Positions 1-64,000 of a DNA stretch of 64,000 nt are shown here, piece after piece. The translations under genes and the position numbers were made by a program. A model generated the notes under the pieces. It searched no databases, was not told the DNA's origin, and saw nothing but the letters and a program-made list of their open reading frames with translations. The stretch is from Bilabrum cf. latius (Eukaryota): positions 1,054,001-1,118,000 of the forward strand of contig OZ237751.1 of the NCBI GenBank assembly GCA_965178125.1, read 5' to 3'. Positions within the stretch are counted from its first letter, which is position 1, and the number at the start of each line of letters is the position of its first letter.

Positions 1-1505
1 GGCTGCTGTTCTTCGAGCTGTGCGTGGCGGCGCACATGAACGACGACAAGAGGGTGAGGGAGCTCCTGGAGGACGGTGCAGATGTCACGCTGTCGGACTA
101 CGACAGCCGCACGGCCCTTCACATCGCGGCCAGCGACGGGCACCTGAGGGTGCTCAACACTCTGATCGAGGCGGGCGGGGACGTGCTGGCCAAGGACCGC
201 TGGGGGAGGACCCCGCTGGAGGACGCGGGGCTCACGGGTCACGCGCACTGCCTGTCTGCCATGCAGGAAGCACTCAGGAGGCAGGGGTACAGGGAGGTGC
301 CCGGGGCTGGAGGCGGGCACGGGCACGGGCACGGGCACGGGCAGGCGGGGCCTGGGCCGGCGTCCACTGCCAGCGAGCATGGGAGCACGGACGGGCGGAG
401 TGGTGGGCGGGGGCCGCCCACTCTGTTGTCTGAGGCATTCGGGGGCAGTCGCAACGGCTCCGAGTCGGACATCGCTCGGCTGGGGCTCGCCCTTGGGGGC
501 GACGGCGGGGACACGACCCCCAAGCCCTCGGCTGTGGGGGGGCCGGGTGCGAACGATGCGGCTGGCTGGGGCTCGGGGGTCTCGGCGGATAGCGGACATC
601 CGTCCAGCAGCCACCTTCACGGGCTTGGGCTGGACGTGCCCAGGCGTCCTTCGGGCGCGATGCTGGCAAGCCTCATGGGAGTGTCTGCCGGGCACAGGCG
701 TGGGCCATCGGGGGCGGGGGCACACAGGGGGCCAATGGCCCGGTCAGCGCTGCACTCGAGCTCCAGCCCGCTGCTGGCGGCGCAAGGGGTCAACCAGGGT
801 GCATCGCACGCAGGTGCGTCCCACATCATGGGTCGCCAGGGCAGCACCGGTTCGGACTTCCAGCTGCCGCCCACCGCGCGTGACGCTGACGCTGGCACCC
901 ACGACACTGACGTGTCCTCCACGGGCCGGTCTCATCAGGACGAGGGCGTGGGGGAGCGGGGCAGCCTGGTGCTGTCTCCGTCCTCCAGAGGCCGGTCCAG
1001 TGCGGAGGGGGACGGGCCATTGAGTGCAGCTGCCATGGGCACTGTGGGGGCCATGGAAGGGGCCGGGGCCAGGTCACTGACCGGGGACACCGTGGCGTTC
1101 GTGTCTCCTGGGGGCGACGTGGTGCACGTGCCTGAGGTGATGCTGGGTGTGGGGGCGCACCAGCATCGGCACGGGCACCTGCAGCACACCCAGCATCAGC
1201 ATCAGGTGCAAGGGCAAGGGCAAGGGACCTCTCGGCGCGCTGGGGGCGGGGCATCGGCGGCTCCCCACAGAGGGGGGGGGGAAGGGCGCACCCCGCCCAT
1301 GGCACCGGCAGGGCGGAAACCATCCCCGCTGCATCCTCAGGACAGCCGCAACGGGGGACAAGGTGGGGCTAGCAACGGAAATGGCAGTGCAGGGGCCGGC
1401 CAGGGAGCGGGACGCTCTGCTCCCAGACCTGTAAGGGTGGGAGAGGCGCTGGCCAGGGCCCTGCAGCCGTACAGAGACCGAGCAGAGGCAGGTGAAGAGT
1501 CGTGA
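1..1505 (+). CDS. 3' part of an ankyrin-repeat protein with a long low-complexity Gly/Ser/His tail (5' end outside window)
   Basis: Frame is open from the window start. Ankyrin motifs DYDSRTALHIAASDGH and KDRWGRTPLEDA. Ends at TGA 1503-1505. This ankyrin style occurs in K+ channels, glutaminases/asparaginases and kinases; the parent protein cannot be assigned. Confidence 0.75.
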   Translation, partial: LLFFELCVAAHMNDDKRVRELLEDGADVTLSDYDSRTALHIAASDGHLRVLNTLIEAGGDVLAKDRWGRTPLEDAGLTGHAHCLSAMQEALRRQGYREVPGAGGGHGHGHGHGQAGPGPASTASEHGSTDGRSGGRGPPTLLSEAFGGSRNGSESDIARLGLALGGDGGDTTPKPSAVGGPGANDAAGWGSGVSADSGHPSSSHLHGLGLDVPRRPSGAMLASLMGVSAGHRRGPSGAGAHRGPMARSALHSSSSPLLAAQGVNQGASHAGASHIMGRQGSTGSDFQLPPTARDADAGTHDTDVSSTGRSHQDEGVGERGSLVLSPSSRGRSSAEGDGPLSAAAMGTVGAMEGAGARSLTGDTVAFVSPGGDVVHVPEVMLGVGAHQHRHGHLQHTQHQHQVQGQGQGTSRRAGGGASAAPHRGGGEGRTPPMAPAGRKPSPLHPQDSRNGGQGGASNGNGSAGAGQGAGRSAPRPVRVGEALARALQPYRDRAEAGEES

Positions 1506-1649
1506 AATGTATTTTAATGCGCAAAACGGTTGTTCTGGCTCTTGTGGGCCTTTGTTTCGGATCCATGATGGGGTCAGAACACTTGCGGAACCTCTATGCG
1601 GATGCGCGGCGCCAATCCATCTCCACGTCTTTCGGATCATATTATCGCA

Positions 1650-2561
1650 ATGAGAGCTGTCGGACGGACTGCAAGGACACTGCAGGTTGCTGTAGCCCGC
1701 TCTGCTGGTCGATTGTCGGTGGCTCCGCTGGGCGTGTAGAGGGCTGGGTACCACGAGAACATCGTGGACCACTACGAAAACCCCAGGAATGTCGGTGAGG
1801 CACGTGCCGCCGTTTCTTCACGCATAGAACCTATCTGGGACACACCCTGCATTGCAAGTATTACTCATAGCTATGTTTCGCAGGTTCACTTGATAAGAAG
1901 GCGAAGACAGTTGGAACTGGCCTCGTAGGGGCACCATCGTGCGGCGATGTCTTGAAGCTGCAAGTGAGGCCGCCAGTTGGCGCTTCATGCCACAATTTTG
2001 CATTACACGCAAGTCGGCTATCGCATACATAAACCCCTATTTATTTCTCATGCCCAGTACTTCTCGTAATCGTTGCACTGCTTCTACTCCTCCGCAGATG
2101 GAAATCGACGACGAGGGCCGAGTTGTTGACGCAAAGTTCAAGACGTTCGGTTGCGGTACCGCTATTGCTTCTAGGTGAGTAGGTACAAAGTATCTCAAGC
2201 AGCAATTCCTGCCGGTGAAGCGACCACTTTGCACACGTTATTGTTGGCAAGCATGCTCACGACTGCAACTGCTTCAGAGTTGACTGCAGAGATGTGAATC
2301 TGAGCGTCGCATCACGTGCACATTTGGCCATTCATTTCATGTCTTGCATTATGCCGCAGCTCTGTCGCAAGCGAGTGGGTGAAGGGCAAGACATTGGACG
2401 AGTGCATGACAATCACGAACAAGGACATCGCCGCTCACCTCAAGCTGCCCCCCGTCAAGCTGCACTGCTCCATGCTGGCAGAGGACGCCATCAAGGCGGC
2501 TGTCAAAGATCTTGAGAGCAAGGGATGGCAGCCAAAGCAGGCCGCCGAGCAGAGGAGCTGA
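1650..2561 (+). CDS. ISCU: Mitochondrial iron-sulfur cluster scaffold protein IscU/Isu1, 4 exons (1650-1794, 1884-1963, 2098-2174, 2360-2561), in-frame TAG at 1737
   Basis: Spliced translation gives YHENIVDHYENPRNVG-SLDK..GTGLVGAPSCGDVLKLQ..AKFKTFGCGTAIASSS..LPPVKLHCSMLAEDAIKAA (three Cys and the LPPVK motif). GT..CGCAG introns are in compatible phases. The Arg/Ala-rich presequence from ATG 1650 contains TAG at 1737-1739. Stop is TGA. Confidence 0.95.
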
Positions 2562-3028
2562 GCGGGCGTCACGGCTGAAGGGGGGCGGGGGGAGGAGGGA
2601 GGGTCTCCGTGGAGCACCTATGTATGCCACAGGCAGGGAGTATGCGGGCTCCGGCGTGCCGAGCAGGTGTTGCTACCCAGCGCACGCCGCGTCACGGTGC
2701 GCTTGGACTTGCTGCTGATGCACCAGCCGTGGATGAGACTGTATGAATGAATAGACCAGCTGCTGCTTTGTAATAACCTGATGAGATAGCTGCCCTAGTG
2801 TAACCCTAGATTTTAAGAGAACACTTCGCAATAAATATGCATGACAGGTAGCGGTCTACCTCACCATCCAAACAAATTCAGCGTAGTACAAAGGTAACGT
2901 GCAAAACAAAATCCTGGCTAAATCATACTTTCGGAAGCCGCTCGTCCACAGCCAGTTGTCCTGATCAATAAGTCTATACCAAATACGATAATTACACCAC
3001 TGTCTTGGTCTTGAGCGCCGTTGGTACC

Positions 3029-6000
3029 ATGGGTTGCGGCGCATCCAAGGCTGCCGTAGAGGTAAGTGGTGGTTTTTTTCCTTCCACCGGTGGTCTTCCG
3101 TTCGGCAATCCGTTTGTCCTAAACCTTCGGCCTGATCCGTGTGTATATTTTACGCTAATATTACGCAGAATGGCATCGGTACACCTGTGCAGAAAACTAG
3201 CACTCAAATATGCCCCATTCCAAGAGACTCGCCAACCCATCAGGATCAGCTGAGTGAAAATGCGGCATCCCGGCCCAATACAACCCCTGATGTCATCGAA
3301 ATGCTGCACGCTTCGATTATTGGAGGCTCAACGAACATTTCAGGTCCGTTTGGTCCGCGTCGTATCGTGTATGTCGACTACACGGCGAGTGGGCGAGCAC
3401 TGGAATGCATCGAAGATGTGATTCATAAACAGGTCCTCCCCCTGTACGCGAATACACACTCGGAGCTTAGCCATAATGGATTACAGGTAAGAATACTCGA
3501 TTACGATGGCCGAAAAGTATAGCAGCTTGATGTAGACGGCAGTACGCGATCGAAAATAATTCGGCGATCACGGGTCGATCAATTTCTTGCATCTCCAATT
3601 CGCAGACAACTGCATTTCGAGAGGAGGCGAGAGACGCTGTACTCCGGTACTTTGGAGGTAGCCCATCGGAGGATGTAGTGCTCTTCGGTGGCTCTGGGTC
3701 CACCGGTGCCATCCTCAAGCTGATAGGAATCCTCCAGATCACGCACGCCGCCGCCGCCGCGCAAGGAGCCAAGCTCGACGCTACTCGCCCTGACTCTCCT
3801 GAATCTGTGTATTCAGTTGATGGGGATGCTGACGACACTCTGGCTGATGCTATGGTGGCGGCCATGAGCACAGGTGAAGTGGAGGTCGGCGGGAGCTTGC
3901 AGCCGGTCGGCGCCAAGGACGAGGAGGAGGATGAGGAGGATGAGGCTGCCGGTGGGGAAGAAGACGGCGGGGGTGGTGGGGAGATGCCGCCGATGCATGG
4001 TCAGGCTGCCAGCGGCGGGCAAGCCGAGGGCGGGGCCCCAACGCCGGTGAGCGCCGGCTCGGGCAAGCGGCCTCGCCTCGCTGCCCTCCAGCTGGCGGGG
4101 GCAGGAAGCACCCGCGGGCTTGGCCTGGCGCAGCGAGCCAGCACGCAGCGGGGCCGGCTGGCAGTAGACCCCTGGCCGTCCACGCGACTCATCGGTCTTC
4201 TCGCAGAGGGTTCATCCGGAGCCGGAAAGGCCCCGGGCTTGTCCGGCGCGATGACCCCGGGCCCTGGGCGGGTGGCGGCGCTGACTGGAGGGAGAGGCGC
4301 GGGGGCTGCCAGTGGGGCGACGGGCTTCCGCTTTGGTACCACGGCCGGGGCTGCGGCGGCGGGAGGGATGCACCGCAATGGGCTGCACAGCGGCCCTCTT
4401 CCAGTAGACGCGGAGCTGGGCAGTTCCCCTACGCTGTTCAACCTGCCGATCGGCCCCCGGTTCTCGCCCTTCAGGCCGTCGAGGGAGGGCTTCGAGCAGT
4501 CCGTGCTGCGGCGCAAGGCCTCCAGGTCTCGACTGAGGCACGCTGCGGGCCGACAGTCCATTGGCCACGGGGGTGGGGGCCTGCACGAAGCCATCGTGGA
4601 AGAGGAGGAGAGCAAGGAGAACGACGGGGGTGCGGGCATCGGACAAACCAAAGCAGCACCCAACAGGCAAGAGCAGGAGCCTAAATGCCTGCCTCCACTT
4701 GTGTTGATCGGTCCGTACGAGCACCACAGCAGCATCCTCCCGTGGCAGGAGGCGGGCGCCGACACCATGCTGCTGCCTGACACCCGCTTCCCCACAGAGG
4801 GCACCTCTGGGTCGAGGCAGTCGGGCCCCGATCTAGAGGTGCTGGAGCGGGTGCTGCGGGCCGCCACCAACGGGGGCCGTCTGCCGCCCTTTGAGCTCGT
4901 GTCGCCCTGCAGCCAGGACCCACTCGTGCCGGTGGGTCCGTTCGGCGACCTGGATGGGCCCGAGGACAAGGGGGAGGCCAAGGCGGCCTCACCGGCAGGC
5001 GGGGAGGCTCGCCGGATGGCCCGCGGGCTGGCACCCACCGAGGCGGACGAACCGCCCGAGGACGTGGACCCGAGCCAGTGGGCCAGGGCGGTGAGGAGGG
5101 GCCAGCGGCCGCTGATCGTGGTGACGTGCTCTGCGCTGGCAAACCTGACGGGCGTGCGCATCGACGTGGAGGCGGTGGCCCGAGTGGCCCACAGGTACGG
5201 TGCCATCGCCGTGGCGGATGCGGCGGCCGCTGCCCCCCACATCCCGATGTTCATGAACAGGACGCACGGGGCGGAGGGCAGAGGCGAGTGCGAGGACGGG
5301 GTGCAGGATCGCCCCAGCTCCCTGGACTTCGGCGACTTCCGCTGCTTCAAGTCGGGAGGCCCCGGCGAGTTCCTGCCCGGGATCGACGGCCCGCGGGCGT
5401 CCAGCCTGGACGCAGTGGTCGTGTCTCCCCACAAGTTCATAGGGGGGCCCAACACCCCCGGGGTGCTGCTCGTCAAACGGGCGCTGCTGTCCAACAGTGT
5501 GCCCTCTTCCCCAGGGGGCGGCACGGTCTTCTTCGTGAAGCCGGACGGGGGACCCCTGTACCACACGGACCCCACGCTGAGGGAGGAGGGGGGCACCCCG
5601 GACATCGTCGGGAGCATTCGGTGCGGGCTCACCATGCGGCTGCACATGGCCGTGGGCAGGGAGCGCATTGCCTCTCTCGAGCAGGAGCGCATGGACATGG
5701 CCATCGCGCGCTTCCAGGCGCACCCGAGGATCCACGTGGTGCCGCTGGAGGCACCCGTGGGCAGCGAGGGAACAGGGCCCCTGCACGTGCCCCGGGCGGG
5801 GATCATCTCCTTCATCGTGTCTGCCTCGGGGCGGGTGCACTGCAGTGACCTGCAGGGGGCGGGAGAGAAGCCCCCCGTGTTTCCCCTGCCCGTGCTCAAG
5901 GGCAGGCTGGCTCTGCACCACGGGCTCGTGCAGAGGGCCATGTCGGACCTGTTCGGGGTGCAGTGCAGGTCAGGGTGCATGTGCGCGGGGCCGTATGCCA

Positions 6001-6692
6001 CGCGCACCCTGGGGATCCACCCACCCTCCATCATGGGCCCCGTGCTGGAGGAGATCCGGGGCGGAGACGAGATGGCCCGCCCGGGCGTGATCCGGCTGTC
6101 GCTGCCCTTCCACATGCCCATGGAGGAGGCCCGCTTCGTGGTGGGGGCCGTGGAGTGGGTAGCCACCCATGCGCGGGCACTGCTGCGCATGTACGCACCC
6201 ACCAGGGCTGGGCTGTGGCTGCTGCGTGAGGGTGCGCGTGCCTTCGACCTGAGGCCAAGGGGGAGCGCGGTGCTGGCTGTAGGGGGGAAGTAGGGGGAGG
6301 AGGAGGAGGAGGACGAGGGAGAGGAAGGGGGGCACGGCGGGAGTGCCCTATTGCGACTGCCCAGCGCTGCAGGCATGCTGAAAGGGGTGAGCGAGGCATC
6401 TGCGGAGGGACCGGGGGCTGTGGGTGACATGGTGCCCGCTGAGTGGGCCCCTCGGGAGCTGCTGGGGGCAGCGGCGGCGGTGAGGGAGCACCTCGTGAGG
6501 AACGAGGCGGGGCGGGAGATGGACTGGGGGGCGTACTTGAGAGGCTGCGTGGATGTTGCGGATCGCATCTCGGGTGCCGTGCTGGAGGGGCGCGCCGAGT
6601 GTTGCGGCGAGGACGAGGACAGCCTGCTGCGGCCGCACGCGACGCAGCGGTTCCGATGGTACGCAGTGGACGGGGAATTGGATGGGCTATGA
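3029..6692 (+). CDS. Aminotransferase class-V PLP-dependent enzyme (cysteine desulfurase/SufS-like), exons 3029-3061, 3169-3486, 3606-6692, in-frame TAG at 6291
   Basis: Motifs YVDYTASGRAL, YANTHSE, GPYEHHSSILPW, VSPHKF (PLP lysine), EEGGTPDIVG and RSGCMCAGPY. N-terminus MGCGASK. ORFs 3678-6293 and 6351-6692 share a frame and are separated only by TAG. Stop is TGA. Confidence 0.85.
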
Positions 6693-6791
6693 AGCGATAA
6701 TCCGTTTTGAGCGAAGACCTTTTGAGATGATCAATCTTCTCTTTGCCGCAAAAGGACGCACGGTGCGGCAGAAAGAGAGGATCCAAACTCA

Positions 6792-8070
6792 TCAGTCGCC
6801 AGCGCCACCTGCTGCAGCAGCGACAGGGAGACCTGCTACAATCGCATCGATCTGGCCAGCGTCCCCACCGTTAGCCTTGAGATTGGCCACAAATCTGGTT
6901 TGCCGGTCCTTCGAATCCGTTCCGGTCAGGTCGTACCCGATGCTGCAGAGATCTTTGAGCATCTAGGCGTTGTTCAGGTCAAGGCCTTGAGTGAGCAGCT
7001 GGCACAACTGCACTGGATCTCCCTCCATGTAGGCAATAGCACCGTTTCCTCTCTGCGTAAATGAGTAGCAAGTCGGCCGTGCGCTTCGACAGAGATGATT
7101 CGTGCGAGGGGGCGGATCCTGGTCACATAACACGACGCACCCAGTCAGGCAAGGACAGGTCCGGGCTCGCATCCAGCATCAATGACGCTATCCTGATGGA
7201 AGTGGATGTGCACTTCTTGAGAGCAGCTACAAGTGGTGTCTCCAATTTCTGCGAGACAATGAGCAAATCAGGGGGGTTTTATCGCAGATAATCGCTGATC
7301 CATTTTTTGCCGCAGTCTGCGCCGACCCATGATTTCTTCAAATATGCCTCTCACCCGCGAGTCGCGGATGTTCACGCTTGCCCCGGCCTCAATGAGCTGC
7401 TTAGCCGCCTTATGCAATCCATGCTCGACGGCTATGTGGAGGATCGTGATGCCATCATCGTCGGGATTTTGCCAGTTTAGAACCTCCTTCGGTGCCTCCT
7501 TTATCATTGGCTCATATTCAATCATATCTTTGCGCGGTAGAAGATGGTTACAGAAGCCGTGGTGGCTGAACAGCGCTGCCATGATGGCTCTCGCCTGTTC
7601 CGCGGCAGGGCTGCGACCGAATCGAGCAGCAGGGGCAGAGAACGAGACGAGAGTACCAAATGTTGATACTATGCGGTATGATCTAACAGTGATGTGCCCT
7701 ACCCTACTTCAGAGGCAGCGCCTGCCCCGTGCATGCCCATCACTGCAGCCATTCTCTGCGACGGGAGACAGTGGAGAGAGCCCTTGGTAAGGGTTTTATA
7801 CTCGTGGGGTGTGGCAGCAGCGCCCTGTTTGAGAGCTAAACCAGTTGATCTTATACTTACTTCTTCGTAGTGGATTCGCTTTGACCTTAATTCGCGCTCT
7901 TGCCGCACCCATCTCGCGGCAGCCTCGCGTTCTTCGGCCTCCTTCTTCTCGGCGGCAAGCACTCTCAGCTGGGCTTGGGTTGCGCGACCATAGGACGCAG
8001 CGGCAGTGCCTGGGGTATAGCCATAGTGCTCATCTTCTTCCGAGTCCGTGCGCAGCATGTCGGCGTCCAT
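6792..8070 (-). CDS. Small ankyrin-repeat protein, predicted exons 8070-7861, 7755-7703, 7610-7355, 7248-7141, 7052-6792, in-frame TAG at 6965-6963
   Basis: DDDGITILHIAVEHGLHKAAKQLIEAGASVNIRDSR-KLETPLVAALKK ankyrin repeats joined across GT..CGCAG introns with matching phase. The last exon reads through TAG to tandem TGA TGA. Linkage of the two 5' exons is less certain (one GTAGGG donor). Confidence 0.7.
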
Positions 8071-8141
8071 GGCTTGATGCAGTTAGGCGGGAGAGAGTGA
8101 GCCGCCAATATTATCGCGTTCGGGGAGCTGGCAGCTGCTGG

Positions 8142-8472
8142 CGCCGCAGCGGAACTTTGGACCTTGGCGGACGGCGGCCGTGCCCGAGCCGAAAGTTTGG
8201 CTCGAGCACGGGACAATTTTGGCTCGGGTGCCGAGCACCTGCGCCCGAGCCGAACGCTGGGCTCGGGCAGGGGCTCTCTCCGCCCGAGCCGAAGGTTTTC
8301 TTTTTTTCGGCTCGGCCACGGAATTTTGCTATTTTTATGGCTGCTTGCTTGGTATGCTGTTGTGCTGTTCGACCGCCCGAAGAGCGGTCGGATTCTTCCC
8401 GGCATGATGCTCCTGCTGCTTGGACAACGGTCGCTGCCAGTGTCCGCCACAGCCCAAAGTTCCGCTGCGGCG
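8142..8472. repeat. 331-bp segment bounded by perfect 19-bp inverted repeats with internal GCCCGAGCCGAA inverted motifs (MITE-like)
   Basis: CGCCGCAGCGGAACTTTGG (8142-8160) and CCAAAGTTCCGCTGCGGCG (8454-8472). GCCCGAGCCGAA occurs three times, each followed by a near reverse complement. Confidence 0.5.
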
Positions 8473-8799
8473 TCACTGGCAGCGGGGGACGCACCAGCGG
8501 GGGACCCGGTGTATCGGGGCCTTGCTGCGTGGCGCCCTCCAGATAGCCCTGTTGCGGAACCACCGCCCCTCAAGAGGAGGACCGCCGCTGCTCTCATCCC
8601 TACTCGTCACAGGGGGCCCAAGGGAGAGCACCCGCGTGCATGCACCTCCTACTCTCCGGAGGGCAGGGAATATCGAATGCAAAGACCTGCAGCAAGGCAG
8701 CCGGCTGCACCTGTATTCCAACATCAGTCGTCTGGCTAGCGATTCGTGATTCTTTTTCTTGCTTGATTGGTTTCCATGTTTACTGGGGCACCTTGCGTG

Positions 8800-9200
8800 C
8801 AGCATGACCACGCCATCTGTGATGTGGAGACCCAACCCTGCTTCGCCACAATCGAGATGCTGGCAGTCCTCGTCCTCAGGGGCTTCCAACAGCCCGAGGT
8901 TGTGCCGATTCCCAGAGTGGTGCGCATGCTCTTCCACTCAGGTCGCACTTAGCCTAGAGTGGCCCCGCGCCTGCCAGCCTCGTACAACCCCATCGGGCTG
9001 CCCGACCTGGGAACGGATGGCATGAAGCGGATCGGCGCTCGCCCTGCTTTCCACAGAGGCGCTGTAGAGGGCCAGCTGGTGCATGACGATGAGACGGTGG
9101 GGCGTGCCCTGGAGGTCTTGGACGGCGCAACGCCGGCTGCAGCTGCTGCGCCCTGCCCGGGACAGGGAACTCTCAAGCAAGTCCCTCGGCCTCTTGTCCG
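8800..9200 (+). pseudogene. Degenerate 3' fragment of the unknown gene family also at ~25.2-26.9 kb and ~43.0-45.7 kb
   Basis: LRGFQQPEVVPIPRVVRMLFHSGRT..YNPIGLPDLGTDGMKRIGARPAFHRGAVEGQLVHDDE matches 26569+ and 45396+. Frameshifting deletion near 9125 and a TGG>TAG change at 8949. Confidence 0.65.
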
Positions 9201-12200
9201 TGAGTATACGTCACAGGGTGGTGTGCAGGTGGCTCTTGCCGTTATAGCGAAAGCGGGCAGTCGAGTGAGTCCCGGATCTTGTCGGTGGTTTGCGATGAGC
9301 AGCTCGTGCCTCGCGGAGGGGTTCAGCGATAGGCATGGTGGAAAGCAAATACTGCCATTGGAAGACTCGTTTGTAAAAGACAAGTCAGACATAGTATTTC
9401 AGCCATAATCTAGGTAGAGACAGCACTAAGGTGGGGCAAAAATGATAGCGTATACTTTTGGGCAATACCGGAATCTCAGGTAACCAGATCTCACCCACCA
9501 AGGCGTGGTCGACTCTTCTCCCCATTTGCTGTCACGGGACTGCGGCTGTATCCGCAACCCGAGGACTGCGTTTTCGAATCCCTTTTCAGTGTGTTTTCAG
9601 CTAGCACATTTTACCGGATGCAGCGCGCACAGGTCGTGCTTTTCGCGGCCGTGGCAGTCTGCGTCGCGGCCTCCGACGTGTTCTATTCTGAGCTCTCGGG
9701 GCGCGGCGATGCCCTCAAGCGGCGCGATGAGGCCATAGCTGGGGCAATGGATGATAAGGCTCTTTTTGTTGAGGGTCGAATCGCCAGCAATGGCAAGCCT
9801 ACGGTCATGATCGACGATGGTGAGCAGAACGCGTCGACGAAGTCGCTCAACTGCAACTGAAGGTTATGCGGTCGTTGCGTTGCAGCTTCCCATACAATAA
9901 TAATCTTATTAGTTGATACTACCCTATCATTCTTTGTTCGCAGAAGGAGTGGCCTCGAGCGAGGATCGAACCGGTACGGTCAGCCCAGCAGCGGTGACGG
10001 GCGCGGCCCACGCCGCCTCAGAGGACGCCGTGTACGTTTTTGGGGGCACCTCGGACGCTGCTTCTGGAAGCAAAGTGCTCAAAGATACCTACAAATTCAC
10101 ATACAGTGAGTGCGTGCCAATATTGCTGCACAGCGATCGGGGTGGGGGGCGCAGAGGCCGCCACTGGCAGTGACGTCTGCCCGCAGGTCCGCCCACGTAC
10201 ATCCCGCTCCACGCTTTTTCCAGCCGATTGACTGCCGATCAGCCATGCACTCGCTGGCACCTCAATCATTCCTACCCATGCATTTAGGATCATTGTGATT
10301 TTCGTCTTACTTTGGCACCCCTCATTCCCTCCCCGCAGGCACCAAGAGCTGGACCAAGATGACCATTGCCACTGACACGCGGGTGGTGGCCCGCACCGGT
10401 GCCTCCGCCGCCGTCCTGTCCGACTGCCGCGCAGAGGGTGACGAGTGCTTGGTGGTATTCGGCGGTCTCACCGGGACCAGCGCCGCCAGCCCGAACACGG
10501 ACGTCCTCACCACGGGTGAATCCACGGTGCAGTGGCTCAATCCAGCAGGGGCCAAGGTGGGCGAGAAGCCCCCCGGGCTCATCCACGCCGCCATGGTGCC
10601 CGACCCCATGGGCCGCACCGCCGTCTTGTTCGGCGGCAAGACTTCGGCGGATGACGAGGACGCCACGGACGCCGTCTTCGCCATGAACTCGGCCGGCTGG
10701 AAGGACCAGTCGCTGCTTGCCAACATCGCGAGGGGCAAGTCCGTGTACATGACCAAAGCCAAGCAGCCTACTAACACGGGCCATGCCTTCCACCCGTCGA
10801 ACGCCGTGGACGGGCGCACCGCCAGCAACCGAGATGCGGGGTACTGCGCTCTGGCGGATCGGGTCAACAACCCAACCATCTCGGTGGATCTCGGGGGTGC
10901 TCGCACCGTCACGGAACTCGTCATTTACCCGCGAACGGACTACGCGACCGGGTACGGCAACACGGTCAACGCCCGGTTCGTGGTGAATGATCACCGCACA
11001 GACCCTCTCAACAGGGACGGCAACTGGCACGAGTGCGAGAGCCCCTACTCGAGCGGCAGGCTGCCCGTGCCCTCCCGCATCTCGTGCGGCAGCGTCACTG
11101 GGCGCTACGTCCACATGTTCCGCCGCGCCAACGATATCCAGCTGGACGTGTGCGAGATCCAGGTTATGGCCCCTCATCCCTACACGTGGAAGCAGTTCAA
11201 CTACGGCGAGGTCGAGGTGGCAAGGGGCAAACCCACCGTGGGGACGCCCATCGCCCACAGTGGTGTGTGGAGCCGCATCAATGATGGGGGCAAGAACCAG
11301 AGGTACAACTCCGGTAAAACGTGCACGCACTCCATCAACACCAAGCCTGCGGGCGAGACACACCACTGGGTCCGGCTCGATCTGGGCAAGCAGTACCAGC
11401 TCAACAGGGTGAAGATCTGGAACCGGTGGGAGGGCGAGGCCCTGGCACGCCGCCTGCGCAAGACCGAGGTATGGGTGGGCAACGTGGGCGACGACTTCAA
11501 GCTCAACACAAAGTGCGCCCAGCTGCCCGACAACACGGCTACCGTCAACACGTACGAGACGGCCTGTGAGGGAACAGGGCGCTACCTGTGGGTGGCCAAG
11601 TCCTGGGCCGATACGAACGATGACAAGGTGCTAACGGTGTGCGAGCTCGAGGTGTACGCCAAGCAGATGCTCAACGTGCCGGCCGCCAGGTCTGGACACG
11701 CTATGACGCACCATCGGGGGGCGGGTTGGATCTTCGGCGGCATTGGCAAGGACGGCAAGGCTCTGAGTGACCTGCACGCGCTGGACCTCGCGTCCATGAC
11801 CTTCAATACGGCGCTTCAGGTCATCGGGGACCTGCGGCCCTCTGCCCGTGGGTTTGCAGCCCTGGCGCCTGCTGGCCTAGAGGCGCTGGTGCTCGTGGGA
11901 GGGCGCACAGGAAGCTCGCTGGCATCGACTCGGGCCGAGAAGGACTACACCATCACGCTGCCGCAGTGCCAGAGCATCAGCACCACCGGGGTGACCGACA
12001 GCGACTGCTACAGGGGCAGCTGCGAGTACACGTGCAACACGGCAGGCGAATACAGCCCCACCAACCTGGCGGGCGGGCCCCCAGTGACGTGTGAGCTGTC
12101 TGGGTACTACTCTGGCTCGCTGCCCGTGTGCTAGGGCAAGGTCCCGACCAAGGTCACTGTCATCAACACCGGGACTGGCGACAAGAGCCGGCTAGTGGAC

Positions 12201-15200
12201 GGCAACAGGAAGGTGCGCGTGGTGTGGAACACGAACGGCGTGCAGAACGGGTCACCTTCTACCTTCACTGGGTTTTTGGTGCGGTCCTCCTCCATGCACT
12301 TGGCGGAGAACTTTGACACGATCTCACAGCTTCCCCCCGGGTGGGAGTGGGACAACCGGCGCAGATCGGCGACCAAGTTCACGATCGGCAGGAGCGCCAA
12401 CGGGGATGGCTATTTGGATCTGTCCATGGACGGCCAGGCAAACTGCTGGTTGAGCACCCAGAACTGCCCTCGCCTCCTCATCCCGCACCCCCACGGCATC
12501 ATCGACCACAACATACTTGACACACAGAACCGGCACAGGGGCAACTCGTGGACGGCCGAGGTCCGCGTGCGCATGACCACGCTCCAGCCGGGGAATGCAG
12601 CTGCCGGCCTTGGCATCGTGCAAGATTCCGGGTCGGACGGGAACCGCAACGGACGGGTGCGTTTCATGTTCATGCTACGTCGTAACGCGGGCGAGACCCG
12701 GCTCAGGTGCCATGTGCAGGAGAACCAAGGTACCAAGGGCACTGACCGCATGCTCTACGGCACTGGGCCTCTGCAGAGGGACGTGTGGCTGCGCATGAAG
12801 TACGATGTGATTGGCAATCGATTCACTTTCTTCTGCCGCATGAATCACGAGACGACGTGGCAAACGGTCATACCCAACGGTCTGTTCCCACCCAGCCACG
12901 GCGGAGACCTCACCTATGGCCGGGTGATCCTGACGGGCAAGAACTGGTCCAACCGGCAGCAGGTGTTCCGCTTCGACAGCTTTTCTCTGACGGTGGACGA
13001 CTGCCCCTCCTCCGCGATCACACGCTTCATTCCCGCCGCGGATGCCAGGATCGGCACGACGACCAGGTACTAGGCCGACATCGGGGGCCTGACGGCTGGC
13101 GTGTACTACAAGATGCAAGTGGCTGCTGCCACAGAGGCCGGGCTGGGCGACTGGTCCGACTTCACCTACCGGCACCGTGCATCGCCCAACCTAGCCAGGC
13201 CTGCTGGTCTCTTCAACATGGCTCGCAACAAGCCCGTGGCTGCATCCAGCATCCTCAATGACGACAACGAGGCTGAAGAAGCCGTCGACGGAGAGCGAAA
13301 CGGGCCCCTCTTCCGATCTGAGGAGAGTGAAAACCCGTGGTGGCGGGTAGATCTTGGCTCTCGCAAGCGAGTGTGGGAAGTGGTCATATATCAGAGAACG
13401 AACTGCTGCAGGGGTCGCGGACAGGGTGGAATGGTGTACGTGAGCGACACGCCCAGCTGGTCAGCCGGCACCGCCTGTGAAGGCATCATGAACCCGCATG
13501 GCTCCAACCCGGTGACCCTCCCATGCAACGCCATTGGTCGGTATGTCTATGTGCGGCTGCAAAAGACCAAAGAGTTCCTGGAGCTGCGGGAGGTCGAAGT
13601 CATGGTGGACGAGAAGTGCGACACGAGGACCCCGCTCAACACCAACACAGAAGGCACGTGCACCGGAGCCAGGGACGGCGACTCGTGCACGGCCACGTGC
13701 CAGGCAGGCTATGCCAAGTCATCGGGGGAGGAGACGGCCGTATGCAGGTTTGGCGAGTGGTCGGTCCCCGAGCCCGTGTGCGTCAAGCAGTGCCCCTCCG
13801 TTCCTGCCCCCTTGGGTACCGAGACATGCACGCAGACAGTGGCTCGCGAGCAATTCACCAAGCTGGCCTCCGGGGCCGACCCTAACCTAGAGCCCATCCT
13901 GCGATTTGCCTCGCTGGACGAGGACACATTCCCGCTGAACGAGTACTGGGGCGTTATCGACGGGCGCATGGTGGCAGGGGCTCCGGCCGTGGACGGGTCC
14001 ATGGGCAAGTGCCTGCTGCCCGGCCAGGGGATGGTGGCCATGCTGCAGGACCCGGATCCCTCGGCCATCGACGGGTCCGTCAAGATCACAGTCAAGCTGG
14101 CGGGCGAGGATGACGCCGGCCTCGTGTTTGGGGCGGCGGGGCCAAGCACGTACACGTTCGTGTCCTTGGGCTTTGTCACGGGCAAGCACAGGCTGGTGAA
14201 ACGGATAGGAGGCGTGGACATTGAGCTGGGCTCCTCCAGGGCATCGGTCCGCGCGCTGGACTCGTCCATCCCCATGGACAAGCACGAGCTGGAGGTGCGC
14301 CAGGACGGTGCAAGTCTGCTCGCACTGCTGGACAACGTGCGCCTGTTTCAGGTGGAGGACAAGGCCGCGCTGGTCGGAGACGTGGGGCTGTGGACGCAGG
14401 GCCGTGCCGAGTTTGACGACCTCGAGGTGCACACTGCGTGTCTGACATCTGGTGGCGCGGCAGTTAGCGGGTGCAGGGACTTGTTTTACCAGGACACGTG
14501 CGGTTTCACGTGCAGGCAAGGGTTTGACCTTGTGGGGCAACAGCAGGTCGGCTGCAAAGCCGACGGATCGCTGTCCTCGGCTGCACCTGACTGCTCCATC
14601 CGGCCCCCTGTTGCTTTGGACCAGAACCGCACGGTGGTGGAGGAGTCAGACCGCAACACCGCTGTGGGTGACCCCTTGGTGGCCACACTGGAGGCCGACG
14701 AGCAGATCGAGTTCTCTATTACGGGGGGTGATCCGAATGGGGCCTTCAAGGTCGGTCTGTGCGACGGGCTGATCCGAGTGAAAGACCCGCAGCTGATCGA
14801 CTACGAACAGGTGTAGGTGTATAATCTGGAGGTGACCATCGGAATCAGCGGATACAGGGCCAATACGACTATCGCTGTGCGAGTGGATATCATCGACAGG
14901 AACGAGGCACCCTCCATGGACGCCTAGAGCTTCAACGTCTCGGAGAACTCGGCCTCTGGCACACTCGTGGGCGGGGCCCTTGAGGACCTAGCCGAGGATC
15001 CCGAGGATGACGACCTCACGTTTTCTCTGGATTTTGACGCCTCCAACGGGCTACTGCAGATCGACGCAGCTACGGGGCAGTTGAGCGTGAACCACTCGGC
15101 GCCAAGCGGAGCCACCGGTGCATCGCACCCATTGGACTATGAGTCGCTGCCCGGGGACGGGTCCTACCTTCTCATCGTTCGAATGGTTGACGTGGCTGAC

Positions 15201-18200
15201 AACCAGGCAAGCGCGTTCGTGCGAGTGTCGCTGCTGGACGCCAACGACGCCCCCCAGTTGGACAGAGGCGAGGCAGCCTATGCGTCGCTGCCCCAGCCGC
15301 AGATCGCCAGCTTCGACGAGAGTCGGGCCGATCCAGACGCAGTGACCGCCGGCGCCTTGATTGAGCTCAGCCCTGGGATCGCGGCCAGCGACCAGGACCT
15401 CGAGGAGTTTGAGTCTCCATTGACATACCGCTTCACGTCCAAGGGGGCGCAGGGGAGCGCCGCGCTCTCTGGGCTGGTCACGAAGCTAGCCACGGCCGGG
15501 GGTACCCCTTCCTCTGCTTCCGGGCAGACGCTGCAGGGGATCGGGAGCGTGGACCTGTTCGCCCTCAACTCCAGCACGGGCGTGATCTCCCTCACGGATG
15601 TGCCTAGCAGCGACGGATGGTCCAATTCGGGCGATTTTCAGCCGTACCTTTCGCAGGACGCAGCCCCTCGAGGGCTGCTGGTGCGGGCCGAGTACGTGGT
15701 GGAGGTGGAGGTGTCGGATGGAAACGGTGCTACAGACACCCACGACGTGCGCATCGTCGTTGGAGCCAACTCGTCCAGCATTCCCATCGTGCGGAGGCTG
15801 TCGTGCGATGTCAACAATACGGACGCCGACCCAGACCTGTACCGCATCAGCGGTGTCGACGGACAGGACGAGACTCTGGGCATGGACGAGTCGTACCCAT
15901 ATCCCACCCGCGGAGGGGCGCTCTGCATCATCTCTGGTACTGGACTGGGCAGCAACATCAATGGGCTCCGTGCGTGGGGCACCCGCACTGTTGGCGGGCA
16001 GGAGCAGGAGGTGGACTTCACTGGGTGCGTGATGGAAGAGGTCGGCCAGGTGATCCACTGCAACTCGCCGGAGGGATTTGGAGAGGGATTTGTCCTCCGT
16101 GTGTTTGCGCAGGGACAGCCGGCGCTCATGGGTTCTCAGCTGCGCTTCGATTTTGCCAAGCCCAGCGTGACCACTGTGAGCGAGAGTGCACAGGCGTTGG
16201 CCACGGAGGGAGGGACCGAGGTAGTCTTCAAGGGCCGTAACTTCGGGCCCGCAGGTGCGGAGCAGGAAGTATCGTATGAAAACCAGAGGGGGCAGAAGTT
16301 CCAGTGCGCAGTACTTCCAGCCTCTAGTCTACTCGCGGGAGAGACGATCCACGACACGATGCGGTGCGTGGCGGCCGAGGGTGCTGGTGCGGAGCTGCAG
16401 TGGACGCTGCAGCTGGGCAACGAGACTCAGCTGGCCGTCAAGTCAGCGGGTGGGGCGGGGATGAGTGCGGAGGACCCGCTGGTTAATAACATGCTGGCAG
16501 CCTTCAGCTACACGCCCCCACGCATCACGTCCCTCGCTCCGCTAGACAGGCGCGAGACGGATCTGCTGGCCCTGGACACCCGCGGCGGAGACACGTTGGT
16601 CATTGAAGGCACCAATTTCGGGCCAGCAACCGAAGTAGCAACAGTGCACCTGTCATACTCTGCATCCAGCGTGGTGCGTGCGATTGCAGGGAGCGGTGTG
16701 GGGCAGCTGGGCAGCTTTGAGACGACCATGGCTAGCTGCTACAAGCCCGAGGGGGGCATGCAGGCGCACCGGCTTATGCATTGCGTGACTGGTCCCGGCG
16801 TAGGTCGCGGGGTGGTGCTGCAGGCAGAGGTAGCAGGGCAGATGCAGGGCTCTCCAACGTGCTATGACGGCGCCGTGGACGAGGGCGAAGCGTTTATCGA
16901 CGACCAGGATGTGATGGACCGATGCAACAACGGGACAGGCGTTGTTGGCTTCTTGTCTTACGCTCCGCCTACCATCGCGGCAGTCGTGGGGGCGGACGGT
17001 TCAGACACGAGGGGCGGGCAGTCCTTCACCATCCAGGGTACGGGTTTCGGTCCCGAGGAGCTAAGCGTGCAGGGCAGCGTCTCTGGTGTGAGGTATGGGC
17101 CTGCGAGTTCCGGCAATCTGCGGTACGACGCGACTTCGACGTGCCGCGTGACTGTTGCCGATACTGACATCGAGTGCGTGACGCTGCCGGGGACGGGCAT
17201 GGATCTGGGCTTCTCCGTTGAGGTGGCCGGGCAGGCCGCATCTACTGGGACGCTTGCCACAGCCCATGCCTACGCACAGCCGGTGCTGGCTACGTTTGAT
17301 GGCGAAGGGGCGGTTGATGCCGAGACGCCGGGAGGACAGACCATCGTACTGCGGGGCAACAACTTCGGGCCGATTTCCACTCCTACCACGCCCATGGACG
17401 CCACTTACAACCTCGCTGTGGCAGGTGCAGGCACCACGACCTTCAATGCGGCCGACTGCGTGCTGGTGGATGCGCACGTTACGATCGAGTGCAAGACGGC
17501 CGAGGGCGCAGGTAGGGCGCTGGCGTGGACCGTCGTGGTCGACTCGCAGCCCAGCCGCAGCCCCACGACCAACTATGAGGTGCCCGAGATCCTGGAAGTG
17601 CACCGACTGGGGCAGCAGGGTGTGCGGGTGGCAGATGCAGACGTGGATGGAGGAGATACACTGGTTCTCGTGGGTCGCGGGTTCGGGTCGCCTGACCTGC
17701 TGCTGGCGGACCCAGAGACGGGCGAGTAGCACCCAGCGCTGCAGTCCGTCACGTATGGCCCATTGTCGGGGCGCGAGTACACGCCCGCGAGCGTGACGCA
17801 CGTCTCACACACGGAGATACACATTGTGACGGCCCCCGGCTGGGCGCGGATGGCCTTCTTCAGGGTTGAGGTGGCGGGACAGGCGTCCCCCCCAGGTAGC
17901 CCCGATGCCCCCGAGGCCACTTTCGATTTTGCCACGCCGATTATTGTCAGTATGACGCCTGAATCGACCCAGGACACGTGGAGTCCTCCAAGCACACCTC
18001 AGTCGGTAGTGCTGGTTACGCGGTCGCTGCCCCTGTCGGACCCGCTGTCCAGGCCCGTGGTGAGCTTCGGGGGGCACGTGCTGCGGCCCACGGCGGCCGT
18101 GTCCAACACGGACGGCACGCAGACGGTCACCTTTGCGTTGCCCGAGCATGGGGGCGGATTTGCGGTCCCTGTGCGTGTGGGTGTTGCACCAATCGCGGGA

Positions 18201-21200
18201 GGGGATCGCGCGGCACCCGTCGGTGCTTCGATGTCTCAGCTGCTGGACGGCACCACTGGGTCCTCGAGCACTACATTCTTCCAGTATGATGCGCCAGCCG
18301 TGGAACGCATCGTAGTGACTAGGCCGGCGTGGTTGCAACCGGGGTACGTGGCTGGGGCCATGACCCCGATGGACGACAACTGCACGTTCGGCGCTGGCGA
18401 CCCGTTCACGTGTACCGACCGCAACGTGAGGCAGGTGGTGATCCTGGGACGGGGTTTCTCTGCCCCGGCCGGCTTCAGGGCCGAAGCGGATCCCCTGGGC
18501 CTCCTGCGAGGGGACGCCTCCATGGTGCCGCTCAACCGGTTCCCGCTCGTTGTGCGCACGTACTCGCACAACCGGATCCTGGCGTACACCACGGAGCAAT
18601 CCGGCACGGTGCGGGTGTCGGTCAGCAACACGTTGCCAGTGGAGCTGCTGGACCCTGGCATGACCGAGGGCCGCGGCATGCAGGCGGACGTGATGGAACA
18701 ACGCTCCTCGGAGGGCTCCTGGACCAACCTGGCGCCCAACATCGCGGGCCTGCAAGGAGCCACGACTGGCCTGCCCACCAGGGGCCAGAGCGCGCAGGAC
18801 GGTTCCCCGTCCGAGGGCAACGGCTTGACTGTGACGGTGGACGGACTCGAAACCACCAAGCGGGTGCGCATCCTGGCGGGGGCCTCCGCTGACGAGGCCG
18901 TGCCATGCCGCGTGTGGTCGCTGCTCAACGAGGAGTGGATGGTGCTGGGTGCCACTGATGACGAGCAGTACGATGCGGTTCAGCGAGAGGTGATCGACGT
19001 CATCGATGGAAACCTGGCTCAGGGCGAGCAGGCCGTGTATCAGCTGACATTCTTGGTGCCCGAGGCTCCTGCAACGGCCAGTCGACTGGACGATATGCGC
19101 ATATTCGTGGACCGGGAGGGTACTTTGTCGTCGGGTGACTAGTCGTTTGGATACGCGCAGCCCTACGTGGCAGCTGTGGACGTGTGGCGGCCGCCTGCAT
19201 TCGTGGCGGGGACGAGCTATCCTACCACCCCCAATGCCCCCGAGGCCTACTGGGCCCGAAGCATGGTGGCTGGAGACTCGGCGATTGTGTCCGTGCCAAC
19301 CAAAGGCGGATGGGTGCGGGTACGGGGCCAGGATCTGACACTATGCCCGCTGCTGCGAGTGGCCGATGGTGCGTCATACACGTGTGACGACGGCATTACC
19401 TCCCACGGACATTCGGCGGGAGCAGTGGCAACCGGGCGCTTGCCCTGCAACTCCGGCGCCCCTGGTCTAACCGCACCGTCGCTGCACGAGTGCTTCATCT
19501 CGCCCGTGCCGGAGGGAGAGGGAGACGGCTTGCAGTACAACGACACGTCGACGGGCTTCATGCTGGACGTCGAGGCTGGCAGGCAGTCCATGCTGCTGGC
19601 CGAGGACCTCGAAGACGTCGAGGCCGCCGGTGTCACAGATGGAGCGGGGGGGGTCGTGCCCAGGAGGCCTGGCGACGGTCTCACCGCCGTGCGGCTGGCC
19701 AATTTGGTCCGTGCCCAGCTTCATTACACGCATGATATGCCCACAGTGCGGAAAATTACGCCTGTGCAGGGGCCTGCCGTGCCTACTGCGGGTGGGGTCC
19801 GCATGCTTGTGCTGGGCGACAACTTCGGCGTCACGTCTCCCGCCCGCGAGCCGCAGATGATGTCGATCCCTGGGTTTATCCAGGTACATGTTGCGGTGCC
19901 AAGCAACCGATTTGGGGCACCCGAGGTGTATGGTCGGCCTTCCGAGTGGGTGCACTGCACGAATGCGACAAGGCTTGACCACGAGCGTATCGAGTGCAAC
20001 CTGCCCGAGGGTGCGGGTCAGGGTCTGCCCGTGAGGGTGGTGGCTGCGGGGCTGCAAGGCGAGCAGGACGGGCTGCTGTCCTATGATCCTCCGGCGGTGA
20101 CTGGGCTTGCCCTGCATGGTTTCTCGCCTGCTTTCTTGCAGGCGATCAGCGACCCCACCCGCATGCAGCTGCCAAGGACCACCACCACGGCGAGCGAGGC
20201 AGACCCAACGGGCCTGCTGCAGACGGCTGCAGTGTTCGCCGACCCAACGTTGCAGGTCCAGGTACCCAATGCCTCAGTGCGCTTCTTACTGGGCCCCGTG
20301 GTGCTGCATTCGACAGACGACACCCAGCTGCAGCTCGGGGGGGTTCCCACGTGGGGCGCGCGGCCGGGGCTCGTGAGAGCCGACCCCTCGCATCCCGCGG
20401 CAGCGCACGTCACTCTGTATGGACGAAACCTAGGCCGGCGCGGCGCCGTGGGAGACCCTCGCCTCTGTGTGTTTGCCTCATGGATCCACCGTGCCGCCGA
20501 CTCTGAGCTGAACTGCGATGGGGTGGAGAGCTTCCCCGGCGAGGGCGAGGTGCCCCAGGCCCGCGTGGTGGTGCACACACACGACCGCATCACGTTTGAG
20601 CTGCCCGAAGGTGCGGGCTAGCGTGACATTGACGTGTCTATTGGCGGGCGACAGCTGGTGCAGACTGCGCTATCGCAGCCCCGCCTCATGTACGGCGCAC
20701 CCCTCATCAGCGCAGTCAGTCCCCTGAGCCCAGCCAGCGGACCGACCACGGGAGGCTACGAGGTGACGCTCAGGGGATCTAACTTTGGCCCCAAGCAGCG
20801 CAACACCTCCATCCCTCGACTGGCTCTGGATGTACAGGGCGCCGTCCTTGTGCCACCACTGCCACTTGCCGAAGCCCCAGGCATGCCCACCGAGTACCTG
20901 GTGTTGTCTTTCTACCGCAGCTGCATCACGGATGCGCGGTCCCCGGAGGGCATCCGTCCGTAGACCGGCAGAACCGCTGGCTGCAAGTACGAGCTGGTAG
21001 ATCGCGACCACGATTTCGTTACTTTCCGAGTGCCTGAAGGCATCGGAGCGTCCCGGAATGTGGCCGTGGAGGTGATGGACGCCGCTGTTGCCATGGGCAC
21101 CGTTCCCCAGGGCCAGGAAGAGGGGTACTACGGATACACGGGGGTGCAGCGGGCGGAGAGTCCAGGCGCTTTCTCGTACGATACACCTACTGTAGATCGC

Positions 21201-24200
21201 ACGGATCCTGCGCGCGTGTACATGGGTGCCCAAGGGCTTCTGGAGGACTACAGAGGGGCGCTGCAGGCGGCTCGTGCTCGCATGCTGGAGCTTGGCGCTG
21301 AGGAGGACGAAGCACGCGTGGGCGACGTCAGCGATGCCATCAGGCTGGAAGCACAGTCTCCGTTGCGGCAATTCATCAACAGCGGGGCCTTGGCTTGGGG
21401 AGACGAGCTGGAGGCGCTGCGTGCTGCTCGTCAGCCCACGGATCCTCCGATCGAGGGGCCTTCCAAGAAGGTCTTCCTCTTCGGTCGCAACTACGGCAAC
21501 CCCGCGCTGGCGGTGGAGCAGGAGTGGACGGAGGAGGAGCTCAGAGTTGCAGTGGCAGTGGGCGGCATCGACTGCAAGACCGCTCAAAGAGGCCGCAGTG
21601 CCGTCACGGATGATCCGAGCGAGGACCCGGCGTCCACGCAGGTGGAGTGCGAGATCGAGGCGCTCACAGTGGGGTACAAGAACGTGACGCTTGACATCGC
21701 GGGGCAGCAGGGGCAGCTTGCGGCAAGGGTGGGGACTAGTGGCGTGCACTTCGTGTGCGCTCCAGGGTCCTTCGGAACGGACGGCAGGTTCTGCCTCCCG
21801 TGCCCCGTGGGTGCAGACTGCAGCGGCTACGATACCGACCTGCGCGAGTCCACGGTGCCCCGGCCGCAGACGGGCTTCTTCAACCTCAACTCGTCTGACC
21901 CCGTATCCGGTGATATGACCGACGCCGAGTGCCCCGAGAGGAGGCAAGTGCCCACCAGGGACGTGTGCGTGGTGGCATGCGAGCCGCAGTGGGCATGCAC
22001 GGGCGACAACTTCTGCGCCATCGGGTATGCCAGCAAGGCGCCCATGTACAGGTGCAGCAGCTGCGCAGATGGCTTCTACCGGCGAGCGACGGAGTGCGTC
22101 AAATGCCCTGACAACCCATGGATCCTAATTGTGGCCTTTGCCGTGCTGGCCGTGGGCGCATGTGGCTTCGGTTTCTGGCTGAACCAGTCCAAGATCAACA
22201 TCGCACTGATTGCCATCGGCGTGGACTACTTCCAGGTGCTCGCCATCTTTGCTAACGCTCGAGTGTAGTGGCCCCCGTTGCTCAAGGACATGTTCCACAT
22301 CCTGTCCGCCTTCAACCTCAACCTCGAGATCACGGCCCCCGAGTGTACGGTGCCCGACTTGCAGTACATGACCAAGTGGTTCTTCATAATCCTCCTGCCC
22401 GTTGCCGCCATGGTTATGGTACTGCTCACGTACCTGCTTGGCATGGTGTACGTGTGCGCCAAGAGCGGCAGGTGCAAGCAGCCCAAGGACAAGACCAAGG
22501 ACGAGCTGGCTCCGCTGGTGGCGGGCGCCATTGTGCTGAGCCTGTTCCTGTACCTAGTCACCACGCGGTCTATCCTGGACGTGTTCAATTGCATTCCCAC
22601 CAGTCCCCCCGATGGCCAGCTGTACATGCAGGCCGTGTTTGAGCCTTGCGGGCAGAAGGGTGGCGTGCAGCAAACCCTACTGCCTTTCGCAATCATTGCG
22701 CTGGGCGTGTACACGATCGGGTTCCCCACATGGGTGGGCTTCATGCTGGTAACGAGCCGCAAGACGATGCTGCTGGACCAGCTGATGCGTGCCATCGGCA
22801 AGGGTAACGACATCAATATCGATTGGCCCAAGGACGTGCAGGATGCGTGCCAGTTCAGGCAGCGGTACCAACGTCTGTACTACTACTTCAAGCCCGAGTA
22901 CTACTGGTGGATCGTGACCATCCTGGCGCGCAAGGCCCTGATTGCGTTCTGCTCGCTCTTCTTCAACACCAACGCGTCCTTCTAGATGGCCGCCGTTAAC
23001 ATGGTGCTGTTCTTGTGCTACACGGCCCAGGTGCGCTTCAACCCGTACATGCCGCCCGCCGACTACGCCGAGGTCATCACTGGCTGGGCCCAGAGCGCGC
23101 TGGACTCAAGCGCAAAGGACGCGCGCACCCCAAGCCGTTTGGCGGTCAAGGACATCGAACAGGCCGCCAGAACCAGGAGCGACCAGGCCGGGGCGGCAAC
23201 CTCGAGCGCAGCCGGGTCAGTGATCCGAGACTCTGCCGGCCGGGCCGTGACCTCGCGAGACGTGCACGGCGAGCTGTGGTTCAAGATCCGGGAGGTGATC
23301 ACCTCGTTGGACAGGAGGGACCAGCGAAGGTTCGGTACCACGATGGACAGCGCCACGATGGGCGGGAGACAAGCAAAGCAGACGGCCATTGGCGGGCTGG
23401 GCACAAGCATCGGGGTACTGGGCAACTCGCTGATGAACTGGAACACAGTTGAGACGCTTCTGCTCTTCTGTGCCATCATGGTGACGCTGGGTGGCATCAT
23501 GCTCGAGTCGGGTAGGCTGGACCAGGAGGGCGCCGAGGGCCAGCGGGACGCTCTGACTATCCTGCTGATGCTGGTAATCATGGTGTCCATCGTGTACTAC
23601 TTCACTGTGCTCTTCACCGAGGTGTACGTGCTAGTGACGGACGCCCAGGACCGCAAGGCAGCGCAGATCCAGAAGGCGGCCAAGCTAAGGAAGAAGGGCG
23701 TGGCGGGCGGTGCTTCTGCACCCAGCGCTTCCGGTGTCATGGAGGAGGTCGAGATCGATACGTCTGGCATGCAGCACCAGAGCAACCCGGCCTTTGCCTC
23801 TCAGAAGGGCAGAGAGTCCGAGGCGGGGAGCCAGGCTATGGCGGGGCAGATCAAGGAGATCACGGGGCTGGAGAACATGGACAAGGAGACGTGGACACGG
23901 CTGCGGCCCCAGCTGGAGGATTTCGCCGGCAGGTTCAGCGAGATGAAGGAAGAGATTGACGCCCTCAAGAAGGACCTCTCCAGGGCCCACGCCAGTGGTG
24001 GCAGCGGTGGAGTGGGAAGTCGCAGAGGGACGCTCACCGGGGTTGCTGGTGGGATGAGTGGCAGCGGCATGGCGGCCAATCCCATGCAGGCTTTGAGCGG
24101 CGGGTCACGGAGGTCATTTGGGCCTCGTGGCACAGGGGGTGGCATGGGAGGGAGGAGAGCGAGCAAGGGGCTGCTGGCGGCTCAGCGCAGGGCCTCCCTG

Positions 24201-26568
24201 AAAGGGGTCGGGAAGGAATGATGGAAGCAAGGATGGGCTGGGACCCGATTACACAAGGTTTCTTTCTGAGCGGCGCTGCGCCTGGAGGTGCTGCAAAGCG
24301 ACCCTGAATGTCCTCTGACTTTGATTCAAACTGATCGAATCTCCCACCGCCTTGGATCGGATGGAGGACGGATCGCGTAATCGGCCCTCTCTTGCGGAAG
24401 ATTGAGGCGGGCAGAGCGATCGGCAGTCCCCATCCCTGATCCACGGACTGGGGATAGGTCAGCTGTCAGGAGTGTGTGCTTGACAACATTGCTTGTACTA
24501 CATATTTTTTGGCTCAGTTAATCTTATTCAGTGACACAACGGCTGTGCACGCCACGCGTTCGAGATTCGAACACAGCCCCTCGTCCTTGACTTGTGGCAT
24601 CTCTAGTCCAGGTTGGGGCCAGCCGGCCCCTGCGTCTGGCTATGGCATAGATCTACCCATTTGGGGGAGGGCGGCAACAGGGATTGATGAGAGCGCCCTC
24701 GGCCGCCGACAACTTGCCCATCTCCGGTCACCCGACCTCCCTGGCATCGCCCGCCCTCTCCGTCCTATTGTCATGATCATCATGACTCATCGGATACTTG
24801 GAGAGGTCGCCGCATTCTGGCAGGGTGCTGGGCCACTCCCAACGATGCTGCTACGGATCGACTCTCGACCTGATTGCCACCAAGGTGCTGTGGAGGGCCA
24901 TCTCAGCCCACTGGCAGCTGGTGCATGATGAGGCGTGGTTGCCAACTGGCAGTGCCACCGTAACCGCCACCCACTGGCAGCGGCAGTGGCACGGCCGGGC
25001 ACTGGCTCCGATCGGATCGTATGCCGTCTTGCCAGTCACACTTACAACCTTACACAGCATCACCATGGATAGATCTTCACATGCTGAACATAGCACATCT
25101 GCAGAAAAGGTGAAAGAATCATTGAAAATACTAATCTAGGATGCTACTGGCCGGCAGGAAGCTGAATGCAACTACCGGTGCGAATGGCTCACCGCAAGAG
25201 TTTTCAGCCACCGTGGGGGCCAGCAGGCATTGTAACGAAGTATTTCTCGCGTCCATTTGGTGAACTCGTCCTTGCGAAAGAGTTCATGCCGAGTGCAAGC
25301 GCAATATCACAACAAATTGCTGTAGCATGCAACTCTGCATTGCTCGCAAAGTACGCTGGCGGGCACCTATACGGACCTGAATGGGGCATTCAATCTGGGT
25401 ATCGCGAGCATATGCGTGTATGCTTGTCTTACAAGAGGCGTTGTGCTCAACGTGGTGATGATGAGGATCCAGGCACCAGTGCCAGAGGAAGTGCAAGTAG
25501 CGCTGGACCCGCGCTCGCATCTAGTGCGTCGGACCTTAGCGATGATTAGCTTATCGCTGCACCCGCTGAAAATGCTCGACTTCATGTCAACCGGCCGGAC
25601 GATGAGCGCATTTTGGTCGCGTCGGCCGCCGGCAACAGGCCGACAGCTCTCTCGGGTTCACGTGCAGGCACGGAGCCTCGTGGCCGCTGCATCGGCTCGG
25701 GAGGGGGAGGAGCCACTGCCAGAGGTTCCGGAGGACCCTGCCCTCACTTATGCATCGCTTCGCATGCACCGCTCTAGCCTCGTGCAGACATTTCCCCCTC
25801 TCATGGTGGGTATCGGCAACCAGATGTCCTTTGCCGGAGATGCTCAAGGAGATTCTATTCGAAATTTGTTGCATCCTAGCAAAGGCGCGGATCTGGACGC
25901 GCTGCTGGAGGGTCGCAGCAGGGCGGGGGGCAAGACTGTGACTAACGTGGAGAGGTGGGGGAAGGACATCTCCTCTATCGAGGCGGCGGGGGTCGGGAAC
26001 ATGTACCAGCTCGTGTCGGCCTATTCGCTGGCCTTCACCATCTGGCATTGTGACGTGCACTCATCGCAGCTGGATTGCTCGGCAGAGGCGGAGAGGCAAA
26101 TGGTGACGGAGCACATCGGGCCAGCGATCGTGGCGCACTAGAGGGTCGAGACTCTAGAGTTCGCGAGGTTTAAGAACCTGATCGAATCCGTGAGGGGCGG
26201 GGGCCACCTACTGCACTCGGCATCCAAGATTATCTTATGCTCGGGGGGAGTCCTATAGCTGGCTCGAGCCAATTGCGGATGGAGGAGGATCCACAAGCAG
26301 TGCCGGTGATGGAGCCACCGGTGCTGCAGCTGAACCGCATGACCCCCTGAAGCTGGAGGGTGTCCGCACACTCGGGCCCAAGGACAAAGCAAGAGCAGAA
26401 GCTGCCTCAGAAGATGCTTCAAGCGGCTCTGCGGGGATCGTGTCAGGTGGCGGGATGGCCATTCGCCGGCCAGACGCACTTTCTCAGCTCCTGTCCATGC
26501 CGATCTGTGCTGTTGAGGCGCAGCCTTGGGTTGCTGCCATCGAGATGCAGGCAGTCCTCATGCTCCGA
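8881..26568 (+). repeat. Tandem segmental duplication, unit 1 (~17.7 kb)
   Basis: Collinear near-identity to 26569-45395, with offset 17,878-17,881 over the giant gene. Confidence 0.95.
9618..24221 (+). CDS. Giant (~4,748 aa) cell-surface receptor/adhesion protein, copy 1: signal peptide, kelch-like repeats, F-type lectin/F5-8C domains, sushi/CCP, cadherin repeats, IPT/TIG repeats, Cys-rich region, multi-pass TM domain, coiled-coil tail. Exons 9618-9819, 9944-10105, 10339-24221
   Basis: Ten listed ORFs (10359 to 22986) are all in one frame and are separated only by TAG at 12132, 13071, 14814, 14925, 17727, 19140, 20619, 20961, 22266 and 22983. Motifs NPWWRVDLG, DRNEAP/DANDAP (cadherin), T.GG..V...G.NFGP (IPT) and DYFQVLAIF..WP (TM region). 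Stop is TGA. Confidence 0.92.
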
Positions 26569-26900
26569 GGCTTCCAACAGCCCGAGTTTGTGCCAATTCC
26601 CAGAGTGGTGCGCATGCTCTTCCACTCAGGTCGCACTTGGCCTAGAGTGGCCCCGCGCCTGCCAGCCTCGTACAACCCCATCGGGCTGCCCGACCTGGGG
26701 ACGGATGGCATGAAGCGGATCGGCGCTCGCCCTGCTTTCCACAGAGGCGCTGTAGAGGGCCAGCTGGTGCATGACGATGAGACGGTGGTGCGTGCCCTGG
26801 AGGTCTTGGATGGACTCTACATGGCGCAACGCCGGCTGTAGCTGCTGCGCCCTGCCCGGGACAGGGAACTCTCAAGCCAGTCCCTCGGCCGCTTGTCCGT
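25150..26900 (+). pseudogene. Unknown gene family member with an internal ~0.93-kb deletion relative to the copy at 43-45.7 kb
   Basis: Matches ~42980-45676 except that ~44133-45063 is missing at ~26232. In-frame TAG at 26139 and 26839. Confidence 0.6.
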
Positions 26901-27497
26901 GAGTATACTTCACAGAGTGGTGTGCAGGTGGGCAGTCGATTGAGACCCGGATCATGTCGGTGGTTTGCGGAGGGCTCGTGTAACAGCTCGCAACTTGAAG
27001 GCTTCCCGTCTGGCGCTTTACGCAGTGCTTGGACGAGTTGACAAGTCGCAAGCGTAACAGAGATGACGTCGAAGGGATGAACAAGGAGTCAAAGGTAGAT
27101 ATGTTGGACGGGATGCGAGAAGTGGGAAACAGAGACAGAACGTGGGAGGGTGTGGTGCAGGTCTGGTGTTGTGGTGGGAACTGGAGGGGTTCAGCGATAG
27201 GCATGGTGGAAAGCAAATACTGCTATCGGAAGTATCAATAGTCAGACATAAGTCAAACGCGGTATTTTAGCCGTTATCTAGGTAGAGAGAGCAGCAAGGT
27301 CAAGCTAGAGCAAATTGGTAAGACGGGGTACTAGTAGCGCGTGCTTTCAAAGTTTGAGCATTACCAGATTTCACCCGCCGTCGCGTGCTCGACTCCCCGC
27401 TCCATTTGGTGTTCCGGGACTGCGGCTGTATCCGCAACCCGAGGACTGCATTTTTGATTCCCTTTTCAGTGTGTTTTCAGCTAGCACATTTTACCGG

Positions 27498-30400
27498 ATG
27501 CAGCGCGCACAGGTCGTGCTGTTCGCGGCCGTGGCAGTCTCCGTTGCGGCCTCCGACGTGTTCTATTCTGAGCTCTCGGGGCGCGGCGATGCCCTCAAGC
27601 GGCGCGATGAGGCCATAGCTGGGGCAACTGATGATAAGGCTCTTTTTGTTGAGGGTCGAATCGCCAGCAATGGCAAGCCTACGGTCATGATCGACGATGG
27701 TGAGCAGAACGCGTCGACGAAGTCGCTCAACTGCAACTGAAGGTTATGCGGTCGTTGCGTTGCAGCTTCCCATACAATAATAATCTTATTGGTTGATACT
27801 ACCCTATCATTCTTTGTTCGCAGAAGGAGTGGCCTCGAGCGAGGATCGAACCGGTACGGTCAGCCCAGCAGCGGTGACGGGCGCGGCCCACTCCGCCTCA
27901 GAGGACGCCGTGTACGTTTTTGGGGGCACCTCGGACGCTGCTTCTGGAAGCAAAGTGCTCAAAGATACCTACAAATTCACATACAGTGAGTGCGTGCCTA
28001 CATTGCTGCACATCGATCGGGGTTTGGGGGCGCAGAGGCCGCCACTGGCAGTGACGTCTGCCCGCAGGTCCGCCCACGTACATCCCGCTCCACGCTTTTT
28101 CCAGCCGATTGACTGCCGATCAGCCATGCGCTCGCTGGCACCTCAATCATTCCTACCCATGCATTTAGGATCATTGTGATTTTCGTCTTACTTTGGCACC
28201 CCTCATTCCCTCCCCGCAGGCACCAAGAGCTGGACCAAGATGACCATTGCCACTGACACGCGGGTGGTGGCCCGCACCGGTGCCTCCGCCGCCGTCCTGT
28301 CCGACTGTCGCGCAGAGGGTGACGAGTGCTTGGTGGTATTCGGCGGTCTCACCGGGACCAGCGCCGCCAGCCCGAACACGGACGTCCTCACCACGGGTGA
28401 ATCCACGGTACAGTGGCTCAATCCAGCAGGGGCCAAGGTGGGCGAGAAGCCCCCCGGGCTCATCCACGCCGCCATGGTGCCCGACCCCATGGGCCGGACC
28501 GCCGTCTTGTTCGGCGGCAAGACCTCGGCGGATGACGAGGACGCCACGGACGCCGTCTTCGCCATGAACTCGGCCGGCTGGAAGGACCAGTCGCTGCTTG
28601 CCAACATCGCGAGGGGCAAGTCCGTGTACATGACCAAAGCCAAGCAGCCCACCAACACGGGCCATGCCTTCCACCCGTCGAACGCCGTGGACGGGCGCAC
28701 CGCCAGCAACCGAGATGCGGGGTACTGCGCTCTGGCGGATCGGGTCAACAACCCAACCATCTCGGTGGATCTCGGGGGTGCTCGCACCGTCACGGAACTC
28801 GTCATTTACCCGCGAACGGACTACGCGACCGGGTACGGCAACACGGTCAACGCCCGGTTCGTGGTGAATGATCACCGCACAGACCCTCTCAACAGGGACG
28901 GCAACTGGCACGAGTGCGAGAGCCCCTACTCGAGCGGCAGGCTGCCCGTGCCCTCCCGCATCTCGTGCGGCAGCGTCACTGGGCGCTACGTCCACATGTT
29001 CCGCCGCGCCAACGATATCCAGCTGGACGTGTGCGAGATCCAGGTCATGGCCCCTCATCCCTACACGTGGAAGCAGTTCAACTACGGCGAGGTCGAGGTG
29101 GCAAGGAGCAAACCCACCGTGGGGACGCCCATCGCCCACAGTGGTGTGTGGAGCCGCATCAATGATGGGGGCAAGAACCAGAGGTACAATTCCGGTAAAA
29201 CGTGCACGCACTCTATCAACACCAAGCCTGCGGGCGAGACACACCACTGGATCCGGCTCGATCTGGGCAAGCAGTACCAACTCAACAGGGTGAAGATCTG
29301 GAACCGGTGGGAGGGCGAGGCCCTGGCTCGCCGCCTGCGCAAGACCGAGGTATGGGTGGGCAACGTGGGCGACGACTTCAAGCTCAACACAAAGTGCGCC
29401 CAGCTGCCCGACAACACGGCTACCGTGAATACGTACGAAACGGCCTGTGAGGGAACAGGGCGCTACCTGTGGGTGGCCAAGTCCTGGGCCGATACGGTCG
29501 ACGACAAGGTGCTTACGGTGTGCGAGCTCGAGGTGTACGCCAAGCAGATGCTCAACGTGCCGGCCGCCAGGTCTGGACACGCTATGACGCACCATCGGGG
29601 GGCGGGTTGGATCTTCGGCGGCATCGGCAAGGACGGCAATGCGCTGGGTGACCTGCACGCGCTGGACCTCGCGTCCATGACCTTCAATACGGCGCTTCAG
29701 GTCATCGGGGACCTGCGGCCCTCTGCCCGTGGGTTTGCAGCCCTGGCACCCGCGGGTCTAGAGTCGCTGGTGCTCGTGGGGGGGCGCACAGGAAGCTCGC
29801 TGGCATCGACTCGGGCCGAGAAGGACTACACCATCGCGCTGCCGCAGTGCCAGAGCATCAGCACCACCGGGGTGACCGACAGCGACTGCTACAGGGGCAG
29901 CTGCAAGTACACGTGCAACACGGCAGGCGACTACAGCCCCACCAACATGGCGGGAGGGCCCCCAGTGACGTGTGAGCTGTCTGGGTACTACTCTGGCTCG
30001 CTGCCCGTGTGCTAGGGCAAGGTCCCGACCAAGGTCACTGTCATCAACACCGGGACTGGCGACGTTAGCCGGCTGGTGGACGGCAACAGGAAGGTGCGCG
30101 TGGTGTGGAACACGAACGGCGTGCAGAACGGGTCACCCTCTACCTTCACTGGGTTTTTGGTGCGGTCCTCCTCCATGCACCTGGCAGAGAACTTTGACAC
30201 GATCTCGCAGTTGCCCCCCGGGTGGGAGTGGGACAACCGGCGCAGATCGGCAACCAAGATCACGATCGGCAGGAGCGCCAACGGGGATGGCTATTTGGAT
30301 CTTTCCATGGACGGCCAGGCAAACTGCTGGTGGAGCAACCAGAACTGCCCCCGTCTCCTCATCCCGCATCCCCACGGCATCATCAACCACAACATTCTTG

Positions 30401-33400
30401 ACACACAGAACCGGCACAGGGGCAACTCGTGGACGGCCGAGGTCCGCGTGCGCATGACCACGCTCCAGCCGGGGGCTGCGGCTGCCGGCCTTGGCATCGT
30501 GCAAGATTCCGGGTCGGACGGGAATCGCAACGCAAGGGTGCGTTTCATGTTCATGCTGCGGCGCGATCCGGGCGAGAACCGGCTCAAATGCCATGTGCAG
30601 GAGAACCAGGCCACTAAGGGTGACCGCTTCCTCCAAGGCACGGGGCCTCTCCAGAGGGACGTGTGGCTGCGCATGAAGTACGATGTGATCGGCAATCGAT
30701 TCACTTTCTTCTGCCGCATGAATCACGAGATGACGTGGCAAACGGTCATTTCCAATGGCCTCTTCCCAAATAGCCACGGCGGGGATCTCACCTTTGGCCG
30801 GGTGATCCTGACGGGCAAGAACTGGTCCAACCGGCAGCAGGTGTTCCGCTTCGACAGCTTTTCTCTGACGGTGGACGACTGCCCCTCCTCCGCGATCACA
30901 CGATTTATCCCCGCCGCGGATGCCAGGATCGGCACGACGACCAGGTACTAGGCCGACATCGGGGGCCTGACGGCCGGCGTGTACTACAAGATGCAAGTGG
31001 CTGCTGCCACAGAGGCCGGGCTGGGCGACTGGTCCGACTTCACCTACCGGTATCGTGCATCCCCCAACCTGGCCAGGCCCGCTGGCCTGTTCAACATGGC
31101 TCTGGGCAAGCCCGTGGCTGCATCAAGCTTCCTCAGATCCGGATTCGAGGCCCTGCGCGCCGTCGATGGACAGCGAAACGGGCCACTATTTCACTCGGCG
31201 TACAATGTAAACCCATGGTGGCGGGTGGACCTTGGCTCCCGCAAGCGTGTGTGGGAAGTGGTCATATACCAGCGGACGGACTCTTGCTGCAGGAGCCGCG
31301 GACAGGGTGGGATGGTGTACGTGAGCGACACGCCCAGCTGGTCAGCTGGCACCGCCTGTGAAGGCATCATGAACCCGCATGGCTCCAACCCGGTGGCCCT
31401 CCCATGCAACGCCATCGGCCGGTATGTCTATGTGCGGCTGCAGAAGACTGAGTTCCTGGAGCTGCGGGAGGTCGAAGTCATGGTGGACGAGAAGTGCGAC
31501 ACGAGAACCCCGCTCAACACCAACACAGAAGGCACGTGCACCGGAGCCAGGGACGGCGACTCGTGCACGGCCACGTGCCAGGCTGGCTACGCCAAGTCAT
31601 CGGGGGAGGAAACGGCCGTATGCAGGTTTGGCGAGTGGTCGGTCCCCGAGCCTGTGTGCGTCAAGCAGTGCTCCTCCGTTCCTGCCCCCTTGGGGACCGA
31701 GACGTGCACGCAGACCGTGGCTCGTGAGCAATTCACCAAGCTGGCCTCCGGGGCCGATCCTAACCTAGAGCCCATCCTGCGATTTGCCTCGCTGGACGAG
31801 GACACGTTCCCGCTGAACGAGTACTGGGGCGTTATCGACGGGCGCATGGTGGCGGGGGCTCCGGCCGTGGACGGGTCCATGGGCAAGTGCCTGCTGCCCG
31901 GCCAGGGGATGGTGGCCATGCTGCAGGACCCGGATCCCTCGGCCATCGACGGGTCCGTCAAGATCACAGTCAAGCTGGCGGGCGAGGATGACGCCGGCCT
32001 CGTGTTTGGGGCGGCGGGGCCAAGCACGTACACGTTCGTGTCCTTGGGCTTTGGCACGGGCAAGCACAGGCTGGTGAAACGGATAGGAGGCGTGGACATT
32101 GAGCTGGGCTCCTCCAGGGCATCGGTCCGCGCGCTGGACTCGTCCATCCCCATGGACAAGCACGAGCTGGAGGTGCGCCAGGACGGTGCAAGTCTGCTCG
32201 TACTGCTGGACAACGTGCGCCTGTTTCAGGTGGAGGACAAGGCCGCGCTGGTCGGAGACGTGGGGCTGTGGACGCAGGGCCGTGCCGAGTTTGACGACCT
32301 CGAGGTGCACACTGCGTGTCTGACATCTGGTGGCGCGGCAGTTAGCGGATGCAGGGACTTGTTTTACTAGGACACGTGCGGTTTCACGTGCAGGCAAGGC
32401 TTTGACCTCGTGGGACAAGAGCAAGTCAGCTGCAAAGCCGACGGATCGCTGTCCTCGGCTGCACCAGACTGCTCCATCCGGCCCCCAGTTGCTTTGGACC
32501 AGAACCGCACGGTGGTGGAGGAGTCGGATCGCAACACCGCTGTGGGTGACCCCTTGGTGGCCACGCTGGAAGCCGACGAGCAGATGGAGTTCTCTATCAC
32601 GGGGGGTGATCCGAATGGGGCCTTCAAGGTCGGTCTGTGCGACGGACTGATCCGTGTAAAAGACCCGCAGCTGATCAACTACGAACAGGTACAGGTGTAC
32701 AACCTGGAAGTGACTATCGGAATCAATAGGTACAGAGCCAATACGACTATCGCCGTGCGCGTGGATATCATCGACAGGAACGAGGCACCCTCCATGGACG
32801 CCCAGAGCTTCAACGTCTCGGAGAACTCGGCCTCTGGCACACTCGTGGGTCGGGCCCTTGAGGACCTAGCCGAGGATCCCGAGGATGACGACCTCACGTT
32901 TTCTTTGGATTTCGACGCCTCCAACGGGCTACTGCAGATCGACGCAGCTACGGGGCAGTTGAGCGTAAACCACTCGGCGCCAAGCGGAGCCACCGGTGCA
33001 TCGCACCCATTGGACTATGAGTCGCTGCCCGGGGACGGGTCCTACCTCCTCATCGTTCGAATGGTTGACGTGGCTGACAACCAGGCAAGCGCATTTGTGC
33101 GCGTGTCACTGCTGGACGCCAACGACGCCCCGCAGTTGGACAGAGGCGAGGCAGCCTATGCGTCGCTGCCCCAGCCGCAGATCGCCAGCTTTGACGAGAG
33201 TCGGGCCGATCCAGACGCAGTGACCGCCGGCGCCTTGATTGAGCTTAGCCCCGGTATCGCGGCCAGCGACCAGGACCTCGAGGAGTTTGAGTCTCCATTG
33301 GCATACCGCTTCACGTCCAAGGGGGCGCAGGGGAGCGCCGCGCTCTCTGGGCTGCTCACGAAGCTAGCTACGGCCGGGGGTACCCCTTCCTCTGCTTCCG

Positions 33401-36400
33401 GGCAGACGCTGCAGGGGATCGGAGGCGTGGACCTGTTCGCACTCAACTCCAGCACGGGCGTGATCTCCCTCACGGACGTGCCTAGCAACGACGGATGGTC
33501 CAACTCGGGCGATTTTCAGCCGTACCTTTCGCAGGACGCAGCCCCTCGAGGGCTGCTGGTGCGGGCCGAGTACGTTGTGGAGGTGGAGGTGTCGGATGGA
33601 AACGGTGCCACAGACACGCAGGACGTGCGCATCGTTGTTGGAGCCAACTCGTCCAGCATTCCCATCGTGCGGACGCTCTCGTGCGATGTCAACAACACAG
33701 ACGCCGACCCAGACCTGGACCGCATCAGCGGTGTCGACGGACAGGACGAGACTCTGGGCATGGACGAGTCGTACCCCTATCCCACCCGCGGAGGGGCGCC
33801 CTGCATCATCTCTGGTACTGGACTGGGCAGCAACATCAACGGGCTCCGTGCATGGGGCACCCGCACTGTTGGTGGGCAGGAGCAGGAGGTGGAATTCACT
33901 GGGTGCGTGATGGAAGAGGTCGGCCAGGTGATCCACTGCAACTCGCCGGAGGGATTTGGAGAGGGATTTGTCCTCCACGTGTTTGCGCAGGGACAGCCGG
34001 CGCTCATGGGTTCTCAGCTGCGCTTCGATTTTGCCAAGCCCAGCGTGACCACTGTGAGCGAGAGTGCACAGGCGTTGGCCACGGAGGGAGGGACCGAGGT
34101 AGTCTTCAAGGGCCGTAACTTCGGGCCCGCAGGTGCGGAGCAGGAAGTATCGTATGAAAACCAGAGGGGCCAGAAGTTCCAGTGCGCAGTACTTCCATCC
34201 TCTAGTCTACTCACGGGAGAGACGATCCACGACACGATGCGGTGCGTGGCGGCCGAGGGTGCTGGTGCGGAGCTGCAGTGGACGCTGCAGCTAGGCAACG
34301 AAACTCAGCTGGCGGTCAAGTCGGCGAGCGGGGCGGGAATGGGTGAGGAAGATCCACTGGTCAATAACATGCTGGCGGCCTTCAGCTACACGCCCCCACG
34401 CATCACGTCCCTCGCTCCGCTGGACAGGCGCGAGACGGATCTGCTGGCCCTGGACACCCGCGGTGGAGACACGTTGGTCATTGCGGGTACCAATTTCGGG
34501 CCAGCAACCGAGGCAGCAACAGTGCACCTGTCATACTCTGCATCCAGCGTGGTGCGTGCGATCGCAGGGAGCGGTGTGGGGCAGCTGGGCAGCTACGAGA
34601 CGACTATGGCCAGCTGCTACAAGCCCGAGGGAGGCATGCAGGCGCACAGGCTTCTGCATTGCGTGACCGCTCCAGGTGTGGGTCGCGGGGTGGTGCTGCG
34701 GGCAGAGGTAGCAGGGCAGATGTAGGGCTCTCCAACGTGCTATGACGGCGCCGTGGACGAGGGCGAAGCGTTCATCGACGACCAGGATGTGATGGACCGA
34801 TGCAACAACGGGACAGGCGTTGTTGGCTTCTTGTCTTATGCCCCGCCTACCATCGCGGCAGTCGTGGGGGCGGACGGTTCAGACACGAGGGGCGGGCAGT
34901 CCTTCACCATCCAAGGTACGGGTTTCGGTCCCGAGGAGCTAAGCGTGCAGGGCAGCGTTTCTGGTGTGAGGTATGGGCCTGCGAGTTCCGGCAATCTGCG
35001 GTACGACGCGACTTCAACGTGCCGTGTGACTGTTGCCGACACGGACATCGAGTGCGTGACGCTGCCGGGCACGGGCATGGATCTGGGCTTCTCCGTTGAG
35101 GTGGCCGGGCAGGCCGCATCTACTGGGACGCTTGCCACAGCTCATGCCTACGCACAGCCGGTGCTGGCTACGTTTGATGGCGAAGGGGCGGTTGATGCCG
35201 AGACGCCTGGAGGACAGACCATCGTACTGCGGGGCAACAACTTCGGGCCGATTTCCACTCCTCCCACGCCCATGGACGCCACGTACAACCTCGCAGTGGC
35301 AGGTGCAGGCACCACGACCTTCAATGCGACCGACTGCGTGCTGGTGGATGCGCACGTTACGATCGAGTGCAAGACGGCCGAGGGCGCAGGTAGGGCGCTG
35401 GCGTGGACCGTTGTTGTCGACTCGCAGCCCAGCCGCAGCCCCACGACCAACTATGAGGTGCCTGAGATCCTGGAAGTGCACCGACTGGGGCAGTAGGGTG
35501 AGCGGGTGGCAGATGCAGACGTGGATGGAGGAGAGACCCTAGTTCTCGTGGGCCGCGGGTTCGGGTCGCCTGACCTGCTGCTGATGGACCCAGAGACAGG
35601 CGAGTAGCACCCAGCGCTGCAGTCCGTCACGTATGGCCCATTGTCGGGGCGCGAGTACACGCCCGCGAGCGTGACGCACGTCTCGCACACGGAGATACAC
35701 ATTGTGACGGCCCCCGGCTGGGCGCGGATGGCCTTCTTCAGGGTTGAGGTGGCGGGACAGGCGTCCCCCCCAGGTAGCCCCGATGCCCCCGAGGCCACTT
35801 TCGATTTTGCCACGCCGATTATTGTCAGTATGACGCCTGAATCGACCCAGGACACGTGGAGTCCTCCAAGCACACCTCAGTCGGTAGTGCTGGTTACGCG
35901 GTCGCTGCCCCTGTCGGACCCGCTGTCCAGGCCCGTGGTGAGCTTCGGGGGGCACGTGCTGCGGCCCACGGCGGCCGTGTCCAACACGGACGGCACGCAG
36001 ACGGTCACCTTTGCGTTGCCCGAGCATGGGGGCGGATTTGCGGTCCCTGTGCGTGTGGGTGTTGCACCTATCGCGGGAGGGGACCGTGCGGCACCCGTCG
36101 GTGCTTCGATGTCTCAGCTGCTGGACGGCCCCACTGGGTCCTCGAGCACTACTTTCTTCCAGTATGATGCGCCGGCCGTGGAACGCATCGTAGTGACTAG
36201 GCCGGCGTGGTTGCAACCGGGGTACGTGGCTGGGGCCATGACCCCGATGGACGACAACTGCACGTTCGGCGCTGGCGACCCGTTCACGTGTACCGACCGC
36301 AACGTGAGGCAGGTGGTGATCCTGGGACGGGGTTTCTCCGCCCCGGCCGGGTTTAGGTCCGAAGCGGATCCCCTTGGCCTCCTGCGAGGGGACGCCTCCA

Positions 36401-39400
36401 TGGTACCGCTCAACCGGTTCCCGCTCGTTGTGCGCACGTACTCGCACAACCGGATCCTGGCGTACACCACGGAGCAATCCGGCACGGTGCGGGTGTCGGT
36501 CAGCAACACGTTGCCAGTGGAGCTGCTGGACCCTGGCATGGACGAGGGCCGCGGCATGCAGGCGGACGTGATGGAACAACGCTCCTCGGAGGGCTCCTGG
36601 ACCAACCTGGCGCCCAACATCGCGGGCCTGCAAGGAGCCACGACTGGGCTGCCCACCAGGGGGCAGAGCGCGCAGGATGGTTCCCCGTCCGAGGGTAACG
36701 GCTTGACTGTGACGGTGGATGGACTCGAAACCACCAAGCGGGTGCGCATCCTGGCGGGGGCCTCCGCTGATGAGGCCGTGCCATGCCGCGTGTGGTCGCT
36801 GCTCAACGAGGAGTGGATGGTGCTGGGTGCCACTGATGACGAGCAGTACGATGCGGTTCAGCGAGAGGTGATCGACGTCATCGATGGAAACCTGGCTCAG
36901 GGCGAGCAGGCCGTGTATCAGCTGACATTCTTGGTGCCCGAGGCTCCTGCAACGGCCAGTCGACTGGACGATATGCGCATATTCGTGGACCGGGAGGGTA
37001 CTTTGTCGTCGGGTGACCAGTCGTTTGGATATGCGCAGCCCTACGTGGCAGCCGTGGACGTTTGGCGGCCACCTGCATTCGTGGCGGGGACGAGCTATCC
37101 TACCACTCCCAATGCCCCCGAGGCGCATTGGGCCCGAAGCATGGTGGCAGGAGACTCGGCGATCGTGTCCGTGCCAACGAAAGGCGGCTGGGTGCGGGTA
37201 CGGGGCCAGGATCTCACACTATGCCCGCTGCTACGAGTGGCTGATGGCGCGTTATACACGTGTGATGACGGCATTACCTCCCACGGACATCCGGCGGGAG
37301 CAGTGGCAACCGGGCGCTTGCCCTGCAACTCCGGCGCCCCTGGTCTAACCGCACCGTCGCTGCACGAGTGCTTCATCTCGCCCGTACCGGAGGGAGAGGG
37401 AGACGGCTTGCAGTACAACGACACGTCGACGGGCTTCATGCTGGACGTCGAGGCGGGCAGGCAGTCAATGCTGCTGGCCGAGGACCTTGAAGACGTCGAG
37501 GCCGCCGGTGTCACAGATGGAGCGGGGGGGATCGTGCCCAGGAGGCCTGGCGACGGTCTCACCGCCGTGCGGCTGGCCAATTTGGTCCGTGCCCAGCTTC
37601 ATTACACGCATGATATGCCCACAGTGCGGCAAATCACGCCTGTGCAGGGGCCTGCCGTGCCCACTGCGGGTGGGGTCCGCATGCTTGTGCTGGGCGACAA
37701 CTTCGGCGTCACGTCTCCAGCCCGCGAGCCGCAGATGATGTCGATCCCTGGGTTTATCCAGGTACATGTTGCGGTGCCAAGCAACCGATTTGGGGCACCC
37801 GAGGTGTATGGTCGGCCTTCCGAGTGGGTGCACTGCACGAATGCGACAAGGCTTGACCACGAGCGTATCGAGTGCAACCTGCCCGAGGGTGCGGGTCAGG
37901 GTCTGCCCGTGAGGGTGTTGGCTGCGGGGCTGCAAGGCGAGCAGGACGGGCTGCTGTCCTATGATCCTCCGGTGGTGACTGGGCTTGCCCTGCATGGTTT
38001 CTCGCCTGCTTTCTTGCAGGCGATCAGCGACCCCACCCGCATGCAGCTGCCAAGGACCACCACCACGGCGAGCGAGGCAGACCCAACGGGCCTGCTGCAG
38101 ACGGCTGCAGTGTTCGCCGACCCAACGTTGCAGGTCCAGGTAACCAATGCCTCAGTGCGCTTCTTACTGGGCCCCGTGGTGCTGCATTCGACAGACGACA
38201 CCCAGCTGCAGCTCGGGGGGGTTCCCACGTGGGGCGCGCGGCCGGGGCTCGTGAGAGCCGACCCCTCGCATCCCGCGGCAGCGCACGTCACTCTGTATGG
38301 ACGGAACCTAGGCCGGCGCGGCGCCGTGGGAGACCCTCGCCTCTGTGTGTTTGCCTCATGGATCCACCGTGCCGCCGACTCTGAGCTGAACTGCGATGGG
38401 GTGGAGAGCTTCCCCGGCGAGGGCGAGGTGCCCCAGGCCCGCGTGGTGGTGCACACACACGACCGCATCACGTTTGAGCTGCCCGAAGGTGCGGGCTAGC
38501 GTGACATTGACGTGTCTATTGGCGGGCGACAGCTGGTGCAGGCTGCGCTATCGCAGCCCCGCCTCATGTACGGTGCGCCCCTCATCGGCACAGTCAGTCC
38601 CCTGAGCCCAGCCAGCGGACCGACCACGGGAGGCTACGAGGTGACGCTCAGGGGATCCAACTTTGGCCCCAAGCAGCGCAACACCTCCATCCCTCGATTG
38701 GCTCTGGATGTACAGGGCGCCGTCCTTGTGCCACCACTGCCACTTGCCGAAGCCCCAGGCATGCCCACCGAGTACCTGGTGTTGTCTTTCTACCGCAGCT
38801 GCATCACGGATGCGCGGTCCCCGGAGGGCATCCGTCCGTAGACCGGCAGAACCGCTGGCTGCAAGTACGAGCTGGTAGATCGCGACCACGATTTCGTGAC
38901 TTTCCGAGTGCCTGAAGGCATCGGAGCGTCCCGGGATGTGGCCGTGGAGGTGATGGACGCCGCTGTTGCCATGGGCACCGTTCCCCAGGGCCAGGAAGAG
39001 GGGTACTACGGATACACGGGTATGCAGCGGGCGGAGAGTCCAGGCGCTTTCTCGTACGATACACCTACTGTAGATCGCACGGATCCTGCGCGCGTGTACA
39101 TGGGTGCCCAAGGGCTTCTGGAGGACTACAGAGGGGCGCTGCAGGCGGCTCGTGCTCGCATGCTGGAGCTTGGCGCTGAGGAGGACGAAGCACGCGTGGG
39201 CGACGTCAGCGATGCCATCAGGCTGGAAGCACAGTCTCCGTTGCGGCAATTCATCAACAGCGGGGCCTTGGCTTGGGGAGACGAGCTGGAGGCGCTGCGT
39301 GCTGCTCGTCAGCCCACGGATCCTCCGATCGAGGGGCCTTCCAAGAAGGTCTTCCTCTTCGGTCGCAACTACGGCAACCCCGCGCTGGCGGTGGAGCAGG

Positions 39401-42099
39401 AGTGGACGGAGGAGGAGCTCAGAGTTGCAGTGGCAGTGGGCGGCATCGACTGCATGACCGCTCAAAGAGGCCGCAGTGCCGTCACGGATGATCCGAGCGA
39501 GGACCCGGCGTCCACGCAGGTGGAGTGCGAGATCGAGGCGCTCACAGTGGGGTACAAGAACGTGACGCTTGACATTGCGGGGCAGCAGGGGCAGCTTGCG
39601 GCAAGGACGGGGACTAGTGGCGTGCACTTTGTGTGCGCTCCAGGGTCTTTCGGAACGGACGGCAGGTTCTGCCTCCCGTGCCCCGTGGGTGCAGACTGCA
39701 GCGGCTACGATACCGACCTGCGCGAGTCCACGGTGCCCCGGCCGCAGACGGGCTTCTTCAACCTCAACTCGTCTGACCCCGTATCCGGTGACATGACCGA
39801 CGCCGAGTGCCCCGAGAGGAGGCAAGTGCCCACCAGGGACGTGTGCGTGGTGGCGTGCGAGCCGCAGTGGGCATGCACCGGCGACAACTTCTGCGCCATC
39901 GGGTATGCCAGCAAGGCGCCCATGTACAGGTGTAGCAGCTGCGCAGATGGCTTCTACCGGCGAGCGACGGAGTGCGTTAAATGCCCTGACAACCCATGGA
40001 TCCTAATTGTGGCCTTCGCTGTGCTGGCCGTGGGCGCATGTGGCTTCGGGTTCTGGCTGAACCAGTCCAAGATCAACATCGCACTGATTGCCATCGGCGT
40101 GGACTACTTCCAGGTGCTCGCCATCTTTGCTAACGCTCGAGTGCAGTGGCCCCCGTTGCTCAAAGACATGTTCCACATCCTGTCCGCCTTCAACCTCAAC
40201 CTCGAGATCACGGCCCCCGAGTGTACGGTGCCCGACTTGCAGTACATGACCAAGTGGTTCTTCATAATCCTCCTGCCCGTTGCCGCCATGGTTATGGTAC
40301 TGCTCACGTACCTGCTTGGCATGGTGTACGTGTGCGCCAAGAGCGGCAGGTGCAAGCAGCCCAAGGACAAGACCAAGGACGAGCTGGCTCCGCTGGTGGC
40401 GGGCGCCATCGTGCTGAGCCTGTTTCTGTACCTAGTCACCACGCGGTCTATCCTGGACGTGTTCAACTGCATTCCCACCAGTCCCCCCGATGGCCAGCTG
40501 TACATGCAGGCCGTGTTTGAGCCTTGCGGGCAGAAGGGTGGCGTGCAGCAAACCCTACTGCCTTTCGCAATCATTGCGCTGGGCGTGTACACGATCGGGT
40601 TCCCCACGTGGGTGGGCTTCATGCTGGTAACGAGCCGCAAGACGATGCTGCTGGACCAGCTGATGCGTGCCATCGGCAAGGGTAACGACATCAATATCGA
40701 TTGGCCCAAGGACGTGCAGGATGCGTGCCAGTTCAGGCAGCGGTACCAACGTCTGTACTACTACTTCAAGCCCGAGTACTACTGGTGGATCGTGACCATC
40801 CTGGCGCGCAAGGCCCTGATTGCCTTCTGCTCGCTCTTCTTCAACACCAACGCGTCCTTCTAGATGGCCGCCGTTAACATGGTGCTGTTCTTGTGTTACA
40901 CGGCCCAGGTGCGCTTCAACCCGTACATGCCGCCCGCCGACTACGCCGAGGTCATCACTGGCTGGGCCCAGAGCGCGCTGGACTCAAGCGCAAAGGACGC
41001 GCGCACCCCAAGCCGTTTGGCGGTCAAGGACATCGAGCAGGCCGCCAGAACCAGGAGCGACCAGGCCGGGGCGGCAACCTCGAGCGCAGCCGGGTCGGTG
41101 ATCCGAGACTCTGCCGGCCGGGCCGTGACCTCACGAGACGTGCACGGCGAGCTGTGGTTCAAGATCCGGGAGGTGATCACCTCGTTGGACAGGAGGGACC
41201 AGCGAAGATTCGGTACCACGATGGACAGCGCCACGACGGGCGGGAGACAAGCAAAGCAGACGGCCATTGGCGGGCTGGGCACAAGCATCGGGGTACTGGG
41301 CAACTCGCTGATGAACTGGAACACAGTTGAGACGCTTCTGCTCTTCTGCGCCATCATGGTGACGCTGGGTGGCATCATGCTCGAGTCAGGTAGGCTGGAT
41401 CAGGAGGGCGCCGAGGGCCAGCGGGACGCTCTGACTATCCTGCTGATGCTGGTAATCATGGTGTCCATCGTGTACTACTTCACTGTGCTCTTCACCGAGG
41501 TGTACGTGCTAGTGACGGACGCCCAGGACCGCAAGGCAGCGCAGATCCAGAAGGCGGCCAAGCTAAGGAAGAAGGGCGTGGCGGGCGGTGCTTCTGCACC
41601 CAGCGCTTCCGGCGTCATGGAGGAGGTCGAGATCGATACGTCTGGCATGCAGCACCAGAGCAACCCGGCCTTTGCCTCTCAGAAGGGCAGAGAGTCCGAG
41701 GCGGGGAGCCAGGCTATGGCGGGGCAGATCAAGGAGATCACAGGGCTGGAGAACATGGACAAGGAGACGTGGACACGGCTGCGGCCCCAGCTGGAGGATT
41801 TCGCCGGCAGGTTCGGCGAGATGAAGGAAGAGATTGACGCCCTCAAGAAGGACCTCTCCAGGGCCCACGCCAGTGGTGGCAGCGGTGGAGTGGGAAGTCG
41901 CAGAGGGACGCTCACCGGGGTTGCTGGTGGGATGAGTGGCAGCGGCATGGCGGCCAATCCCATGCAGGCTTTGAGCGGCGGGTCACGGAGGTCATTTGGG
42001 CCTCGTGGCACAGGGGGTGGCATGGGAGGGAGGAGAGCGAGCAAGGGGCTGCTGGCGGCTTAGCGAAGGGCCTCCCTGAAAGGGATCGGGAAGGAATGA
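27498..42099 (+). CDS. Giant (~4,747 aa) cell-surface receptor/adhesion protein, copy 2. Exons 27498-27699, 27824-27985, 28220-42099
   Basis: Paralog of 9618-24221. Single frame interrupted only by TAG at 30013, 30949, 32368, 34723, 35494, 35605, 38497, 38839, 40861 and 42061. Ends at TGA 42097-42099, the position homologous to the copy 1 stop. Confidence 0.92.
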
Positions 42100-43049
42100 T
42101 GGAAGCAAGGCTGGGCTGGGACCCGATTACACAAGGTTTCTTTCTGAGCGGCGCTGCGCCTGAAGGTGCTGCAAAGCGACCCTGAATGTCCTCTGACTTT
42201 GATTCAAACTGATCGAATCTCCCACCGCCTTGGATCGGATGGAGGACGGATCGCGTAATCGGCCCTCTCTTGCGGAAGATTGAGGCGGGCGGAGCGATCG
42301 GCAGTCCCCATCCCTGATCCACGGACTGGGGATAGGTCAGCTGTCAGGAGTGTGTGCTTGACAACATTGCTTGTGCTACATATTTTTTTGGTTCATTGAA
42401 TCTTATTCAGTGACACAACGGCTGTGCACGCCACGCATTCGAGATTCGAACACAGCCCCTCATCCTTGACTTGTGCTGGTCCAGGTTGGGGCCAGCCGGC
42501 CCCTGCGTCTGGCTGTGGCATACCCATTTTGGGGAGGACGGCAACAGGGATTGATGAGAGCGCCCTCTGCCGCCGACAACTTGCCCATCTCCGGCCACCC
42601 GACCTCCCTGGCATCGCCCGCCCTCTCCGTCCATTTGTCATGATCATCATGACTCATCGGATGCTTGAAGAGGTCGCTGCATTCTGGCAGGTCACGGTGC
42701 TGCGCCACTCCCAACGATGCTGCTACGGATCGACTCTCGCCCTGCTTGCCACCAAGGTGCTGTGGAGGGCCATCTCAGCCCACTGGCAGCTGGTGCATGA
42801 TGAGGCGTGGTTGCCAACTGGCAGTGCCACCGTAACCGCCACCCACTGGCAGCGGCAGTGGCACGGCCGGGCACTGGATCGGATCGTATGCCTTACACAG
42901 CATCACCATGGATGATCTTCACATGCTGAACATAGCACATCTGCAGAAAATGTGAAAAAATCATTGAAAATACTAATCTAGGATGCTACTGGCCGGCAGG
43001 AAGCTGAATCCGACGACGTCCCAATGATGTAAATATCGGTGCGAATGGC

Positions 43050-45676
43050 TCACTGTGGCACCGCAAGAGTTTTCAGCCACCGCGGGGGCCAGCAATATAA
43101 TGAATTTTTTCTCGCGTCCATTTGGTGAACTCGTCCTTGCGAAAGAATTTACGCCGAGTGCAAGCGCAATATCACAACCAATTGCTGTAGCACGCAACTC
43201 TGCATTGCTCGCAAAGTACGCTGGCGGGCACCTATACGGACCTGAATGGGGCATTCAATCTGGGTATCGCGAGCATATGCGTGTATGCTTGCCTTACAAG
43301 AGGCATTGTGCTCGACGTGGTGATGATGAGGATCCAGGCACCAGTGCCAGAGGAAGTGCAAGTAGCGCTGGACTCGCGCTCGCATCTAGTGCGTCGGACC
43401 TTAGCGATGATTAGCTTATCGCTGCACCCGCTGAAAATACTCGACTTCATGTCAATCGGCCGGACGATGAGCGCATTTTGGTCGCGTCGGCCGCCGGGCA
43501 ACAGGCCGACAGCTCTCTCGGGTTCACGTGCAGGCACGGAGCCTCGTGGCCGCTGGTGACACACGCAGCGAACGTCCGGTGCGTGCTCGGAGCCTCAGCT
43601 CGGGAGGGGGAGGAGCCACTGCCAGTGGTTCCGGAGGACCCTGCCCTCGCTTATGCATCGCTTCGCATGCACCGCTCTAGCCTCGTGCAGACATTTCCCC
43701 CTCTCATGGTGGGTATCGGCAACCAGATGTCCTTTGCCGGAGATGCTCAAGGAGATTCTATTCGAAATTTGTTGCATCCTAGCAAAGGCGCGAATCTGGA
43801 CGCGCTGCTGGAGGGTCGCAGCAAGGTGGGGGGCAAGACGGTGACTAACGTGGAGAGGTGGGGGAAGGACATCTCCTCTATCGAGGCGGCGGGGGTCGGG
43901 AACATGTACCAGCTCGTATCGGCCTATTCGCTGGCCTTCACCATCTGGCATTGTGACGTGCACTCATCGCAGCTGGATTGCTCGGCAGAGGCGGAGAGGC
44001 AAATGGTGACGGAGCACATCGGGCCAGCGATCGTGGCGCACTAGAGGGTCGAGACTCTAGAGTTCGCGAGGTTTAAGAACCTGATCGAATCTGTGAGGGG
44101 CGGGGGCCACCTACTGCACTCGGCATCCAAGATTTTCGCGGCTTGGTGGCAAGGAGCCCCCCGGGGACTCGGCTATCCCAAGCGACGAGAAGCATCGCCT
44201 GCCATGTACAGGTTCATCCGCAGCGTCTCAGACGTGCTGGACTCATGCAACATGGCGACCTATGCGCTGGCAGAGGCCGCCCTCACCCGAACTGAGAGGG
44301 ATCTGCTGGAAAAGAGGCTGATTCAGCCCATGTACAACGAGGTTCTTCAGGTCCTGAGCTTCTCCTCAGACTTTGACGCATGCGAGCGACCTCTCCTGTA
44401 CGACTTCACCGCAGGCACAGAAGAGGCCTTCGGGTTGGGGCCTGAGCCAGAGCTCACACCGGATGCACAAGCAGCCTGCGACTGGGTCAGCCCAGAGGAA
44501 GGCACTGCGCTTCCGCTGTCCACACACTTCGACTACGCGCACGCAGTCAGGCTGCTGTATGGGGCCCAGCAGAACTGCATCGTGAGGTCAGTGCGGGCCA
44601 TGCAGGGGTCCGTCCGGGCAGGCACCAAGACGAAGGGCGACATGGCGGCCCTAAGCAAAAAGACCTGGATGCCTGAGTGGCTGGATGCCATCATGATTGC
44701 CGCCATCCAGACGATCGAGCACCCCAGCGTGCTGACTGCGTCTGCGACGGGGCGGCTGATGGCCCATTGTCTCCAGCGCATCCCGTCCAAGATAATCGAG
44801 AGAAACAAGGAGGAATTAATCGCAAGGATGTGTGAGACAGTGAGTCACCGTGGCACTCCCGATTGTATCCTAAAGCTGGCTCTGCAGCTCCCATTCCAGC
44901 GAATGTGGGACCATTGCAGCAGCCGCGAAGATGAGCCAATGGGTGTGGTTGAAGGAACAAATCTGATCTGTAGTCTAGGTTCACGTTCTACAATGGTGTG
45001 TGGCGCATGCCAGAGACACACCGGAGGGAGAGTGTGCAGCACAGGAGCTGAAGGAGCACTTTGATGCTCGGGGGGAGTCCTATAGCTGGCTCGAGCCAAT
45101 TGCTGATGGAGGAGGATCCACAAGCAGTGCCGGTGATGGAGCCACCGGTGCTGCAGCTGAACCGCATGACCCCCTGAAGCTGGAGGGTGTCCGCACACTC
45201 GGGCCCAAGGACAAAGCAAGAGCAGAAGCTGCCTCAGAAGATGCTTCAAGCGGCTCTGCGGGGATCGTGTCAGGTGGCGGGATGGCCTTTCGCCGGCCAG
45301 ACGCACTTTCTCAGCTCCTGTCCATGCCGATCTGTGCTGTTGAGGCGCAGCCTTGGGTTGCTGCCATCGAGATGCAGGCAGTCCTCATGCTCCGAGGCTT
45401 CCAACAGCCCGAGGTTGTGCCGATTCCCAGAGTGGTGCGCATGCTCTTCCACTCAGGTCGCACTTGGCCTAGAGTGGCCCCGCGCCTGCCAGCCTCGTAC
45501 AACCCCATCGGGCTGCCCGACCTGGGGACGGATGGCATGAAGCGGATCGGCGCTCGCCCTGCTTTCTACAGAGGCGCTGTAGAGGGCCAGCTGGTGCATG
45601 ACGATGAGACGGTGGGGCGTGCCCTGGAGGTCTTGGATGGACTGTACATGGCGCAACGCCGGCTGTAGCTGCTGCG
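43050..45676 (+). CDS. Uncharacterised protein gene (longest member of the family), probably spliced, 3'-truncated at the subtelomeric junction; may be a pseudogene
   Basis: ORFs 43478-44044 and 44093-45064 are in frame across TAG 44042. Further coding-like ORFs at 43281-43559 and 45000-45668. No recognisable domain. Exon boundaries and start not resolved. Confidence 0.45.
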
Positions 45677-45861
45677 ATTTCGGAGGTGCTCTGTTGCAGG
45701 CTCAGCTTGAGAGGATCGCCTTCAAGATGATGATCCAATGGGAATCTCACTAAGTGTATACTGAAATTCAGTAACTGAATATGAGCCAGTGTACCCCAAT
45801 GCAGGTCCGAATCCGAAACGATCACATGCCAACCATCCGGATACGTTGCAACCACGTCTTC

Positions 45862-46191
45862 CACACTCACCCACTGGACATCCGTCGCCCTTACCCGAAG
45901 CCTCCACATTCACCCACTGGACATCCGCCGCCCTTACCCGAAGCCTCCACATTCACCCACTGGACATCCGCCGCCCTTACCCGAAGCCTCCACATTCACC
46001 CACTGGACATCCGCCGCCCTTACCTGAAGCCTCCACATTCACCCACTGGACATCCGCCGCCCTTACCCGAAGCCTCCACATTCACCCACTGGACATCCGC
46101 CGCCCTTACCCGAAGCCTCCACATTCACCCACTGGACATCCGCCGCCCTTACCCGAAGCCTCCACATTCACCCACTGGACATCCGCCGCCC
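45862..46191. repeat. 43-bp subtelomeric minisatellite, ~7.7 copies (CACCCACTGGACATCCGCCGCCCTTACCCGAAGCCTCCACATT)
   Basis: CCACTGGA recurs at 45871, 45914 and onward with period 43. Confidence 0.95.
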
Positions 46192-46213
46192 TAAGGGTAA
46201 CACTAACCCCTTT

Positions 46214-46777
46214 TTAGGGTTAGGGTTAGGGTTAGGGTTAGGGTTAGGGTTAGGGTTAGGGTTAGGGTTAGGGTTAGGGTTAGGGTTAGGGTTAGGGTTA
46301 GGGTTAGGGTTAGGGTTAGGGTTAGGGTTAGGGTTAGGGTTAGGGTTAGGGTTAGGGTTAGGGTTAGGGTTAGGGTTAGGGTTAGGGTTAGGGTTAGGGT
46401 TAGGGTTAGGGTTAGGGTTAGGGTTAGGGTTAGGGTTAGGGTTAGGGTTAGGGTTAGGGTTAGGGTTAGGGTTAGGGTTAGGGTTAGGGTTAGGGTTAGG
46501 GTTAGGGTTAGGGTTAGGGTTAGGGTTAGGGTTAGGGTTAGGGTTAGGGTTAGGGTTAGGGTTAGGGTTAGGGTTAGGGTTAGGGTTAGGGTTAGGGTTA
46601 GGGTTAGGGTTAGGGTTAGGGTTAGGGTTAGGGTTAGGGTTAGGGTTAGGGTTAGGGTTAGGGTTAGGGTTAGGGTTAGGGTTAGGGTTAGGGTTAGGGT
46701 TAGGGTTAGGGTTAGGGTTAGGGTTAGGGTTAGGGTTAGGGTTAGGGTTAGGGTTAGGGTTAGGGTTAGGGTTAGGG
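46214..46777 (+). repeat. First (TTAGGG)n telomeric tract, ~94 units
   Basis: Perfect TTAGGG repeat, G-rich strand on +, pointing to a chromosome end on the right. Confidence 0.99.
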
Positions 46778-47553
46778 TATCTAATATAAAGTCAGGGACA
46801 GGGTCGGGGAAAAAATATTTTCATCTTCAATATTTGTCGAAAAACGACGTGCTACGATCTCGGCAACTACAGGTGATATGAAGACCGTTCAAACTGCATC
46901 GGGACGGCCTGGGGGCACAACATGGGCCAAATGTTCCCCAGGTTCCGTTCTGGCCGCGCGGCGCCGATATGGGTGTATGAAGAATTTCACACCGAAAAAC
47001 GACGTGCTACGATCTCGGCAACTACAGGTGATATGAAGACCGTTCAAACTGCATCGGGACGGCCTGGGGGCACAACATGGGCCAAATGTTCCCCAGGTTC
47101 CGTTCTGGCCGCGCGGCGCCGATATGGGTGTATGAAGAATTTCACACCGAAAAACGACGTGCTACGATCTCGGCAACTACAGGTGATATGAAGACCGTTC
47201 AAACTGCATCGGGACGGCCTGGGGGCACAACATGGGCCAAATGTTCCCCAGGTTCCGTTCTGGCCGCGCGGCGCCGATATGGGTGTATGAAGAATTTCAC
47301 ACCGAAAAACGACGTGCTACGATCTCGGCAACTACAGGTGATATGAAGACCGTTCAAACTGCATCGGGACGGCCTGGGGGCACAACATGGGCCAAATGTT
47401 CCCCAGGTTCCGTTCTGACCGCGCGGCGCCGATATGGGTGTATGAAGAATTTCACACCGAAAAACGACGTGCTACGATCTCGGCAACTACAGGTGATATG
47501 AAGACCGTTCAAACTGCATCGGGACGGCCTGGGTGCATAACATGGGCCAAATG
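46778..47553 (-). mobile_element. Telomere-associated element E1 (leader + ~4.5 type-A 155-bp repeats)
   Basis: Invariant leader after GGG, 155-bp period, distal end ATG|TTAGGTAGGGTTTAGGG. Mobility and strand are inferred from E6/E11. Confidence 0.65.
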
Positions 47554-47953
47554 TTAGGTAGGGTTTAGGGTTAGGGTTAGGTTAGGGTTAGGGTTAGGGT
47601 TAGGGTTAGGGTTAGGGTTAGGGTTAGGGTTAGGGTTAGGGTTAGGGTTAGGGTTAGGGTTAGGGTTAGGGTTAGGGTTAGGGTTAGGGTTAGGGTTAGG
47701 GTTAGGGTTAGGGTTAGGGTTAGGGTTAGGGTTAGGGTTAGGGTTAGGGTTAGGGTTAGGGTTAGGGTTAGGGTTAGGGTTAGGGTTAGGGTTAGGGTTA
47801 GGGTTAGGGTTAGGGTTAGGGTTAGGGTTAGGGTTAGGGTTAGGGTTAGGGTTAGGGTTAGGGTTAGGGTTAGGGTTAGGGTTAGGGTTAGGGTTAGGGT
47901 TAGGGTTAGGGTTAGGGTTAGGGTTAGGGTTAGGGTTAGGGTTAGGGTTAGGG

Positions 47954-48729
47954 TATCTAATATAAAGTCAGGGACAGGGTCGGGGAAAAAATATTTTCAT
48001 CTTCAATATTTGTCGAAAAACGACGTGCTACGATCTCGGCAACTACAGGTGATATGAAGACCGTTCAAACTGCATCGGGACGGCCTGGGGGCACAACATG
48101 GGCCAAATGTTCCCCAGGTTCCGTTCTGGCCGCGCGGCGCCGATATGGGTGTATGAAGAATTTCACACCGAAAAACGACGTGCTACGATCTCGGCAACTA
48201 CAGGTGATATGAAGACCGTTCAAACTGCATCGGGACGGCCTGGGGGCACAACATGGGCCAAATGTTCCCCAGGTTCCGTTCTGGCCGCGCGGCGCCGATA
48301 TGGGTGTATGAAGAATTTCACACCGAAAAACGACGTGCTACGATCTCGGCAACTACAGGTGATATGAAGACCGTTCAAACTGCATCGGGACGGCCTGGGG
48401 GCACAACATGGGCCAAATGTTCCCCAGGTTCCGTTCTGGCCGCGCGGCGCCGATATGGGTGTATGAAGAATTTCACACCGAAAAACGACGTGCTACGATC
48501 TCGGCAACTACAGGTGATATGAAGACCGTTCAAACTGCATCGGGACGGCCTGGGGGCACAACATGGGCCAAATGTTCCCCAGGTTCCGTTCTGACCGCGC
48601 GGCGCCGATATGGGTGTATGAAGAATTTCACACCGAAAAACGACGTGCTACGATCTCGGCAACTACAGGTGATATGAAGACCGTTCAAACTGCATCGGGA
48701 CGGCCTGGGTGCATAACATGGGCCAAATG
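47954..48729 (-). mobile_element. Element E2, copy of E1 (period 1176)
   Basis: Same variants (CTGACC in the 4th repeat, GGGTGCATAAC) and same junction as E1. Confidence 0.65.
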
Positions 48730-49129
48730 TTAGGTAGGGTTTAGGGTTAGGGTTAGGTTAGGGTTAGGGTTAGGGTTAGGGTTAGGGTTAGGGTTAGGGT
48801 TAGGGTTAGGGTTAGGGTTAGGGTTAGGGTTAGGGTTAGGGTTAGGGTTAGGGTTAGGGTTAGGGTTAGGGTTAGGGTTAGGGTTAGGGTTAGGGTTAGG
48901 GTTAGGGTTAGGGTTAGGGTTAGGGTTAGGGTTAGGGTTAGGGTTAGGGTTAGGGTTAGGGTTAGGGTTAGGGTTAGGGTTAGGGTTAGGGTTAGGGTTA
49001 GGGTTAGGGTTAGGGTTAGGGTTAGGGTTAGGGTTAGGGTTAGGGTTAGGGTTAGGGTTAGGGTTAGGGTTAGGGTTAGGGTTAGGGTTAGGGTTAGGGT
49101 TAGGGTTAGGGTTAGGGTTAGGGTTAGGG

Positions 49130-49905
49130 TATCTAATATAAAGTCAGGGACAGGGTCGGGGAAAAAATATTTTCATCTTCAATATTTGTCGAAAAACGAC
49201 GTGCTACGATCTCGGCAACTACAGGTGATATGAAGACCGTTCAAACTGCATCGGGACGGCCTGGGGGCACAACATGGGCCAAATGTTCCCCAGGTTCCGT
49301 TCTGGCCGCGCGGCGCCGATATGGGTGTATGAAGAATTTCACACCGAAAAACGACGTGCTACGATCTCGGCAACTACAGGTGATATGAAGACCGTTCAAA
49401 CTGCATCGGGACGGCCTGGGGGCACAACATGGGCCAAATGTTCCCCAGGTTCCGTTCTGGCCGCGCGGCGCCGATATGGGTGTATGAAGAATTTCACACC
49501 GAAAAACGACGTGCTACGATCTCGGCAACTACAGGTGATATGAAGACCGTTCAAACTGCATCGGGACGGCCTGGGGGCACAACATGGGCCAAATGTTCCC
49601 CAGGTTCCGTTCTGGCCGCGCGGCGCCGATATGGGTGTATGAAGAATTTCACACCGAAAAACGACGTGCTACGATCTCGGCAACTACAGGTGATATGAAG
49701 ACCGTTCAAACTGCATCGGGACGGCCTGGGGGCACAACATGGGCCAAATGTTCCCCAGGTTCCGTTCTGACCGCGCGGCGCCGATATGGGTGTATGAAGA
49801 ATTTCACACCGAAAAACGACGTGCTACGATCTCGGCAACTACAGGTGATATGAAGACCGTTCAAACTGCATCGGGACGGCCTGGGTGCATAACATGGGCC
49901 AAATG
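49130..49905 (-). mobile_element. Element E3, copy of E1 (period 1176)
   Basis: Same variants and junction as E1 and E2. Confidence 0.65.
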
Positions 49906-50347
49906 TTAGGTAGGGTTTAGGGTTAGGGTTAGGTTAGGGTTAGGGTTAGGGTTAGGGTTAGGGTTAGGGTTAGGGTTAGGGTTAGGGTTAGGGTTAGGGT
50001 TAGGGTTAGGGTTAGGGTTAGGGTTAGGGTTAGGGTTAGGGTTAGGGTTAGGGTTAGGGTTAGGGTTAGGGTTAGGGTTAGGGTTAGGGTTAGGGTTAGG
50101 GTTAGGGTTAGGGTTAGGGTTAGGGTTAGGGTTAGGGTTAGGGTTAGGGTTAGGGTTAGGGTTAGGGTTAGGGTTAGGGTTAGGGTTAGGGTTAGGGTTA
50201 GGGTTAGGGTTAGGGTTAGGGTTAGGGTTAGGGTTAGGGTTAGGGTTAGGGTTAGGGTTAGGGTTAGGGTTAGGGTTAGGGTTAGGGTTAGGGTTAGGGT
50301 TAGGGTTAGGGTTAGGGTTAGGGTTAGGGTTAGGGTTAGGGTTAGGG

Positions 50348-51579
50348 TATCTAATATAAAGTCAGGGACAGGGTCGGGGAAAAAATATTTTCATCTTCAA
50401 TATTTGTCGAAAAACGACGTGCTACGATCTCGGCAACTACAGGTGATATGAAGACCGTTCAAACTGCATCGGGACGGCCTGGGGGCACAACATGGGCCAA
50501 ATGTTCCCCAGGTTCCGTTCTGGCCGCGCGGCGCCGATATGGGTGTATGAAGAATTTCACACCGAAAAACGACGTGCTACGATCTCGGCAACTACAGGTG
50601 ATATGAAGACCGTTCAAACTGCATCGGGACGGCCTGGGGGCACAACATGGGCCAAATGTTCCCCAGGTTCCGTTCTGGCCGCGCGGCGCCGATATGGGTG
50701 TATGAAGAATTTCACACCGAAAAACGACGTGCTACGATCTCGGCAACTACAGGTGATATGAAGACCGTTCAAACTGCATCGGGACGGCCTGGGGGCAAAA
50801 CATGGGCCAAATGTTCCCCAAAATGTTCCCCAGGTTCCGTTCTGGCCGCGCGGCGCCGATATGGGTGTATGAAGAATTTCACACCGAAAAACGACGTGCT
50901 ACGATCTCGGCAACTACAGGTGATATGAAGACCGTTCAAACTGCATCGGGACGGCCTGGGGGCAAAACATGGGCCAAATGTTCCCCAGGTTCCGTTCTGG
51001 CCGCGCGGCGCCGATATGGGTGTATGAAGAATTTCACACCGAAAAACGACGTGCTACGATCTCGGCAACTACAGGTGATATGAAGACCGTTCAAACTGCA
51101 TCGGGACGGCCTGGGGGCACAACATGGGCCAAATGTTCCCCAGGTTCCGTTCTAGCCGCGCGGCGCCGATATGGGTGTATGAAGAATTTCACACCGAAAA
51201 ACGACGTGCTACGATCTCGGCAACTACAGGTGATATGAAGACCGTTCAAACTGCATCGGGACGGCCTGGGGGCACAACATGGGCCAAATATTCCCCAGGT
51301 TCCGTTCTGGCCGCGCGGCGCCGATATGGGTGTATGAAGAATTTCACACCGAAAAACGACGTGCTACGATCTCGGCAACTACAGGTGATATGAAGACCGT
51401 TCAAACTGCATCGGGACGGCCTGGGGGCAAAACATGGGCCAAATATTCCCCAGGTTCCGTTCTGGCCGCGCGGCGCCGATATGGGTGTATGAAGAATTTC
51501 ACACCGAAAAACGACGTGCTACGATCTCGGCAACTACAGGTGATATGAAGACCGTTCAAACTGCATCGGGACGGCCTGG
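50348..51579 (-). mobile_element. Element E4 (leader + ~7.5 type-A repeats)
   Basis: Ends CCTGG|TTAGGG and has a 12-nt internal duplication near 50815. Confidence 0.65.
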
Positions 51580-51645
51580 TTAGGGTTAGGGTTAGGGTTA
51601 GGGTTAGGGTTAGGGTTAGGGTTAGGGTTAGGGTTAGGGTTAGGG

Positions 51646-51690
51646 TATCTAATATAAAGTCAGGGACAGGGTCGGGGAAAAAATATTTTC
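51646..51690 (-). mobile_element. Element E5, 45-bp leader-only stub
   Basis: Leader sequence alone between two TTAGGG tracts. Confidence 0.65.
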
Positions 51691-52003
51691 TTAGGGTTAG
51701 GGGTTAGGGTTAGGGTTAGGGTTAGGGTTAGGGTTAGGGTTAGGGTTAGGGTTAGGGTTAGGGTTAGGGTTAGGGTTAGGGTTAGGGTTAGGGTTAGGGT
51801 TAGGGTTAGGGTTAGGGTTAGGGTTAGGGTTAGGGTTAGGGTTAGGGTTAGGGTTAGGGTTAGGGTTAGGGTTAGGGTTAGGGTTAGGGTTAGGGTTAGG
51901 GTTAGGGTTAGGGTTAGGGTTAGGGTTAGGGTTAGGGTTAGGGTTAGGGTTAGGGTTAGGGTTAGGGTTAGGGTTAGGGTTAGGGTTAGGGTTAGGGTTA
52001 GGG

Positions 52004-54799
52004 TATCTAATATAAAGTCAGGGACAGGGTCGGGGAAAAAATATTTTCATCTTCAATATTTGTCGAAAAACGACGTGCTACGATCTCGGTAACTACAGGT
52101 GATATGAAGACCGTTCAAACTGCATCGGGACGGCCTGGGGGCACAACATGGGCCAAATGTTCCCCAGGTTCCGTTCTGGCCGCGCGGCGCCGATATGGGT
52201 GTATGAAGAATTTCACACCGAAAAACGACGTGCTACGATCTCGGCAACTACAGGTGATATGAAGACCGTTCAAACTGCATCGGGACGGCCTGGGGGCACA
52301 ACATGGGCCAAATGTTCCCCAGGTTCCGTTCTGGCCGCGCGGCGCCGATATGGGTGTATGAAGAATTTCACACCGAAAAACGACGTGCTACGATCTCGGC
52401 AACTACAGGTGATATGAAGACCGTTCAAACTGCATCGGGACGGCCTGGGGGCACAACATGGGCCAAATGTTCCCCAGGTTCCGTTCTGGCCGCGCGGCGC
52501 CGATATGGGTGTATGAAGAATTTCACACCGAAAAACGACGTGCTACGATCTCGGCAACTACAGGTGATATGAAGACCGTTCAAACTGCATCGGGACGGCC
52601 TGGGGGCACAACATGGGCCAAATGTTCCCCAGGTTCCGTTCTGGCCGCGCGGCGCCGATATGGGTGTATGAAGAATTTCACACCGAAAAACGACGTGCTA
52701 CGATCTCGGCAACTACAGGTGATATGAAGACCGTTCAAACTGCATCGGGACGGCCTGGGGGCACAACATGGGCCAAATGTTCCCCAGGTTCCGTTCTGGC
52801 CGCGCGGCGCCGATATGGGTGTATGAAGAATTTCACACCGAAAAACGACGTGCTACGATCTCGGCAACTACAGGTGATATGAAGACCGTTCAAACTGCAT
52901 CGGGACGGCCTGGGGGCACAACATGGGCCAAATGTTCCCCAGGTTCCGTTCTGGCCGCGCGGCGCCGATATGGGTGTATGAAGAATTTCACACCGAAAAA
53001 CGACGTGCTACGATCTCGGCAACTACAGGTGATATGAAGACCGTTCAAACTGCATCGGGACGGCCTGGGGGCACAACATGGGCCAAATGTTCCCCAGGTT
53101 CCGTTCTGGCCGCGCGGCGCCGATATGGGTGTATGAAGAATTTCACACCGAAAAACGACGTGCTACGATCTCGGCAACTACAGGTGATATGAAGACCGTT
53201 CAAACTGCATCGGGACGGCCTGGGGGCACAACATGGGCCAAATGTTCCCCAGGTTCCGTTCTGGCCGCGCGGCGCCGATATGGGTGTATGAAGAATTTCA
53301 CACCGAAAAACGACGTGCTACGATCTCGGCAACTACAGGTGATATGAAGACCGTTCAAACTGCATCGGGACGGCCTGGGAGCACAACATGGGCCAAATGT
53401 TCCCCAGGTTCCGTTCTGGCCGCGCGGCGCCGATATGGGTGTATGAAGATTTGCATGTTTATTCAATATGCATGGTTTATCTGTCAATTGTAGAATGGGT
53501 ATGGTGTACATGACAGTTGTATTTGCTGTGTGGATTGCTTTGATCTAAGGTATTAACTGGTTGACACGTCAAGACTCAACAGAATGCCTCCCGGCTCCTA
53601 ATGCTGCGTCCGAATGGGTCAATGGCAGACACTTTGGCAAACTCCTCTCACAAGCTGGCCCAGCTGCCACTGACCTCAATTGCCGTCCCCCTGCCTGCCT
53701 CTCACTCGTCACCGAAAGCTGCTAGGAGCGCTTCCACAGCGTCGACGTCTGCCGCATTGAGATCTCCTTTCGCCGTCTTCTCGAGGGCCGTCATCAGGTT
53801 TGCGAACATTTCCAACTCGCGGTCCCTCTCTTCAATTGTTGCCTCCACGTCCTCGCGCATGTCTTTGAGAGTCCGGCTGACGCCCATCGCGCTGTCATCG
53901 CAGGCAGCAAGGATGCGGTCCACCAGGTGCCGCTGCTAGTCGGTGAAGGCGGTGTCCTCCATTCCACTGTTGTTGTCAGAGTCGTCTTGCTGGTTCTGGC
54001 CGTCGTTTTCTTCTTCCTCAACCAGCTGCTCCTCATCCTCCTCGTCCTGCTGCTCAAACCCCATTGGAGCGTCGTCCTCGTCCTGCTCTCCAGCTGCGTC
54101 TGCGCGGTACCGACCACCGATGTCCTCTTCATCTTCGTCAGAGTCCTGACGAGGCAGTGATGCTGCTGCTCCACTCCTTGCGCCACTTGCTCCCCTTTTC
54201 TCCTGTTCAACGGCGCGGCGTGCTCCTCTGCCATTGCCTGGTTGGACGACTGCCGGTCGCTCGGGCTGCCTCTATGCCCGCGGCTCAGCCTCAGCCGCCT
54301 TCTTGCCCTTTGACTCTGCCGGTTGTGCACCCTTGCCCTTCGCCTTGCCCTTCGACTTGCCCTTCGACTTGCCCTTCGACTTGCCCGCGGCCTTGGTCCT
54401 GGCCTTTGCCTTGGCCTTTGCCTTGGCCTTTCTCTCGGCCTCCGCCTCTCGCTTGGCTCTGAGAAGATCGTTGTTCAGTCGCTCGGTCGATGAGTCGCTG
54501 GACTCTGAGCCGTCTGTATCCGGCTCACCCCGTGCTTTCCGGGCCGTGTAGGCCCTCTGGCCCTTCACATTGTTGTCGGGGTTGTCCTCGTCCTCATCGT
54601 CGTCGTCGTCCATGGCACTCCGTTTGCCCTTCCGAGCACGGGATGCCCCACTCGGCGAGGTAGCAGCGGCTCCCGAAGAGCCACCTTGATCTCCTGCTGC
54701 AGCCCCGGCAGAGTCCTTGACTGCCATGTCGAACACCTCTATGAATACAGCCTCCATGCCTCCGCGTGCACGTACAGAGGCCGTCCCAGCTCCATTGTT
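52004..54799 (-). mobile_element. Element E6, longest form: leader + ~9 type-A repeats + AT-rich spacer + minus-strand ORF truncated by telomere
   Basis: Repeat array to ~53448, unique sequence to ~54799, then degenerate TTTGG/TTTAGG seeds and perfect TTAGGG. Confidence 0.7.
53702..54799 (-). CDS. Element-encoded charged, low-complexity/coiled-coil protein (at least 351 aa from ATG 54757; frame open into the telomere), in-frame TAG at 54274-54272 and 53938-53936
   Basis: ORFs 54272-54757 and 53702-53923 join in frame through two TAGs to TGA. Contains KAKAK/GKSK basic repeats, acidic tracts and a helical C-terminus. Confidence 0.65.
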
Positions 54800-55166
54800 T
54801 GGTTTGGGTTTTAGGTTTGGGTTTAGGGGGTTAGGGTTAGGGTTAGGGTTAGGGTTAGGGTTAGGGTTAGGGTTAGGGTTAGGGTTAGGGTTAGGGTTAG
54901 GGTTAGGGTTAGGGTTAGGGTTAGGGTTAGGGTTAGGGTTAGGGTTAGGGTTAGGGTTAGGGTTAGGGTTAGGGTTAGGGTTAGGGTTAGGGTTAGGGTT
55001 AGGGTTAGGGTTAGGGTTAGGGTTAGGGTTAGGGTTAGGGTTAGGGTTAGGGTTAGGGTTAGGGTTAGGGTTAGGGTTAGGGTTAGGGTTAGGGTTAGGG
55101 TTAGGGTTAGGGTTAGGGTTAGGGTTAGGGTTAGGGTTAGGGTTAGGGTTAGGGTTAGGGTTAGGG

Positions 55167-56273
55167 TATCTAATATAAAGTCAGGGACAGGGTCGGGGAA
55201 AAAATATTTTCATCTTCGAATTTTGACAAAATCCTGCGGGATACGATCTCGGCAACTACAGGAGATATGAAGACCGTTCAAATTGCATTGGGACGGCCTA
55301 GGGCCACAACATGGGGCAAATGTTCCCCAGGTTCCGTTTTTGACGCGCGGCGCCAATATTGGGCCTTGAAGATTTTCATGCTGAAATCCTGCGGGATACG
55401 ATCTCGGCAACTACAGGAGATATGAAGACCGTTCAAATTGCATTGGGACGGCCTAGGGCCACAACATGGGGCAAATGTTCCCCAGGTTCCGTTTTTGACG
55501 CGCGGCGCCAATATTGGGCCTTGAAGATTTTCATGCTGAAATCCTGCGGGATACGATCTCGGCAACTACAGGAGATATGAAGACCGTTCAAATTGCATTG
55601 GGACGGCCTAGGGCCACAACATGGGGCAAATGTTCCCCAGGTTCCGTTTTTGACGCGCGGCGCCAATATTGGGCCTTGAAGATTTTCATGCTGAAATCCT
55701 GCGGGATACGATCTCGGCAACTACAGGAGATATGAAGACCGTTCAAATTGCATTGGGACGGCCTAGGGCCACAACATGGGGCAAATGTTCCCCAGGTTCC
55801 GTTTTTGACGCGCGGCGCCAATATTGGGCCTTGAAGATTTTCATGCTGAAATCCTGCGGGATACGATCTCGGCAACTACAGGAGATATGAAGACCGTTCA
55901 AATTGCATTGGGACGGCCTAGGGCCACAACATGGGGCAAATGTTCCCCAGGTTCCGTTTTTGACGCGCGGTATTGGGCCTTGAAGATTTTCATGCTGAAA
56001 TCCTGCGGGATACGATCTCGGCAACTACAGGAGATATGAAGACCGTTCAAATTGCATTGGGACGGCCTAGGGCCACAACATGGGGCAAATGTTCCCCAGG
56101 TTCCGTTTTTGACGCGCGGCGCCAATATTGGGCCTTGAAGATTTTCATGCTGAAATCCTGCGGGATACGATCTCGGCAACTACAGGAGATATGAAGACCG
56201 TTCAAATTGCATTGGGACGGCCTAGGGCCACAACATGGGGCAAATGTTCCCCAGGTTCCGTTTTTGACGCGCG
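55167..56273 (-). mobile_element. Element E7 (same leader + ~6.7 type-B 155-bp repeats)
   Basis: Diverged 155-bp unit (GATTTTCATGCTGAAATCCTGCGGGATAC). Ends GCGCG|TTAGGGTAGGGTAGGG. Confidence 0.65.
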
Positions 56274-56607
56274 TTAGGGTAGGGTAGGGTTAGGGTTAGG
56301 GTTAGGGTTAGGGTTAGGGTTAGGGTTAGGGTTAGGGTTAGGGTTAGGGTTAGGGTTAGGGTTAGGGTTAGGGTTAGGGTTAGGGTTAGGGTTAGGGTTA
56401 GGGTTAGGGTTAGGGTTAGGGTTAGGGTTAGGGTTAGGGTTAGGGTTAGGGTTAGGGTTAGGGTTAGGGTTAGGGTTAGGGTTAGGGTTAGGGTTAGGGT
56501 TAGGGTTAGGGTTAGGGTTAGGGTTAGGGTTAGGGTTAGGGTTAGGGTTAGGGTTAGGGTTAGGGTTAGGGTTAGGGTTAGGGTTAGGGTTAGGGTTAGG
56601 GTTAGGG

Positions 56608-57738
56608 TATCTAATATAAAGTCAGGGACAGGGTCGGGGAAAAAATATTTTCATCTTCGAATTTTGACAAAATCCTGCGGGATACGATCTCGGCAACTAC
56701 AGGAGATATGAAGACCGTTCAAATTGCATTGGGACGGCCTAGGGCCACAACATGGGGCAAATGTTCCCCAGGTTCCGTTTTTGACGCGCGGCGCCAATAT
56801 TGGGCCTTGAAGATTTTCATGCTGAAATCCTGCGGGATACGATCTCGGCAACTACAGGAGATATGAAGACCGTTCAAATTGCATTGGGACGGCCTAGGGC
56901 CACAACATGGGGCAAATGTTCCCCAGGTTCCGTTTTTGACGCGCGGCGCCAATATTGGGCCTTGAAGATTTTCATGCTGAAATCCTGCGGGATACGATCT
57001 CGGCAACTACAGGAGATATGAAGACCGTTCAAATTGCATTGGGACGGCCTAGGGCCACAACATGGGGCAAATGTTCCCCAGGTTCCGTTTTTGACGCAGG
57101 TTCCGTTTTTGACGCGCGGCGCCAATATTGGGCCTTGAAGATTTTCATGCTGAAATCCTGCGGGATACGATCTCGGCAACTACAGGAGATATGAAGACCG
57201 TTCAAATTGCATTGGGACGGCCTAGGGCCACAACATGGGGCAAATGTTCCCCAGGTTCCGTTTTTGACGCGCGGCGCCAATATTGGGCCTTGAAGATTTT
57301 CATGCTGAAATCCTGCGGGATACGATCTCGGCAACTACAGGAGATATGAAGACCGTTCAAATTGCATTGGGACGGCCTAGGGCCACAACATGGGGCAAAT
57401 GTTCCCCAGGTTCCGTTTTTGACGCGCGGCGCCAATATTGGGCCTTGAAGATTTTCATGCTGAAATCCTGCGGGATACGATCTCGGCAACTACAGGAGAT
57501 ATGAAGACCGTTCAAATTGCATTGGGACGGCCTAGGGCCACAACATGGGGCAAATGTTCCCCAGGTTCCGTTTTTGACGCGCGGCGCCAATATTGGGCCT
57601 TGAAGATTTTCATGCTGAAATCCTGCGGGATACGATCTCGGCAACTACAGGAGATATGAAGACCGTTCAAATTGCATTGGGACGGCCTAGGGCCACAACA
57701 TGGGGCAAATGTTCCCCAGGTTCCGTTTTTGACGCGCG
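56608..57738 (-). mobile_element. Element E8, type-B duplicate of E7
   Basis: Identical distal junction to E7, with an 18-nt internal duplication near 57090. Confidence 0.65.
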
Positions 57739-58132
57739 TTAGGGTAGGGTAGGGTTAGGGTTAGGGTTAGGGTTAGGGTTAGGGTTAGGGTTAGGGTTAG
57801 GGTTAGGGTTAGGGTTAGGGTTAGGGTTAGGGTTAGGGTTAGGGTTAGGGTTAGGGTTAGGGTTAGGGTTAGGGTTAGGGTTAGGGTTAGGGTTAGGGTT
57901 AGGGTTAGGGTTAGGGTTAGGGTTAGGGTTAGGGTTAGGGTTAGGGTTAGGGTTAGGGTTAGGGTTAGGGTTAGGGTTAGGGTTAGGGTTAGGGTTAGGG
58001 TTAGGGTTAGGGTTAGGGTTAGGGTTAGGGTTAGGGTTAGGGTTAGGGTTAGGGTTAGGGTTAGGGTTAGGGTTAGGGTTAGGGTTAGGGTTAGGGTTAG
58101 GGTTAGGGTTAGGGTTAGGGTTAGGGTTAGGG

Positions 58133-59352
58133 TATCTAATATAAAGTCAGGGACAGGGTCGGGGAAAAAATATTTTCATCTTCAATATTTGTCGAAAAAC
58201 GACGTGCTACGATCTCGGCAACTACAGGTGATATGAAGACCGTTCAAACTGCATCGGGACGGCCTGGGGGCACAACATGGGCCAAATGTTCCCCAGGTTC
58301 CGTTCTGGCCGCGCGGCGCCGATATGGGTGTATGAAGAATTTCACACCGAAAAACGACGTGCTACGATCTCGGCAACTACAGGTGATATGAAGACCGTTC
58401 AAACTGCATCGGGACGGCCTGGGGGCACAACATGGGCCAAATGTTCCCCAGGTTCCGTTCTGGCCGCGCGGCGCCGATATGGGTGTATGAAGAATTTCAC
58501 ACCGAAAAACGACGTGCTACGATCTCGGCAACTACAGGTGATATGAAGACCGTTCAAACTGCATCGGGACGGCCTGGGGGCAAAACATGGGCCAAATGTT
58601 CCCCAGGTTCCGTTCTGGCCGCGCGGCGCCGATATGGGTGTATGAAGAATTTCACACCGAAAAACGACGTGCTACGATCTCGGCAACTACAGGTGATATG
58701 AAGACCGTTCAAACTGCATCGGGACGGCCTGGGGGCAAAACATGGGCCAAATGTTCCCCAGGTTCCGTTCTGGCCGCGCGGCGCCGATATGGGTGTATGA
58801 AGAATTTCACACCGAAAAACGACGTGCTACGATCTCGGCAACTACAGGTGATATGAAGACCGTTCAAACTGCATCGGGACGGCCTGGGGGCACAACATGG
58901 GCCAAATGTTCCCCAGGTTCCGTTCTAGCCGCGCGGCGCCGATATGGGTGTATGAAGAATTTCACACCGAAAAACGACGTGCTACGATCTCGGCAACTAC
59001 AGGTGATATGAAGACCGTTCAAACTGCATCGGGACGGCCTGGGGGCACAACATGGGCCAAATATTCCCCAGGTTCCGTTCTGGCCGCGCGGCGCCGATAT
59101 GGGTGTATGAAGAATTTCACACCGAAAAACGACGTGCTACGATCTCGGCAACTACAGGTGATATGAAGACCGTTCAAACTGCATCGGGACGGCCTGGGGG
59201 CAAAACATGGGCCAAATATTCCCCAGGTTCCGTTCTGGCCGCGCGGCGCCGATATGGGTGTATGAAGAATTTCACACCGAAAAACGACGTGCTACGATCT
59301 CGGCAACTACAGGTGATATGAAGACCGTTCAAACTGCATCGGGACGGCCTGG
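58133..59352 (-). mobile_element. Element E9, counterpart of E4
   Basis: Same SNP order (GGCAAAAC, CTAGCC, AATATTCC) and same junction as E4; lacks the 12-nt duplication. Confidence 0.65.
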
Positions 59353-59418
59353 TTAGGGTTAGGGTTAGGGTTAGGGTTAGGGTTAGGGTTAGGGTTAGGG
59401 TTAGGGTTAGGGTTAGGG

Positions 59419-59463
59419 TATCTAATATAAAGTCAGGGACAGGGTCGGGGAAAAAATATTTTC
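59419..59463 (-). mobile_element. Element E10, 45-bp stub, counterpart of E5
   Basis: Offset 7773 from E5, with the same TTAGGGG variant downstream. Confidence 0.65.
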
Positions 59464-59776
59464 TTAGGGTTAGGGGTTAGGGTTAGGGTTAGGGTTAGGG
59501 TTAGGGTTAGGGTTAGGGTTAGGGTTAGGGTTAGGGTTAGGGTTAGGGTTAGGGTTAGGGTTAGGGTTAGGGTTAGGGTTAGGGTTAGGGTTAGGGTTAG
59601 GGTTAGGGTTAGGGTTAGGGTTAGGGTTAGGGTTAGGGTTAGGGTTAGGGTTAGGGTTAGGGTTAGGGTTAGGGTTAGGGTTAGGGTTAGGGTTAGGGTT
59701 AGGGTTAGGGTTAGGGTTAGGGTTAGGGTTAGGGTTAGGGTTAGGGTTAGGGTTAGGGTTAGGGTTAGGGTTAGGG

Positions 59777-62554
59777 TATCTAATATAAAGTCAGGGACAG
59801 GGTCGGGGAAAAAATATTTTCATCTTCAATATTTGTCGAAAAACGACGTGCTACGATCTCGGTAACTACAGGTGATATGAAGACCGTTCAAACTGCATCG
59901 GGACGGCCTGGGGGCACAACATGGGCCAAATGTTCCCCAGGTTCCGTTCTGGCCGCGCGGCGCCGATATGGGTGTATGAAGAATTTCACACCGAAAAACG
60001 ACGTGCTACGATCTCGGCAACTACAGGTGATATGAAGACCGTTCAAACTGCATCGGGACGGCCTGGGGGCACAACATGGGCCAAATGTTCCCCAGGTTCC
60101 GTTCTGGCCGCGCGGCGCCGATATGGGTGTATGAAGAATTTCACACCGAAAAACGACGTGCTACGATCTCGGCAACTACAGGTGATATGAAGACCGTTCA
60201 AACTGCATCGGGACGGCCTGGGGGCACAACATGGGCCAAATGTTCCCCAGGTTCCGTTCTGGCCGCGCGGCGCCGATATGGGTGTATGAAGAATTTCACA
60301 CCGAAAAACGACGTGCTACGATCTCGGCAACTACAGGTGATATGAAGACCGTTCAAACTGCATCGGGACGGCCTGGGGGCACAACATGGGCCAAATGTTC
60401 CCCAGGTTCCGTTCTGGCCGCGCGGCGCCGATATGGGTGTATGAAGAATTTCACACCGAAAAACGACGTGCTACGATCTCGGCAACTACAGGTGATATGA
60501 AGACCGTTCAAACTGCATCGGGACGGCCTGGGGGCACAACATGGGCCAAATGTTCCCCAGGTTCCGTTCTGGCCGCGCGGCGCCGATATGGGTGTATGAA
60601 GAATTTCACACCGAAAAACGACGTGCTACGATCTCGGCAACTACAGGTGATATGAAGACCGTTCAAACTGCATCGGGACGGCCTGGGGGCACAACATGGG
60701 CCAAATGTTCCCCAGGTTCCGTTCTGGCCGCGCGGCGCCGATATGGGTGTATGAAGAATTTCACACCGAAAAACGACGTGCTACGATCTCGGCAACTACA
60801 GGTGATATGAAGACCGTTCAAACTGCATCGGGACGGCCTGGGGGCACAACATGGGCCAAATGTTCCCCAGGTTCCGTTCTGGCCGCGCGGCGCCGATATG
60901 GGTGTATGAAGAATTTCACACCGAAAAACGACGTGCTACGATCTCGGCAACTACAGGTGATATGAAGACCGTTCAAACTGCATCGGGACGGCCTGGGGGC
61001 ACAACATGGGCCAAATGTTCCCCAGGTTCCGTTCTGGCCGCGCGGCGCCGATATGGGTGTATGAAGAATTTCACACCGAAAAACGACGTGCTACGATCTC
61101 GGCAACTACAGGTGATATGAAGACCGTTCAAACTGCATCGGGACGGCCTGGGAGCACAACATGGGCCAAATGTTCCCCAGGTTCCGTTCTGGCCGCGCGG
61201 CGCCGATATGGGTGTATGAAGATTTGCATGTTTATTCAATATGCATGGTTTATCTGTCAATTGTAGAATGGGTATGGTGTACATGACAGTTGTATTTGCT
61301 GTGTGGATTGCTTTGATCTAAGGTATTAACTGGTTGACACGTCAAGACTCAACAGAATGCCTCCCGGCTCCTAATGCTGCGTCCGAATGGGTCAATGGCA
61401 GACACTTTGGCAAACTCCTCTCACAAGCTGGCCCAGCTGCCACTGACCTCAATTGCCGTCCCCCTGCCTGCCTCTCACTCGTCACCGAAAGCTGCTAGGA
61501 GCGCTTCCACAGCGTCGACGTCTGCCGCATTGAGATCTCCTTTCGCCGTCTTCTCGAGGGCCGTCATCAGGTTTGCGAACATTTCCAACTCGCGGTCCCT
61601 CTCTTCAATTGTTGCCTCCACGTCCTCGCGCATGTCTTTGAGAGTCCGGCTGACGCCCATCGCGCTGTCATCGCAGGCAGCAAGGATGCGGTCCACCAGG
61701 TGCCGCTGCTAGTCGGTGAAGGCGGTGTCCTCCATTCCACTGTTGTTGTCAGAGTCGTCTTGCTGGTTCTGGCCGTCGTTTTCTTCTTCCTCAACCAGCT
61801 GCTCCTCATCCTCCTCGTCCTGCTGCTCAAACCCCATTGGAGCGTCGTCCTCGTCCTGCTCTCCAGCTGCGTCTGCGCGGTACCGACCACCGATGTCCTC
61901 TTCATCTTCGTCAGAGTCCTGACGAGGCAGTGATGCTGCTGCTCCACTCCTTGCGCCACTTGCTCCCCTTTTCTCCTGTTCAACGGCGCGGCGTGCTCCT
62001 CTGCCATTGCCTGGTTGGACGACTGCCGGTCGCTCGGGCTGCCTCTCAGCCGCCTTCTTGCCCTTTGACTCTGCCGGTTGTGCACCCTTGCCCTTCGCCT
62101 TGCCCTTCGACTTGCCCTTCGACTTGCCCTTCGACTTGCCCGCGGCCTTGGTCCTGGCCTTTGCCTTGGCCTTTGCCTTGGCCTTTCTCTCGGCCTCCGC
62201 CTCTCGCTTGGCTCTGAGAAGATCGTTGTTCAGTCGCTCGGTCGATGAGTCGCTGGACTCTGAGCCGTCTGTATCCGGCTCACCCCGTGCTTTCCGGGCC
62301 GTGTAGGCCCTCTGGCCCTTCACATTGTTGTCGGGGTTGTCCTCGTCCTCATCGTCGTCGTCGTCCATGGCACTCCGTTTGCCCTTCCGAGCACGGGATG
62401 CCCCACTCGGCGAGGTAGCAGCGGCTCCCGAAGAGCCACCTTGATCTCCTGCTGCAGCCCCGGCAGAGTCCTTGACTGCCATGTCGAACACCTCTATGAA
62501 TACAGCCTCCATGCCTCCGCGTGCACGTACAGAGGCCGTCCCAGCTCCATTGTT
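59777..62554 (-). mobile_element. Element E11, counterpart of E6
   Basis: Offset 7773 from E6, same CGGTAACT variant in the first repeat and same degenerate junction. Confidence 0.7.
61475..62554 (-). CDS. Second copy of the element ORF, 18 nt shorter in frame, TAG at 61711-61709
   Basis: ORFs 61709-62512 and 61475-61696 are in frame across TAG. Stop is TGA. Confidence 0.65.

Positions 62555-64000: not shown

What the first reader, a model, noticed from the sequence alone, without database searches (positions are those of the whole stretch)
1503..42099. All resolved genes end in TGA and TAA is seen neither as sense nor as stop: possible TAG/TAA decoupling
Seen: terminators at 1503, 2559, 6690, 6794(-), 24219, 42097 and the element ORFs are all TGA. 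There are 14 distinct TAG positions but no TAA in the giant genes, even though CAA codons occur. Inference: either TAA is still a stop (the rare split code) or it is a Gln codon suppressed by high GC3. The window cannot distinguish these.
Basis: partly seen in the sequence, partly recalled or inferred. Interest (0 to 1): 0.7.

Follow-up and report, generated by a model that had tools for sequence, protein, structure and literature searches.

The report
Flagellate reads UAG as glutamine
This Cafeteria-like flagellate has turned the stop codon UAG into a glutamine codon while UAA and UGA still end its genes, a rare split code that we could not find reported for any stramenopile, and the only tRNA found to read UAG looks like a converted tyrosine tRNA.

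Summary
TAG is glutamine: 8 TAG/CAG swaps between the two giant paralogs, and 8 of 21 Rab switch-II Gln codons. TAA is a real but minor stop. It sits exactly at the C-termini of histones H4, H3 and H2A, four small GTPases and eRF1, and ends 14 of 113 modelled genes (TGA 99). It is not a GC-suppressed Gln codon: Pfam domains of AT-rich integrated virophage-type elements hold 25 TAG, 21 CAA, 4 CAG and 0 TAA in 997 codons (60-131 expected). This is the table-15-type split code known from Iotanema and three ciliates. Here it is in a GC-rich, UGA-preferring bicosoecid-grade stramenopile; 10 library searches found no stramenopile report. One tRNA(CUA) gene and no tRNA(UUA) were found. The tRNA(CUA) shares 20 of 24 acceptor and anticodon stem bases with tRNA-Tyr (Gln tRNAs 12 and 6) but has G73 and a Gln-type D-stem, suggesting a Tyr-derived suppressor re-identified as Gln (inferred). 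Two metagenomic relatives also carry in-frame TAG in eRF1, one possibly an independent origin. One unexplained mid-ORF TAA remains; there is no proteomics.

The parts
3..1505 (+). 3' exon of an ankyrin-repeat gene; ends TGA 1503-1505; no TAG or TAA in frame
   Evidence: Pfam Ank_4 E 1.9e-12
1566..2561 (+). IscU-like Fe-S scaffold gene with GT-AG introns; ends TGA 2559-2561
   Evidence: stop checked; gene name read by eye (recalled, not run against Pfam); start approximate
3660..6692 (+). Last exon of a class-V aminotransferase gene; one in-frame TAG at 6291; ends TGA 6690-6692
   Evidence: PF00266 E 3.4e-22
6792..7500 (-). Small intron-containing, ankyrin-like gene; ends TGA 6794-6792
   Evidence: 5' end approximate; ankyrin label read by eye
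10341..24221 (+). Giant gene A, main exon (about 4626 codons; F5/8 type C, kelch, sushi, cadherin and TIG domains, then hydrophobic segments). TAG at 12132, 13071, 14814, 14925, 17727, 19140, 20619, 20961, 22266, 22983; 0 TAA; ends TGA 24219
28222..42099 (+). Giant gene B, paralog of A (97.6% amino-acid identity; 275 synonymous vs 104 non-synonymous codon differences). TAG at 30013, 30949, 32368, 34723, 35494, 35605, 38497, 38839, 40861, 42061; 0 TAA; ends TGA 42097
43568..45064 (+). Repeated element ORF with no Pfam match; in-frame TAG at 44042; ends TGA
53702..55180 (-). Subtelomeric repeated ORF (second copy 61475-62941); in-frame TAG; ends TGA
46214..62927 (+). Twelve (TTAGGG)n arrays between subtelomeric repeats, near the end of contig C17; their TAG/TAA-rich 'frames' are not coding
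   Evidence: contig length 1,128,589

Best explanation
The nuclear genome of this bicosoecid-grade stramenopile uses a split code: UAG = Gln, while UAA and UGA are stops (NCBI table-15 type). Shown from sequence: UAG is used genome-wide as a third Gln codon (about 11% of Gln codons, avoided in histones and HSP90s). UGA ends most genes and UAA about one in eight. A single tRNA gene with anticodon CUA exists, and no UUA tRNA was found. Inferred mechanism: (1) a CUA anticodon pairs with UAG but not UAA, so UAG could be captured alone; (2) eRF1 has drifted in its stop-reading N domain (G29A, N30D beside an intact GTS; S60V in TASNIKS; F117P; N129S and K130H in YxCxxxF; L69Q) and competes poorly at UAG while still ending at UAA and UGA; (3) the suppressor most likely arose from tRNA-Tyr(GUA) by G34C and was handed to GlnRS by A73G and a Gln-type D-stem. 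UAA is rare in the window only because this GC-rich genome prefers UGA. Confidence below is for the code; the Tyr origin with Gln charging is about 0.65, and any one eRF1 change being causal about 0.4.
For: TAG=Gln: 8 TAG/CAG swaps in the paralogs and none to other codons. Switch-II Gln codon in 21 of 30 small-GTPase loci: CAG 9, TAG 8, CAA 4. Opposite 29 TAG in paralog alignments: TAG 14, Q 13, E 1, M 1, Y 0. eRF1 TAG at a column with Q in 81 of 84 homologs. TAA=stop: H4, one H3 (its paralogs end at the same residue with TGA), H2A, four GTPase C-termini and eRF1 end in TAA; a 92%-identical relative ends eRF1 at the same residue with TGA. Coding score drops after 17 of 18 TAA and 74 of 89 TGA, but only 22 of 207 TAG (CAA 24 of 263); TAA vs TAG P = 6e-14. 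Inside 269 Pfam matches: 183 TAG, 3 TAA, 7 TGA (hand-counted); all 3 TAA are intronic or at the intron edge. AT-rich element domains: 25 TAG, 21 CAA, 4 CAG, 0 TAA in 997 codons, against 60-131 expected. tRNA(CUA) at G000:C23:907607-907679(-), 69.8 bits, single copy. Contigs of two probable RNA runs join all three eRF1 introns and keep both TAGs.
Against: One TAA with coding-like sequence on both sides, in a single-copy 533-codon orphan ORF (G000:C2:428541); no homologs were found to interpret it. No proteomics or ribosome profiling. Only about 1 Mb of 48.6 Mb was read directly, and stop counts come from a self-trained model, not curated genes. The tRNA(CUA) keeps C1:G72, a eukaryal Tyr determinant (PMC9976931 Table 1 passage), so its Gln charging is inferred from the alignments, not shown. 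L69Q also occurs in 4 of 84 homologs, including a PDB eRF1, so it is not diagnostic. The tRNA pattern searches miss genes with atypical T-loops and edited anticodons.
Confidence: 0.95

Rival explanations
1. Ordinary table 6: TAA is also Gln but hidden by high GC3, and only TGA stops.
For: No TAA among the window's terminators; TGA ends 99 of 113 modelled genes; one mid-ORF TAA.
Against: Histone H4, H3, H2A, four prenylation-motif GTPases and eRF1 would all gain non-conserved tails. The 14 modelled TAA-ended genes would be extended by 10-149 residues. About 16-27 internal TAA were expected and 1 seen (P about 1e-6). 0 TAA in 997 AT-rich domain codons where A-ending codons dominate. No tRNA(UUA) among 25 pattern hits.
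Confidence: 0.01
2. Split code with leakage or context dependence: UAA is occasionally read through, or UAG still terminates near 3' ends (Condylostoma or Blastocrithidia style).
For: The mid-ORF TAA at C2:428541. Coding score drops after TAG slightly more often than after CAG (22 of 207 vs 139 of 1987, P = 0.07). Some TAA stops are followed closely by TGA.
Against: The TAG drop rate equals that of CAA and GAA (P = 0.64 and 0.90). TAG is not depleted in the last 20 codons before stops (13 TAG of 94 Gln codons, vs 5-11 in earlier bins). None of the histone and GTPase C-termini read, nor the two HSP90 ends seen, ends in TAG. A single TAA is what a nonsense allele or assembly error would give.
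Confidence: 0.03
3. UAG is decoded ambiguously or as Tyr by the Tyr-like tRNA(CUA), with Gln supplied by near-cognate tRNA-Gln(CUG).
For: tRNA(CUA) stems match tRNA-Tyr at 20 of 24 positions and keep C1:G72.
Against: No Tyr opposite TAG in 29 aligned positions, and no TAG/TAC or TAG/TAT swaps in the giant paralogs. TAG encodes the switch-II Gln of 8 GTPases. The tRNA lacks A73 and G34, both listed Tyr determinants.
Confidence: 0.05
4. Artefact: the TAGs are pseudogene stops, assembly errors, edited away in mRNA, or belong to a contaminant.
For: A second, different 18S gene lies on the 17.9-kb contig C95.
Against: TAG occurs in conserved domains on dozens of large contigs and in 85 of 90 long coding frames. 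It is kept in spliced contigs of two probable RNA runs and in two independent metagenomic relatives. The giant paralogs show 275 synonymous vs 104 non-synonymous differences.
Confidence: 0.005

Closest known systems
Iotanema spirale nuclear code, UAG=Gln with UAA stop (PMC5304391; passages and section 9 read)
   Same: Same codon assignment; the paper predicts a CUA-anticodon tRNA and eRF1 N-domain changes.
   Different: A fornicate, unrelated lineage. UAA is its dominant stop, whereas UGA dominates here. Its eRF1 has T32G, whereas GTS is intact here. Its tRNA was not found, and the paper expected it to derive from tRNA-Gln(CUG); the one found here resembles tRNA-Tyr.
Hartmannula sinica, Trochilia petrani and Protocruzia tuzeti ciliates, table 15 (PMC11687900; first part, passages and Discussion read)
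   Same: UAG=Gln, UAA and UGA stops, no context dependence.
   Different: Ciliates; the phyllopharyngean genomes have 27-54% GC and the recoded ones use UAA in 87-98% of genes; no suppressor tRNA was detected in H. sinica or T. petrani. Here GC is about 60%, UAA ends about 12% of modelled genes, and the tRNA is in hand.
Other split codes: rhizarian exLh and TARA ciliates (UAG=Leu), Scotinosphaera (UAG=Ser), Oligohymenophorea PL0344 (UAA=Lys, UAG=Glu) (PMC11687900 Discussion; PMC10553269 passages)
   Same: UAA and UAG are decoupled.
   Different: Different amino acids. The TARA suppressors derive from tRNA-Leu and so keep their amino-acid identity.
Table 6 (UAR=Gln): many ciliates, hexamitids, ulvophytes, Amoeboaphelidium (PMC11687900 Discussion)
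   Same: UAG=Gln with a tRNA(CUA).
   Different: There UAA is also Gln; tested here and not met.
Cafeteria roenbergensis (bioRxiv 10.1101/751586; passages read)
   Same: Best named eRF1 hit, 69%. Mitochondrial UGA=Trp, as indicated here by a TCA tRNA and in-frame TGA on C111. Hosts integrated virophages.
   Different: The passages mention a non-standard code only for the mitochondrion, and its eRF1 N domain is canonical.
Bacterial amber suppressors that insert Gln (PMC9976931 passages; the tRNA-Tyr su3 A73G case is recalled, not from a call)
   Same: U35 and G73 draw CUA tRNAs of other families to GlnRS.
   Different: Laboratory mutants in E. coli. Eukaryal Gln determinants are listed as uncharacterised in that review's Table 1, so the parallel is a lead only.

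Membership tests
Split code, table-15 type | In-frame UAG at conserved Gln positions | tested here: met
Split code, table-15 type | UAA at true C-termini | tested here: met
   H4, H3, H2A, four GTPases, eRF1; TAA/TGA swap with the ortholog in L158
Split code, table-15 type | UAA absent from coding sequence | tested here: met
   0 exonic TAA in 269 Pfam matches; 0 in 997 AT-rich domain codons; one unexplained exception elsewhere
Split code, table-15 type | UGA remains a stop | tested here: met
   6 of 7 TGA inside Pfam matches were looked at and are intronic, splice-donor or match-edge
Split code, table-15 type | tRNA with CUA anticodon and none with UUA | tested here: met
   one CUA gene; none with UUA among 25 pattern hits, 21 fetched, 3 identical repeats of fetched ones, 1 mitochondrial; pattern-limited
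Split code, table-15 type | Gln shown at UAG in protein | not testable with these tools
   needs mass spectrometry
Table 6 (UAR=Gln) | In-frame UAA at Gln positions | tested here: not met
Context-dependent stop/sense code | Reassigned codon also terminates and is depleted near 3' ends | tested here: not met
   (113 modelled gene ends); modest sample
tRNA-Gln-derived suppressor (Tetrahymena type) | Body closest to the organism's own tRNA-Gln | tested here: not met
   acceptor plus anticodon stems 20 of 24 to tRNA-Tyr, 12 to Gln(CUG), 6 to Gln(UUG); the 18 other tRNAs average 7.4, sd 1.9; only the D-stem (8 of 8), T-loop and G73 match Gln(UUG)
Bicosoecida (stramenopiles) | Groups with named bicosoecids in a protein tree | tested here: inconclusive
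   eRF1 only: clade with Cafeteria and Bicosoecida sp. CB-2014 at SH 100 in FastTree; with Cafeteria 80/77 in IQ-TREE; best named hit Cafeteria. Order level likely, genus not determined; 18S could not be compared with a named collection

The most novel reading that the evidence does not exclude
This is the first stop-to-sense nuclear code change in stramenopiles, and it arose by an unusual route: a tRNA-Tyr gene became an amber suppressor and switched its amino-acid identity to glutamine, instead of a tRNA-Gln changing its anticodon. UAG=Gln arose at least twice among Cafeteria-like flagellates (this clade and the L200 lineage). Their integrated virophages have adopted the code, which makes these flagellates candidate hosts for giant viruses that read TAG as Gln and have no known host.
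Probability: 0.4. Interest if true: 0.87.

Novelty: new variant of a known kind. Interest (0 to 1): 0.74.

Why it matters
UAA and UAG almost always change meaning together, and only a handful of nuclear exceptions are listed (PMC11687900 Discussion). This adds an independent case in a major eukaryotic group for which the library searched lists none. It is GC-rich and prefers UGA, unlike the UAA-dominated cases in the papers read. The papers read did not find the tRNA for the UAG-only Gln codes of Iotanema, Hartmannula or Trochilia. Here it is in a chromosome-scale assembly, with an eRF1 that must still read UAA and UGA while yielding at UAG. That makes two open questions testable: how eRF1 tells third-position A from G, and whether a suppressor can change its amino acid as well as its anticodon. 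Because only about 12% of genes end in UAA, this lineage may be less locked against a later step to table 6 than the ciliates. In practice, standard-code gene callers truncate these proteins (P0123 and P0020 stop at a TAG), and the recoded virophages point to a recoded giant-virus partner.

Tried and rejected
Window-only statistics are not decisive. ARAGORN found no tRNA in the window. The ESM Atlas search with eRF1 gave family names only, no placement. Homolog searches for the orphan ORF with the mid-frame TAA found none among near-length or shorter proteins and no Pfam family, so it stays unexplained. The run search listed no RNA holder on record; X1-X3 are guessed RNA, X1 probably mixed with DNA, and contigs cannot give transcript ends, so the 3' end of eRF1 mRNA was not used as evidence. 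A broad GTA/CTA tRNA pattern gave 188 hits with 88 unlisted and was not usable; a narrower CTA pattern replaced it. ARAGORN at a relaxed threshold gave spurious calls with other anticodons; Rfam confirmed none of the 20 CTA candidates scanned (9 more were checked by ARAGORN only). PF21738 found no capsid, but other Pfam models did. Viral-contig searches with the element polymerase and capsid found no relatives, so no link to free viruses is shown. L214 and L218 (TAG plus TAA in frame) lie on long branches outside the clade and were set aside as other organisms. The first 120-row eRF1 tree did not finish and was rebuilt with 47, 102 and 22 rows. Literature: 10 searches and passages of PMC11412368, PMC6723347, PMC13768787 and 10.1101/751586 gave no stramenopile nuclear reassignment. 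Subscription journals are not covered and no supplements were read. Look-ups of earlier scan notes by place and by the first word set were empty.
Full report
1. Observation. The window is G000:C17:1054001-1118000 of a 48.6-Mb, 111-contig eukaryotic assembly, with GT-AG introns and TTAGGG arrays. All six named terminators are TGA. The two giant frames have 10 TAG and 0 TAA each, giving 14 distinct TAG sites.

2. TAG is glutamine. Between the giant paralogs TAG faces TAG 6 times, CAG 8 times and nothing else; the pair shows 275 synonymous vs 104 non-synonymous codon differences. In 645 kb of genome, frames of 500 codons or more rise from 100 to 211 when TAG is read through, but only to 110 when TAA is. 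The switch-II Gln could be read in 21 of 30 small-GTPase loci: CAG 9, TAG 8, CAA 4. Opposite 29 TAG codons in paralog alignments stand TAG 14, Q 13, E 1, M 1 and no Y. TAG makes up 10.7% of Gln codons and occurs in 85 of 90 long coding frames, more at lower GC3. It is absent from 80 Gln codons of four histones and three HSP90-family domains, which suggests avoidance in highly expressed genes (inference). eRF1 itself has two TAGs, one at a column with Q in 81 of 84 homologs. Contigs of two probable RNA runs join all three predicted eRF1 introns and show no other letters over the TAG exon, so the codons survive splicing.

3. TAA is a stop. It follows the last residue of histone H4, of one H3 whose paralogs end at the same residue with TGA, of H2A, of four small GTPases ending in Cys motifs, and of eRF1 (that these C-termini are conserved is established knowledge, and for eRF1 is seen in homologs). 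A metagenomic relative (L158, 92% identity) ends eRF1 at the same residue with TGA and has TAG where this genome has CAG. With a self-trained coding model on 824 kb, the score falls after 17 of 18 TAA and 74 of 89 TGA, but after only 22 of 207 TAG, 24 of 263 CAA and 139 of 1987 CAG (the 18 include repeated histone copies). TAA vs TAG gives P = 6e-14 and TAA vs TGA P = 0.3. About 16-27 internal TAA were expected under table 6 and 1 was seen. Modelled gene ends are TGA 99 and TAA 14. Genome-wide Pfam searches list, inside 65 Ras, 133 kinase and 71 kinesin matches, 183 TAG, 3 TAA and 7 TGA (counted by hand). All 3 TAA are intronic or at the intron edge.

4. The GC3 rival is excluded by an internal control. 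The genome holds AT-rich integrated elements with protein-primed DNA polymerase, virophage-type capsid and GIY-YIG genes. In their Pfam-matched stretches (997 codons, GC3 0.24-0.38) A-ending codons outnumber G-ending ones 2.4- to 5-fold. Gln is written TAG 25, CAA 21, CAG 4, TAA 0, against 60-131 TAA expected; TAA triplets are common off-frame there. Three of the 10 AT-rich ORFs end in TAA.

5. TAG is not also a terminator. Its drop rate equals that of CAA and GAA (P 0.64, 0.90; vs CAG P 0.07), and it is not depleted in the last 20 codons.

6. Against this reading. One TAA lies mid-way in a single-copy 533-codon orphan ORF at G000:C2:428541, and no homolog was found. A nonsense allele or assembly error is the simplest account but was not tested. 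Only about 1 Mb was read directly, and there is no protein evidence.

7. tRNA. An Rfam search scored 63 of 780 candidates and gave a CTA-anticodon tRNA on C23 (69.8 bits; single copy). Pattern searches added tRNA-Gln(CUG) twice and tRNA-Gln(UUG) once. Of 41 CTA pattern hits only C23 is a nuclear CUA tRNA (one repeat copy not fetched). Of 25 TTA hits none is a UUA tRNA: one is tRNA-Pro(AGG), one mitochondrial, and three identical repeats were not fetched. Atypical T-loops or editing could hide a gene. Region by region, the CUA tRNA matches the genome's tRNA-Tyr(GUA) at 12 of 14 acceptor-stem and 8 of 10 anticodon-stem bases. Gln(CUG) scores 12 of 24, Gln(UUG) 6 of 24, and the 18 non-Tyr tRNAs average 7.4 (sd 1.9). 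It keeps C1:G72 but lacks A73 and G34, the other listed eukaryal Tyr determinants (PMC9976931 Table 1 passage), and it shares D-stem (8 of 8), T-loop and G73 with tRNA-Gln(UUG). I infer descent from tRNA-Tyr by one anticodon change, then capture by GlnRS (about 0.65); a mosaic by gene conversion is the alternative. PMC5304391 section 9 expected derivation from tRNA-Gln(CUG), and PMC11687900 found no suppressor in its two Gln species.

8. eRF1. One eRF1 and one pelota locus were found. With human numbering, GTS, E55, NIKS, S70 and the YxCxxxF frame are intact. Changes at otherwise conserved sites are G29A (G in 84 of 84 homologs), N30D, S60V (S in 81 of 84), F117P, N129S and K130H; L69 is replaced by a TAG-coded Gln. 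PMC5304391 links position 69 and the GTS loop to reading the third-position G, but L69Q also occurs in 4 of 84 homologs. The stem branch of this clade is long (0.47). Which change matters is untested.

9. Lineage and spread. The best named eRF1 hit is Cafeteria roenbergensis (69%). Trees place the organism among bicosoecid-labelled rows, with moderate support in IQ-TREE. Mitochondrial UGA=Trp and integrated virophages fit this. The genus was not determined. Of 80 metagenomic eRF1 loci, two in this part of the tree have exonic TAG: L158, and L200, which has two TAG (one opposite Q in L194), a TGA stop and a strongly changed N domain. L200 groups with L194 (95/94), whose eRF1 is canonical, has 0 TAG in 18 Gln codons and ends in TAA. 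This hints at a second origin, on one gene only; L200's TAA meaning is unknown.

10. Comparison and novelty. The code is that of Iotanema spirale, Hartmannula sinica, Trochilia petrani and Protocruzia tuzeti (PMC5304391, PMC11687900; sections and passages read). It is not table 6 and not context-dependent. Ten library searches found no stramenopile nuclear case; subscription journals and supplements were not seen, so I put the chance that it is unreported at about 0.65. New here are the lineage, the GC-rich UGA-dominant setting, the tRNA with its apparent Tyr origin, and recoded endogenous virophages. Earlier AI notes of this scan describe giant viruses with TAG=Gln and no known host, and PMC13524828 passages list code 15 among giant-virus codes and discuss host-virus code matching. 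I found no sequence link, so this is a lead only.

11. Verdict. The split code is real (0.95): a new variant of a known kind, interest 0.74.

Noticed in passing
G000:C12:912-920 kb (L314, L315) and C22:750-755 kb (L316); 28 matches genome-wide: AT-rich integrated virophage-type elements (protein-primed polymerase, Sputnik/V20-type capsid, GIY-YIG) that use TAG as their commonest Gln codon; GC-rich reverse-transcriptase elements lie beside them, and the capsid frame runs into GC-rich sequence.
   Followed up: partly
L200 (metagenome contig, 1310 nt): eRF1 of another bicosoecid-like lineage with two in-frame TAG, a TGA stop and a heavily altered N domain (NIKS and YxCxxxF regions changed); possibly an independent reassignment.
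   Followed up: partly
G000:C2:428541 (L274:2042): A single in-frame TAA in the middle of a 533-codon orphan ORF with hydrophobic segments and no homologs; nonsense allele, assembly error or readthrough.
   Followed up: partly
G000:C95:6099-7900 (L035): A second, different 18S gene on a 17.9-kb contig; it looks haptophyte-like (recalled, not tested) and is probably a food or co-cultured alga.
   Followed up: partly
window 9315-25689 vs 27183-43555: A 16.4-kb tandem duplication at 96% identity carrying a roughly 4700-residue surface protein (F5/8 type C, kelch, sushi, cadherin, TIG, cysteine-rich region, multi-pass C-terminus), next to the telomeric arrays.
   Followed up: partly
window 46214-62927: Twelve TTAGGG arrays of 11-94 units alternating with subtelomeric repeats and a repeated acidic, lysine-rich ORF; could be telomere-targeted elements or an assembly artefact.
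   Followed up: no
G000:C111 (L002, L004, L012): Mitochondrial genome, 21-28% GC, with a TCA-anticodon tRNA, in-frame TGA and TAA stops (table-4 type, as reported for Cafeteria and Cafileria).
   Followed up: partly
L009 and L030: Nuclear tRNA-Ile with a GAT anticodon, and a possible intron-split tRNA-Val(GAC) call; G34 anticodons in these boxes are unusual for eukaryotes (recalled).
   Followed up: no
G000:C12 18S array (L036): The main 18S is short (1700 nt) and divergent at its 5' end.
   Followed up: no
L214, L218: eRF1 of an unrelated organism with in-frame TAA and TAG, probably a table-6 ciliate.
   Followed up: no
P0009 with P0005, P0008, P0126: An eRF1 labelled Symbiodinium sp. KB8 groups inside the bicosoecid-like clade, which suggests a contaminant in that record; P0005 and P0008 share Q69 and S129 with this organism.
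   Followed up: no

Follow-up and report, generated by a model that had tools for sequence, protein, structure and literature searches.

In-frame UAG codons in nuclear genes of Bilabrum cf. latius and their probable assignment to glutamine

Three in-frame TAG codons at the start of the window

The window, a stretch of 64,000 nucleotides of Bilabrum cf. latius DNA, opens with ISCU, an aminotransferase class V (PLP) gene and an ankyrin gene, each of which carries a TAG within its reading frame. The following features were assigned.

1650..1794, forward strand: ISCU exon 1, presequence and start of the conserved block
1737..1739, forward strand: TAG, ISCU codon 30, probably read as Gln; retained in spliced RNA
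1884..1963, forward strand: ISCU exon 2; GT..AG joints in runs X1, X2 and X3, none in X5
2098..2174, forward strand: ISCU exon 3; seen in RNA-like contigs
2360..2562, forward strand: ISCU exon 4, ending with TGA; poly(A) loose end at 2776
3029..6692, forward strand: aminotransferase class V (PLP) gene, ending with TGA; introns 3062-3168 and 3487-3605
6291..6293, forward strand: TAG in the PLP gene; the tail scores as coding, and RNA contigs do not bridge the site
6789..7582, reverse strand: ankyrin gene, ending with TGA TGA
7140-7053, reverse strand: ankyrin intron, spliced out in a contig
7354-7249, reverse strand: ankyrin intron, predicted only; retained in the single contig seen
6963..6965, reverse strand: TAG in the ankyrin gene, present in the spliced contig

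In ISCU, the TAG at 1737-1739 was codon 30 counted from ATG 1650 and stood four codons ahead of YHENIVDHYENPRNVG. The initial annotation had taken this ATG to be the only one upstream in frame; it does lie 5' of the TAG, but ATGs 1596 and 1602 share the frame. As all three precede the TAG and the interval from there to the conserved block is free of in-frame ATGs, the earlier argument for readthrough still holds, and a start codon 3' of the TAG was ruled out. The dimensions reported for the other two frames were reproduced, with 132 codons between TAG 6291-6293 and TGA 6690-6692 of the PLP gene and 56 codons from TAG 6965-6963 to TGA TGA of the ankyrin gene. A check for further ISCU copies, which had been proposed, showed that the NifU_N family matched this locus alone, the two matches being its own exons. 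The PLP and ankyrin genes also proved to be single-copy as described: the PLP tail gave one full match and one weak 21-bit match, and the ankyrin DNA gave one match. It was thereby confirmed that all three TAGs were real, in frame and located in single-copy genes.

Runs X1-X3 were taken as RNA because they contained GT..AG joints and a poly(A) end, which were absent from X5; none of them was labelled RNA as such. The contig depths (78 versus 7.6) provided no basis for ranking parts of a gene. Record 5 of X2 spanned 1675-1793 with 0 other letters and was joined over all three ISCU introns, hence the TAG belonged to the spliced message and was not an intron acceptor; an intron ending at the TAG was ruled out by this contig. 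Record 4 of X1 spanned 6854-7052 and was spliced to 7141, again with 0 other letters; the TAG of the ankyrin gene was thus retained as well. For the PLP gene, no listed RNA-like piece bridged 6291-6293, the contigs ending at 6253-6261 and resuming at position 6333 at least, around a GAG-rich repeat. The tails beyond the PLP and ankyrin TAGs gave 0 Pfam matches and were backed only by in-frame coding scores of +15.6 and +4.6, respectively, the other five frames being negative in both cases. The only homolog recovered in a search with the PLP C-terminal region failed to align with the tail beyond the TAG. Of the three codons, the one in ISCU is the only one that compels readthrough by itself.

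Genome-wide occurrence of TAG and the amino acid assigned to it

The view that the recoding was genome-wide, rather than a decay of duplicated DNA, was borne out by TAGs in single-copy genes, in eRF1, in 19/19 dynein heavy chain genes and in Ras genes on many contigs; the GluRS gene also contained TAG. The 28 matches to dynein AAA_6 contained 20 TAG, 0 TAA and 0 TGA as internal stops, and 65 Ras matches contained 48 TAG, 2 TGA and 1 TAA. In 61,171 codons of the frames read for the 19 dyneins, 275 TAG and 0 internal TAA or TGA were counted. TAG was found inside 16 of 26 long ORFs from 40 evenly picked 10-kb stretches. The coding regions were GC-rich, and TAG was the rarest of the three Gln codons (~9-10% of them). 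A32 ATPases of the virophage/Polinton type, wanted for TAG use in endogenous viruses, were searched for and none was found, which is not proof of absence.

It was also considered whether the TAGs reflected errors in the assembly, decaying pseudogenes or introns missed by annotation, or were edited away in RNA. The unbridged PLP site would allow this, and a second, divergent 18S gene indicated that the assembly was not purely of one species. However, independent DNA and RNA-like runs showed 0 differences at the ISCU and ankyrin TAGs. Decay should also have added TAA, TGA and frameshifts, whereas 18/19 dynein frames were unbroken over more than 3,000 codons when TAG was read through. Moreover, a related metagenome contig (L145, 82% DNA identity) shared the code and showed, at a Gln codon, a TAG of its own. 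An artefact of this kind is hardly credible.

The initial annotation had cautioned that its three TAGs did not reveal the amino acid, and this caution was justified; the assignment resolves to Gln from other genes, as judged by sequence comparison. Two of these lie in the window.

10359..24221, forward strand: 4620-aa membrane protein in one frame, with 10 TAG and 0 TAA; F5/8C, Kelch, cadherin and TIG domains
28240..42099, forward strand: paralog of the 4620-aa membrane protein, with 10 TAG; 4506 of 4618 aligned residues identical

The alignment of the two paralogs had 14 columns containing TAG, 8 of which were variable, and all 8 were swaps between TAG and CAG; TAA was absent from ~9,240 codons. 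In dynein columns conserved at 90% or more among 267 references, Gln was the conserved residue for TAG in 14/15 cases, for CAG in 172/188 and for CAA in 17/19. At 70% conservation in the same references, TAG fell on Gln in 22/37 columns, with Tyr and Trp outside the top six, and against the first 120 references the Gln columns amounted to 22/44 for TAG and 244/445 for CAG. The profile of the TAG columns correlated best with that of CAG (0.958). Among 30 Ras loci read at the switch-II G-Q-E glutamine, TAG was present in 8, CAG or CAA in 13, and 9 were uncovered or different. The eRF1 gene contained two in-frame TAGs, its exon 1-2 junction being predicted: the first stood in a column with Gln in 82/85 references, and the second in a column with Leu in 81/85 and Gln in 4/85, which counts against Gln.

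An alternative would be that UAG encodes another residue, namely Tyr through a Tyr-like tRNA, or Glu, or a mixture of Gln and Tyr. Glu was indeed the second-ranked column type for TAG (9/37 dynein columns at 70% conservation, compared with 16/377 for CAG). Nevertheless, the log-likelihood of the TAG profile was -4.4 for Gln against -165.5 for Glu, the next best, and -393 for Tyr. Swaps of TAG with TAC, TAT or GAG were 0/8 in the window paralogs, and TAG occupied the catalytic Gln of Ras. A residue other than Gln was consequently judged very improbable.

At the gene ends, the 12 complete dyneins had TGA (9) or TAA (3). Of the 30 Ras loci, 20 bore a terminal Cys motif and ended with TGA (16) or TAA (4); the other 10 lacked the motif and were left out of the end counts, five of them having TAG in the tail. 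Thus, in this sample of the genome, TAG was found at 0/32 well-defined ends (TGA 25, TAA 7), which sets an upper bound of ~9% on its share. The eRF1 gene itself ended with TAA. In the 40 stretches, TAA or TGA followed within 40 codons downstream of TAG in 4/58 cases, of CAA in 6/70, of TGA in 21/27 and of TAA in 1/3 (TAG versus TGA and TAA, p=2e-10; TAG versus CAA, p=1). The downstream DNA looked non-coding after 25/27 TGA and 3/3 TAA, and after 11/58 TAG, 12/70 CAA and 8.7% of 607 CAG in coding context. Some of those 11 TAGs may be intron donors, and rare terminal TAGs are compatible with the data.

It could be proposed that UAG is ambiguous, i.e., Gln within genes and a context-dependent stop at some ends, comparable to Condylostoma and Blastocrithidia, in whose codes the reassigned codon also terminates genes and is depleted shortly ahead of their ends. 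The bound given above would permit a small share of such ends, a few TAGs (e.g., one in L125) preceded non-coding-like DNA, only one tRNA-CUA gene was found, and T32 of eRF1 was retained. On the other hand, the 32 defined ends were free of TAG, and the DNA downstream of TAG resembled that downstream of CAA. In three genes (L253, L093 and window position 42061) TAG was read ~11-19 codons ahead of the true end, including a TAG ahead of a CaaX motif and one at the CAG of a paralog, which sets them apart from those ambiguous codes. An ambiguous UAG is therefore improbable, and the data agree with a complete reassignment of UAG to sense, as Gln, with a dedicated tRNA, for which the term "readthrough" is an understatement.

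Candidate tRNA and release factor

It is very probable, judging by sequence, that the nuclear code assigns UAG to Gln and keeps UAA and UGA as stops (NCBI table 15 type), with a tRNA-CUA and an altered eRF1. In the proposed mechanism, the cytosolic GlnRS would load Gln onto the tRNA-CUA, which would decode UAG and not UAA, because C34 is unable to pair with A. The altered N domain of eRF1 would have lost or weakened the recognition of a third-position G, and TAG would then simply be the least used codon for Gln.

One tRNA-CUA gene was found (G000:C23:907607-907679, reverse strand, 69.8 bits), with a full cloverleaf followed by a T-run; scoring covered 63 of the 780 tRNA candidates, in which the Trp, Leu, His and Asp families were missing, and the search pattern would miss copies that contain introns. 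It was identical to the tRNA-Gln(CUG) of the organism at 44/72 positions and did not look like its copy. The acceptor stem resembled that of tRNA-Tyr from the same organism rather than that of its tRNA-Gln, with 6/7 pairs matching tRNA-Tyr, including C1-G72; the pairs were read off the cloverleafs, as the 3' register of the alignment (Tyr 11/14, next best 6) was off by one base for most rows. The D arm resembled Gln(UUG) and Glu(CUC) at 16/19 positions, and the tRNA carried U35 and G73, the latter also present in the organism's Gln(UUG). The GlnRS (G000:C33) had FG in place of the anticodon-loop KR of the human, Thermus and Deinococcus enzymes. The same variant occurs in plants, and it was not counted as evidence. 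A review table gives C1-G72 as a eukaryotic Tyr determinant and also lists A73 and G34 for Tyr identity, and gives no eukaryotic Gln determinants. Hence, the Tyr-like acceptor stem, C1-G72 and U35 would suit the decoding of UAG as Tyr considered above, but G73 and the lack of A73 and G34 speak against it.

The N domain of eRF1 differed near the GTS, NIKS and YxCxxxF motifs by G29A, N30D, I35V, S60V, L69Q, F117P, N129S and K130H (human numbering), and T32, E55, S70, Y125, C127 and F131 were retained. L69Q is present in many other eRF1s and is not diagnostic, N30A has no effect in yeast eRF1, and T32 is the residue said to touch the UAG guanine.

Relatives, known codes and origin

In nuclear codes, UAA and UAG nearly always change meaning together. 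The assignment of UAG alone to Gln is known from Iotanema spirale (Panek 2017, PMC5304391) and from Hartmannula sinica, Trochilia petrani and Protocruzia tuzeti (McGowan 2024, PMC11687900); surveyed cases comprised one fornicate and three ciliates and no others, and our literature search found no stramenopile case. Bilabrum cf. latius shares with these organisms UAG as Gln, uncoupled from UAA, the UAA and UGA stops, and the tRNA with a CUA anticodon expected for this code. It differs from them in its supergroup branch, in its GC-rich coding regions and in the main stop, which is UGA (25/32 ends), not UAA. TAG makes up ~9-10% of the Gln codons, compared with 18.5% and 31.8% in two of the ciliates, and T32 of eRF1 is retained, whereas Iotanema has T32G. 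A duplicate of tRNA-Gln(CUG) was predicted by Panek 2017 (PMC5304391), which the tRNA-CUA described here does not resemble.

The table 6 code (UAR as Gln: Tetrahymena, Oxytricha, Ulvophyceae, Hexamita, Streblomastix, Amoeboaphelidium) shares UAG as Gln, but here UAA was never internal in the examined frames and ended eRF1, 3 dyneins and 4 Rabs; these ends and 0 TAA in the paralogs speak against UAA as a sense codon. UAG alone is likewise reassigned to Leu in the rhizarian exLh and TARA phyllopharyngean MAGs and to Ser in Scotinosphaera, the amino acid in Bilabrum cf. latius being Gln instead. Position 69 of eRF1 is not Leu in either exLh (Ala) or Bilabrum cf. latius (Gln).

In two single-gene trees, the organism fell beside Cafeteria, among the bicosoecid stramenopiles: it was sister to Cafeteria in a FastTree dynein tree (local support 99) and grouped with Cafeteria at 90 in a quick eRF1 tree, inside a clade of support 100 that included Bicosoecida CB-2014. 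Among named relatives, Cafeteria roenbergensis/burkhardae had the most similar eRF1 (69% identity), and the mitochondria of both organisms read UGA as Trp. The available part of Hackl 2020 (PMC6972860) mentions a non-standard code of Cafeteria for the mitochondrion only, and the database eRF1 and dynein of Cafeteria were full length, with unaltered eRF1 motifs; hence, its nuclear code is presumably standard. In a second bicosoecid lineage, L187, a strongly altered eRF1 contained two in-frame TAGs.

A tRNA-Tyr changed from GUA to CUA is a classic amber suppressor. We suggest, only tentatively and as a rather doubtful scenario, that the first nuclear codon reassignment in stramenopiles took place by a tRNA derived in this way from tRNA-Tyr, or by a Tyr/Gln chimera, which was switched to Gln by the change of A73 to G and a Gln-like D arm; the KR to FG change of GlnRS may be co-adapted, and L187 may represent an independent reassignment, in which case the bicosoecids would be a new hotspot of code change. 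With a stramenopile case, the code would gain one more independent origin, and this in a genome that is GC-rich and has UGA as the dominant stop, unlike the AT-rich cases usually discussed. The tRNA, eRF1 and GlnRS are all available from an assembly of megabase contigs, and some relatives have the change and others seemingly lack it, which makes it directly testable how eRF1 drops UAG and yet keeps UAA and UGA.

If the standard code is applied in annotating Bilabrum cf. latius or related organisms, many long genes are cut short. The database fragment P0019 was cut at TAGs, and P0383 was probably also shortened in this way.

TAG codons in ISCU, the PLP gene and the ankyrin gene

The positions of the in-frame TAG codons in the ISCU (1737-1739, + strand), PLP enzyme (6291-6293, + strand) and ankyrin (6965-6963, - strand) genes, and the distances from each to the next TGA, agreed with the initial annotation. 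The ISCU gene consisted of four exons with GT..AG joints:

1650-1794, + strand, ISCU exon 1
1884-1963, + strand, ISCU exon 2
2098-2174, + strand, ISCU exon 3
2360-2562, + strand, ISCU exon 4

Three RNA-like runs, drawn from two studies, showed these joints, and a DNA-like run lacked them. The ATG at 1650 had been described as the sole upstream in-frame start of ISCU, which was incorrect, as those at 1596 and 1602 are likewise in frame; no in-frame ATG follows the TAG. One spliced contig covered 1675-1793 with no differences and spanned position 1737, therefore the ISCU TAG was present in the mature message. The ankyrin TAG was also retained in a spliced contig, together with the predicted first intron. 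The PLP TAG was left unbridged by RNA-like contigs. The PLP and ankyrin tails past TAG scored as coding in the reading frame only. A search for further copies confirmed ISCU as single-copy, and searches of the assembly found the PLP and ankyrin genes to be single-copy as well. Region 1-1505, taken with L083, was the end of a gene of >1,700 codons with three in-frame TAGs before the window start; it looks like a tandem glutaminase with ankyrin repeats at the C-terminus.

In-frame TAG and gene ends across the assembly

The proposal that recoding was genome-wide was borne out in the 48.6 Mb assembly (111 contigs), which carries the window at G000:C17:1054001-1118000, by dyneins, the Ras family and sampled long ORFs. 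All 20 internal stops among 28 dynein AAA_6 matches were TAG, and 65 Ras family matches contained 48 TAG, 2 TGA (one at a match edge) and 1 TAA. Every one of the 19 dynein genes fetched carried TAG; when it was read through, 18 formed a single frame of >3,000 codons, and the nineteenth had one break, by an intron or a frameshift. The pooled dyneins (61,171 codons) contained 275 TAG, 2,215 CAG and 372 CAA, with TAG more frequent at lower third-position GC. In 40 evenly spaced 10-kb stretches, 16 of 26 long ORFs contained TAG (69 TAG, 592 CAG, 81 CAA).

The gene ends counted used the other two stops. The 12 dyneins reaching the conserved C-terminus ended with TGA (9) or TAA (3), and the 20 of 30 Ras loci with a terminal Cys motif with TGA (16) or TAA (4), the other ten being left out of the count. 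TAG ended none of these 32 genes, which bounded its share below about 9%. Non-coding sequence followed coding-like context after TGA in 25/27 cases, TAA in 3/3, TAG in 11/58 and CAA in 12/70, TAG thus resembling CAA. In three genes TAG was read through about 11-19 codons before the true end; this counts against an ambiguous code in which nearness to the gene end decides on termination.

Amino acid, tRNA and release factor

The reading of UAG was made more specific: in nuclear genes it very probably encodes Gln. Two window paralogs of ~4,620 residues each shared 14 TAG columns, and all 8 that differed were CAG in the other copy. In dynein columns conserved at ≥90%, the Gln share was 22/44 for TAG, 244/445 for CAG and 23/48 for CAA with 120 outside dyneins as references, mainly of one class. 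With a more diverse set of 267 references, from which the near-relative fragment P0383 was excluded, the shares were 14/15, 172/188 and 17/19. The TAG column profile correlated best with CAG (0.958; CAA 0.895), and Gln led Glu by 161 log units of likelihood. At 70% conservation Glu occupied 9/37 TAG columns, a higher share than for CAG that is not fully explained. The catalytic switch-II Gln of Ras was encoded by TAG in 8/30 loci.

A tRNA gene with the matching anticodon was found:

C23:907607-907679, tRNA-CUA gene

DNA search and the CUA-loop pattern, with 63 of 780 tRNA candidates scored, returned no second nuclear tRNA-CUA. The D arm of the C23 tRNA matched the organism's Gln(UUG) and Glu(CUC) tRNAs at 16/19 positions and its G73 that of Gln(UUG), while 6/7 acceptor stem pairs equalled those of the organism's tRNA-Tyr; overall identity was 50/72 to Tyr, 49/72 to Gln(UUG) and 44/72 to Gln(CUG). 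The available part of PMC9976931 lists A73, C1-G72, G34 and U35 as eukaryotic Tyr identity elements, two of which were retained here, and none for eukaryotic Gln. Because the features were mixed and that list offers no Gln elements, we infer Gln charging from the proteins rather than from the tRNA itself. The tRNA departs from the tRNA-Gln(CUG) origin predicted for UAG-reading tRNAs in the accessible text of PMC5304391. The anticodon-binding region of GlnRS (L259, G000:C33:559564-559830) contained FG where the human, Thermus and Deinococcus enzymes have KR.

The eRF1 gene (C35) itself contained two TAGs, one in a column with Gln in 82/85 references and one corresponding to residue 69 of the human protein, where 81 references have Leu and 4 have Gln. 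Numbered on PDB 1dt9, the protein differed from at least 90% of the 85 references by R28K, G29A, N30D, I35V, S60V, F114I, F117P, N129S and K130H, and retained T32, E55, S70, Y125, C127 and F131. According to the sections available, L69 and N129 are tied to third-position G and N30A is neutral (PMC4381064), and T32G occurs in Iotanema and L69A in exLh (PMC5304391). N129S was also found in a sister clade whose code is not established.

Relatives, novelty and other sequences

The top named eRF1 match was Cafeteria (69%). The dynein tree placed the organism as its sister (local support 99), and a quick eRF1 tree gave the same placement less firmly. An eRF1 exon of a close relative (metagenome contig L145:2-709; 92% protein identity, 578/708 DNA identity, 100 synonymous differences) carried TAG at a CAG site of this organism and ended with TGA. 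Judging by sequence, the code is common to this second species, because its TAG matches CAG here and the DNA has diverged. A sister-clade metagenome eRF1 (L187:2-1300) had two in-frame TAGs, a TGA end and a strongly changed N domain (TASQIKS, L69N, S70A, N129S); database protein P0019 corresponded to the stretch between its TAGs. This lineage may represent a second UAG reassignment; its neighbour L181 had 18 Gln codons and no in-frame TAG. Two others among 80 metagenome eRF1 loci, L201 and L205, contained in-frame TAG and TAA and probably use ciliate-type codes. The dynein fragment P0383, 91% identical to the organism's dynein L091, stopped exactly before a Gln of L091, as expected of a gene prediction that used the standard code and was truncated by TAG.

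The code itself is already known as table 15, UAG only to Gln, from Iotanema, Hartmannula, Trochilia and Protocruzia tuzeti (PMC11687900, in its accessible text, where the word stramenopile does not occur). No nuclear reassignment in a stramenopile was found in the literature covered, mostly outside subscription journals, including the accessible parts of PMC11412368, PMC10120064, PMC13466520, PMC5294986, PMC12574857 and PMC12153298. Within that literature, the novelty lies in the lineage and in a tRNA departing from its predicted origin.

The organelle genome was on a separate contig:

G000:C111, mitochondrial genome of 38,401 bases (GC content 24%, TGA = Trp, tRNA-UCA, TAA stops)

All its listed long ORFs were on one strand, and TGA likewise encodes Trp in the Cafeteria mitochondrion (PMC6972860, available part). 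The assembly likely contains a second eukaryote, since two distinct 18S genes of 1802 and 1700 nt, 77-83% identical, were found (G000:C95:6099-7900 against the C12 array, L257 and L258).

Repeat features were also observed in the window:

10290-27200 and 28171-45064, ~17.9 kb tandem duplication carrying the membrane protein of 4,620 aa as well as a degenerate ORF (no Pfam match)
46214-63031, twelve interstitial TTAGGG arrays interspersed with a 155-base repeat
53702-54757 and 61475-62512, - strand, acidic ORF containing TAG, in a block within 46214-63031 duplicated ~7.8 kb apart

What the first reader, a model, noticed from the sequence alone, without database searches (positions are those of the whole stretch)
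9618..42099. Non-standard nuclear genetic code: TAG encodes glutamine, shown by TAG/CAG swaps between two paralogs
Seen: each ~4,750-codon paralog has exactly 10 in-frame TAGs, no in-frame TAA or TGA and no frameshift. Six TAGs are shared (12132/30013, 13071/30949, 17727/35605, 20619/38497, 20961/38839, 22983/40861). All eight unshared TAGs align to CAG in the other copy, four in each direction: TAG 14814, 14925, 19140, 22266 vs CAG 32692, 32803, 37018, 40144; CAG 14490, 16845, 17616, 24183 vs TAG 32368, 34723, 35494, 42061. TAG therefore behaves as a synonymous Gln codon. Known: TAA+TAG=Gln is NCBI table 6; TAG-only Gln (table 15) is rare in nuclear genomes (for example the fornicate Iotanema). 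Inference: this GC-rich, TTAGGG-telomere organism may represent an independent reassignment.
Basis: partly seen in the sequence, partly recalled or inferred. Interest (0 to 1): 0.95.

Follow-up and report, generated by a model that had tools for sequence, protein, structure and literature searches.

The report
TAG read as glutamine, eukaryote
In this unidentified GC-rich eukaryote, and in related organisms seen in metagenomes, the stop codon TAG is used inside genes as a codon for glutamine, a rare kind of genetic-code change that is already known from a few other protist lineages.

Summary
Two tandem paralogs (9618-24221 and 27498-42099, three exons each, 4748 and 4747 codons) each carry 10 in-frame TAG and no in-frame TAA or TGA. 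There are 14 TAG columns. Six are shared and eight pair with CAG, four in each direction.

- One shared TAG sits on a column that is Q in 26 of 29 homologs.
- In codon alignments with related metagenome contigs that also carry in-frame TAG, TAG pairs with Gln in 19 of 24 cells.
- Nine of nine relatives' gene-caller fragments that align to their C-terminus stop exactly before a Q of this protein.
- A relative's TrmO gene has TAG on the Q of its conserved PRQ motif.

dN/dS is 0.14 overall and 0.04 downstream of most TAGs, so the genes are translated through them. TGA ends all five independent genes.

TAA was never seen in frame: 0 against about 12.5 expected if TAA were also Gln. A TAG-only code is therefore likely but not proven.

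The taxon, tRNA-Gln(CUA), eRF1 and RNA could not be examined. I rate it a new member of a known kind.

The parts
9618..9819 (+). Giant gene copy A, exon 1: start codon and signal-peptide-like N-terminus
   Evidence: the ATG is followed by a hydrophobic leader, the donor is GTGAGC, and the spliced CDS stays in frame
9944..10105 (+). Copy A, exon 2 (Kelch-like stretch)
   Evidence: acceptor CAG, donor GTGAGT
10339..24221 (+). Copy A, exon 3: 13.9 kb with 10 in-frame TAG, ending in TGA. It encodes Kelch, three F5/8 type C domains, Sushi, cadherin, IPT/TIG repeats, a Cys-rich ephrin-receptor-like region and a multi-pass C-terminal membrane domain.
27498..27699 (+). Copy B, exon 1
27824..27985 (+). 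Copy B, exon 2
28220..42099 (+). Copy B, exon 3: 10 in-frame TAG, ending in TGA
12132..12134 (+). TAG, residue 592 of P0001; shared with 30013-30015
   Evidence: No informative outside comparison: two distant hits have R and E
13071..13073 (+). TAG, residue 905; shared with 30949-30951
   Evidence: The relative's fragment P0168 (85% identical) ends exactly before this column. A 44%-identical hit has R here
14814..14816 (+). TAG, residue 1486; CAG in copy B at 32692
   Evidence: Q in 5 of 5 close relatives, which come from two clusters
14925..14927 (+). TAG, residue 1523; CAG in copy B at 32803
   Evidence: Q in 2 of 2 close relatives and in 241 of 442 distant cadherin-repeat alignment cells. 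Fragment P0177 ends here
17727..17729 (+). TAG, residue 2457; shared with 35605-35607
   Evidence: No outside comparison was made
19140..19142 (+). TAG, residue 2928; CAG in copy B at 37018
   Evidence: No outside sequence covers this column
20619..20621 (+). TAG, residue 3421; shared with 38497-38499
   Evidence: CAG in L001 and TAG in L002
20961..20963 (+). TAG, residue 3535; shared with 38839-38841
   Evidence: CAA in L001 and CAG in L002
22266..22268 (+). TAG, residue 3970; CAG in copy B at 40144
   Evidence: CAG in L001 and L002, so TAG is derived in copy A. The column is variable in the wider family (Q in 4 of 38)
22983..22985 (+). TAG, residue 4209; shared with 40861-40863
   Evidence: Q in 26 of 29 homologs and M in 3. 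CAG in L001 and L002
32368..32370 (+). TAG in copy B only; CAG in copy A at 14490 (A residue 1378)
   Evidence: Q in 4 of 4 close relatives. Fragment P0172 ends here
34723..34725 (+). TAG in copy B only; CAG in copy A at 16845
35494..35496 (+). TAG in copy B only; CAG in copy A at 17616
42061..42063 (+). TAG in copy B only, 12 codons before the TGA; CAG in copy A at 24183
   Evidence: This is a variable tail: A, A and P in L001, L003 and L004
6291..6293 (+). In-frame TAG in the neighbouring class-V aminotransferase-like gene (about 3214-6692), followed by 132 more codons before the TGA at 6690
   Evidence: GC by codon position after the TAG is 0.79/0.52/0.80, like coding sequence; after the TGA it is 0.57/0.51/0.56. 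The match of the tail to the homologs' C-terminal profile is weak (E 0.16)
43412..43414 (+). In-frame TAG in the downstream gene D (43028-45064, no known family); conserved in the truncated unit-1 copy at 25547
44042..44044 (+). Second in-frame TAG of gene D; conserved in unit 1 at 26139
53936..53938 (-). In-frame TAG in a duplicated minus-strand gene (53702-54757); the same TAG is in the second copy at 61709-61711. A further TAG at 54272-54274 lies in a 6-codon segment that the second copy lacks.
   Evidence: The extent of this gene is not verified by homology

Best explanation
[quoted passage not shown] UGA is the working terminator. UAA is most likely still a stop, or at least is not used as a sense codon.

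Shown:
- TAG is translated through in long genes that are under purifying selection.
- The amino acid at TAG behaves as Gln.
- The trait is shared by related organisms in metagenomes, so it belongs to a clade and is not a quirk of one gene or one assembly.

Inferred from what is established for other UAG-to-Gln lineages, and not tested here:
- A tRNA-Gln with anticodon CUA, charged by GlnRS, decodes UAG.
- eRF1 has lost UAG recognition while keeping UGA, and probably UAA.

Because CAG and TAG differ by one transition and are synonymous under this code, they interconvert neutrally. That produces the four-each-way swaps between the 3%-diverged paralogs.
For: 1. Open frames. The two CDSs have 4748 and 4747 codons, each with 10 TAG and no TAA or TGA. 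Off-frame counts in copy A are 68-90 TGA and 8-12 TAA.

2. Selection. Between the paralogs dN/dS is 0.136 overall, and 0.036 in the last 768 codons, which lie downstream of 8-9 TAGs. There are 275 synonymous and 104 non-synonymous codon differences.

3. Paralog swaps. All 8 unshared TAGs pair with CAG. TAG is the commonest changed partner of CAG (TAG 8, CAA 5, GAG 2, CAC 1, CGG 1).

4. Conserved column. Residue 4209 is Q in 26 of 29 homologs and M in 3.

5. Related contigs. L001, L002, L003 and L004 carry 7, 4, 1 and 3 in-frame TAG in the homologous ORF and no TAA or TGA.
- Among A, L001 and L002, TAG pairs with Q in 19 of 24 cells; the others are A, K, R, S and E.
- Background Q is 4-5%, and CAG/CAA pairs with Q in 45-59% of cells.
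- The four window TAG columns covered by L001 are all CAG or CAA there.

6. Fragment ends. 12 relatives' predicted fragments are at least 45% identical to the protein. Nine align to within 4 residues of their C-terminus, and all nine stop just before a Q of this protein, three of them at window TAG columns. Q makes up 4.2% of the protein.

7. Close relatives at further TAG columns. They have Q at columns 1378 (4 of 4), 1486 (5 of 5) and 1523 (2 of 2).

8. Conserved enzyme motif. L001's TrmO_N domain (Pfam E 3.7e-32) has TAG at the Q of PRQ. That position is Q in 3 of 4 solved homologs and H in the fourth.

9. Other window genes. The aminotransferase-like gene has 1 in-frame TAG, gene D has 2, and the minus-strand gene has 2.

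10. Gene ends. All five independent gene ends in the window are TGA.

11. Eukaryotic nuclear context. There are GT..AG introns and TTAGGG arrays.

12. TAA. It occurs 0 times in 10,884 codons from 10 genes, against 12.5 expected if TAA:TAG followed CAA:CAG (P about 5e-5). Using only the ORFs whose extent is verified by homology (A, L001 giant, L002), the expectation is 5.0; I worked out P of about 0.013 by hand from that call's fractions.
Against: - No RNA or protein evidence. No listed run is on record as RNA, so U-to-C editing of the mRNA is not excluded.
- No tRNA gene lies in the window and no genome is held, so tRNA-Gln(CUA) and eRF1 are unseen.
- Some TAG columns are not Q in relatives: residue 905 is R in a 44% relative, residue 592 has only R and E in distant hits, residue 3970 is Q in only 4 of 38 family members, and 5 of the 24 pooled partners are not Q. 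This is what is expected at variable positions, but it does not add support.
- Three of the 12 fragments project to K, D and P. They do not align to their ends, so the projection is unreliable.
- The TAA argument is partly circular, because ORFs were delimited by TAA and TGA. The only TAA-ended homologous ORF (L003) ends TAA-TGA, which fits either reading.
- The support for the aminotransferase tail is weak (E 0.16).
- Paralogs, orthologs and fragments all come from one gene family, plus one TrmO gene in a relative. No genome-wide sample was available.
Confidence: 0.9

Rival explanations
1. Both UAR codons mean Gln, as in NCBI table 6 (ulvophyte green algae, hexamitid diplomonads, the oxymonad Streblomastix, the aphelid Amoeboaphelidium, many ciliates). 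TAA is absent from these genes only because the genome is GC-rich.
For: - TAG=Gln is shown, and TGA ends 5 of 5 independent window genes, as expected when TGA is the only stop.
- No gene end was found that needs TAA as a stop. L003 ends TAA-TGA.
- In copy A alone only 1.2 TAA would be expected.
- UAR-to-Gln is far commoner than UAG-only among known lineages (passages of PMC5304391 and PMC11687900).
Against: - There are 0 TAA among 36 UAR codons in 10,884 codons, against 12.5 expected from CAA:CAG usage (P about 5e-5; about 0.013 for homology-verified ORFs only).
- This includes L001, where CAA makes up 33% of CAR codons and there are 7 TAG and 0 TAA.
- In-frame TAA is purged as completely as TGA: 0 in frame against 8 and 12 off frame.
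Confidence: 0.15
2. The code is standard, but nuclear transcripts are edited U-to-C at these sites, so that UAG becomes CAG before translation.
For: Every comparison made here is at the DNA or predicted-protein level, and all of them would look the same under editing. No RNA run could be laid.
Against: - The 36 sites lie in 10 genes and several species. New TAGs arose recently at sites that are CAG in relatives (columns 1486 and 3970), so each new site would need immediate and near-complete editing.
- From my own knowledge, not from a call: systematic U-to-C editing of nuclear mRNAs is not an established mechanism in any eukaryote, whereas UAG-to-Gln recoding has arisen repeatedly (PMC11687900 passage).
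Confidence: 0.03
3. TAG has two meanings that depend on context: Gln inside genes and stop near the ends of transcripts. Ambiguous codes of this kind are known from the ciliates Condylostoma and Parduczia and from karyorelict ciliates (titles and abstracts in the listing).
For: Only five independent gene ends were seen, so TAG-terminated genes elsewhere cannot be excluded. Copy B has a TAG 12 codons before its TGA.
Against: - None of the five gene ends is TAG.
- The late TAG in copy B is CAG in copy A.
- The aminotransferase-like gene keeps coding-like composition for 132 codons after its late TAG.
Confidence: 0.05
4. The genes are decaying subtelomeric pseudogenes or contain assembly errors, and the TAGs are nonsense mutations.
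For: The genes lie next to TTAGGG and satellite arrays, in a tandem duplication where one downstream gene copy is truncated.
Against: - There is no TGA, TAA or frameshift in 4,748 codons, and dN/dS is 0.14 overall and 0.04 in the C-terminal domain.
- TAG lies on conserved Q columns.
- The same pattern appears in related contigs.
- Error-free contigs from three studies cover five of the TAGs.
Confidence: 0.01

Closest known systems
Iotanema spirale (fornicate) nuclear code: UAG=Gln, with UAA and UGA as stops
   Same: UAG is reassigned to Gln. UAA appears not to be reassigned. The organism is not a ciliate. (PMC5304391 abstract and passages; PMC9161772 passages.)
   Different: - Iotanema's code was inferred from a transcriptome. 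Its eRF1 has a changed GTS motif (T replaced by G) and UAA is its dominant stop (passages).
- Here eRF1 is unseen and every gene end seen is TGA.
- This genome is GC-rich (52-71% in 2-kb windows) and carries TTAGGG arrays.
- Relatedness to fornicates was not tested. The gene families found point to no particular group.
UAG-only Gln in ciliates (Protocruzia tuzeti, two phyllopharyngean lineages); NCBI table 15
   Same: The codon meaning is the same (PMC11687900 discussion passage).
   Different: - This window is a long chromosomal stretch with 14-kb genes, a tandem 17.9-kb duplication, 60-70% GC in genes and TTAGGG repeats.
- From my own knowledge, not tested here: ciliate macronuclear DNA is usually AT-rich and has G4T2- or G4T4-type telomeres.
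UAR=Gln lineages (NCBI table 6): ulvophyte green algae, Hexamita, Streblomastix strix, Amoeboaphelidium protococcarum, many ciliates
   Same: TAG=Gln and TGA is the terminator (PMC11687900 passage; PMC5304391 passage).
   Different: TAA is a sense codon in those lineages. Here there is no in-frame TAA in 10,884 codons against 12.5 expected. I could not exclude that the organism belongs to one of these groups, because no taxonomic marker was available.
Other split-UAR codes: rhizarian exLh (UAG=Leu), Scotinosphaera (UAG=Ser)
   Same: UAG is reassigned while UAA is kept as a stop (PMC11687900 passage).
   Different: The amino acid here is Gln. No Leu was seen opposite TAG, and Ser only once in 24 partner cells.

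Membership tests
Nuclear code with UAG=Gln and UAA/UGA as stops (table-15-like; Iotanema type) | In-frame UAG in genes that are demonstrably translated and under selection | tested here: met
   There are 10 TAG in each 4.7-k-codon paralog. dN/dS is 0.136 overall and 0.036 in the last 768 codons. TAA and TGA are purged from the frame. In-frame TAG also occurs in three other window genes and four related contigs.
Nuclear code with UAG=Gln and UAA/UGA as stops (table-15-like; Iotanema type) | UAG columns correspond to Gln in homologs | tested here: met
   Q in 26 of 29 homologs at residue 4209. 19 of 24 ortholog cells are Q. 9 of 9 fragments that align to their C-terminus stop before a Q. Q in 4 of 4, 5 of 5 and 2 of 2 close relatives at three more columns. 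The PRQ motif of TrmO in a relative carries TAG at the Q. All 8 paralog swaps are with CAG.
Nuclear code with UAG=Gln and UAA/UGA as stops (table-15-like; Iotanema type) | UAA is retained as a stop and not used as a sense codon | tested here: inconclusive
   No in-frame TAA in 10,884 codons against 12.5 expected (P about 5e-5; about 0.013 on homology-verified ORFs). However, no gene end was found that can only be explained by TAA termination. L003 ends TAA-TGA, and the TAA end of the L001 TrmO ORF is not verified.
Nuclear code with UAG=Gln and UAA/UGA as stops (table-15-like; Iotanema type) | UGA is a stop | tested here: met
   TGA ends the ankyrin gene, the aminotransferase-like gene, giant genes A and B, gene D and the minus-strand gene, and also the L001 and L004 homologs. 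There is no in-frame TGA in any of the 10 genes.
Nuclear code with UAG=Gln and UAA/UGA as stops (table-15-like; Iotanema type) | A tRNA-Gln with anticodon CUA | not testable with these tools
   ARAGORN finds no tRNA in the window, Rfam finds nothing, and no genome is held.
Nuclear code with UAG=Gln and UAA/UGA as stops (table-15-like; Iotanema type) | eRF1 altered in its stop-codon recognition motifs | not testable with these tools
   eRF1 is not in the window and no genome is held.
UAR=Gln code (NCBI table 6) | UAA used in frame as Gln alongside UAG | tested here: not met
   36 TAG against 0 TAA in frame. Power is limited and the test is partly circular for ORFs whose ends are not verified by homology.
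Eukaryotic nuclear gene (as opposed to phage, organelle or prokaryote using code 15) | Spliceosomal GT..AG introns and eukaryote-type chromosome features | tested here: met
   Two introns (GTGAGC..CAG and GTGAGT..CAG) are conserved in both copies, and splicing keeps the frame. There are TTAGGG arrays. The domain set (Kelch, discoidin, Sushi, cadherin, IPT/TIG) and the homologs are eukaryotic.

The most novel reading that the evidence does not exclude
The window belongs to a eukaryote clade whose genetic code has not been described. The clade has several members in environmental metagenomes: contigs 38-76% identical at the protein level, and predicted fragments up to 86% identical, all showing in-frame stops at Q positions. 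On this reading the clade reassigned UAG alone to Gln, independently of ciliates and of the fornicate Iotanema, and did so in a GC-rich genome. GC-rich composition should favour G-containing stops (my inference), so TAG would not have been rare simply through AT pressure. This would be a new and genomically tractable case for asking how UAG and UAA recognition are uncoupled.
Probability: 0.45. Interest if true: 0.75.

Novelty: new member of a known kind. Interest (0 to 1): 0.62.

Why it matters
Changes to the nuclear genetic code are rare. Cases in which UAG and UAA have different meanings are rarer still. The 2024 discussion I read lists only a handful: a rhizarian, Iotanema, Scotinosphaera and a few ciliate lineages (PMC11687900 passage).

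A further lineage would add an independent data point on how release factor and tRNA co-evolve to separate UAG from UAA. This one has long genomic contigs, a GC-rich genome and several environmental relatives.

There is also a practical consequence. Standard-code gene callers cut this organism's genes into pieces. The databases hold its relatives' giant gene only as fragments that end at Q positions. A fragment 99.6% identical to this protein starts at the first Met after the TAG at residue 905. Any annotation of this genome made with the standard code will be badly wrong.

Tried and rejected
- Whole genome: none is held. A genome-wide codon inference and searches for tRNA-Gln(CUA), eRF1 and 18S rRNA were therefore impossible.
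- tRNA scan of the window: 0 genes.
- Rfam on the window and L001-L004: 0 matches.
- Sequencing runs: 9 holders from 4 studies, with no RNA holder listed.
- Read laying returned contigs only, and 570 of its 610 difference rows were not shown. Only five of A's ten TAGs could be confirmed by error-free contigs, and nothing can be said about expression or editing.
- Scans of genome contigs and viral contigs with P0026 found no relative.
Run on the database homolog P0010 instead, it showed only that the C-terminal domain family is eukaryote-wide, with haptophyte and chlorophyte labels and ephrin-receptor-like and TRP-like family tags. This gives no placement.
- Naming the organism: named homologs were Aureococcus for the giant protein, at about 25% identity, and oomycetes, Blepharisma, Balamuthia and bacteria for the aminotransferase-like gene, at 33-37%. 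The oomycete proteins carry a PP-loop fusion that is absent from the window. Cluster look-ups gave no names. I could not place the taxon.
- Aminotransferase tail after TAG 6291: a profile built from 91 homologs aligns its C-terminal positions 521-564 of 579 with the tail, but only at E 0.16, and BLAST gives E 0.006 at best. I count this as weak. The codon-position GC pattern is the better evidence.
- The repeat finder on 45-64 kb was swamped by TTAGGG and added nothing.
- The codon-usage line was computed one base out of frame and is replaced. The TAG positions are correct.
- Literature: seven answered searches and one search rejected for a malformed term found no report of UAG=Gln in a GC-rich organism outside the ciliates and fornicates. 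The library omits most subscription papers, including the aphelid genome paper I recall. Supplements were not consulted.

Full report
**1. The observation**

Under the standard or bacterial code, the two long plus-strand regions break into pieces of 400-950 codons. Reading TAG as a residue fuses each region into one frame, 10359-24221 and 28240-42099, of 4620 and 4619 codons.

Neither frame has an internal TAA or TGA, and both end in TGA.

The two copies align with 415 mismatches in 13,857 bases (97.0% identity). They differ by only three one-codon indels, so there is no frameshift.

The codon alignment gives these counts:
- 4621 columns, of which 4239 are identical, 379 differ and 3 are gapped.
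- With TAG read as Q, 275 of the differences are synonymous and 104 are non-synonymous.
- There are 14 TAG columns. Six are shared and eight are TAG against CAG, four in each direction.

It is the ATG of a signal-peptide-like exon. Two short introns with GTGAGC..CAG and GTGAGT..CAG boundaries are conserved in both copies. Splicing them gives in-frame CDSs of 4748 and 4747 codons plus TGA.

**2. Is it more than chance or error?**

The two non-coding frames of copy A can be compared with the coding frame:

| Codon | Off-frame counts | In-frame count |
|---|---|---|
| TGA | 90 and 68 | 0 |
| TAA | 8 and 12 | 0 |
| TAG | 20 and 9 | 10 |

TGA and TAA are purged from the coding frame as stops should be. 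TAG is not.

The genes are under purifying selection. dN/dS is 0.136 overall, and 0.036 in the last 768 codons, which lie downstream of eight or nine TAGs. The ribosome therefore has to pass every TAG efficiently. Ten low-efficiency readthrough events in series would leave essentially no full-length protein (my inference).

Public runs from four studies hold this DNA. Contigs with no differences cover the TAGs at 12132 and 13071 (run X7), 14814 (X9), and 20619 and 20961 (X1). The rest of the difference table was cut, and X1 may be the assembly's own source.

**3. Which amino acid?**

Paralog swaps. All eight unshared TAGs face CAG, and TAG is the commonest changed partner of CAG (TAG 8, CAA 5, GAG 2, CAC 1, CGG 1). 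On its own this could partly reflect transition bias, so I looked for evidence from outside the paralog pair.

(a) A conserved column in the membrane domain.
- A search with the C-terminal membrane domain found 35 shorter homologs, mostly from metagenomes.
- At the shared TAG of residue 4209 (22983 and 40861), 26 of 29 aligned homologs have Q and 3 have M.
- At residue 3970 the column is variable, with Q in 4 of 38.

(b) Related metagenome contigs.
- Two of those hits, P0041 and P0026 (77% and 80% identical to the protein by BLASTP), are pieces of one gene on one metagenome contig, which I fetched as L001.
- L001, L002, L003 and L004 carry the homologous ORF with 7, 4, 1 and 3 in-frame TAG and no TAA or TGA.
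- In a codon alignment, the window TAG columns 3421, 3535, 3970 and 4209 are CAG or CAA in L001, and L002 shares the TAG at 3421.
- Pooled over A, L001 and L002, TAG faces Q in 19 of 24 cells. The other five are A, K, R, S and E.
- For comparison, Q makes up 4-5% of residues, and CAG/CAA faces Q in 45-59% of cells in the same alignments.

(c) Fragment ends.
- A full scan of the representative library with residues 560-1560 found more fragments from close relatives.
- Of 12 fragments at least 45% identical, nine align to within four residues of their own C-terminus. All nine end exactly before a Q of this protein.
- Three of those nine end at window TAG columns (905, 1523, and 1378, which is TAG in copy B).
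- The other three fragments leave 6-10 residues unaligned and project to K, D and P.
- Q makes up 4.2% of the protein.
- Standard-code gene callers are evidently stopping at the relatives' Gln-coding stop codons.

(d) Relatives that read through.
- Close relatives have Q at column 1378 (4 of 4), column 1486 (5 of 5, from two clusters) and column 1523 (2 of 2).
- Column 1523 is also Q in 241 of 442 distant cadherin-repeat alignment cells. These cells are not independent of one another.

(e) A second gene in a relative.
- L001 also encodes a TrmO-like protein (TrmO_N, E 3.7e-32).
- One of its six TAGs lies on the Q of the PRQ motif. That position is Q in three of four solved homologs and H in the fourth.
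- Two other TAGs in that domain fall on positions that are P, or variable, in the solved homologs. They are uninformative.

In total, nine of the 14 window TAG columns have outside support for Gln. The other five (592, 2163, 2420, 2457, 2928) have no comparison outside the paralog pair that supports Gln.

**4. Other genes in the window**

- Class-V aminotransferase-like gene (about 3214-6692, with one short intron).
  - It has a TAG at 6291 followed by 132 codons before the TGA.
  - That tail has GC by codon position of 0.79/0.52/0.80, like the coding part (0.70/0.53/0.89). The sequence after the TGA has 0.57/0.51/0.56.
  - A profile of 91 homologs aligns its C-terminal part with the tail, but only weakly (E 0.16).
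- Gene D (43028-45064, no known family). It has two TAGs, and both are conserved in the truncated copy in the first duplication unit.
- A duplicated minus-strand gene (53702-54757 and 61475-62512). It has in-frame TAGs, but its extent is not verified by homology.
- Gene ends. All five independent gene ends in the window are TGA.

**5. TAA**

Ten genes (six from the window, four from L001-L004) contain 10,884 codons, with 36 TAG, 0 TAA and 0 TGA in frame. If TAA were Gln and were used relative to TAG as CAA is relative to CAG, 12.5 TAA would be expected (P about 5e-5).

The test is partly circular, because ORFs were delimited by TAA and TGA. Restricting it to ORFs whose extent is fixed by homology (A, the L001 giant ORF and L002) gives 5.0 expected. 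I calculated P of about 0.013 by hand from that call's fractions.

The one homologous ORF that ends in TAA (L003) ends TAA-TGA, which fits either reading.

I therefore put a TAG-only code at roughly 0.75-0.8 and a table-6-like code at about 0.15.

**6. What the genes are (context)**

Each paralog encodes a giant membrane protein with these parts, from N- to C-terminus:
- a signal peptide;
- Kelch repeats;
- three discoidin (F5/8 type C) domains;
- Sushi and cadherin domains;
- many IPT/TIG repeats;
- a Cys-rich ephrin-receptor-like region;
- a multi-pass C-terminal domain with TRP-like family tags.

The nearest full-length architecture match is 25% identical, and the named hits are Aureococcus proteins. 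The C-terminal domain region has 5-15 times the contig depth of the rest of the gene in two runs, which suggests a multi-copy family.

The two genes lie in a 17.9-kb tandem duplication (9315-26231 against 27183-44134). Beside it is a 17-kb block of TTAGGG arrays alternating with a 155-bp satellite.

**7. Mechanism**

Shown: TAG is decoded as Gln, or as something indistinguishable from Gln in evolutionary behaviour. TGA terminates translation.

Inferred from the passages I read about other lineages:
- A tRNA-Gln(CUA) is the only anticodon that reads UAG but not UAA (PMC5304391).
- An eRF1 that no longer recognises UAG would be needed. Iotanema has a changed GTS motif in eRF1 (PMC9161772).

Neither could be examined here.

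**8. Comparison with what is known, and novelty**

The discussion of PMC11687900 (passages only) lists the following.
- UAG-only reassignments: a rhizarian (Leu), Iotanema (Gln), Scotinosphaera (Ser), Protocruzia and two phyllopharyngean ciliate lineages (Gln).
- UAR=Gln: ulvophytes, Hexamita, Streblomastix, Amoeboaphelidium and ciliates.

The code variant is therefore known. What may be new is the lineage.

The organism does not look like a ciliate. It has long GC-rich chromosomal DNA and TTAGGG repeats, and the contrast with ciliate genomes is from my own knowledge. I could not place it, and I cannot exclude that it belongs to a lineage already known to read UAR as Gln.

Seven answered literature searches found no matching report. 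The library is incomplete and supplements were closed.

**9. Verdict**

The reading that TAG means Gln is supported at about 0.9. A TAG-only code is likely but unproven, and an independent origin cannot be judged. I rate this a new member of a known kind, with interest 0.62.

Noticed in passing
window 46214-64000: Eleven internal (TTAGGG)n arrays of about 56-94 units, all with the G-rich strand on the plus strand. They alternate with arrays of a 155-bp satellite (4.6-8.9 copies). The block is organised as a 1176-bp higher-order unit (46838, 48014, 49190) and a larger repeat of about 7.8 kb (52064 against 59837). It looks like a subtelomeric or interstitial telomere-repeat block rather than a chromosome end.
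   Followed up: partly
window 45860-46192: A 43-bp tandem repeat, 7.7 copies at 98% identity, lies directly before the first TTAGGG array.
   Followed up: no
window 9315-26849 and 27183-45676: A tandem duplication of about 17.9 kb at 96% identity. It carries the giant gene plus downstream gene D. The unit-1 copy of gene D has lost about 930 bp (44134-45064 has no counterpart there).
   Followed up: partly
window 8805-9232, 26492-26931, 45319-45637: Three copies of an element of about 430 bp (91-93% identical) sit at the unit boundaries. They read as an open frame of unknown family with no Pfam hit. This suggests a third, partial repeat unit upstream.
   Followed up: no
window 21934-23785: The part of the gene that encodes the C-terminal membrane domain has 5-15 times the contig depth of the rest of the gene in runs X1 and X5. 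This fits a large multi-copy family that shares this domain.
   Followed up: no
window 53702-54757 and 61475-62512 (minus strand): A duplicated gene for a highly charged protein is embedded between satellite arrays. The protein has a 12-bp repeat encoding KGKS, acidic tracts, and a conserved C-terminal helical part. Its upstream open frame runs into the CCCTAA repeats. The two copies differ by a 6-codon indel that contains a TAG.
   Followed up: partly
window 3214-6692: The class-V aminotransferase-like gene carries several hundred codons of Gly/Ala/Glu-rich insertions compared with its bacterial homologs of about 580 residues. It lacks the PP-loop domain that is fused to it in oomycetes and in its best unnamed hits.
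   Followed up: partly
protein P0165 (ENA assembly), matches window 13113-14675: A 552-residue database protein is 99.6% identical to copy A over 521 residues, and its last 31 residues do not align with copy A. It starts at the first Met after the TAG at residue 905. The same organism, or a near-identical strain, is therefore present in a public metagenome assembly and was mis-called under the standard code.
   Followed up: partly
L001 5018-6391: In the related contig, a TrmO-like tRNA methyltransferase gene with six in-frame TAG lies about 500 bp downstream of the giant-gene homolog. Its ORF ends at a TAA whose role as a stop could not be verified.
   Followed up: partly
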